Shown: in pieces, positions 1 to 64,000 of the stretch
Layout: the number at the start of each line of letters is the position of its first letter
Position numbering within the stretch: position 1 is the stretch's first letter
Translations under genes and position numbers: made by a program
Assembly: GCF_004010195.1 (NCBI RefSeq)
Contig: NC_057719.1
Span: 3,819,208-3,883,207 of the forward strand
Length of the DNA: 64,000 bases
Direction: 5' to 3'
From: Chiloscyllium plagiosum
Taxonomy: Eukaryota
Notes under the pieces: generated by a model
Database searches by the model: none
What the model was told of the DNA's origin: nothing
Seen by the model: only the letters and a program-made list of their open reading frames with translations

Positions 1-10765: not shown

Positions 10766-11789
10766 TTATCTTGAATGTTCAATGTCTCTGGGAAAACCGT
10801 GATGACTTTATAGCTGCTTGTGGGCAGAACAGTTGAGAATCTTCCATCTTTTCTGTGGCCTGACTAATGTCTCCCAAACTTTCCCCATTTGACCACGTTT
10901 GTTTCAGCCTTTAATCTGCTTGACGTTATCCCTTAATTACTGGCCTTGTGATGTCCCCGCGTCTGTGACAGGGGATTAATAGTCTTGTGATGGCCCTTTG
11001 CTTGTATTTCTGTGACTTTTCCCTCATGGTACCCACTCGCTCCAGCAGTGATGCTTGATCTGAGCTGTAAGTAATTCTTTAACATGTCACTTTTCTAATC
11101 AAGGTTAATACACTTTGCTAAAAGATTCCCCTCACAACTAGGCATTTTAAGCTGTACTCACCAAGCCTTTATGTCTGTCCACTCCCCACAGAAATCTGAC
11201 TTGGGACTGCTCCTACAGGCAGCTCTCAAAGCTGTTTTTTAGAGTTATTGGCTCTCTTTCCCCAGTGAGTTGCTAACTCTCCAAGTTGGAAATGCTTTTC
11301 CTTTTTACTAGAGTATTCTTCTTTTTGGAGGATTTCCATAAGGGTTTCTTCTGTAGGGATGTTGAATCCTGAGCTCTTGGCTGCTGCTGACTGTATTGTA
11401 TGTACTATACAGGTGACTTAAAGTAGAGTCTGAAGATTTCACATTGTTGCTCACCATGCCGTATGAGCTGTCAAGTCAAATCAAATCCACACTGCTGCTG
11501 ACAATGTGGCCTGGGCTTGCAGGCTCACTATGCATGATGAAAGTTGCTGACACCATGATCGACGTGGAGGAAGCACAGGGCTGGTGTATTCCGGTGTGGG
11601 ACTGGTCTAACTCGAACAGTCTCTTTTTACTTAACAAGATATATTGTGTTTGTGTATTAGCAGCTGGTGACAGCTTACATTGATATGATAGATACTGTTA
11701 CAGAAGCTTTAGGGAGGGCCTGATGATAGATCTCACACTCTTGAGGTCCTATGGAATTCTGCATAAAATGTCCACATGATATCATATCA

Positions 11790-13960
11790 TAAAATCACAG
11801 AATTGTTATGGTACAGGAGAGAATATTTGACCCAATATATCTGCACTGATTCATGTGCCAGTCACCTGCCTTTTCCCAGGAAACCTGCACATTGTTTTTA
11901 TCTACAAAATGCCCGCTTGAATGCTTCAATTGAATCTCCATCACATTTTCAGGAATTGCATTCCATGTCCTAACTACCCACTGTGTGAAAAAGTTCCTTT
12001 TCAACTCATGCTCGCTTTTTATGCAAAACACCTTAAAATGGTGCCTTTTGGTTCTGAATCCATTGATTAGCAGAAACAGTTTCTACCAAGCCACTCCATC
12101 CAGAACATGGAACAGTACAACACTAAAGTAGGTTTTTCATTGCTTTTCAATTTCATCATTTTGGAAATTTCTAAAATATCTCCTCTTAGCCTTCCCCTCT
12201 CCAAGGAAAACAGCCCTGAAATTTCCAATTTTCCCTCATATCTGAAGTTTTCCATTTTTGGAATGATTTTCATAAACCTTTTCTGCACTTTCTCTAATGT
12301 ATGTGCTTCACCCAGAACTGTACACAGTATTCCAGCTGAGGTCTAGCCAGCATCCTATATAACCCCCCGACTCTTGTACTCTGTGCTCCTACATATGATG
12401 CCAAGCTCAACACTGTGTGTTTTATTAACAGCTCTATCTACCTGTCCTGCTAACCTTAATGACCCCGGTACATATAAACCTAGGTCTCTGCTCCTGCATA
12501 CCTTTCAGAACAGTACTCTTTATTTTATGTCTCCTTACATTCATTGTACCAAAGAGCATCACCTCACACTTCTCCATGTTGAACTTCATCTGCCACCCGA
12601 CCGCCCACTTCATCAACTTGTCAATGTCCTTTTGAAGTTCTACACTGACCTCCTTACAGATTACAATGCTTCTAAGTTGTGTGTCATCTGCACACTTTGA
12701 AACTATCTCTTGGACACCAAGATCCAGATCATTTATATATAACAGGAAGAAAAGGGTCCCAATACTGATCCTGGGGAACCCCACTAAAACATTTTGCCAG
12801 CCCCAAAACACCCATTAATCATTAGTCAGTTTTCTATCCCTAGTTAATTTTGTATTCATGTTACTATTGTCCTTTTATTGCTTGATCGATAAATTTTCCC
12901 ACAAGTCTGTTGACTGGCATGGTATTGGATGCTTTTGGGAAATCCATGTACATATCGACAGTCTTTTCCTTCTCAGTGTTCTCTGTTATCCTTTCAAAAA
13001 ACAAGCGAGTTAGACAGAAATGTTCTTTCCCAAATCCATGCAGACTCGTGTCAATCAGTCCACATTTTTCCTGGACTCATGCCACTCTCTATGAACTCTT
13101 GCTCTTCTCTGACCTTTACATAACCACTTTACCAGAGGATAAACAAGTTCCCCAATATAACTGCTCTATGATGTTTATACTACTCTCTAATTTCTTTACA
13201 GATTTCTTCCTCTACATCCTTCCCACCAGCTGGTGGTCTGTATTTTGCACCAAAGGATGTAATTGCACTGATTTATTTGCGTTCACTTATTCATTAGCTT
13301 TAGCCAAATTAATTCTGTGTTTGAACCCTCTGAAGCATCCTCTTTCACCAGTCCTGCAATGTTCTCCTTAGTAAAAACACATCATCCCTCATCTTTGTTT
13401 TCTTTTCCTATCATTTCTGAACTCCTTGTAATGTGGAATGTTTAACATCCTTCAGTATGGCTACAACAAAATTGCAGACGGCAATCTGCACCTGTAACTC
13501 CCCAAACCTATAATTATACTCTGTGTGTTCACATGCCTGCAGGTTTGCCCTGGTTTAGACATGGTTACTGTCTCGCTTCCTCTGTCTCCAATTTATTGTT
13601 CTCTGTTTTAGTGCCATCTGCCTCTTCCAGAAATTTCATCCCTCCTGGGATGAATTTCTAATATTCTCTCTTGATTCCCACACCCTTGCTGAATTAGCCT
13701 AAACCCTCCGCAAAAATACTAACAGAGTAACTTGCAAGAAACTCAGACCCAACTCTGTGCAACCTACCTTGTTTGTATATGTGACATCTTCCCAAGAGTC
13801 AGTCCCCACATCCCAAAAGATATAAAGCCCTGCCTCCTGCACCATCTTTGCTGCCATGCATTCATCTGCTTTATCCTTCTACTTTCTTTCCTCACTTGGC
13901 ATGTGGCACTGGAGGTAACCCAGAGATTACTAGAGATCCTGTTTGCTAATTTTCTACTCA
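11790..13960 (-). mobile_element. Old, internally deleted CR1 LINE (ORF1 esterase remnant, RT, 3' end)
   Basis: LFFLLYINDLD...SKCADDT...WQMKFNMEKCEV; QKRFMKIIP...RLRGDILE; RRIKQMNAWQQRWCRRQGF. Confidence 0.8.
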
Positions 13961-14405
13961 CCATCCTAAATTCCGATTGTGGGAATTACTTTAACTTAAT
14001 AGTACCAGAGTAAGCTTAAAGTGACTAAAAACTGGAGATGAGCAGAAAATCAAAACACTTATCCTTATTCAAACCAACTCCACCTCCTGTGCCGATAAAT
14101 TCTTTCTTTCCTTGTGCTAGTTTTGAAATATATACTTGAATACCTCAGGTGTTTAGTCTGCTATAAAAACAAACAAACCGTAATTCAGTAACCACAACAA
14201 AGACAGCTAATACTTAATAAGCATCTTGAAACTATCAATTAATCTTTGAAGTCAGAACGCCTACTGAGATAAGAAGAGCAATCTTTGGTTGCTGGTGATG
14301 GTGGGCTGGATGCAGAAGGGTATTTAACTCAGTTGGATGGTGGAATGTCCATACAAAGTTCATGAGAACTAAATTCTGGCCATGGTCAACCTTCTCACAC
14401 ATGTT

Positions 14406-14502
14406 AGGTAAAAACAATGACTGCAGATGCTGGAAACCAGATTCTGGATTAGTGGTGCTAGAAGAGCACAGCAATTCAGGCAGCATCCGAGGACAGGCAA
14501 AA
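14406..14502 (-). mobile_element. Short Penelope-like family A insertion
   Basis: 13 bp TSD TCTCACACATGTT at 14393-14405 and 14503-14515. Confidence 0.75.
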
Positions 14503-16874
14503 TCTCACACATGTTGTCAATTTAGGCCCTTAAGTGTTCAATTAAGCACAAAATTAGCACCACAACTTACCACCACTGGGATTAACATATTTCTAAGTGG
14601 GAGCTTGCCTCAATCAAAGGTAACAACTTTCTGGATGAGGATGTGGACTTCAGGTGGCTGGTGCCCACTGCAAACCAGCTCACTGCCTTTGCTTTCAGCT
14701 CCCTAGTCCCCTCAACCCAAAACACCACACCACCTTCAACATCACTTTTCTTTGTTGGGAATTGTACATAATGCTTGGACTCTGGAGATCCTCTTCAAGT
14801 AACTTCCTCTTTGCTGCAACTGATCATAGAATTTGCTAGGTTCCAATTGGCTGACTGTGCTCGCTAGGCAGGATTCCCACCTCTATGGATCTGATCACAG
14901 GGGAAAGCCCATCATTGGCCTTCCCATGTCCTGATTGGCTTATGGTTCAATGGAAGAGACTTCTCTTGAAAGAGGCTGCTTGGACTTTTAGCTGGCTCTG
15001 CCGAGACTCAAAAACATTCTGTCCAAATGCTTTTGTAGCTCTTGAAACTCAGTCAAGAATTCACAATGGCATCTACTCATTGGCACATCCTAGTGAGCTT
15101 TTAATAAAGAACTCTTTTGAAATTATGCTTATGATTCTTCTAACCTGCACCAGATGTTCTGTCAATTAAAATCGAAGATTTTGTTTTAAAAACTCTCACA
15201 CCTTCGATCTGTTTCTTTGTTTTTAAAGGGTTTGGAATTTAAAGAAACTTCAAATCTTGGCACTGAAATGGTCCTTATCCACATTTCAAGAATGTTTATG
15301 TTTACTTAATCAATTCTTAACTCCCACACTGCAGGTTTAAGCCCTCAAAATAGTGCAAATGCGATTTGCTTAAACAGAGCATTAATTTCAAATGGCCCTG
15401 CTTGTTTGGGTTTCCAAACTCTGTCATTCACATGCTGCCCTTTCCCCCAGCAGCAAACATTGGAGCTGTCAGAAATGGGAAGAGACTGGGGCTGACCCAA
15501 CCCTGCAAAATCCTGGCCGTTGAGCACAAATATAGGCTAATATTTCAGTACAGCACTAAGGGAGTGCAGGAAACCCCATTAAAATATGTTAGAGAAGAGC
15601 AGGGCAGTTCACCACAGACTTGTTAACAAATTGGGTTGTTGCATTTCCTACATTCCAACTGTTACCGCAATTTAGAAATTCTTTGTTGTCTGCAAAGTAC
15701 TTTGGAATATCCTACAGATGTGAGAGGCACTTTAGAATTCTTTTTAAAGACAGAGCCAAGCAGGGACAGAGTTGCAATCACACTGAGTGAGAGGTAATGT
15801 TTCCTGAACCTGTCAGAACTGGAAGGTAGCTGAGTGATAAGTGGAATTTCTCCAAATAATCTGGAGAAACCTCCCACTATTATAAGACTATTAACATTTT
15901 ATTACTCTTATTTAAGTTTAATCCCCTCCTGAGAGGCCCTTAAAACCTGCAGGTGTTAGCAAAGTTTATGCACAGATGTGCTGGGAAGCTGTGGGGTTTA
16001 TAGAGAGCTTGAAAAGTGCATTGGTTTTTTAACTGCCTTCCTCCTGTCAATTATTAACAAGCACCTCAGTGTCCTTCTCATCCATAGTCTAGAGTCAATG
16101 CAAGCAATGTTGTTGGCTAAGTGCAGTTGTTTTACCAATGCTACCAATACCAGGAGAGTACACAAGATGATGCAAATTAACACTAACCCTCACCACTCCC
16201 TGCCAACACAGAGGGAGGGTGTCAAGTTGGATCCTGGTGTGCGCTAAGGTAAGCAAACTCAGTGAAAAGTGGGAATTGTCACATTGTTCAGAAGCATTTC
16301 AAAAGTGCTTCTAACATCTTGATTTTTTTACACTGCAGAATCCACCAGACAGCAATGACGTGAGTGACCAGTTCATCTGTTTTGTGGAGCTCACTGACTG
16401 GAATATTCCTCATTCCAGATGAAGGGCTTTTGTCCAAAACATCGATTTTCCTGTTCCTTGGATGCTGCCTGACCTGCTGTGCTTTGCCAGCACCACTCTA
16501 ATCTTGACTGGAATATTGGCTAATACACCAGGAGGAATCTCTCTTCTTCACCAGATAGAGTAATCAGGTTTTTTAACAGACACTCAACAAAAGTAACAGA
16601 GCCTTTGGTTTAATTTTGCACCAGTGAGGCAGCACCTCTGACAATCAGCAGTCTCTCAGCACTATCTTGGACAAGACCATGAGCTTAGTTACAGAAATGG
16701 CCTGTAAACTGCAAACCTAAGAAAGTTGTTTGGTTTCTGCTTCGATTTAACTTGGTAGAGAATATCTATCTGGAATCTTATTTAAAGGGCATCATATGGA
16801 GTGCGTGTGAGAAACTGAGAATCTAGCTCGGCTGTGTTACTTACTCTCAACTAAATAAACTGGAATCCTGAGGT

Positions 16875-17880
16875 TGATTTGATTGATTATTGTCACATAT
16901 ACTGCGATACAATGAAAAGTGTTTTGTATACTCTACAGGCAGATCGTACCATACAAAGCTCATCAGGTAGCAGAACAGAGTGGAGAATACAATCTTACAA
17001 CCACAGAGAAGATGCAGAGAGAAAGATCAGAAGTAACATTTGAGAGGTCCATTCAAAAGTCTGATAGCAGTGGGGAAGGAGCTGTTCTTGAATCTATTCA
17101 TATGTGCATTCAAACTTTATATCTTCTGTCTGACGGAAGAAGGTGGAAGAGAGAATAACCGGAGTGAGAGGGGTCTTTGATTATGTTGGTTGCTTTCCCA
17201 AGGCAGCAGGTAGTATAGATGGGGTCATTGGATGGAAAGCTGGTTTGGGTGAGGGATTGGCCTGCATTCATGTGGTTTCTTGCTGTCTTGGGAAAAGCAG
17301 TTGCCGTACCACATTGTGATGTATCCAGATAGGATCCTTTATATGGTGCATCTATAAAAATTGGTATGTGTCCTTGTGGATATGCTGAATTGCCTTAGCC
17401 TCCTGAGGAAGGAAAGGAGTTGTGCTTTCTTGACTGTTGCATTGATGTGGGTGGACCAGGACAGATTGTTGGTGATTGTCACTCCCAGTAACTTGGAAGC
17501 TCCGACCATCTCCACCTCAGTACTAGTGATGCAGACAGGACCATGCCCTCCACTCCACTTCCTAAAGTCAATGACCAGCTCTTTTGTTTTGCTGACCTCA
17601 GTGAAGAGATTGTTATCTTTACATCATGCCACTAAGCAATCGATCTCTTTCCTTCATTCCATCTCACTGTTGTTTGAGATCTGACCTACAGCTGTGGTGT
17701 CGGCAGCAAACTTGTAAATTGGTGCAGAATTTGGCCACACAGTCTGAGTGTATAAGGAGTATAGTAGGGGGCTGAGTATGCAGCCATGTGAGGCACCAGT
17801 GTTAAGGGTTATTGTTGAGGGGTTTTGTCACCTATTCTTACTGATTGCGGTCTATGGGTCAGGAGTTGAGGATCCAGTTA
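16875..17880 (-). mobile_element. Rex1/Babar-clade LINE, RT and 3' end
   Basis: Minus-strand VSKTKELVIDFRK motif at ~17560-17597, a KFAADT-like RT core remnant near 17700, and an (AATCA)n tail. Confidence 0.75.
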
Positions 17881-17928
17881 CATGGTTGGGGGGAGAGCAG
17901 AGGAACCGAGACCTAGGTCTATGGGTTT

Positions 17929-18377
17929 AGAGTCATAGAGATGTACAGCATGGAAACAGACCCTTCGGTCCAACCTGTCCATGCCAACCAGATATCCCAA
18001 CCCAGTCTAGTCCCACCTGCCAGCACCCGGCCCATATCCCTCCAAACCCTTCCTATTCATATACCCATCCAAATGCCTCTTAAATGTTGCAATTGGACCA
18101 GCCTCCACCACTTCCTCTGGCAGCTGGACCAGATGGGCCAATGGGCTGAGAAGTGGCAAATGGAGTTTAATTCAGATAAATGCAAAGTGTTGCATTTTGG
18201 GAAAGCAAGTCTTAGCAGGACTTATACACTTAATGGTAAGGTCCTAGGGAGTGTTGCTGAACAAAGAGACCTTGGAGTGCAGGTTCATGATTTCTTGAAA
18301 GTGGAGTCGCAGGTAGATAGGATAGTGAAGAAGGCGTTTGGTATGCTTTCCTTTATTGATCAGAGTATTGAGTACAA
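17929..18377. mobile_element. HER1/CR1 fragment with an internal inversion (3' tail on minus 17929-18122, RT piece on plus 18123-18377)
   Basis: Reverse-complement tail joined directly to LDQMGQWAEKWQMEFNSDKCKVLHFG. Confidence 0.75.
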
Positions 18378-19172
18378 GATCTGGATCAGTGGTGCTGGAA
18401 CAGCACAGCAATTCAGGCAGCATCCGACGAGCAGCAAAATCGACGTTTCGGGCAAAAGCCCTTCNNNNNNNNNNNNNNNNNNNNNNNNNNNNNNNNNNNN
18501 NNNNNNNNNNNNNNNNNNNNNNNNNNNNNNNNNNNNNNNNNNNNNNNNNNNNNNNNNNNNNNNNNNNNNNNNNNNNNNNNNNNNNNNNNNNNNNNNNNNN
18601 NNNNNNNNNNNNNNNNNNNNNNNNNNNNNNNNNNNNNNNNNNNNNNNNNNNNNNNNNNNNNNNNNNNNNNNNNNNNNNNNNNNNNNNNNNNNNNNNNNNN
18701 NNNNNNNNNNNNNNNNNNNNNNNNNNNNNNNNNNNNNNNNNNNNNNNNNNNNNNNNNNNNNNNNNNNNNNNNNNNNNNNNNNNNNNNNNNNNNNNNNNNN
18801 NNNNNNNNNNNNNNNNNNNNNNNNNNNNNNNNNNNNNNNNNNNNNNNNNNNNNNNNNNNNNNNNNNNNNNNNNNNNNNNNNNNNNNNNNNNNNNNNNNNN
18901 NNNNNNNNNNNNNNNNNNNNNNNNNNNNNNNNNNNNNNNNNNNNNNNNNNNNNNNNNNNNNNNNNNNNNNNNNNNNNNNNNNNNNNNNNNNNNNNNNNNN
19001 NNNNNNNNNNNNNNNNNNNNNNNNNNNNNNNNNNNNNNNNNNNNNNNNNNNNNNNNNNNNNNNNNNNNNNNNNNNNNNNNNNNNNNNNNNNNNNNNNNNN
19101 NNNNNNNNNNNNNNNNNNNNNNNNNNNNNNNNNNNNNNNNNNNNNNNNNNNNNNNNNNNNNNNNNNNNNNNN

Positions 19173-19312
19173 GTTAGGTGAATTGGCCATGCTAAATTGC
19201 CCGTAGTGTTAGGAAAGGGGTAAATGTAGGGGTATGGGTGGGTTGCGCTTCGGCCGGGCGGTGTGGACTTGCTGGGCTGAAGGGCCTGTTTCCACACTGT
19301 AAGTAATCTAAT
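19173..19312 (+). mobile_element. HE1-type SINE, 3' half (after gap)
   Basis: GTGAATTGGCCATGCTAAATTG...GGGCCTGTTTCCACACTGTAAGTAATCTAATC. Confidence 0.85.
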
Positions 19313-21220
19313 CAGTCTACTCTAGCTCCTAATTCATCCATTCATATTTTCCGATTTCATTTTGAAATAGGAATATTCATATTAAATATGATACCTTCAT
19401 CTTTTCAACAATGCATTCCTGATTAAAACAATGACAGTATTAAATAAAAGTCTCCACATCTCTCTTGTTATTTTGTCAATGGTCTTATATCTATAACCTC
19501 TGGTTACTGACCCTCCTGTCAGTATTTACCCAATTAAAGAATCCCTTACTTGTGACATTGCAATTTTGCACAGAAGTTAAATTATCCTGAGGATTATATA
19601 ATGAAACAAGTGATTCCCTGGGTACATGTTTCCCCACGTAAATGAATGCTGCAACTTGTGTCAGCTTGACATCAACTGATTGACTAAGAAATTTTTCATA
19701 AGGATAAAGAAACTACAGCAACGTTCTCATTCTCTGGAATTAACAGGAATTCTCAACTACCAGCAATTAACTGGTGTAGGTTTCCCTGCTCTGGGAACTG
19801 ATTATTTGCTCTCCTTTCTCTCCCTCTCTCTTTCTGTCCCCCTTCTTTGATCAAACCTCAATGTTATTTCTGAGCAGCCCTGGCTACAACCTGGTTATGC
19901 ACATTCATGTAACCGATACTCCCCATTCCCAGAGGGTGCCAGATACAGGGGAGTTTACTTCGCTTGCATTTTAATAGAGCTTTTCTTGATGTCAGAATGT
20001 CTCTAAGTGTCTGACTGCCAAAGAAGTAATTTTAAAATATGATCAACACTGCAAAGTTGGAAATGCTGCAAACAATTTGCAGGTAAACAGCAATGAGATC
20101 ATTTGTTTGCACTAATGTTTTGTGAAGCTTAAACTGGAGAAAACATCATAGAGAATCCTCACTGCTGACCATATTGATGTATTCAGCTGTCTACACTATT
20201 GTTCACTATATGGCACATAGCTTTCTTGCCACTATCCTCTTTTAGGGTAGAAGCATAGAAACAAGATTAGGCCATTCAGCCCATCGAGCCTGATCTGCAG
20301 TTCAATCAGATCGTGCCTGATCATCTACTTCCATGCTACTATCTCCATTTTCTTTGATGTTATTCTGATTTAACTGGAAAAAATGTGCCCCAGTGTCCCA
20401 TAAGCTGTCGCAGAATGAAATGTCACAATTAGACCCCAAGATGACCAATTTGTCTAAATGACTGCTATTCAGCATAAGGGCAATTTATGTCAAGATTGAT
20501 CATTAACAGAAAATAACTATTTATTACAAGACATTTAACTTTAACAAAAAGCTGAGAATAAAAATGAATTCCTAATCTACTGCTATGTGATTTAAATTAA
20601 CCTGATGTTTCAAAATTTCAAAAGATTGAGCAGACAGAAAGAACCTGTGAATGCATTATACCTGATAGGCGCGTGTACCTTGGAGGAATGTATATCATGT
20701 CCTATTTCCTTAAAGGATCAGTGTACCATTGATCCTTTAAGGGCATTTTCTTCAATCTACCACAAGTCAACCAACCCCGCATTCTCTCATTTTTTTTCCC
20801 CTTGTTTAGATTTAAGGCCTAGTTTCAGAATGGAATATATTGCATTCAAACTTGATGCATTTTGTCTATATTATGGTTGTTGTTGCCCACAGATTCCTTG
20901 ATGGTAATTATTACTTAGCCCTTTCTCAGCATATAAAACTACATTTAAGAGAACGTGATCCCTATTTGGTTCCATCTCTTATATGCACTCCAAGAATTCA
21001 CCATCCACAGCATTAGTGCTGATTTGTTTAACGCAGTCTATATGTAAGCTGTTCTCACCTATTATTACGGTTTTACCCATGTTACATGCATCTTTAATTT
21101 CCTGATTCATATTTTTCTCTACATTAGCATCATAGTTGGGTCACCATTAACAACTCTCATCAAATGTTGCTATCCTTTGCTTTTTTGTAGGGCCACCCTA
21201 TAAGGACAATGCAACCCATC

Positions 21221-21430
21221 TGTAGTGATTGGAACCAGGACCAGGTGGATCTCATTGACGATGCGATCCTTAATTGGGGTTGTTAGTCTGGGCCGGAGAG
21301 CCCTGGATGACAGGGAGTGTCAGGTCTCCTCTGTCTAGGGACTGGCTCTGAGCTGACTGGTCAGAGCCCATGCACATGTAAATAAAGAGTGTCTTGGTGA
21401 CTGGATACTGGCCTTTGTGTAGTCATTTCA
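21221..21430 (+). mobile_element. Uninterrupted solo LTR related to the 4561-8687 LTR
   Basis: TGTAGTG...ATTTCA ends, shared CCAGGTG, GGAGTGTC, CTGGCTCTGAG and AAATAAAG blocks; flanks CCATC/CTATC (5 bp TSD, 1 mismatch). Confidence 0.75.
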
Positions 21431-21728
21431 CTATCCATCCATCCTTCTTGCCCCAAACCAATCTCAATGTCTCAGAAATCTGATATCCCTCCTCCTGCAC
21501 CAGCTCTCCATCTACACTGTGTATTTGACCTGGTGTCTCAAGGAAAACCCAACAAGAAAAACATCTTGTCTGAAACAAGATCTAGTTAATTGCATGCTAG
21601 CAACAAGTTATACTGATATGTTGGAGATTGCCCTGCCTGGTTAGACAGTTGTTATTCCACAATGGATGAGAGATGCATGTGAGGGAACTGCAGTATCCTC
21701 ATTGCAGTATATGCTGAAGGAACTGACC

Positions 21729-21975
21729 ATAGAGTCATAGAGATGTACAGCATGGAAACAAACCCTTCGGTCCAACCTGTCCATGCCAACCTGCTCCTTG
21801 GATGCTGCCTGAACTGCTGTGCTCTTCCAGCACCACTAATCCAGAATCTGGTTTCCAGCATCTGCAGTCATTGTTTTTACCTACCAGACATCCCAACCCA
21901 ATCTAGTCCCACCTGCCAGCACCCAGCCCATATCCCTCCAAACTCTCATATACCCATCCAAATGCCTCTTAAATG
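21729..21975 (-). mobile_element. HER1 3' tail interrupted by a family A repeat (21791-21881)
   Basis: CATAGAGTCATAGAGATGTACAGC... tail resumes after the insert. Confidence 0.75.
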
Positions 21976-22594
21976 GTGCAAGACCAGAATTGAATTTTCC
22001 ACTGGGCATTAACTTTGTGGATTTTTACTTATATCAGAGACTCTGGAGGGTCCAATCCAAATCCCACCCCCATTCAGATCCACCTTCTCCCACCATGCTG
22101 CAGGAATTGACACAAGACTCCTCCCCTCTGCTGGACCTGGCCTGACCCAATCATATGTCTCCCACAAACCAGTCCTGACCTGAATCCCCTGCCCCTGACC
22201 TAAACCCTTCNNNNNNNNNNNNNNNTTTCTCCTACCCACTCATCTACCCTAAACATTGCATCCCCCATCTGGCCTACCTACGCTCTGCACACTACACACT
22301 TGGCACTTTTTCCCCTTCCACTTGGCATCCTACTGAGCTGTTATCCAGATGGATTCTATTCAGTTGTTACCCTAGCCTCTACCTATCTGGCAACATGTAC
22401 AGCTGATATTCTACCAACTTGACATCTTACCCTCTACTCAGTTGACATCCTGCACTTGGCACTTTACTCCCTTTCTAGTTGGCACCCTATCTGTCTCATA
22501 CCCTTCCAGTACTCTAACATCATACTTTATGAACTTACTGCTTGACGGCACCTATAAGTTTCATAATACAGCAGCTGACTGCAGTGAAAAAGGG

Positions 22595-22775
22595 TCAAGA
22601 GTGTGGTGCTGGAGATGCACAGCAGATCAGGCAGCATCTGAGGAGCAGGAGAGTTGATGTTTCGGGCAAAAGCCCTTTGTTCTCCTGCTCCTCGGATGCT
22701 GCCTGACCTGCTGCGCTTTTCCAGCACCACACTCTCAACTCTAATCTCCAGCATGTGCAATCCTCACTTTCGCCT
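22595..22775. mobile_element. Inverted pair of family A repeats
   Basis: Reverse-complement arms meeting at the GGGCAAAAGCCC hammerhead stem II. Confidence 0.75.
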
Positions 22776-25700
22776 GCTGTGAATAAGGGGCATGGATTGC
22801 CTTCCCCTGACAGTTCTGTGCTGTGGATCCACATTCCTAAAGGGGTCCTGACTGAAGTCTCCTCTCAGAAATGCAAAAGTTATTTCTCAGAAATTGTAAA
22901 AATTAAGGGCCGGAATGACAATCTACATGAGATTTACACTCCCTGGGAAATCTGGTCCAATGTTACTGTGATTATAAAGCGGATCTAGACCATAGGTCTT
23001 ACTCCTGTGAGATCCTAAGCTGTTTTTCCTACAGGTCAATGTAACATCACCATTGCGTAGGTAGTGCTTGAAGCACTCCTCAATATTAATCCTTGCAGAA
23101 CCTTACACCCTTATAAAGCAGTACCCTGGGATGTTTTATTCTCCCTTCAATACCACCTGCTGAAGGAGTGGTGCTCCAACAGCTATCACTTCCATTTAAA
23201 CCTGTTGGACGATAACCTGGCGTTGTGTGATCTTAAACTTTGTCCACCCTAGTCCAACACCGGCACCTCTAAGTCAATATAACACTCTCAGTTACACTCT
23301 CACTCTGTTTCACCCATGTTCATTACAAGGCTGTCAGTTGTAACACCCACTTTGTTACATCCCACCCTCAGTATAAGTCTTTGAATTACCACACTTTTTC
23401 TATTGTACACCCGTCCCAACACATCAAGCTATTTGCATTGTTTTAGGATGTTGTTTGCAATTTTAAATTTTAATTAATTTTCCATTTTAATTCTCATTGA
23501 TATCTACACAGGAATGTTAATACAAGACTTTAAGTTATAACATTCTCTCTAGTTACACACTCCACCCTCAGTGTAAGGCTCTCAGGTATAGCACACAGCC
23601 TGTCACACCCCATCATTAGTATAATGCTCTAGGTCATAACACATTGTCTATACACCACACCTCAATATAAAACTCTTGGTTATAATATTGCATGCCCTGC
23701 CTTTAGTGTAAGACTCTCAAACTTAACTCTTTCCAACTCTGTCAAATGACCTTTCACTGAAGCTGATACAGCACAGCTGTGTGTTGATTTGATTTCTTTT
23801 TGGCTGATTTTCAGTAGGAAGAGTGATGTAACTGAGCAGATTTTGTTGTTCCCTGAGGATACAGCAGAGACAGGTAATTGAAACACAACTACATCACAGC
23901 TTCCGTTCTTTCTAGCTAAAAGCTTCAGAAGATAATGGCAAGAAAAGTCAGACTTCATTCTGCTGAGTCTTTACAGATGTCCCTGCTTTGAGGTATATCC
24001 AGAACATAGATGGTTTGCAAACATGAAGAGACAGTCCTTGTACTTACTCCCTTTTGAAGTGTTCATTACATATCTGAGATCAAACTGGAGCTGCAGCTGC
24101 TGAATGCGAAAATAAATAAAACATGGGAATAGGTTGACAAAGATGTAATGTGGGAAAAGATCTGCCATCAAGCCTACCCATAGTAGGCCCACACAGAACA
24201 TAGGAAAGCAAACTTAGCCAAACTATACCAGAAACACCCAGAATACCTCAGCAGTGACCAAACAGGCTGACAAGTGAAACCAGACAGCACTCGCAGAAAA
24301 GGGAATACACTTCCCAAAACACACTAGGAATACCAGGTCAACACAGCTGTCCCAAAGCCCCGAGGGCAGTCTCATAACACAGCAATACCAAAGCCACACA
24401 AAGACGGAGAGACACCACCAACGACTTTGTTCCTAGGACAGGACAATGGAAGCACCTTACTGTTTCAAAAGAGACATTCTCACCTAGCTGCAAAGAGAGC
24501 TGGAATCTCCTGATCCCATTGATACTGTCAGGATCTTACATTGTATCGACAATTAGGACATTCTTCCGATAACTGTTTTTCAATTATCATCATTGCTACT
24601 GGATTACTCCATTTCCAACTACATTGTATCTTTCCCCATTTTAATTAACCTTATTGTACAAGATTCCTACAAAACCTGGCTTCATCCTCAGCTCGAGGAA
24701 GAGAACCCTTGATCTACCTGGACAGACTGTCAGTTCTGTGTCAGCCTAGTCAACTTCTCTTGCAGCCATATCGCTTGTAATAGACAGCTTGTCAATTTCA
24801 CCCGATCTGGTTTGTGTGGTCTCTGCTTTATTGGGCTAATTTCTCCGACATGTATCCTCAGCTCTGATATTCAGGACTGGATCCTGTGAAATGAGAAGTG
24901 GACACAGATTGAAGATGTTCAGCAAGACAACAGAGAGGAAGTTGAAAGAGAATGGAAAATTTCACCACATCACACAATAATTTGCACTAACATAGTCAAA
25001 TATCCCAAAGCACTTCACAGAAACCTTATTAATCAAAATAAAAATCACAGGAGTGTTACAGTGCAGAAGGAGGCTGAGATGGACAATTTTTAATCAGTAA
25101 GAGAATCAAAGGGTTGTGGGGAATGGGAATGGGTTGAGGATTTATCAGATCAGCCATGATTTCAATGAAAGGAAGAGCAGACATGATGGGTTAAGAGTTT
25201 ATTTCTGCTCCTATATCTTGTTGCCATTGAGTCCATTCTGCACTGGCTCTTGATCATTTTGAGTTAATGAGACACTCCTGTAACAAACCATTTGCTGCAC
25301 AAGGCTTTTCTCACCTCGCATTTAGTTATTTTGCAAAACACTTTAAAACTGTGACCTTTGATTCTCGATTCCCTTACAGTTGGGAACAATTTCTCCTTAT
25401 TTACTCCCTCCAGACCCTTCATGATCTTGAGACAAACGTGGAGAGAGAAAAAGACTAAGGAGATATTAGCACTAGTGATTAATAGCTTGACAGAAGAGTA
25501 TGTACCTATTGCAGGAGATGGTGTGTTCTATTTGTAACATAATTTAAATATTGTTTTGAATACTTACATCCCATTCTATTGTCTACTGTGAGGTTTACAG
25601 AGGTAGAACAGAGCATAAAAAAAGGTTGTAAGTAAGTTCAAGGAGGTCAAAGATGTGAACATATGAATCCTGAAGTAGATGAGACAGACAACATAACTAT

Positions 25701-25819
25701 CTTCCTTGAGACACAGGCCCAATGTACCCATCTCAGCACAGTTGTTAATCAGGCTTTTCCTTTCGAAATATGAATGACCCATGAATGTTGGATGATACTG
25801 CAGAAGTAAAATGGATGAC

Positions 25820-27095
25820 CATAAGACATAGGAGCAGAAGTTATGCCATTCAGCCCATCGAGTCTGCTCTGTCTTTCAATTGTGGCTGATAGATTTCTTG
25901 ACCCCATTCTCCCACTTTCTCCCCATAAGCCTTGATACCCTTGATACTCAAGAACCTATCATCTCAGTCTTAAATATACTCAATGATCTGCATCCACAGC
26001 CTTCTGTGGCAATGAATTCCATAGATTTACCACTCTCTGACTGAAGACATTTCTCCTTATCTCCGTTTTGAAAAGTGTTCCCTTTACTCCAAGGCAGGTC
26101 CTAGTAAAGGGCCTGTGCCCGAAACGTCGAATCTCCTGTTCCCTGGATGCTGCCTGACCTGCTGTGCTCTGTTCCAGCAATAAAGTTTCAACTTTGATCT
26201 CCAGCATCTGCAGACCTCACTTTCTCCCCTAGTTTCTCCTACCAATGGAGACATCTTCCCAATGAATATTCTGCCCCGGTCATTCAGTATTCTACACATT
26301 TCAATTAGATCCCCCCTCATCTTTCTAAATTTCATTGAGTATAAACCCAGAGTCCTCAAATGTTACTCATGTATTAAGTTTTTCATTCCTGGGACCATTC
26401 TCATGAACCTCCTCTGAACACACTCCAAGGCCAGTACATCATTCCTGAGATATGGGGCCCAAAACTGCACAATACTCAAATATGGCCTGACCAGAGCCTT
26501 ATAGAGCCTCAGAAGTTCATCCCTGGTTTTATATTCAAGTCCTCTCAAACTGAATGCCATCATTGCATTTGCCTTCCTAACTATTGACTCAACCTGCAAG
26601 TTTATCTTGAGAGAAATTCCTGGATGAGAACTCCCAAATCTCTTTGCACTTCAGACTTCTGAATTCTCTCCCTGTTTAGAAAATAGTTCATGCCTTTATT
26701 CTTCCAACCAAGGTGCATGAGCTCACACTGTCCCACATTGTACTCCATCTGCCACTTCTTTATCCACTGTCCTAAGCTATCCAAATCTACATATCTTTGT
26801 ATCATCTGCAAACTTAGCCAGAATGCCCTCAGTTCCTTCATCTACATCATTAAGGCATAAAGTAAAAAGTTGTGGTCCCAACACTGAGCCTTGCAGAACA
26901 GCTAGTCACTGGCTGCCATCCTGAGAAGGACCCTTTTATCTTCAGTCTCTGCTTCCTGCCAGATAGCCAAGCTTCTGTCCATCCTAGCACCTTGCCTCTG
27001 ACACCATGGGTGCTTATCTCACTCAGTAACCTCCTGTGCGGCACCTTGTTAAAGGCCTTCTTGAAATCCAGGTCAATAACATCCATTTGCTCTCC
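25820..27095 (-). mobile_element. CR1 LINE, RT to 3' end, with a family A insertion at ~26100-26228
   Basis: DVIDLDFKKAFNKVPHRRLL; WQMEYNVGQCELMHLG; LYKALVRPYL; RMRGDLIE-like motif. Confidence 0.9.
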
Positions 27096-27584
27096 CTGAT
27101 CAGCCCTAATAAGACAAAAATTGCTTTTTCTGAATTTCTAAAAATCTCGAGTCAATTTCTGTTGTAACTTTGAAAACTCCAACTTGGTCTTGGATTAACT
27201 GACATAACTAACATTATAGCAGAGTCTGAGGCTCTTCAGACCATTGAAATAGAACCAAGGCTAGCTCTTGACAGGGACCCAACTCAGTAAAATGAAGGAA
27301 TTACATTTGACAGCAGGATTACTGGATTAAAGGAAGGGAGAGTTCAGCCTGGATGCCAAGTTACCATTGTAGCATAAATGTGAAATGTAATTAGCCTGTA
27401 GCTAGAGAGCATTAGTTTTATTAGATGATGTCAGAGAACATGGAATTGGGACCAAAGGGATAAATGTTTTAATGGAGTCAGCGGAATCATTTCTCTGGAT
27501 GTAGTGTAAATCGTTAATAAATGTTCACTCACTTGCACCGATATAGTTTCCAGTCCTCATCTGCTACAAGCTGATTTTCTTATA

Positions 27585-28530
27585 AGGAGAGGGTGAGTAG
27601 GTTGGGCCTCATTAGAGTTTAGAAGAATGTCAGGTGACCTTATGGAAACATCTAAGATTCTTTGGGCTCCCCAATGGGAGACTCAGGGACAAGAGGGCAG
27701 AAGCTCAGCGTAAGGAGCCACCCATTTAAAATAGAGACGAGGGAGAATTTCATTACTCAGAGGATGGTGAATCTGTGGAATTCTTTGCCACAGAGGGCTG
27801 TTAAGCTGGGTTGTTAAGAATATTCACGACTGAAATACACAGTTTTTCAATCTGTAAGTGAAACAAGCGTTATGGGGAAACCAGACGAAAGTGGAGATGG
27901 GGGGTTTGAAATCAGCCATGATCTCATTGAATGGCAGAGTAGATTCAGTGGGCTGCATGACTTTTTTCAGCTTTTATCTCTTATGGACCAGCTATATAAA
28001 TACTATGGCTACAAGAGCAAGTCAGAGCCTGGGAATCCCACAGTGAGTAACTCACCTCCTGATTCCATAAAGTCTGTCCACCATGAATAAGACACAAGTC
28101 AGGAGTGTGACAGAATACTCTCTACTTGCCTGAATGAGTGCAGCTCCAATTGCACTCAAGAAGCTTAATACATCCAGAAAAAGCAGCCTGTTTGATTTAT
28201 AGTCCATCCAACACTGTCAACTTCCGTTCCCTCCACCATTAATGCACAGTAGCAGCAGTTTGTGCCAACTACAAGGTGAATAAGAATTCACCAACGCTCC
28301 TTAGTTCACTCCTTCCAAACTCGCAAACTCTACCAACTAAAAGGATAAGGCCAGCGGATATATAGGAACATCATCATTTGCCTGTTCCCCTCCAAGCCAC
28401 TGACCGACCTGATTTGGAAATATGGCGTTGTTCCTTTCGTGTCTACCTACAGCACATGGACTGCTGCAGTTCAAGGAGACAACTCACCACAACCTTCTCA
28501 AGAGCGAATAGGGATAGGAAATAAATGCTG
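27585..28530 (+). mobile_element. CR1 3' end followed by the 3' end of a second CR1/L2-group LINE family
   Basis: CR1 tail motif, then CACAAGTCAGGAGTGTGA...AATAAATGCTG shared with copies at 35, 40, 56.5 and 61.3 kb. Confidence 0.7.
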
Positions 28531-28866
28531 TCTCAGTGCACTGCTCGTGATGATTCATTTAAAAATTTGGTGTAAGTCTGAGTAGCAATAGGTTTATAAA
28601 ACTAGTGGGCTTCTTCTTCAATCCTTGCTTATAGGCATTAAGATTTTGACAGCCCTCAGAGGATTGTTTAGGAAATATTCTAGGGCACGTTTTTCAGCAG
28701 TAATTTGTAATTTTCAGTGAAAACGTCTTGCATCTAGATTTGTGTCCTGCTCTTGATCAAATTAATTTTTGTAAACATGTTTACAAGTCTCACGTAATAT
28801 GTAAACAATTTATGAGGAACTTTACAAGAATTAGTCAACATTCAGCTATAGAGTGTAGAGTATAGA

Positions 28867-29332
28867 GCGTTGCCAGGGTTGGAGGATTTGAGCTATAGGG
28901 ACATGTAGAACAGGCTGGGACTGTTTTTCTTGGAGCACCGGAGGCTGAGAGTTGACCTTATTGAGGTTTAATAAATCATTAGGGACATGGATAGGATAAA
29001 TAGACAAAGTCTTTTCCCTGGGGTCGGGGAGTCCAGAACTAGAGGGCATGGGTTTACAGTGAGAGGGGAAAGATATAAAAGAGACCTAAGGAGCGACCTT
29101 TTTCACCCAGAGGGTGGTATATGTATGGAATGAGCTGCCAGAGGAAGTGGTGGAGGCTGGTACAATTACAACATTTAAAAGGCATCTGGATGGGTATATG
29201 AATAGGAAGGGTTTGGAGGGATATGGGCCGGGTACTGGCAGGTGGGACTAGATTGGGTTGGGATATCTGGTCGGCATGGATGGGTTGATCCGAAGGGACT
29301 GTTTCCGTGCTGTATATCTCTATGACTCTATG
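28867..29332 (+). mobile_element. HER1/CR1 3' end
   Basis: Near-identical to 47750-48210; ends CTCTATGACTCTATG. Confidence 0.9.
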
Positions 29333-30414
29333 AACACTATTAGAACACAATTAGAATTGGATTAACTTAAGCTACATGAAAACAATGATTCCCCACTAGA
29401 ATACTGTCATACATATAAAGCTGCCTCAAGAACTCTGAGGTGGCATTTATATGGGCTAACACATTTAATAAGAAGAGGCTTGGCCAGGTTGGAAGTAAGT
29501 TTGACTGTGTGGGATAACTGAAGATGAGACACTCATGTGATGAAATGTCCAGGACTACGCCAGACCAAAATTGGCATACTTATCTGACACAGTGACTTCA
29601 TCTAGGAAATATGCACAGGCAGATTGAGGAAGGAAAGGCATAGTCTTGACTGTGATGCCTCTGGGGTAGAATAGCCAACTGGCAGGTCATTACAGTGGCT
29701 TAAGTATCAGAGATAATCAACAAACCAGGATCTTTTCACCTGGCTATGTTTTTGTGTTAGTTCCAAGGAAAATTGTCTAATATCAACTATAAGAAAATTG
29801 GCAGTTCAAGTGAAGACTTGATATAAGGCAGTAAAATTAGAGTACAGAAAAAAAAAGACTTTTTTCAATGAAATAAGGTTTTTTAGAAAGCTGAGACTTT
29901 GACTCTCTGCTAAAGAATAGAATAAAACATTGTCTGATATGCTGAACTCGACTTCACCCGATAGCAATAACAAGAGATCTTTTTGTACTTTGTTCCATTA
30001 CATATTAAGCTAGCTTCAAAGTTTCAGATTAACCATTTGAGGACTCTAATGGCATGTTGATTAGGAAAGTGAACTCAGTAAAGCCTTTTCCTCTTAACTA
30101 ATTACTTACCTCTAAGCTTTGAATTTTGCACCTCTGGAAATCCATCTGATTCCCTGAATATTTGTTCTGTGTACAGATCGCATAATGTTGGTGACAATAT
30201 AAAGTCTTCTTGTACATATCTCTTCACTGAAACATGTCTGATTGTCTCTCCTCACCTGATGCACTCTGTTCGATTCCAATAAAGGCTCTACATAAACCTC
30301 ATATATTTATTGTCAATGTCACATTTCAGCAACATGTCCATCAAATTTTATGATAAATATGATCACTTTTTCATAGTCTATGAGGCAAATGTAAGTGTTC
30401 ATAGTATTAGAGAA

Positions 30415-30540
30415 GGAGATGCAGATGCTGGAGACTACAGTTGAAAAATGTGATGCTGGAAAAACACAGCAGGCCAGGCAGCATCCGAGGAGCAGGAGAA
30501 TCGACGTTTCGGGCATAAGCCCTTCTTCAGGAAGAAGGGA
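30415..30540 (-). mobile_element. Family A repeat with an intact hammerhead core
   Basis: Reverse complement reads CCTGAAGAAGGGCTTATGCCCGAAACGTCGATT; flanking TATTAGAGAA direct repeat. Confidence 0.8.
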
Positions 30541-30549
30541 TATTATTAG

Positions 30550-30810
30550 AGAATCCTTACAGTGGTGAAGCAGGCTATTCAGCCCCTTACGTCCACACCA
30601 ACCATCTGGAGACCATCCCATCAAGACCTATTACCCAATCCTATCCCTGGGCCCTGCATTTCTCATGGCTGATCCACTTAACCTACAAATCCCTGGACAC
30701 TATCGGCAATTTACCATGACCAATCCACCTAACCTGCACACTGTGGGAGGAAACAGGAGCACCTGGCAAAAACCCACGCAGATGCAGGGAGAATGTGCAA
30801 ACACCACACA
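30550..30810 (-). mobile_element. Old HE1-like SINE
   Basis: CAATCCACCTAACCTGCAC...GGAGGAAAC...ACCCACGCAG blocks. Confidence 0.7.
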
Positions 30811-31020
30811 GTTCTTGTTTCCTTATAGATAAATTGTTCTATGGTTAAGTAGTACCTCTTGTGTTCCTACTCCAAGTCTAAATCCAGACTGTGTTTCATC
30901 AATTTCTACTTGATCACATTAATGAGATGATTCACTAAACATAGTCCCAAAATGATTGCACTGCATTGCTTTTTTAAGCTCCCTGGGTAATAATGAATAA
31001 TAAATATCTCAAGTCACATG

Positions 31021-31220
31021 TTTAAAATCACACAACACCAGGTTACAGTCCAACGGGTTTAATTGAAGCACACTAGCTTTCGGAGCGATGCTCCTACATC
31101 AGGTGATTGTCGCTCTGAAAGCTAGTGTGCTTCCAATTAAACCCGTTGGACTATAACCTGGTGTTGTGTGATTTTTAACTTTGTACACCCCAGTCCAACA
31201 CCGGCATCTCCGAATCATGA
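31021..31220. mobile_element. Inverted pair of Penelope-like family B repeats
   Basis: 13 bp TSD CTCAAGTCACATG at 31008-31020 and 31221-31233; minus-strand CACCTGATGTAGGAGCATCGCTCCGAAAGCTAGTG. Confidence 0.8.
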
Positions 31221-34200
31221 CTCAAGTCACATGGATTGTATCCTTTTGTATATATTGGACCTAAGGGTCTGTTTGTGTGCTGTATTTCTCTGACTCTATA
31301 CCTGATCACACATTTCTGATTTTATTCTAATGCTGCTTCTCCAACGCTTTTTATGTATTACGTTATTACTCCATCTAATTCCTGAAGATTTTCCAGCTTC
31401 AATTTCAAATTTTTTTTTACTTTTGATATCACCATGTTTGGTCCTTCATTTGCCTCTTTAACTTCATGACTACTTTCGATTTGGAACATCATAAAGTCCG
31501 CTAACTGACAACATAGCACTGCTTGCAAAGTCAGAAGAGGACTAGAGTTCATAAAAAATCTGGAATGTTAGAATATATATTGAGTATGAACAGCAAACAG
31601 ATAAAAAAGCAATGTTAGCTGGAAGGAATACATTCAAAGAAACTAGGTTGAAATGGATGGTATTACCCCATATTTGTCTATTTACGACAAATAATGACGG
31701 TATGATACAGAAGTTAGAACAAAGACAGAGAGGCAAAAATTCTATGAAGATTAAGGATGAGTTAACAACAGGAAAATGCAAGTTTGTTACAAAGAAAAGC
31801 TCATAAGATTCTATCTACTGTTCTGTATAGCTCAGAAACCTGACCGGTAAATTGTGGAAGAAAGTAGGGGCCTTTGAAATGCGGCAGCCATGGCATATGC
31901 TAAAAATTCTACATGCAAACCATACAACAAATGGAGAAGTGTTTGAAACTGTAATATCAAAAACAACTCTTAAAAAGTGAAAATGTTAGTACTTTCGACA
32001 TTTGATTGGAGCTGAGAAGCTACATAGCAGGGCCAACATGGGTATTGGTGGATGAAGGGTGCCACAGCATTGTTGCAGATGAGCTACAATGGATGTGTGA
32101 GGGTGGCAGAAGACAGTTGAGCAAGACATGTCATGACAGCAGGAGTAGGTCCTATAATTCCTGCCTCTCTCCTCTTGTTCTAACTTCTGTTTTATATCTG
32201 CCAACCATCTGTATCATTTGTTCTAAATAGACAAACTTATCGACATGTTCCAGGTTACCATCCACTTCAACATTCACACTAGCTTCTTTGAATGTATTCC
32301 TTTTAACAGGTGGGACTGGCTGCTAGCAACAGCAACATTTTCTAATATGCATTACCTACTTGGGAATCAAAGCAAGCTGGTCAGGTTTGTTGATAAGACC
32401 AAATCAGTGAGGTTGGATGTAAATTAATCTGAAGTGACAACAAAGAATTCAACATAAACATTCATTTGGATTATCTGATCATTTGCACATTGCCCTTTAT
32501 GGGATCTTGCTGTGTGCAAATTTCCTTCCTTGTCTCCTACATTACAATAGTGACAATGCTTCGAAAGTACCTCACTGGCTGTGAAATATTTTGCAATTTC
32601 CTGGTGTCATGAAAGGCGTTTTAGAAATGCAAGTCTTTCTTATTTCCTTTCTCAAAAGAAATTCGATACCGAATAATGGAAAGCATTTCATGTTTGAAAT
32701 AAGATTAACCACACGGCTTAAGAGTAACATTGAACAAAACTTGGCTTGAATCAACTTAATTGGATTCCAGCCTGTAACTTAAACTACCGGATATCTATTA
32801 TTCTACATACAAACCACAAAGATCCCTCAATTAGATTTCAACCTGTAACTCACTCCCGGATATTAGTTATTCTATATATAACAACATCTCAATCCAAACC
32901 TGAATTTGTCGATCAGATTCCGTTCCTGATACTTCAGAGTATCATTTAATCCAAGTATAATCAACTGAACTCCACAGTTAGATTTCAGGCCATAACACAT
33001 TAGATATTCCAGCTTGTATCTCTCACCTAGGTATTCATGTTTTTATCATTTAATAAGTACTGTAAGTTTCAACAAACCCATCTTCCACCTGCTTTAACTT
33101 TTGTCATTATATCAAGGGCTACTGGTATGAGCCACTAAAGGCTGACCTTGTTAATACATCCTATGTGTGAACGAAAAGTATATGTGCACACAAATTGGTC
33201 AATATAATTTACACATTTCAAGTTTTTGTGCTATTTTTCTAAAGGAGAATTAAGACAAGTGTGAACTGTTGACCCTATGATTCTGGTTTCTAACCAATGG
33301 ATTAGTTTATTTCCTTGCTGGTTTTGTTCCAGCGAAGTCAATAGGCTGGAAATCTACTCATAGATCTCTGCCAATAGGGCAGAGCAGATTGCCTTAGGGG
33401 GAAAAAAAACATCTTAGCTTATGGGCACTCAGCCTTGCTGGCAAGCTCTGTGTTTATAAACCATATCTGGCTGTACCGACTGGCTGGTGGTGAGCCTTTC
33501 CTTTGAACCACTTGTAGTGGATTGATACAACTGAGTGACTTTCTAGCTCTGTTTAGAGAACACTCAGGAGGCCAACCACATAGTCATAGTGCTGGGGTGA
33601 CATATGGGTCAGGTTACGTAAGGACAGCAAAGTTTCTTCTCAAAAGAATTTGAACAAACCAGTTGGAATTTGTAACAATCTAACAATTTCCGGGTCACTT
33701 TTACTGGCATCAATAATTATTACATTTCTAGATTCAGCAAAACTGAAATTCAAATTTTCAAATGGATGAATCAACCTAGATTATGAGGTGTAATCTTTGA
33801 GTGAAGTATGTTTCAATTGGGAGACAAGTGGGATAAAGTGACAACAGCATCATTTATCATTTGGTTTTGATTACTAATGGAAAGAACAGAAAGCAAAGAA
33901 AGCTGAAAATAGTCAACTGAAGGAGGGCTATCTACAGGGAGTTGAAAAGGGATCTGGCTCAGATTGTTTGGTTAGAAAAGATTAAATAAGAAATAAGAGG
34001 TGATTAATGATGAGTTCAGCTATCAACCAGACATATGCCTATGATGGGGTGGAAGGAAAAGGTCAAAGCTAGATAAGTCAAAAAAGATATTAAATGAAAC
34101 AAAAATATGGTTAAAATAAATAGCAGGACTATGACACAGAAGAGAGTTAAGCTGACTGTACAAAGTGCACAGGAGAACTGAAAGAGGAAATAAATGTGAT

Positions 34201-34356
34201 AAAGAGAATTTTAAAAAATGTTGGGTTAACATAAAAGGAATACTGAAGTGTTCTATCAACATGGAAAGAATAAAAGGATAGTGAAATAAAGGGTGAGCCT
34301 GTTTAAGAGACAAAAAGCAATTTTATGGAGGTAGAGAGAATGGCTGAAGTATTTTG

Positions 34357-34468
34357 CTGATGAAGGGCTTATGCCCGAAACGTCAACTTTCCTGCTCCTC
34401 CGATGCTGCCTGACCAGCTGTGCTTTTCCAGCAACACACTCTGATCTCCAGCAGTCTTCACTTTCTCC
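34357..34468 (+). mobile_element. Family A repeat beginning at the hammerhead core
   Basis: CTGATGAAGGGCTTATGCCCGAAACGTC; TSD CTGAAGYATTTTGC at 34344-34357 and 34469-34482. Confidence 0.8.
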
Positions 34469-34929
34469 CTGAAGCATTTTGCACCCCAATTCATGATAAC
34501 CAGATGTAGCTAATATCACAGCAAAGAACGAAAAGGTAGACAAATTCGATGGAATGAAAAGAAAGTTGCAGACCTTAAGTGGTTAACAAGGCTCAAAGTA
34601 GAAAAGATACCTGAGACAGAGAGGTTGTTTCCGAGGCTGTTGGGAGCAACAAGGAGAGAAATAGTATAAGCTTTAGCCTCAATCTTGCAATGTTTCTGGG
34701 ATATGGGAGTAGGGTCAGAGAACAAAAGGATCACAAATGGTATTCTACTATTCAAAAACAATGGACAGAAAACTAAACCAAAATGACAGAGCAGTCAGCT
34801 TAACTTTGGATCAATTCCCATATCGTTTGATGCCAAACTATGTGTATGGGTTCCTTACAGACTGATTGAGGAGAAGGCAAAGTCAAAGGCTATCTTTAGA
34901 CTTAGACTTCAAAGTAAGAGTACTTTTCG

Positions 34930-36712
34930 TCATTTTTGTGGGATGTGGGTGTCACTGGCTGGCCAGTATTTATTGCCTGTCTCTAGTTGGCCCTTAAGAA
35001 AGTGGGGTGAGATGCTGTCGTAAACCAATGCTGTCGTAAACCACTACAGTCCACCTGTTGCGTGTTGACCCACAATACCATTAGTGAGGGAATTCCAGGA
35101 TTTTGACCGAGCGACAGTGGAGGAATAGTGATATATTTCCTAGTTAGTATGTTGAGTGGCTTGGAGAGGAATTTGTAGGTGGTGGTGTTCCCATATGTCT
35201 GCTGCCCAAGTTCTTCAATATGGAAGTGGTTGTGGGTTTGGAAGCTGCAGTCTGAGGATCTTTGGTGCACTACTGCAGTGCATCTTGTAGATGGCACACA
35301 CTGCTGCTACTGAGTGTTGGTGGTGGAGGGAGTGGATGCTTGTGGATGTGGTGCTAATCAAGTGGGCTGCTTTGTCTGGGATGGGGTCAAGCTTCTTGAG
35401 TGTTTAGATTAGATTACATTAGATTAGATTAGATTACAGTGTGGAAACAGGCCCTTCGGCCCAACAAGTCCACACCGACCCGCCGAAGCGAAACCCACCC
35501 ATACCCCTACATTTACNNNNNNNNNNNCCCGGAGGAAACCCACGCAGACACGGGGAGAACGTGCAAACTCCACACAGTCAGTCGCCTGAGTCGGGAATTG
35601 AACCCGGGTCTCTGGCGCTGCGAGGCAGCAGTGCTAACCACTGTGCCACCGTGCCGCCCACAACTGTGCCACCGTGCCGCCCACCGTGTTGTTGGAGCTG
35701 CACCTATCCAGTGGGGAGTATTCCATCACAGTCCTGACTTGAGCCTTGTAGATGGTGGACAGGTGTTCAGGAGTCAGAAGGTCAGTTCTTGCCCCTTATT
35801 TCCTAGCCTTTGACCTGCTCTTGTAGCCACTACATTTATATGGTGAGTCCAGTTAAGTTTCTGATCAATGATAACTCCCCAGGGTGGTGATAGTGGGGGA
35901 TTCAATGATGGTAGCACCACTGAATGTCAAGGAGCAGTACTTAGATTGTCTCTTGTTGGCGATGGTCATAGCCTGGCACTTGTGTGGCATGAATGTTACT
36001 TGCCAATTGTCAGCCCAAGCCTGGATATTGTCCAGATCTTGTAGCATTTGGACATGGACTGCTTCAGTATCTGAGGTGTCATGAATGGTGCTGAACATTG
36101 TGCAATCATTGGTGAACACTCCCACTTCTGACCTTATGATGGAGGGAAGGTCATTGATGAAGCAGCTAAAGATGGTTGGGCCTAGGACACTACCCTGAGG
36201 CAGAGATGTCCTGGAGCTGAGATAACTGATCTCCAACAACCATGACCATCTTCCTAAGTGTCAGGTATGACTCCACCCAGCAGAACGTTTGTTCTGTAAT
36301 GTCCATTGATTCCAGTTTCACTAGGGCTCCTTGATGCTACACACAGTTGTATACTGCTTTGATGTCAAGGGCTGTCAGTCTCCCCTCCCCTCTGAAATCC
36401 AGCTCTTTTGTCCATGTCTGACCCAAGGCTGTAATGAGGTCAGGAGCTGAGTGGCCCTGGCGGAATCCAAACAGGGCGTCACTGAGCAGGTTATTGCTGA
36501 GCAGGTGCTGCTTGATAGCACGGTTGGTGACATCTTCCATCACTTTACTGATGATCAAGAGTAGACTGACTGATGGGGTGTAAATGGCCGGGTTAGATTT
36601 GGCCTGCTTTTTGTGTACAGGACATACCTGGGCAATTTTCCACATTGTCGGGTAGATGCCAGTGTTGTAACTGTACTGGAACAGCTTAGCTAGGGGAGCG
36701 GTAAGTTCTGGA
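34930..36712 (-). mobile_element. Second LINE family (CR1/L2 supergroup, clade not determined), RT to 3' end
   Basis: ORFs 36337-36726 (WKIAQVCPVHKK...FGFRQGHS...ALDIKA) and 35865-36239 (PQGSVLGPTIFSCFINDL). Confidence 0.85.
35404..35685 (-). mobile_element. Young HE1-type SINE with a duplicated 5' end
   Basis: (TAGAT)n tail; CTGTGCCACCGTGCCGCCCAC occurs twice at the 5' end; CpGs retained. Confidence 0.9.
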
Positions 36713-37551
36713 GAACAATGATACATTAATGCTAAATACAGATGTGCATTGTAATCATAAATATACCAGATTCTGACTTACATTAGGTAAGGACAAATCT
36801 ATCTTCTTCATGAGTTCACTTCTGAAAGAACATCGCAATATGGTCCCAAACTGCCAAAGGTTCTAAAGTTTTCTTGTGTTCTAACTTCACCCGCCCTGTC
36901 CTTATATATTCAGTGATGTGTAGGGTTTCAGCACTCTTACATAACAGTGGGGAAATGTTGTGATAAATAATCTGGCACCAATTAACTGTCACATTGAAGA
37001 ACAGGGCTTCATACTAAACTGGATTTTTAAATCCTCCATCTGCCAATTGCCTTCCAGGCTACCTTCCCCCAGTCCCAGCCCCACCATCCTATTTTTCTCT
37101 CAGCCCACTTCCCACCCCCCACATTCCCGAAGAAGGGCTTATGCCCAAAACATTGACTCTCCTGCTCCTCGGATGCTGCCTGACCTTCTGTGCTTTTCCA
37201 GCACTATACTCTCAATTCTGATCTCCAGCATCAGCAATCCACACTTACTCCAAAAGGAAAATAATGTTTGACAAACCACGTTCCTTATGAAGTTCTACTT
37301 GTGTAGTCAAAGATGTGCATTTGGATTTTTGGAAGGAATTTGATAATATCCACATAATAGACTTTCCGACAAGATTGAAATCTATTGGATTAAAAGGAAT
37401 GATGACAGTGCGGAAATTAAATTGGCTGAGATGGTAGTGGCGAAATGTTGGTTATGAGACTGGAGAAAAGTATAACATAAAAGTGGCTTTTGTAAAGTTT
37501 GCCGACAGTAAAAAAATGTGAACATTGGCCACATTGGCATCAGATGTAAAC

Positions 37552-37730
37552 AGCTGAAAATGTGTTGCTGGAAAAGCGCAGCAGGTCAGGCAGCATCCAA
37601 GGAGCAGGAGAATCGACTCATGCCCGAAACGTCAATTCTCTTGCTCCTTGGATGCTGCCTGACCGGCTGCGCTTTTCCAGCAACACATTTTCAGCTCTGA
37701 TCTCCAGCATCTGCAGTCCTCACTTTCTCC
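37552..37730. mobile_element. Inverted pair of family A repeats
   Basis: CAGCTGAAAATGTGTTGCTGG... / ...CCAGCAACACATTTTCAGCT arms; imperfect TSD ATYAGRTGTAAACA. Confidence 0.8.
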
Positions 37731-38374
37731 TATTAGGTGTAAACACTCCATTACAAAGAAAGTTAATAAGATTAAGGGAAGTAATCAAAGGACGGGAATC
37801 AGGTAGCACAAATGTGTTATAGAATTTGGGGAAGAATGGAAAAATGATTGTCTGCGAAGTGAGTAATAATCCTATTTAATGCCAGCCATTAGGACTGAGG
37901 CCAGCATTTTTTTTGGGTTGCCTTTAGATTATTTATTAACTACAATACCACAGTTTCTGGCACAAGAGGCTGTTACGATCACTCAACGTTAACAATCTTT
38001 TGGCATTTACTAACCTGGATACCATGGAGAGAATGAAAATATAAAACAAGCAAGTGTTACTGTTTACAAGAACTCAAGCATACAGGAGTAAAATGTAGAG
38101 TTGCAATAGTTACAGGGAAATTAGTCACAGACTTAGACTATATTTGGAAAACATGATTAGCAGGGTGTGACAGTAGTAGTTTATAACAATGCACATAAAG
38201 TTAGGTATTAGCTTTGGCTCAGTGAGTAACACTCTGTAACAGAGGAGGTTGGTTCAAAGTCCCACCCGAAGCCCAAATGGGAACGACTTCTTAAATGTTA
38301 TCCATATTTTTGGACATTATCATCAGCAGAAAAAGATCACCGATTGGCCAGCCTGCCTATTAATGTCACAGAGT

Positions 38375-38960
38375 CTTATAACAGGGCAATAGACCCTTCA
38401 ATCCAACCAGTCTACGCTGACTATAATTCCAAATTAAACTAGTCCCACCTACCTGAATTTGGCACATATCCCTCCAAATACTTCTTATTCATGTACTTAT
38501 CCAAATGCCTTTTAAATGCTGTCACAGTATCTGCATCCACCACTTCCTCTGGAAGTTCATTCCACGTACGAACCACTCTGTGTAAAAAAAAAGTCCCTCA
38601 TGTCTTTGGTAAATCTTTTTGCCTCTCACCTTAAAAATATGTCCCTAATTTTGAAATCCTCAACCCAAGGGAAAAGACACCTGCCATTCACCTTATCTAT
38701 ACCCCTCAAGATTTTATGAGCATCTATAAGGTCACCCCTCAGCCTCCTACGCTCCAGTGAAAAACGTCCCAGCCTATCCTTATAATTCAAACCCTCCATT
38801 CCTGGCAACATCCTAGTAGATCTCTTCTGAACCTTAATAATATCCTTCCGATAACAGTGTGATCAGAACTGGACTTAATACTGCAGAAGAGGCCTCACCA
38901 ACATCCTGTAAACTCACAGGTCTGAACAATGAAGGCAAGCATGCTAAATATCTTTTTAAC
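38375..38960 (-). mobile_element. CR1 3' end
   Basis: ORF 38626-38811: FSLERRRLRGDLIDAHKILRG. Confidence 0.85.
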
Positions 38961-39444
38961 CACCTCAATAACATGTTTGTGCAATTTGTTCTGCTTCTCT
39001 TTCTTCCCCATTTTCCATGATGGTATTCTCACTGTTTGTGTTTCTCTCTCTGGTGTTCGCACAATTCTCCCTGATCTCCACCATCTCTCTTTCTGGCCAC
39101 TTCTGCATCTGTGATTTTAAATGCTGCACTAGTGGGGAGTGTGCCTTCAGCTGCCTACATCCAAAACACTGGATTTTCCTCATTCAATCTTGCTATTTCT
39201 ACGCCTAATTCCTGCTTGGTATGATTTTTCACTCCCAAGAATAATGGTGGGCAAGATGAACTAATCAGGCAAGAATTTAAAAATCAGATACTTACTATTA
39301 ACATATTATAACAGCTGTGATACAATGAGCACTCCCACTGCCTCACAGTCCTGCATGTTTGTTCTAAAATGGTCCTTGCACCAAAGAATATGTGTCACAT
39401 CAAAGAGTCCATTCCATAGTGAATACTATTGAGTTGTCTAACCG

Positions 39445-40990
39445 ACACTGGAGGCAGTCCAGAGAAGATCCACTAGTCCAATCCCAGCTATGGAGGAATT
39501 GTCTTATGGGAAGGAGTTGAGTACATTAGTCCTACAACCATTAGAGTTTAAGTGACTGAGCGGTAATTTTATTGAAACATATAAGAACATAAGAACTAGG
39601 AGCAGGAGTAGGCCATCCTATTCAATAAGATCATGGCTAATCTTTTCGTGGACTCAGTTCCACTTACGCGGTTTCACCATATCCTTTAATTCCTTTATTT
39701 GTCAAAAAAGTACCTTAAGATTCTTACAGGATTCTGCAGGGTAGATGTAGAGAAGTTGTTTTTCCCCTTTGAGGGAGCATTTGGGACCAGCAGACAGTCT
39801 CAGAATAAAGAATTGCACATTTAAGACAGAAATGAACAGGACCTTTTCTTTTGGAGCCTGGTGAATCTGTGGAATTCTTTATCACAGAATGCTGTAGAGT
39901 CAAGGTCACTAAGTATATTCAAGGCTGTGATAATCGGTAAGGGAATCAAGGTAATGGGAAAAGGTGTGAAAGTGAAGTTGTAGATTATAGATAGGCCATG
40001 ATCTGATTGAGTGGTGAAGCAGACCTGATGGCCTGAATGGTTTACTTCTCCCCCTACATGGGAATACCACACCTGGCACCTTGTTTTTCAGGCAGTTCAT
40101 GTCTAAAGGCAGGCAGACCTGGACAATATCCAGGTAAGGAGTGATCAGCTACATTTGCATCACATAAATGTCTAAAGGCAGGCAGACCTGAACAATATCC
40201 AGGTAAGGAGTGATCAGCTACATTTGCATCACACAAATGCCAGGCAATAACCATCTGCAATAAGCGTCAAGTAACCATTGCCCTTTGACATTAAATGGCA
40301 TTACCAACACTGAATCCCACCATCAACATTCTGAGGGTTACATTTCCAGAAACTGAATTGAACTAGCTATATAAATATGATGGTTACAAGAGCAGGTCAG
40401 AGGTTGAGAATACTGCAGCGGGTAACTCACCTCCTGACTCCCCAAAGCTTCTTGTCCACCATCTACAAGTTACAAGTCAGGAGTGTGATGGAATATTCCC
40501 CCCTTGCTTAGATGGGTGCAGCTCCAACAACACTCAAGAATCTTGACTTCATCCAGCCAAAGCAGCCCAATTGATTCACATCACATTCACAAACATCCAC
40601 TCCGATCATCACTGATGCTCAGTAGCAACAGTGTTGTATTATCTTAAGATTCACAGCAGAAATTCACCAAAGATCCTCAGAAAGCACCTTCCAAATCCAT
40701 GACCAATTCCATTGAGAAGGGCTAAGCAGCAGATACATGGGAACACCACCACCTGCATGTTCCCCTGCAAGCCACTCACCACCCTGACTTGGAAACATAT
40801 TGCCATTTCTTCCGTGTTACTGGGTCAAAGTCCTGGAATTTCCTCCCTAAGGGCATTGTGGGTCAACTTACAGCACACGAACTGCAGTGGTTGAAGAATA
40901 CAGCTCACCCTCACCTTCTCAAGGAGCAACTAGGGACAGGCAATAAATGCTGGCCAATTAGTGACACCCACAACCCACAAGTGAATAAAA
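39445..40990 (+). mobile_element. CR1 3' end followed by a second-family LINE 3' part starting with a 69 bp tandem duplication (40099-40236)
   Basis: CR1 tail motifs; ATGTCTAAAGGCAGGCAGACCTG... repeated at 40099 and 40168. Confidence 0.75.
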
Positions 40991-41489
40991 ATAATTTGCA
41001 GAGTAGGAAGAGACAGGAAAGGTGAGAGCCATCTGCAGATTTGCAATGGTGAAAATGTAGCTGGTGGCAGCTCAGCCACTGGAAGCATCTGCTGTAACTT
41101 GATTTGGAGGTGCCGGTGTTGGGACTGAGGTGTACAAAGTTAAAAATATCCTGATGTTGTGTGATTTTTAACTCTGTAACTTGAGACAGCTCCTATTCTG
41201 CATGACACCTGTAGGTCAATAGTGGTCAAAGTTGCAGTGACAATGGAGCTCAGTGCAGCTTTCTTTCACATATGCAAATATGATCACTTTTCCTGTTGTA
41301 ATATTTGTTCATCAATCAGGTGACACACATTGTGACCAAACAAATCAGGAACAATTCAAAGCAGTGACACAAATTTATATTATGCAAATCTTAGCTTGTC
41401 ACCATGATACAACCCCTATTTACACATAGGTTTAATATACAAACACCAAAGATAAAGTCGACTGTCAGAACAACAATAGGGCATGAATA

Positions 41490-43190
41490 GGAAGATGGCA
41501 CTTGGATATCATAGCTATTACAGAAACATGGCTGAGGAAAGGACAGGACTGGCAGAAGGGGACACAACAGAGAAGGGGGAATGGTGTTTTTGATTAAGGA
41601 AAACATTATACAGTAGTTGGAGAGAATATTCCTGAGGGATGGTCCAGTGAAGCTATATGGGTAGAACTTAGAAATAAGAAGGGATGATCACTTTGATAAC
41701 ATTGTACTATCGACCCTCCAGTAGTCAGCAGGAAAGTTAGGAGCAAATATGCCGGGAGATCGCAGATAGATGTAAGAATAATAGGATTGTAATAGTACGG
41801 GATTTTAACTTTCCAAACGTAGACTGGGACTACCATAGGACTTAGATGGGGAGGAATTTGTTAAGTACATTGAAGAAAACATTCTGAATCAATATGTAGA
41901 TGGCCCTACTAGAGAAGAGGCAAAATTCAACTTCCTCTTGGAAAATAAGGCAGGACAAGTAACTGAGGTGTAAGTGGAGGAGCGCTTTGTGATCAGTGAC
42001 CATAATTCTATCAGCTTTAAAATAGTTATGCAAAAGGACCATACTTATGGACCAGAAGCTAAAGTTCTAAATTGAAGCAATTTTGATGGTATCGGACAGG
42101 AACTTTCAAAGGTTAATTTGGGGATGCTGTTCGCAGGTAAAGGTCCATCTGGCAAGTGGGAGGCTTTGAAATGTGAGACAACAAAAGTTTAAGGTCAGCA
42201 TGTTCCTATTAGTGTGAAAGTAAAGGTTGGCAGAATTAGGAAACACTGGATGACTAGAGATAGAATCATACAGCAAAGAAACAGACCCTTTGGCCAACCA
42301 GGTTTCTTAAACTAAACTATGGTTAATAAGTTTGCAGATGGCACCAAAATTGGTGGTACAGTGGACAGCAAAGAAGGTTATCTATGATTACAAAGAGATC
42401 TTAATCAGTTGGGTCAATGGATTGAGGAGCGGCAGATGGAGTTTTACTTGGATAAATGTGAGGTATTGCATTTTGGTAATGCAAACAAGAACATGACTTA
42501 TACAAATAATGGTAGGGTCCTGGGTAGTGTTATTGAACAGAGAGACCTAGAGGCTGAGCTACATAATTCTTTAAAATTTGCATCACAGGATGGTTAGGTA
42601 GGCATTTAGCATTCTTGCCTTCATTTCTCAGACCTTTGAATATCGGGGTTCGGGCATCATGCTGGAGTACTGTATGTAGTTCTGGTTGCCCTGTTATGAG
42701 AAGGATTATTAAACTGGAGAGGGTTCAGAAAAGATTTACCAGGATGTTGCCTGGAATGGAAGGTTGGAGATATAAAAATTGACTGGAACAGGTGGGACTT
42801 TTTTTCACTGTAGCTTAGGAGGTTGAGGAGTGACCTTTTAGAGGTATATAAAATCATCAGGGGCATAGGTAAGGTGAGTGATAAGGGTCTTTTCCCTCGG
42901 GTGGGGAAGGTTCCAAATTAGGGGGCATACTTTTAAGGTGAGAGGAGAAAGATTTTAAAAAGATTATGAGGAACAACTATTTTACACAGACAGTAGTTCA
43001 TGTGTGGAATGAACTGTCATAGAAAATGTGATGGTAGGCACAGTTACAATGTTTAAAAGATATTTGGATAAGTTCACAAATAGGAAAGGTTTGGAGGGAT
43101 ATGGGTCAAGTGCAGGCAGGTGAGATTAGTTTAGTTTGGGAACATGGACTGTTTGGAGCGAAGGGTCTGCTTTCATGCTGTATGACTCGA
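41490..43190 (+). mobile_element. Degenerate, deleted HER1/CR1 ORF2
   Basis: IAITETWL, GDFNFP-like, KFADGTKIGG, QMEFYLDKCEVLHFG and the 3' tail. Confidence 0.85.
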
Positions 43191-43586
43191 TAATCGTCAA
43201 CTAGTCCCATTTGCCTACATTTGGGCACATATCCACTCCAAACCTTTCATAGCATCCCTCCAGCACAGAAAGAGGCCATTCAGTCAATTGTGTCTGTACT
43301 GGACCTCTGAAAAGCACCCACTCAATCCCCATAATCCCACACTTTCCATGACTAATCCACCTATTCCACACATCCTCGGATGCGATGGGCAATTTAGCAT
43401 GGTCAATCCACCTAACCTGTGGGAGGAAACTGGAACACCCATGCATATATGGGGTGAACATGCAAACTCCACTCAGACAGTCGCCTGAGGGTGAAATTGA
43501 ACCCTGGTAGCTGGGAGGCAGCAGTGCTAACCACAATGCCACCATGTTTCCCAATTTCTTACCTGCGTCTATCAAATGTTGTGATT

Positions 43587-43897
43587 GGGTAGCACGATGG
43601 CTCAGTGGTTAGCACTGCTACCTCACAGCGCCAGAGACCTGGGTTCATTTCCCGCCTCAGACAACTGACTGTGTGGAGTTTGCACATTCTCCCCGTGTCT
43701 GCGTGGGTTTCCTCAGGTTGCTCCGGTTTCCTCCCACAATCCAAAGATGTGCAGGTCAGGTGAATTGGCCATGCTAAATTGCCTATAGGGTTAGGTGAAG
43801 GGGTAAATGTAGGGGTATGGGTGGGTTGCGCGTCGGTGGGTCGGTGTGGACTTGTTGGGCCGAAGGGCCTGTTTCCACATTGTAAGTAATCTAATCT
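43587..43897 (+). mobile_element. Full-length HE1-type SINE inserted in a minus-strand CR1 tail
   Basis: A-box TGGCTCAGTGG, B-box-like GGTTCATTTCC, HER1-like tail, (AATCT)n. Confidence 0.9.
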
Positions 43898-44678
43898 AAA
43901 AAAAAATTGTATCCACTTCCTCTGGCAGCTCATTCCATACATGCACCACTCCCTGTGTGATAAAGCTGCCCCTCAGGTCCCTTTTAAATCTTTCCCCTGT
44001 GACCTTAAACCCATACCCTCCAGTTTTAGAACCCCCTACCCTGGAGAAAAGACCACGTTTATTGGCTTTATCTATGCCTTTCATTATTTTATAAATCTCT
44101 ATAAATTCACCCCTCAGCCTCCTACACTTCAGTAAAAAAAACCCAGCCGATCCAGCCTCTCCTTAAAACTCAAACCTTCCAGTCTCAGTAACATTCTGGT
44201 AAATCTTTTCTGTACTCTTCCAGTTCCTGTGTCTGCCAGAGCTTATTCTGCTGTTCAATACAGTCATGGCTAATCATCCAACTCAGATCTCTGTTCCTGC
44301 TTTCGCCCCGCACCCTTTGATCCCTTTAGCCCGAAGAATTATGTCTAATCGTTTCTTGAAAATATTTAGTGTTTTGACCTCAACTGCTTTTTGTTGCTGA
44401 GGATACCATAAGCTCATCACCTGCTGGGTGAAGAGGTTTTGCCTAATCTCAGCCCTAAATTGCCGATCCCATGTTTTTAGACTCTTAAAACTTCCCATTT
44501 TCATCTCAATGTTCCCACAAACCAGAGAGCCATTGAGTCACAGAGTCATACAGCACAGAAACAGACCCATTGGTCCAATCAGTCCATGCTGAACATAATC
44601 CAAACTAAACTAGTCCCATCTGCTGCTCCTGGCCCATATCCCTTCAAACCTTTCCTATTCCTAAGAATTTCTTTCCTA

Positions 44679-44940
44679 GGGGTGGCACGGTGGCTCAGTA
44701 GTTAGCACTGCAGCCTCACAGCACCAGGGTACCGGGTTCGATTCCAGCTTCGGGTGACTGTGTGGAGTTTGCACACCTCCCACAGTCCAAAGATGTGTAG
44801 GTCAGGTGAATTGGCCATGCTAAGTTGCCCATAGTGTCAGAGGGGAATGGGTCTGGGTGGGTTGCTCTTCAGAGGGTCAGTGTGGACTGGTTGGGCCGAA
44901 GGGCCTGTCCCCACACTGTAGGGAATCTAATCTAATCTAA
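44679..44940 (+). mobile_element. HE1-type SINE with an internal deletion
   Basis: GGTGGCACGGTGGCTCAG, GGTTCGATTCC, (AATCT)n tail. Confidence 0.85.
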
Positions 44941-45139
44941 TTCTGTTGTGTGGATGGTGATGGTCCTCTACAAGGAGATAACTATTGCCAGAATATCTGA
45001 AAGAGATCCTTAGCTCCAGTCAAGTAAATCTGAAAGCTGGTATTGGAATTTTCTTCTGCAGATTCTGAGTATTTCACAATAATGTTTTGCTAACATTCCC
45101 CCAAGAATTATTTTGGAGGTGTGTTACTACATAACAAAC

Positions 45140-48100
45140 ACTATATAAGTTATCTGTAAGAATAATAGGGTGGTTATGGTAAGGGATTTTAACTTTCCAA
45201 ACATAGACTGGGACTGCCACAGTGAAACGGGTTTAGATGGAGAGGAAAGAAAATTTTCTGATTCAGTATGTGGATGTACCTACTAGAGAAGGTGCAAAAC
45301 CTGATCTACTCTTGGGAAATAAGGCAGGGCAGGTGACTGAGGTGTCAGAGGAGAAGCACTTTGGGCCAGTGATCATAATTCTATTTGTTTTAAACTAGGG
45401 ATGGAAAAGGATAGACCAGATCTAAAAGTTAAAGTTCTAAATTGGAGCAAGGCTAACTTTGACGGTATCAGGCAAAAACTTTCAAAATCTGATTGGGGAC
45501 GGATGTTCGCAGATAAAGAGATGGCTTGAAAATGGGAAGCCTTCAGAAATGAGATAACAAGAATCCAGAGACAGTATATTCCTGTTAGGGTGAAAGGAAA
45601 GGCTGTTACATATAGTGAATGCTGGATGACTAAAGAAATTGAGGGTTTGGTTAGGAAAAGGAAGGAAGCATATGTCAGGTATAGACAGGATAGGTCAAGT
45701 GAATCCTAAAAAGAGAATAAAGGTATTAGGAGTATACTTAAGAGAGAAATCAGGAGAGCAAAAGGAGTACATGAGATTAGATTCCCTACAGTGTAGAAAC
45801 AAGCCCTTCAGCCCAACAAGTGCACCCAGACCCGTTTCCCTCTGACTAATGCACCTAACACTATGGGCAATTTAGCATGGCCAATTCACCTGACCTGTAC
45901 ATCTTTGGATAGTGGGAGGAAACCGGAGCACCTAGACACGGGAGAATGTGCAAACCCCACATAGACAGTCACCCGAGGCTGGAATCGAACCTGGGTCCCT
46001 GGCGCTGTGAGGCAGTAGTGCTAACCACTGAGCCACCGTGCTGTCCGCAAGATAGCTTTAGCAAATAGAGTTAAGGAGAATCCAAAGGGTTTTTACAAAA
46101 TATATTAAGGACAAACGGGTAACTAGGGAGAGAATAGGGCCCCTCAAAGATCAGCAAGGCGGCCTTTGTGTGGAGCCACAGGAGATGGTGGAGATACGAA
46201 ATAAGTATTTGCATCAGTGTTTTCTGTGGAAAAAGACATGGCAGATATAGAACATAGGGAAATAGATGGTGACATCTTGAAAAATGTCCATATTAGATAG
46301 GAGGAAGTGCTTGGATGTCTTGAAACACATAAATGTGGATAAATTCCCAGGACCTGATCAGGTTTAGATTAGATTTGATTCCTTACAGTGTAGAAACAGG
46401 TCCTTCAGCCCAACCAGTCTACACCGACCCTCCGAAGAGTAAACCACTCAGACTCATTTCCCTCTGACTAATGTACCTAACACTATGGACAATTTAGCAT
46501 GGCCAATTCACCTGACCTGCACATCTTTGGATTGTGGGAGGAAACCAGAGCACCCAGAGAAAACCCACGCAGACACAGGGAGAACATGCAAATTCAACAC
46601 AGACAATTGCCCGAGGTTGGAGTCAAACCCGGGACCCTGGTGCTGTGAGGCAGCAGTGCTAACCACTGAGCCACCGTGCCGCCTACCCTGGAATTCTGTG
46701 GGAAGCTAGGGAAGTGATTGCTGGACCTCTTGCTGAGCTATTTGTATCATCAATAGTCACAGGTAAGGTGCCAGAAGACTGGAGGCTGGCTAACGTGGTG
46801 CCACTATTTAAGAAAGGTGGTAAGGACAAGCCAGGGAACTATAGACCAATCGGTGGTAGGCATATTGTTGGTGAGAATCCTGAGGGACAGTATGTACATG
46901 TATTTGGAAAGGCAAGGACTGATTAGGGATAGTCAACATGGCTTTGTGCATGGGAAATCATTTCTCACAAACTTGATTGAGTTTTTTGAGGAAGTAACAA
47001 AGAGGATTGATGAGGGCAGAGCGGTAGATGTGATCTATATGGATGTAAGTAAGATGTTCGACAAGGTTCCCCATGGGAGACTGATTAGCAAGGTCAGATC
47101 TCATGGAATACAGGGAGAACTAGCTATTTGGATACAGAACTGGCTCACAGGTAGAAGACAGAGGGTGATAATGGAGTGTTTTTATTTAGACTGGAGGCCT
47201 GTGACCAGTGGAGTGCCACAAGGATCAGTGCTGGGTCTGCTACGTTTTGTCATTTATATAAATGATTTGCAGTGAGCATAAGAGGTACATTTAGTAAGTT
47301 TGCAGATGACACCAAAATTAGAGGTGCAGTGGACAGCGAAGAAGGTTACCTCAGATTACAACAGGATCTGGATCAGATGGGCCAATGGGCTAAGGATTGG
47401 CAGATGGAGTTTAATTTAGATAAGTGTGAGATACTGCATTTTGGGAAAGCAAATCTCAGCAGGACTTACACACTTAATGGTACGGTCCTTGGAAGTGTGG
47501 CTGAACAAAGATACCTTGGAGTGCAGGTTCATAGCTACTTGGAAGTAGAGTAGCAGGTAGATGGGATAGTGAAGAAGGCGTTTGGTATGCTTTCCTTTAT
47601 TGGTCAGTGTATTGAGTACAGGAGTTGGGAGGTCTGTACAGGATATTGGTTAGGCCACTTTTGGAATATTGCGTGCAATTCTGGTCTCCTTCCTATCAGA
47701 AGGATGTTGTGAAACTTGAAAGAGTTCAGAAAAAGTTTACAAGGATGTTGCCAGGGTTTGGAGGATTTGAGCTATAGGGTGAGGCTTAATAGGCTGGGGC
47801 TGTTTTCCATGGAGCGTTGGAAGCTGAGAGGTGACTTTATCGAGGTTTATAAAATCTCGAGGGGCATGGATAGGAGAAATAGAAAATGTCTTTTCCCTAG
47901 GGTAGGGGAGTCCATAACTAGAGGGCATAGATTTAGGGTGAGACGGGAAAGATATAAAAGAGACCTAAGGGGAAACATGTTCAAGCAGAGGGTGGTACGT
48001 GTATGGAATGAGCTGCCAGAGGATGTGGTGGAGGCTGGTACAATTACAACATTTAAAAGGCATCTGGATGGGTATATGAATAGGAAGGGTTTATAGGCAT

Positions 48101-48215
48101 ATGGGCTGGGTGCTGGCAGGTGGGACTAGATTGGGTTGGGATATCTTGTCAGCATGGATGAGTTGGACAGAAGGGTCTGTTTCGGTGCTGTACATCTCTA
48201 TGACTCAATGACTCA
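45140..48215 (+). mobile_element. HER1/CR1 LINE, most of ORF2, with two minus-strand SINE insertions (~45773-46046, ~46365-46683)
   Basis: ORFs 46714-48096: PEDWRLANVVPLFKKG, QHGFVHGKS, GVPQGSVLG, KFADDTKI, LRGDFIEVYKI. Confidence 0.95.
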
Positions 48216-48916
48216 AAATGCAAGCTGCCACAATTTAATTTTCTTTCCACTGAAATAAATTATTTTTAATCAACCTATTCAGGGATGTTGTTGCACATCA
48301 CTGGAGTAAGTGAGATGAGAACCCAGCCCTGCTGGCTCAGAGGTAAAGGCACTATCACTGCATCGTGAGAGCCCTCCCTGCTACAGAATTATGCTTCTCT
48401 GTCTACCTTCTGCCACATTCACTTGACAATTTAAAGCTGTAATCAGCAGAATCCATCTCTGTCATGCAAATAAGAGAGAGATGGGAAAATTGATTGGGCT
48501 CCTGCTGATATCATGAAGAGCAGAGCAGACCCCTTGCTGAGCACTCCGTTCAGTGTGGGCCAGGTGGATGGTGTAGTGGTAATATCACTGCACCATGAAA
48601 CCAGAGGCACAGGTTAATAATCTGAGAATTGGGCTAAAAGCCGACCACAGTACCTGGTGAAAATGAAATTCAATGACAGCTAGTCTTCAGTACTGCTGAC
48701 AACGAAATTATCTTTGATCATTATGAACAATGGGTTAAAAACCCTACATGGTTCACTAATGTCCTTTGGAAATTTGCTGTCTTTGCCTGGTCTGACCTAT
48801 TTGGGATTCCAGAGCCACAGCCATGTGGTTGGGCTTTGACTACCTAGTTGAAATGTCCTAGCAAGCCAATCAATTCAAGATCAGTTAGGGATGGATAACA
48901 AATATTGGCTTTCCAG

Positions 48917-51900
48917 TGACTCTGCTTCCACCCCACAGCTGGCAATGCATTCCATGCATTCACAACTCTCTGCGTAAAGAACCTACCTCTGACATCTCTT
49001 CTATATCTTCCTCCTAATATCTTAAAACTATGACTCCTCATGCCAGTCAATCCTGCCCTGGGGAAAAGTCTCTGGCTGTTGACTCTATCCATGCCTCTCC
49101 TTACCTTATATACCTCAATCAGGTCTCCTCTCTTCCTCCTTCTCTCCAGAGAGAAAAGTCTGAGCTTAGTCAACCTCTCTTCATAAGACAAGCCATCCAG
49201 TCCAGTCAACATCGTGGTAAACCTTCTTTGCACCCTCTCCAAAACCTTCGTATCTTGCCTATAATAGAGCGACCAGAACTGGACACAATATTCCAAGTGT
49301 GATCTCACCAAGGTTTTATAGAGCTACATCAAAACCTTGTGGCTCTTAAACTCGATCCTCCTGTTAATGAAAACCAAAACACCATATGCTTTCTTAACAA
49401 CCCTATCCACTTGGATGGCAACTTTGAGGGATCTATGTACTTGAACAAGATCCCACTGCCAAGAATCCTGTCTTTAATCCTATATTCAGCATTCAAGTTC
49501 GACCTTCCAAAATGCATCACTTCGCATTTATCCAGGTTGAACTCCATCTGCCATTTCTCAGCCCAGCTCTGCATCCTGTCTATGTCGCGCTGCAGCCTGC
49601 AGTAACCCTCTATACTTTCAGCGACACCTCCAACCTTTGTGTCATCAGTAAATTTACTAACCCACCTCTCAACCTTCTCATCCAAGTCATTTGTAAAAAT
49701 TACAAAGAGCAGAGGCCCAAGAACAGAGCCCTGCGGGACCTCACTCAACACTGACCTTCAGGCAGAATACTTTCCATCTACAACCACTCTCTGCCTTCTG
49801 TCAGACAACCAATTCTGAATCCAGACAGCTAAATCTCCCTGTATCCCATACTTTCTGACTTTATGAATGATCCTACCATGGGAAACCTCATCAAATGCCT
49901 TGCTGAAGTCCATACACACCACATTGATGCTCAACCTTCATTGACCTGTCTCATCACCTCCTCAAAGAACTCAACAAGATTTGTGAGGCATGACCTGCCC
50001 CTCACAAAACCATGTTGACTGCCTTTAATCACACTATGCTTTTCCAAATAGTCATAAATCCTATCCCTCAGAATTCTTTCCAAATCCTTGCTGACCACAG
50101 ACGTAAGACTGACTGATCTGTAATTGCTGAGGATTTCCTTATTCCCCTTTTTAAAAAGTAGAACAACATTCGCTTCTCTCCAATCCTCCGGTACGACTCC
50201 CTTGGAGAGTGAGGAAGCAAAGATCTTCGCTAGTGGCTTAGCAACCTCCTTTCTTGCTTCCCGGAGCAGCCTAGGATAAATCTGGTTTGGCCCTGGGGAC
50301 TTATCAATCTTAATCTTAAAATTTCCAGCCCATCAACTTCATCAATCTTGATCTGGTCAAGCCTGTTTCCTGGCTCCTCAAAGTTCCCATTCACAACAAG
50401 GTCCTGTTCCTTCGTGAAAACCAAAGCAAAAAGCTCATTTAGGGCTTCCCCCATCTGCTCAGACTCCACCCACAAGTTCCCTCTGCTATCCCTGACCAGC
50501 CCTACCTTCTCCCTGATCATTCTCTTATTCCTCATATATAAGTAAAATACCGTTGGGTTCTCCCTAATCCTATTTGCCAAGCCTTTCTCGTGCCCCCTCT
50601 TGGTTCTCCTCAGTCCATTTCTGAGCTCCTTTCTAGCAAGCCTATAACCCTCTAAAGCTGTGCTCGATCCTTGCTTCTTCCACCTTGTGTAAGCTGCCTT
50701 CTTCCTTTTGACGAGAAGCTCCTCTGTTCTCATCATCCAAGGTTCCTTAATCTTACCCCTTCTTACTTGTCTCAGAGGAACAAATCTATGCATCACTCGC
50801 AACAACTGCTCCTTAAATAGTCTCCACATGTCTATTGTGCCCTTTCTATGGGGTGGGTGTACCCTTGCTGTTCTTAATTTCCACCCATACTGATTCAGTA
50901 GACAAACCTTCCTCGACAACCTTTGTTTCTGTAGCTGTGATGCACTCTCTGATTAGCAATTCTATACCCCCTCCTCTTTTTCCACCCTCTTTGTTCTTTT
51001 TAAATGTTCTAAACCCTGGAACATCAAGCAACCCTTCCTGCCCCTATGAAACCCATGTCTCCGTTATGGCCACAACATCATAGTCCCAAGTACTGATCCA
51101 TGCTCTAAGTTTGTCACTCTTATTTCTGACACTCCTTGCGTTAAAGCAGACACACTTAAACTGATCCCTTTGTTTCATCACATGAAATACCTTCCCGATA
51201 GATTCACTACATCCTGTCACTGCCCCATCTACAACTACCCCGCTCTCAGATATGTAGCTCTGGTTCCCACCCCCTTGCCAAACTAGTTAAAATCCTCCCG
51301 AACAAATGAACAAATCTCTGACCCAGGACATTTGTGCCCCTTCAGTTCAGGTGCAACCCATCCTTCATGTACAGGTTCCACCTTCTCCAGAACGCATCCC
51401 AATGGTTTAAGTATCTGAATCCCTCCATCCTGCACCAGCTTCGCAGCCATGTGTTAAGCAGCATTTGCTGACTGTTCCTCATCTCACTGTCTCGTGGCAC
51501 CGGTAGCAAACCTGAGATCACTACTGTACACGTCCTGCTCTTCAGCTTCCAACCTAGCTCTCTGTAGTCACTTTTCAGATCCTTAATCCCTTTCCTGGCT
51601 ACATCATTGGTGCCAATATGTACCACAATTTCTGGCTGCTCACCCTCCCCCTTCAGAACTCTGTAAACCCAATCGGTAACATCCCAGACTCTGGCACCAG
51701 GGAGGCAACATACCTTCTGGGAGTCCTGTTCCAGATCACAAAATCTAACTATTGAGTCCCCTACCACTAGCGCTTTTCTATTCTCCCCCCTTCCCTTCTG
51801 AGCCACAGTGCCAGAGACCTGACAACTATGGCTTTCCCCTGGTAGGCTGTCCCCACCAACAGTATCCAAACCGGTATACTTATTGCTGAGGGGAATGGCC

Positions 51901-52200
51901 ACAGGGGATCCCTGCTCTATCTGTTGGTTTCCTTTCCTCCCCCTGACTGTAACCCAGTTGTCCTTATCCTGTGTCTGAGGAGTGACCAACTCCCTGTACA
52001 TCCTCTCAATTTTTCTCTCAGCCTCCCGGATGATCTGTAGTTCATCCTGCTCCAGCTTCAGTTACCTAACTCAGTTTTCGAGGAGCTGGAGTTGGGTGCA
52101 TTTCCTGCAGATGTGGTTTGCAGAGACATGTGTTGTGTCTCTCACCTGCCACATTCTGCAGGAGGAACATGCAACTGCCCTATCAGCCATACCCCGCTAA
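48917..52200 (-). mobile_element. Near full-length CR1 LINE (ORF1 Zn-finger plus SGNH esterase; ORF2 APE-RT, frameshifted)
   Basis: CSSC...CRKC motif at ~52100-52175; ORF 51342-52001 VVGDSIVR...HIGTND...DGLHLN; RT VPQGSVLGPLLFVIFTNDLD. Confidence 0.95.
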
Positions 52201-53194
52201 TCTGAAAGCCCACAGAGAACTAAACAAAGAAAGAGGAGAAAAGAAAAAAAAGAGAACACCTGAAAACCTACCGAGCTTACAGAGGTAGTTGGAAGGGAAG
52301 CCCTACAGTTTAGGGTCTCGAGTTTACTGATAGAGGTGTTGTCTTTCAATCGAGACATTACACTGAGGCCCAATCTACCCACTCAGCCAGGCACAAACAA
52401 CCTATGGTGTTTTGAAAGAAGAGCAGGGGTGTCTCGGTGTCCAGTGTATCAGGGATGTGAGTTATTCTGTAACTATTGATATTAAAAAAGAAAAATCAGA
52501 TGACCATGCATTATCTTATTGCTGCCTGTGGGATCTTGCTGTGCACACATTTTGACTGGCATGCTTCCAATCTCATTCGTGACTTACATCTCACATTTAC
52601 TGTAAGACACTAATCTAGAATAAATCTTTGTACAAGCGCAGGTTATGTCAAACTGTGTTCATGTTAAATAGTTAGCAGAGTCAGGCCAAGTCCATGCCTG
52701 GAGCTTGAGCATAAGGCCAACACCCCAGGGATCCAGGATGACTTTTGGAGTGTGGGAAACATGAAGTATGCCATTAATAACTTCCTCGCTTCCTGACCTT
52801 GCCATAATCACCATTCTTTGCTCTCTAGATCTAATGTGGAGAGGAAGTCCAGAGACTTGCAGTACCATGGCATCCTGAATTCTCGGAATCAGGGCTAATT
52901 GCTTAACCTGCCTTTCCAGTGTAGGGCACCTGGGCATCTAAAATGAGGCAAAGATACCCCAATTTGCTGTTTTTAGTTGGCAAGTGTCGATATAAGAACG
53001 TGAGATCGTAACTGCTTTCTTTTAAATTAGGATTTGACCTGAAGTTCACATCTTTCTTTTGTGATATTTCGATCAAACTCAGAGTGGGGTGCAGAGCTCT
53101 TAGATAGATGATGGGGAGGAGGAATTCAGCAAGTGTTCTCTCTTGATTTCTGTCTAGCAAACCCTGGTCGAATAAAAAGTGCTAGAAATACTCA

Positions 53195-54175
53195 CCTTGA
53201 TCAGATGGGCTAATGGGTTGAGGAGTGTCAGATGGAGTTTAATTTAAATAAATGTGAGGTATTGCATTTTGGTAAGACAACTCAAGACAGGACTTATACA
53301 CTTAATGGTAAAGTCCTGGGGAGTGTTGCCGATAAAAAGACCTTGCATGCAGGTGCATAGTTCATTGAAGGTACAATCACAGGTAAACAGGGTAATGAAG
53401 AAGGCATTTGGTACACGTCTTTATTGGTCAGTGAAGTGAGTAAAGGAGCTGAGATTTCAGTTTGCGGGTGTACAGGAAATTGGTTAGGTCACTTTTGGAA
53501 AAAGTGAGGACTGCAGATGCTGGAGATCAGAGCTGAATAAATGTTTCCTGAAGAAGGGCTCATGCCCGAAACGTCGATGCTCCTGCTCCTTGGATGCTGC
53601 CTGACCTGCTGCGCTTTTCCAGCAACACATTTTCAGCTAGGTCACTTTTGGAATACTGCATTCAATTCTGGTCTCCCCTTCTATAGGAAAGATGTTGTCT
53701 GACTAAAAGGGGTGCAGAAAAGATTGACAAGGATGCTGCTTGGGCTGGAGGATTTAAGCTAGAGTGAAAGGCTGTGGCTATTTTTCCTGGAGATCAGAGG
53801 TTCAGGGGTGACCTTATAGAGGTTTATAAAATTATGAGGGGCATGGATAGGGTGAATAGCCAAGGTCTTTTTCATAAGGTAGGCAAATCCAAAACTAGCA
53901 GGCATAGGTTTAAGGTGAGAGGGGAAAGGTTTAAAAGGGACATAAGGGGCAATTCTTTCATGCAGGAGGTATGCAATGAGCTGTCAAACGAAGTGGTGAA
54001 GACTGGTACAATTACAATATTTAAAAGGCATCTGAAAGGGTACATGAATAGGAAATGTTTAGAGGGCTATGGGCCAAATGCTGGCAAATGGAACTAGACT
54101 AGGTTAGGATATCTGGTCGGCATGGACGAGTTGGACTGAAGTGTCAGTTTCCGAGCTGCACATCTCTAAGACTCT
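53195..54175 (+). mobile_element. HER1/CR1 3' part
   Basis: RFRGDLIEVYKIMRGMDRV and the HER1 tail. Confidence 0.9.
53501..53637. mobile_element. Family A insertion with an intact hammerhead core and an inverted 5' piece
   Basis: CTGAAGAAGGGCTCATGCCCGAAACGTC at 53548-53575; perfect 16 bp TSD TAGGTCACTTTTGGAA at 53485-53500 and 53638-53653. Confidence 0.85.
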
Positions 54176-56509
54176 GTCTGTGAATTAGTGTTTCAGGGTC
54201 ACTGATTTCTAAGTTAGTTATACATGAAGAACGCTAATGGCCTCTAATGTCACCTGTGGTTCAATGGGTAAAATTAACATCTCTGAGCCAGAAAGTTGAG
54301 AATTCAAACACCATTCCACACAGTTGAACATTTAGCGCAGACTGACATGTCCAATGCAGTACTAAGGAAGGGTTACATTGTGGGAGGGGTTATCTTTCTG
54401 AGAAAATGTTAAATCAAGAATCCTAGCTTACCCTCATAGGCTGATATGAAAATTGTAATGGCCCAAGATCCCTACTTTGAACAACAGATAACTTCTCCTG
54501 GGCTCCCAGTCAACGTGCAATATTTATCCCTCAAACAATATCACTGAAAATTTGTCATTTGGTCATTATCACATTGCTGTTTATGAGATTTGGATGAACG
54601 TTAATTGAAAGTCGCATTCCCAATAGTGACTACACTTTGAAAATATTTAATTGGCAATAAAGTGGGATGTCATGAAAGATGCTGTGTAATCACAAGTTCT
54701 TTCTTTCATTGTGATTCAGGTTCAGTTCACTTATTCAAGTGCTAAACCCATATATGAAATGAAACATTACATTAGATGCAAAGATATCTGGGTTAACGTG
54801 CCCCACATGAACAATTACACTTTTTATTGTGACCAGGTGACATGCATGAATTCCAAAGCGTCTCACGTCACTTAAGGGTATATAAACCAAACTAGTTGTT
54901 TCTTATAAAAGAAATAAAATGACGAAACAATTATTTACAGCAGTGGTCAGTACTTCTTAGTATAACAATTAATATTGCCACCTTGATTTCTAAGATGTTG
55001 ATCTGCAGGATATTGGGTCAGCCACACAGTGTGAGAATGAACTCAAGTGCATGTAAAAACAAGAAAGAGTGACAACTTCGAGTTTTACTGAATTCAGAAT
55101 CACATTTTGCTATGGTAAAGATTTGAAAACTTGATTTTTAAGTTGCTTGTCCAGTGCTATATCTATTAGGTCACCATACCTGATTGGTTGGATGAGTTTG
55201 GAGATGTTTAAAGTGGTTGATGACGTAAAGTTTGAATGGGTATAGAATTGGCAAATCAGTATAACATATAATACATCTCAAACTGGAGATCAGACTTTGG
55301 AGAAGGTGCAGAATAGATGTATTAGAATGGTAATATCTGTAACAGACTTAATGAGAGATTGAATAAGTTGCTCTTTTTTAGAGGATGAAGAAGTTTTTTT
55401 TCATTTGAGGGACCTTATGTGAAACTGGAGAAGTTGTTTTCCTTTCTCTCTTCAGAGAAAAGGTAAAAGGGAGATGGTTTGGAATGGTTTTGACAGTAAA
55501 TAAGGGGAAACTTCAAATGGAAGAAAAGTCAGCTACCAGAGCACATTAGTTTCAGATAACTGGCAAAGGAATCACACATGAAGAAATATTTATTTTAAGC
55601 AACGAGATGTTATGATCTGGCATGGTGGTGAAAGAGGATTCAATAATAACATTTGAAAGACAATTGAATAAATATTGAAGGGGAAAAATGTGTGGCTGTG
55701 AGGAAGGAGAGGCCGGGTCAGGGCAGTGAGATTAATTAAAGAACTGGCACAACACAAGGGGTCAAGTGGCTTCCTTACAGACATGTGAAGTAGAAGCAAA
55801 AGTCAACCATTTGACTGTCTAGTCTGCTCTGCTATTCAGTAAGATTATGACTAACCTGTTTATGTTTTGAATTCCACATTCCCATCCAGCCCTGAACACC
55901 CTTGATTCCCTGCCAAACAAGAATCTGTTCTGAGGAAGGGTCACTGAACCCAAATAATTAACTCTGCTTGCTCCCCACAGATGCTGGCAGACCTGCTGAG
56001 CTTTTTCCAGCGTGTTCTTTTTGCTTTTGATTTCCAGCAACCATAGTTCTTTTTTCTGTCTATGAACTTATCCATCTCCAACTTAAAAATATTCAGCAAC
56101 CCCTCTGCACTTTCTTCTGAGGCAGTCAGTTGTAAAGTCACATGACATTTTTAGAGAAAAAAATATCATCTCTGTCCTAAAAGGGTGACCCCTAATTTTA
56201 AAACCCTATTCTTCTGGACTGTACTCCCAAGAAAAAAACATTGTCTCCATGTCCACCTTGTCAGGACCATTCAGAATCTTATGCACTTCCAACCTGCAGT
56301 GGAAAGAAGTCCAGCCTGTTTAATGTTCCTCATAACACACTGCGTTTATTCTTGCTGTGCTGTTACATTGTAAGATTCCATGAATGCAGCTAAAATACTT
56401 CAATTTTGTCAGTAAACAGAATGAAACCCTACGAGGTTTATACAGGGGAATGCGCGCACCTGCAGATTCATCTGAACGGACAGGCAATTGAATACAAGGT
56501 AATCTCATT

Positions 56510-57150
56510 TTTAAAAATTCATTTGTGGGATGTGGGCGTCGCTAGCTAATCAGCATTTAATTTTCATGCTAAGTTACCCTTGAGAAGGTGATGGTGAGCT
56601 GCCTTCTTGAACCACAGTAGTATATTTGCTGTGGGTTGACCCACAATGCCATTGGGAAGGGACTTCCAGAATTCTGACTTAGTAACAGTGAAGGAATGGC
56701 GATATATTTCCTAGTTAGCATGGCGCGTGGCTTGGAAGGGAACTTACAGAAGGTGCCCGTGTCCTTCTAGATGGAAGTGATCGTGGGTTTGGGAGGTGCT
56801 GTCTGAGGATCTTTGGTATACTTCTGCAGTGCATCTTATAGATAGTACACACTGCTTCTATTGAGCATTGGTGGTGGAAGGAGTGGATATTTCTGGGTGT
56901 GGTGCCAATCAAGCGGGCTGCTTTTGTCCTGGATGGTATCAAGCTTCTCGAGTGTTGTTGGAGCTGCATCCATCTGTCACACTCCTGACTTGTGCCCTGT
57001 AGATGGTGGATGAGCTTTGGGGAGTCAGGAGGTGAGTTACTCAGCACTATATTCCCAGCTTCTGACCTACTGTTGCAGCCACTGTGTTTATGTGGCAAGT
57101 CCAGTTGAGCTTCTGATAGATAGCAACCCCCAGGATGTTGATAGTTGGGA
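56510..57150 (-). mobile_element. Second-family LINE 3' end
   Basis: Homologous to 34930-35900; KAARLIGT...AVCTIYKMHC. Confidence 0.8.
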
Positions 57151-57314
57151 CTTTGCACTCACAAAACCCTTAGTAAGTCAATCCCTATATTGAGGAGCAA
57201 TCTGATTGAACTGATCTATTTGAGCTAGTCAATAACCTACACCAATGCTTGGTGATAGCAGCCAATAGTACTTGTACAGTAGAGGTGTGGTATGGTGATG
57301 ACAGCCTGAGGTAT

Positions 57315-58550
57315 CATAGAGTCATTGAGACTTACAGGTCGGAAACAAGCCCTTTGGCCCAAACTGGCCCATGCTGACCAAAATGTCTGTTCACACTAAT
57401 CCGATTTCCCTGCACTTGGCCCATATCCTTCTAAACCTTCCCTATCCATGTATTTGTCCAAATGCCTCCTAAATGTTGTTAATGTACCCTCCTCAACCAC
57501 TTCTGCCGGCAGCTCATTCCATATGCGTACCACCCTCTGTGTAAAAACGTTGCCCCTCAGGTTCCCTTTTATTCTTTTCCCTCTAACCTTAAACTGATGG
57601 CCTCTAGTCCTCAATTCCCCAACCCTGGGAAAAAGACTGAGTGCATTCACCTTATCTCTGCCTCTCATGATCTTCTACACTTCTATAGGATCTCTCCTCA
57701 GTCTCTTTTGCTCAACAGAAAAATTTCCTAGCTTGTCCAACATCTCCCTATTACTCAGACCCTTGACTCCTGGCAATATCCTTGTAAATTTCTTCTGGAC
57801 TTTTCTGCAAAGTGAGATCTGGAACCACAGTTAAGTAGGATAAATTGGCCTTGGAGAAGTACAACATAGGCTTACAAGAATGATACCTGGCCTTCAGAGC
57901 ATAAGCTATGAGGAAATATTAGGCCTGTTGTCTCCAGAATTCAGAAGGTTAAGGTCTGATCTGATTGAAATCTTCAAGATGTTAGCATGAAAAGACAAGG
58001 TTGATAATGATAAACCATTCCCAATGGTTGGGGATTCTTGAACCAGGGGCATGAGAATTAGAGGAGAAAGTGAGGACTGCAGATGCTGGAGATCAGAGCT
58101 GAAAATGTGTTGCTGGAAAAGCGCAGCAGGCCAGGCAGCATCCAAGGAGCAGGCGAATCAAAGTTTCGGGCATGAGCCCTTCTTCAGGAATCTCAGGCTC
58201 ATGCCCGAAACTTCGATTCTCCTGCTCCTTGGATGCTGCCTGGCCTGCTGCGCTTTTCCAGCAACACATTTTCAGCATGAGAATTAGGGCTGGAACATTT
58301 AGGAGAGATGTTAGGAAGCATCTTTACACATAAAGGGTGGTAGATGTTTGGAACGTTCTTCTACCAACAGCAGTGGAAGTGAGATCAATTGTTAATTTTC
58401 AATCTGAGATAGATTGTTATTTTGTTAAGCAAATGTATTAAGGGATACAGGCCAAAGGGAAGCGTATGGAGTAAAGTCACAGATCAGTCATAATCTCATT
58501 GAATGATGGAACAGGCTCAAGGGGTTGAATGGCTTCCTCCTGTTTCTATG
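57315..58550. mobile_element. Two divergent CR1 3' ends (minus 57315-57805, plus ~57805-58550); the plus copy carries an inverted family A pair at 58062-58276
   Basis: GNVFTQRVVRIWNELP; TSD GCATGAGAATTAG around the insert. Confidence 0.85.
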
Positions 58551-59503
58551 TTACTATTACATAACATTGAAAATGTTGGTTGTACATTCCTTAACAAAAT
58601 AACTGAAACTAAAATATTCCTTGTTACAGTTATTTTCTTTTCCTCACAGAAGTTCTGTAGGCGTTTTGTCTGTGAATCAAGCATACTGCTTTTGAAATGA
58701 ATGCATTACTTCCATTTTAAGTGTGATGATTTAAAAATTGGATCCAAATAGGGACAAGAAATTCCATCTGTTTTTATAATCCCCAAAGGATACAGGGCTC
58801 TTGAAATGAGCTGATCCTTGTTTGCTGTTGCGAAAATGGTGGCAGGCCATGTTCTTAAATACTCAAAGTATTCCCATAAAAAGTACATTTGAGTAGGAAA
58901 TATGAGATCCTGGTATACACAGCAACCATGCTGCCCCTGAGGTGGCAGCAGTAAATATTGAAGGTAGTGAATGGGTGGAGGGCGGGGGGGGATGCTAATC
59001 AAGCAGGCTGGTCTGTACTGGGTGGTGTCATCTGGGCATCATGCAAGGATAGATAATCCAGCCCCTGGCCATATCTGCATTTGGTCTCAATAGTGTGAAG
59101 GAGACAGTGTTGGGAACAGCGAATACAGTACATCAGATTGAAAGAAGTACAAATGAAATGTTGCTTCACCAGGAAAGTGTATTTGGGGCCTAAGACTGTG
59201 AGGAGACAGAAGGTGAATGGATAAGTGGTACATCTTCTGCAATTGTGTGGGAAGATACCGTGAGGAAAGTGTTAGGAGTAATGAAGGATTGAACCAGGAC
59301 ACCACCGAGGGAACAGTCCCAGTGAATATGATTAATAAAGGGATTAAAGGTTACAGAGAGAAGGCAGTAGAATGGGGTCAAGAACTATATTAGCCATGAT
59401 TGAATAGTGGAGCATTCTCAATGGGCCAAATGGCCTAATTCTGCTCCTATATCTTATGGACAATGGTTCTCTACCCCCACAGCTTCCCTCACAAGAACAC
59501 TTA

Positions 59504-59597
59504 GCCTGATGAAGGAGCAGTGCTCTGAAAGCTTGTGATTTCAAATAAACCTGTTGAACTATAACCTGATGTTGTGTGACTTCTGACATTGTCCACA
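59504..59597 (+). mobile_element. Family B repeat with a hammerhead-like core
   Basis: CCTGATGAAGGAGCAGTGCTCTGAAAGCTTGTG...AAACCTGTTGAACTATAACCTG. Confidence 0.7.
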
Positions 59598-60199
59598 AGA
59601 ACAGAAGCAGTGAGGGACCATCATCACCTTCAAGTTCCCCTTCAGATTACAGTCTCTCCTGCCTTAACCATATTATTGTTGCGTGGTCAAAATCCTGGAA
59701 TTCCCGACTTAGCAATGTCTTTACTGCTACATCTTCTCAGAGCAACCAGGAGCAGGAAATAATCATGGCTGTGAACAAACTAATAAACAAACTACAAAAT
59801 TCTGCTTCACCAAAGAGTTAAACATTACATTCTTTGTATTTCCACCCCCACAAATCAAACTCTTCAGCATGTTGTCTAGATTACAGGCTCTCTCCTGCTT
59901 CTGTGTTTTCCATTGAGCTAGTTTCCACTTTAGAAAGCTTGGAGGTAATAATGAAGCAGAATATTAATAGACATATTATGTGGGAATTATGGCAAATATG
60001 TGAAGAATCTTTCTGACCTTGTCTTTTCATTCCAATCCAATGTGAACAAATGACTTTTTTTTAGAGAGGACAAGAGGGAAAAAGAATTTAATCTCATTCA
60101 TGTTGCCAGATGTAAGGATCTTTAAAATAATTATATTTCGATATTTTTTGAAGTGGTTAATTTGAATGTAAAGCAAATCTGTGATGCAACATACTTAGG

Positions 60200-61335
60200 A
60201 GTTCAATTTATGAGTTTTTAACTAATGAGAAGGATAACTTATGAGGGATGCATTTAGGAAGATCTGATTTATGGGGTGTGTGCTTATATAGGATTTGAAA
60301 ATGGAGGGGTTGATTTATGATGGTTTGATTTGTAAGGAACTTGACATATGAGGGAGCTAGATTTATGAAGGTCAGATATGTTGGGTTTGAAATATGGAAG
60401 GTTAATTTATGACAGTCTAATTTATGAGGACCCAATTTATGAGGGTTTGTTTTTGTAAGTTTTTGATTTCTGACTGGTATTGATTCACAGGGTTCTTTCC
60501 AGCAAGTTGATTTATGGGAGATTAATTTATGAGGTTTGAATGAAGAGGGGTTGATTTGAGGCATATTTATGATGATTTAATCTGTGAGGGGTTGTTTATG
60601 AGAAAAATGGTTTATGAAGGTTTTGATTTATAAGGGATTTTGATTTACAGGGCTTGATAGTGGGATGCTTCATGGAGGATTGGCTTGCACTGTGAGAGTT
60701 TATTTGTGAAGAAAATTAAATTGATTTGGAAAGGTTGATTTTTGTGTGTTTAGTCACAAGATGTATGATTGACCAAAAACTCAACTTTGAGGATTTGATT
60801 TATGAGGACTTTGATTACTTGGGAGGGTGGATTTACGAAAGGATTTTATTTATAGGATTGGAATTAGGAGGGGTTTGATTTGTTCAGAATCTGACGAGGA
60901 GTTTGATTTCTTTTGATTTGTCATACAAGAGGGGTATTGATTTATGAGGGGTTAGATTTATGAAGGATATTCATGAATAATTTTGTCAGCAAGAGGTTTA
61001 TTTAAAACATTAGGTGATTTATGAAGGGTTTTATTCCATGAAAGATTGATTCATGTGGTTTTGAGCTAACAGACGGTTTATGTATAATTGTTTGATTTTT
61101 CAGGATTTTTTGGGGGGTTCATGAATGAATGTTTGATCTGTAAGAGTTTACTTACTATAGAAATGGGTTGTGAGGGATTTTGATTTATGAAAGATTGTTT
61201 CGTGTGGTTTGTAGTTGAAAGAATATGATAAGTGAGCATCTGGGTATTAATGATCTGATTGGGGAGAGGCATTAGGGATTTATGAATGGGAAATCGTGTT
61301 TGACAAAATTGGATTTATTAAAAATATTCAATTAT
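60200..61335 (+). repeat. Degenerate minisatellite, core GATTTATGAGGG(T), period roughly 15-17 bp
   Basis: Many TGATTTATGA(G/A)G variants; strongly C-poor plus strand. Confidence 0.75.
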
Positions 61336-61865
61336 GGGATGCTGGCATCACTCCATTGGCTGCCCATCTCTAGTTGCCCTTGAGATGGTGGTGAGCTGTC
61401 TTCTTAAAACGTTGCAGTCCATGTGCTGTAGGAAGACCCACAGGGAGGGAATTCCAGGATTTTGACCCAGCAACAGCGAAGAAACAACAATATATTTCCA
61501 AGTCAAGATTGGGAATAGCTTGGAGGGGAACTTGAAGGCGGTGGTGTTCCCATATATCTGCTGCCCTTGTTCTTCTAGATGGAAGTGGTCATGGGTTTAG
61601 AAGATGCTGTCAGAGGAGCTTTGATGAATTTCTGCAGTGTATCCTGTAGATGGTACACACTGCTTCTACTGACCATCGGTGGTGATGGGAGTGGATGCTT
61701 GTGGATGTGGTGCTAATCAAGAGGGCTGCTTTGTCCTGAATGGTGTCAAGTTTCTTGAGTATTGCTGGAGCTGCACTCATCCAGGCAAGTGGTGACTCTT
61801 CCATCACAGTCCTGACTTGTGCCTTGTAAATGACGGACTGTGCTTGAAGTCAGGAGGTGAGTTAA
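61335..61865 (-). mobile_element. Second-family LINE 3' end
   Basis: ORF 61610-61807: LKKLDTIQDKAALLI...AVCTIYRIHC. Confidence 0.8.
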
Positions 61866-62020
61866 GAAATGGTTTCCTCTTAAGACTAGAGTCTAGGACC
61901 AGAGAGTACAATCTCAGAGTTAGGAGTCGCATGTTTAGGACAGAGAGGAGGAGACCTTTATTCTCTCAGAGGGTTGTGAATCTGTGTGATTATAATCTGT
62001 CTGAATTGGTGATGCTAAAT

Positions 62021-63196
62021 TGTGGGAATAGAATTACATTACTGTCCAATTTCAAAGCAGTTTCCCCTTTACATATCTTGATTTGTTGCCTACACACAGA
62101 CAGGCAGAAGACTGTACTTTATGATTTTTGATTCATTTTGCTCGTCAAAAGCGGCCTTGTTTATTCTCAGCAGAAAGGATATTCAGGGATGTGTAGGTTA
62201 GGTGTATTAGTCAAGAGTAAATGTAGAGTAATAATGTAGAGGAATGGGTCTGTTTGGGTTACTCTTCAGAGGGTCGGTGTGGACTTGTTGGGTCTAATGG
62301 CCTGTTTCCACAATGTAGGGATTCTTTGAATGATCTATCTATGAATAATCAGTAAATGGAATCAAAGGTTGTGGGGAAAAAAAACAGGAAAGTGGAGTTC
62401 AGACATGATCTCATTGAATGGTGGAACAGACTTGATGAGCTAAATGGCCCAATTTTGCTCTTACGTCTTATCATTTTGTAGATTATAAGGAGTTTAATTA
62501 ATGAGGGGTCATGATTTATGAGGTCTTTGATGTTTTAAGAACATAATTTCTGAGTGGTTTTATTTATGTGGCAAATATGTGATGAATGGTCATCTTTTCA
62601 TATCTGCTTCATCGTTTTCAAGATTTGGAAAAAAACATTTCTCAAAAGCATTTCAAAATTTTTGATTAAGAATGCATTTAATGGTTGCTATTTAGCAGGC
62701 AAACAACATTACTCTTCATGGCAACATCAAACTGTTAACTAAAGTATCATGTAGCAAATCTAGTTTGTTTTTAACAATTTATCCATTTTCTTCCACTTTC
62801 CATTCTCCTCACATACATCTGGAACAAAGTCATGATCTTTTGGCCTGACATTTAATGCGTGATTCATAGGACAACTCCAAACGTTCATTTTGAAATATGG
62901 CCAGCAATGTTGCAAGGTCAACTTAAGCTCAGGCTTGAGGGTCCAATAATTGTCCATGGGATCTTTGGGGTAAAGGAAGGAAAAAAAAATTCTTAAAAAC
63001 AAGAGAAATTATTTTTTTTAAACAAACAAGATCAATGCTCTTTTTGCTGAGAATAAACAAGGCTGCTTTTGATGAGCAAAATGAATCAAAAATCATAAAG
63101 TACAGTCTTCTGCCTGTCTGTGTGTAGGCAACAAATCAAGATATGTAAAGGGGAAACTGCTTTGAAATTGGACAATAATGTAATTCTATTCCCACA
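62021..63196. repeat. ~157 bp inverted duplication (62021-62177 and 63040-63196)
   Basis: TGTGGGAATAGAATTAC...CTCAGCAGAAAG is the reverse complement of CTTTTTGCTGAG...GTAATTCTATTCCCACA, with about 4 mismatches. Confidence 0.95.
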
Positions 63197-63789
63197 CAAT
63201 GCCAGGAATTTAGCAAGGTATTTGAGACAGCCACAGCACAGGAGATGAGTAAGGATCAGTGGGGACTGCTGTCAATTGTGTGTAATGGATCTGTAAGGCT
63301 GAAATGGGCCAGAGTGCAGCCAGAGTGCTCCCCTTCCATACTGATGGCCAGGAAAACTCAAGGCCTTTATTTTGAATAAACCTTTGGGAGATGTCAGACA
63401 GTGAGCACATTTTGAGGCATCCTAAAGCTTTCCCTCTACATCAGTAGCACCATCTCGCCCCTTGTGGGCCCTTGACCAGTTTGTCTTGAGGTCTCCAATT
63501 TGACCTCCAAAACTATCTCCTAATGTTCTTAATTGAACAGTGAACGGCTGTCCTTTGCAAGATAGCAGTGCAGACCATATTTCTGATCTATGTGGGTTAA
63601 CGACCTGCAGTGCATCTAACATTTGAAATCTCTCAAAGCTGATAAAATTTCACCTTAAATAAGCATTGATATTGACACTATACATTGAATTTGACAATAA
63701 ATGCATGACATTATTTTAAATAAGATGTGATAATTCCTTACTCCACATATGTGAAATGAAAATCCAATAAAACTGATGAATGAGCCATC

Positions 63790-63914
63790 CTGATGAAGGG
63801 CTTTTGCCCGAAACATCGATTTTCCTGCACCTCGGATGGTGCCTGACCTGCTGTGCTTTTCCAGCACCATTCTAACTTTACTCTAATCTCCAGTATCAGC
63901 AGCACCCACTTCCA
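63790..63914 (+). mobile_element. Family A repeat with a hammerhead core
   Basis: CTGATGAAGGGCTTTTGCCCGAAACATCG; flanking CTGATGAATGA direct repeat. Confidence 0.75.
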
Positions 63915-64000
63915 CCTGATGAATGAAACATACTGGTCTGATTCACCTTGTACATTTCAAAATGGAGCTCTAGTATCACTAATGTGTTCATTTCCAAGCG

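Follow-up and report, generated by a model that had tools for sequence, protein, structure and literature searches.

Proteins of the CCDC33 family are the closest described counterparts of the locus analyzed here. In the available text of Hong et al., Xenopus Ccdc33 has 1097 amino acids (PMC12796433; 10.1101/2025.02.19.639145), and the text of supplementary Fig. 11 gives the architecture of CCDC33 as three C2 domains and a coiled coil (PMC12796433). The Tetrahymena protein C2D1 (I7LU65; TTHERM_00243990), which is proposed as the ciliate orthologue, shares this combination of domains and is placed at the cilia tip (PMC12796433; 10.1101/2025.02.19.639145). According to the same text, multiciliated cells of the frog depend on CCDC33 for the length and the beating of their cilia, and the gene is put forward as a candidate human motile-ciliopathy locus (10.1101/2025.02.19.639145).

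Relics of genes are already a familiar category. In unitary (unprocessed) pseudogenes, remnants of exons persist between introns, are marked by stops, indels, and repeat insertions, and are shared with close relatives; the candidate exons of this locus appear to be of this kind. In a search limited to papers available without subscription, no paper was found that joins CCDC33 with sharks or with gene loss, and those that join CCDC33 with pseudogenes appear unrelated.

The stretch of DNA analyzed, hereafter the window, comprises 64,000 nucleotides of the shark Chiloscyllium plagiosum. Its minus strand carries a series of islands between repeats that are quite likely the exons of an unprocessed, intron-bearing CCDC33-family pseudogene running from at least 62962 down to about 36800. 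Around a dozen collinear islands probably fit the CCDC33 layout, in which a coiled coil joins three C2 domains. The relic of the dead gene is probably that of the shark CCDC33, although no database match links it to that name. Compared with vertebrate CCDC33, the order of segments appears to be the same and scattered residues appear to match in about a dozen islands. In contrast with the vertebrate genes, the frames are broken and unconstrained, and the first exon and the synteny of CCDC33 were not found in the window.

Exon-like anatomy of the locus

The peptides quoted in a preliminary description of this DNA lie on the minus strand in the order given there, and the candidate exons built around them are collected in Table 1. 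The proposed AG...GT pairs at 62962-62817, 58909-58710, and 56471-56399 were recovered, while the exon starting at 52937 ends at 52798 rather than 52800; AG acceptors are present at 59937 and 53163. The extent of the gene had been given as reaching 31330, an end coordinate that was rejected, as no result supports an exon there. No 3' exons and no neighboring gene were recognized below 36800, nor was a neighboring gene recognized elsewhere in the window.

Table 1. Candidate exons and other elements of the locus
Feature	Position	Strand	Length (nt)	Boundaries and phase	Frame and lesions	Remarks
E1, candidate exon	62817..62962	-	146	AG/GT; ends in phase 0	one open frame (48 codons)	
E2, candidate exon	59885..59937	-		starts in phase 0, matching the end of E1		single-copy depth
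E3, candidate exon	58710..58909	-	200	ends in phase 2; alternative acceptor 58936	open in one frame	
E3b, candidate exon	57241..57305	-	65	AG/GT; phase 2 to 1	open	new; bridges E3 and E4
E4, candidate exon	56399..56471	-	73	AG/GT; phase 1 to 2	open	
E5, candidate exon	54867..55002	-	136	phase 2 to 0	broken	
E6, candidate exon	53050..53163	-	114	phase 0 to 0	open	
E7, candidate exon	52798..52937	-	140	AG/GT; phase 0 to 2	open	
LINE	48850..52260	-				near full-length, decayed; in the intron between E7 and E8
E8, candidate exon	48423..48587	-		AG/GT	each frame holds two stops, TGA at 48464 among them	TGA lies right after a peptide of the preliminary description
E9, candidate exon	41330..41531	-		uncertain	TAA at 41393	
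E10, candidate exon	39033..39283	-				QMQK motif at 39111
E11, possible exon	37949..38014	-	66	strong AG, weak GT		uncertain
E12, possible exon	36820..36930	-			one open frame	uncertain; last island relatable to the gene
Inverted duplication	62021..63196	.				recent; encloses E1

The six candidate exons from E3 to E7 (E3-E3b-E4-E5-E6-E7, 58909 to 52798) are bounded by AG and GT and form a phase-compatible chain, and E1 and E2 are likewise in phase. E3b was sought because the phases of E3 and E4 mismatched, and it was found in a locus-specific island, inside a contig of run X1 (57088-57374). For E5, the phase-matched pair 54980/54908 of the preliminary description is unsupported; the AG before 55002 (top 10%) phase-matches the exon ending at 56399, and an exon at 54980-54908 was rejected on account of the weak AG near 54981 (top 43%) and the lack of a GT after 54908. 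A frameshift inside E7 was also rejected, as the end of E6 (53050) and the start of E7 (52937) are both in phase 0. E2 either ends at the GT at 59884, giving a stop-free exon of 53 nt, or runs on through the TAA at 59883. We infer that the islands once formed one gene.

The acceptors were ranked with a generic matrix among the 4,451 minus-strand AGs of the window, and the named acceptors fall in the top 1-13%. On this scoring E1 has an acceptor in the top 1.2% and a donor in the top 9%, E7 an acceptor in the top 5% and a donor in the top 3%, and E4 an acceptor in the top 4% with a weak donor (top 37%). The combined acceptor p value is 0.0003 if each AG was the sole choice and rises to 0.08 if four neighboring AGs were on offer each time and the best was taken. 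Several donors were picked to fit phase and the boundaries were chosen post hoc, and AG/GT-bounded open stretches of at least 60 nt are common in the window (148 minus, 146 plus).

A reference-free count compares the strands for open AG...GT stretches of at least 110 nt in unmasked DNA. Between 31000 and 63100 there are 20 such stretches on the minus strand versus 5 on the plus strand, as against 10 versus 15 between 1 and 31000 (Fisher p=0.009). The excess fades at 140 nt or more (11:3 versus 10:9, p=0.16), and the length thresholds were chosen after the candidates had been seen. The count lends modest support to exons beyond chance.

Several islands have a presumed place in the CCDC33 protein. 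E1 is taken to be an early part of the first C2 domain, E3b the first strand of the second, and E6, with the strongest presumed resemblance to CCDC33, the end of the second; E9 presumably ends the third. The 5' part of E3 may fit CCDC33 in another frame, which would mean a frameshift. Frameshifts would also be implied in E10, two frames of which appear to resemble the start of the coiled coil, and E12 and, weakly, E11 presumably continue the coiled coil. The QMQK motif of E10, noted earlier, is the only one on the minus strand. A crude scan for E/K/Q/R/L-richness did not flag 39283-36820 as coiled coil.

Two other elements lie at the locus. The LINE holds long frames at 51345-52061, 50233-50952, 49332-49757, and 48847-49323, and it appears to be of CR1 type by its ORF1-like and reverse-transcriptase-like frames. 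The arms of the inverted duplication span 157 nt each (62021-62177 and 63040-63196) and are 97% complementary; no target-site duplication was seen at it.

Copy number, lesions, and divergence

Comparison with read contigs at 90% identity or more spans 52600-60100, which holds E2 to E7; E1 and E8-E12 lie outside. The islands in this span are single-copy, with depths of about 11-30 and one contig per run, while the repeats between them reach thousands to millions. Contigs from the same species (run X1) differ by 0-2 substitutions and no gaps in 8 of the 8 pieces listed, with one substitution and no gap for E3, where the contigs of run X10 also show no gaps. The islands of this span are therefore neither a young repeat nor assembly errors. 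The preliminary description had allowed for segments matching a repeat family; the many copies of an interspersed repeat were not found, which speaks against young repeats in 52600-60100 and leaves room for old ones below 90% identity. No second copy of the islands was found elsewhere in the window, and one copy at 90% identity or more was found in each of three organisms.

The heavy decay described earlier is uneven across the islands. A single open frame survives from AG to GT in six of them, and in others no frame is left unbroken. Disabling stops are present in all frames of E5 (3, 4, and 3 per frame) and of E8. The stops reported earlier at 59883, about 48465 (located at 48464), and 41393 are present, although the TAA at 59883 overlaps the possible donor GT at 59884 and may be intron rather than lesion. 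Organism B (run X10), about 3% diverged, has gained a stop in E6 (53145 G>A, CAA>TAA; one contig, depth 10.9) and has lost the acceptor AG of E5 (55004 T>A). Organism C (run X18) carries a 7-nt insertion in E5 at 54873-54874.

Divergence is at a neutral level. In X10 there are 9 substitutions in 255 exon bases, from E6 and E7 only, versus 11 in 371 flanking bases (p=0.82). Of the exon changes, 6 are non-synonymous, including one stop, and 3 are synonymous; E7 accounts for 5 of them, 4 non-synonymous. Purifying selection is thus not apparent on E6 and E7, in small numbers, and nine substitutions are too few to separate neutrality from moderate constraint (p=0.07 against a dN/dS of 0.15). RNA run X21 has a depth of 0 in the bins covering E2, E3, E5, and E7, a weak observation from 2% of one single-cell polyA run of unspecified tissue. 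The stops in all frames of two islands, the lesions in a relative, and the neutral-level divergence support the conclusion that the locus is dead and holds no working gene, in agreement with the pseudogenization proposed earlier. Absolute dating of the decay was rejected, as there is no reference for decay and the sole rate at hand is 7e-10 per base per generation (PMC10587355, available text).

Searches for identity

Database searches do not identify the relic. Word-based searches for homologous proteins with peptides from the window, which reach close relatives only, raised 74, 131, and 3 candidates, none of which passed E<=10. In two homologue searches the query read through from E6 to E7 across the 112-nt intron, and about 37 of its 128 residues are non-coding. 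A phmmer search of E6 (44 residues) against 1.84 billion representatives gave no match at E<=0.001. In Pfam, 25 and 34 single-exon queries returned no C2 match and only noise (E 0.01-0.3) below the curated cut-offs; the C2 domain spans several exons, so such queries have little power. PDB searches, which also gave no similarity to Tetrahymena C2D1, returned nothing better than an E value of 0.23 (E9, at chance level). Atlas searches gave nothing usable (best score 0.76), and Rfam had no matches in the window. The presumed C2 ends of E3 and E9 do not align pairwise with E6, and AlphaFold single-sequence models of single fragments are uninformative (pLDDT 51 and 56).

The quoted peptide pairs score 14-41 by hand with BLOSUM62. 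When a protein of 950 residues is compared with all six frames of 64 kb, about 36 hits are expected by chance at a score of 41 and about 2,200 at 28; each pair taken singly is within chance. The human peptides in these pairs are putative, and a published text search for one quoted peptide found no match. The CCDC33 orthologue presumably lies between STRA6 and CYP11A1. The P450 heme motif of CYP11A1 is absent from all six frames of the window, where missing 3' exons could fill the space.

Alternative explanations

There is about an even chance that the locus is the CCDC33 orthologue itself, a unitary pseudogene in a lineage that lost the gene. The single copy in three organisms is in keeping with this. 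So is the published description of CCDC33 as a single gene of ancient origin, for which an orthologue in ciliates is proposed and a paralogue is not mentioned (10.1101/2025.02.19.639145). The missing heme motif may count against an orthologue. A recently dead one should have matched intact shark proteins; all searches were blank, and therefore the loss, if this is the orthologue, would be old or widely shared. That this is the sole CCDC33 of these sharks, and that it died too early for a close intact relative to stand in the protein databases, is a tentative proposal. Less probable than the orthologue is an ancient paralogue, now dead, which might date from the vertebrate genome duplications and would have diverged far from CCDC33 already, while an intact CCDC33 survives elsewhere. 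The blank searches would fit a gene without a close living relative. A divergent protein that has decayed only to a limited extent is also suggested by the six islands that are still open in frame, given their low apparent similarity to CCDC33. However, open frames of such lengths are expected by chance in 7-32% of stretches, E5, E8, and E10 are badly broken, and the available text of the CCDC33 papers mentions no paralogue.

Chance resemblance, in which short peptides encoded by ordinary old DNA, whether intronic or intergenic, were matched post hoc, is unlikely. The blank searches, the chance-level scores of single pairs, and the abundance of exon-like stretches are all compatible with it, and neutral divergence is also typical of plain non-coding DNA. 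Against it, about a dozen islands on the same strand appear to follow the order of CCDC33, their phases form a chain, E3b was predicted from that chain, and open stretches are in excess on the minus strand. The exon-like anatomy is independent of the name, and the best presumed matches fall within C2 strand patterns, which are common to many families. The relic could accordingly come from a different C2-domain or coiled-coil gene that is CCDC33-like only in generic strand patterns, but this is improbable, as the presumed matches extend, in order, to linkers and to the beginning of the coiled coil, and Pfam gives no other family above noise. Least credible is a gene that is still alive, evolving fast or shortened, and that uses the open exons alone. 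E1, E3, E3b, E4, E6, and E7 are each open with AG/GT ends, yet E5 within the chain has stops in all frames, skipping its 136 nt shifts the frame, organism B has the stop in E6, and the exons are no more conserved than their flanks.

Decay of the locus and implications

If the locus is a CCDC33 relic, the protein of its intact ancestor would have had a coiled coil in addition to three C2 domains and would have acted like CCDC33 elsewhere, in microtubule bundling and capping at the extreme tip of motile cilia. Disabling of the gene would have ended selection, after which stops, indels, losses of splice sites, retrotransposon insertions, and the local inverted duplication would have accumulated at the slow rate of sharks. 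The locus would make no protein today.

The significance depends on which explanation holds. A chance resemblance would have none, and a dead paralogue would add modestly to the known losses after genome duplication. If the orthologue was lost, a whole shark lineage would build its motile cilia and sperm flagella in the absence of a tip protein that both ciliates and mammals have kept. In that lineage nature would have knocked out the extreme-distal-tip module, and the partners CCDC78 and Jhc1 may show matching changes. A vertebrate lineage without CCDC33 would put to the test whether the tip module is essential, and to what degree, and how the structures of the tip diversify.

Candidate exons and other features (window coordinates)
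Feature	Position	Strand	Observation
E1	62962-62817	-	AG...GT
E2	59937 (start)	-	Acceptor
E3	58909-58710	-	AG...GT; ends in phase 2
E3b	57305-57241	-	65 nt, open, AG...GT; phases 2 to 1
E4	56471-56399	-	AG...GT; starts in phase 1
E5	55002-54867	-	Stops in all three frames
E6	53163-53050	-	Acceptor
E7	52937-52798	-	AG...GT
E8	48587-48423	-	Stops in all three frames
E9	41531-41330	-
E10	39283-39033	-
QMQK motif	39111	-
E11	38014-37949	-
E12	36930-36820	-
Donor-like site	53196-53164	-	Very strong (score 7.8); ends a LINE fragment, 32 nt upstream of E6 acceptor
LINE	48850-52260	-	Decayed, almost full-length
Inverted duplication	62021-62177, 63040-63196		157 nt, recent, 97% complementary; arms 862 nt apart, flanking E1
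Array	4680-8580		∼350-nt units, A-rich tracts between; period 354 at 5636-6593; sequence gap 5040-5334
Degenerate tract	60200-61300		Short imperfect units, strong skew; GC skew 0.42 in 60001-62000
Tandem duplication	40099-40239		69 nt, two copies, 97% identical
Open frame	31362-31567	-	69 codons, K/E/L-rich
Open frame	23683-23970	-	96 codons, unique DNA

Candidate exon anatomy

The preliminary description placed a heavily decayed CCDC33-like gene over 31330-62962, and the peptides that it quoted are found on the minus strand in the order claimed. Its splice sites hold for E1, E3, E4, and E7 and for the acceptors of E2 and E6, but not for an exon at 54980/54908, where the AG is weak, the GT is absent, and a better acceptor precedes 55002. 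Nothing supports a gene end at 31330; the nearby open frame at 31362-31567 gives nothing above noise in Pfam, and we know of no resemblance between it and CCDC33.

The mismatch between the phases of E3 and E4 led to the search for an intervening exon, and E3b was found between them. A phase-compatible chain runs through E3, E3b, E4, E5, E6, and E7, and the junction of E1 with E2 is in phase. Because some donors in the chain were picked for fit, only two or three junctions are independent constraints. Among the 4,451 AGs of the minus strand, seven acceptors rank in the best 1-13% under a generic splice matrix (combined p=0.0003 if each AG was the sole choice; p=0.08 if it was the best of four). 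Open AG...GT stretches of at least 110 nt in unmasked DNA number 20 minus and 5 plus in 31000-63100 vs 10 and 15 in 1-31000 (Fisher p=0.009), and 11:3 vs 10:9 at 140 nt or more (p=0.16), both thresholds being chosen to let the known candidates in. Candidates of at least 60 nt are common across the window (148 minus, 146 plus). Overall, the anatomy favors a decayed minus-strand gene, short of proof.

Lesions and divergence

Stop codons are confirmed at 59883, 48464, and 41393, although the first of these, a TAA, coincides in part with a potential splice donor and hence may be no lesion. Comparison across organisms relies on four of 24 listed sequencing runs, three of DNA (X1, the closest organism; X10, organism B; X18, organism C) and one of RNA (X21), and covers 52600-60100, with E1 and E8-E12 outside. 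In each of the three DNA runs, the islands in this interval have the depth of single-copy sequence, against thousands to millions in the intervening repeats. All eight listed X1 contig pieces are gapless and differ from the window by 0-2 letters, which excludes assembly errors as the source of the breaks.

Divergence from the window is ∼3% in organism B and ∼4-5% in organism C. Individual differences are those among the 40 of 350 substitutions and 12 of 30 indels listed. In the X10 piece over E6 and E7, for which 20 of 21 substitutions are listed, the exons carry 9 over 255 bases and the flanks 11 over 371 (p=0.82); within 52600-53225, 10 gap letters in organism B and 18 in organism C have no assigned position. 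Of the nine exon substitutions, three are synonymous and six non-synonymous, one of which creates a stop in E6; this split fits neutrality (p=0.45) and stands only weakly against a dN/dS of 0.15 (p=0.07). The E5 acceptor, too, is gone in organism B; each of its two lesions is seen in one contig, and neither occurs in organism C, in which E5 carries a 7-nt insertion. Four X10 changes are listed in E5, and all lie outside the four stops of its phase-matched frame. The stops in every frame of E5 and E8 and the neutral-fitting substitutions support a dead locus with no working gene, as the preliminary description held.

In X21, bins spanning E2, E3, E5, and E7 have zero reads, a weak silence because 2% of a single single-cell polyA run of unspecified tissue was sampled. 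Bins with E3b, E4, and part of E6 have reads and overlap repeats.

Genomic setting

Repeats abound in this shark-type DNA, 36% of the window having a second copy inside it. No intact protein-coding gene was recognized anywhere in the window; those long frames that could be identified are retrotransposon remnants, and several remaining ones cross gaps. An Rfam search of the window gives no match. The first frame of the LINE contains a GDS..R / HIGTND pattern, which we take to be the esterase-like ORF1 of CR1 elements. The inverted duplication shows no target-site duplication and no further copy within the window; the segment between its arms, including E1, could be inverted. The frame at 23683-23970 bears what we take to be a faint likeness to a later part of the CCDC33 coiled coil, probably by chance.

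Family identity and alternative readings

Set beside human CCDC33, E6 appears to resemble the protein over ∼26 residues, ungapped, with weaker apparent likeness, in order, at E1, E2, E3, E3b, E5, E7, E8, E9, E10, and E12. These putative matches run in the order of Xenopus Ccdc33, laid out as three C2 domains plus a coiled coil in supplementary file 6 of PMC12796433. Membership in the CCDC33 family is a probable lead, and the name given earlier is unconfirmed. Word-based homolog searches with island peptides scored none of 74, 131, and 3 candidates, phmmer matched E6 to none of 1.84 billion representatives at E≤0.001, and Pfam (25 and 34 queries), PDB (4), and Atlas searches returned noise or nothing. 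Protein searches are low-powered for short decayed pieces, but after these blanks the databases are unlikely to contain an intact protein of close similarity. Structure models of single fragments are uninformative, and a literature text search for one previously quoted human peptide gives no match.

Chance is a rather unlikely source of the resemblance. Taken singly, the peptide pairs first offered are within chance: they score 14-41 (by hand, BLOSUM62), where ∼36 matches at 41 and ∼2,200 at 28 are expected over the window at random. There is an even chance that the islands are the dead CCDC33 ortholog, a true gene loss, as the family has a single known member. Against this, the P450 heme motif of CYP11A1, presumably the neighbor gene of CCDC33, is absent from the window, though missing 3' exons could fill that space. 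A dead paralog is a minority prospect that draws on the blank protein searches and on low apparent similarity combined with several open frames. A relic of another C2 gene is very improbable, and a live gene scarcely credible.

Proposed history and significance

An intron-bearing CCDC33-type gene would first have lost function and then decayed neutrally as retrotransposons, such as the LINE, filled its introns and the inverted duplication formed round E1. At present the locus is inactive. The intact ancestor would have acted like frog CCDC33: in motile cilia, that protein bundles microtubules at the extreme tip together with CCDC78 and sets cilia length and beat (10.1101/2025.02.19.639145). 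Other sources report the CCDC33 partner Jhc1, on the basis of a skate database, for cartilaginous fish (10.64898/2026.02.04.703868), testis enrichment of mammalian CCDC33 (PMC9933954), and ciliate C2D1 on the tip central pair (10.1101/2024.12.02.626492). Our literature search found no publication joining ccdc33 with shark or with gene loss, and one work, on Jhc1, that treats ccdc33 together with synteny. As an unprocessed pseudogene, the locus is of a type already known; only as the sole CCDC33 of the lineage would it hold real interest.
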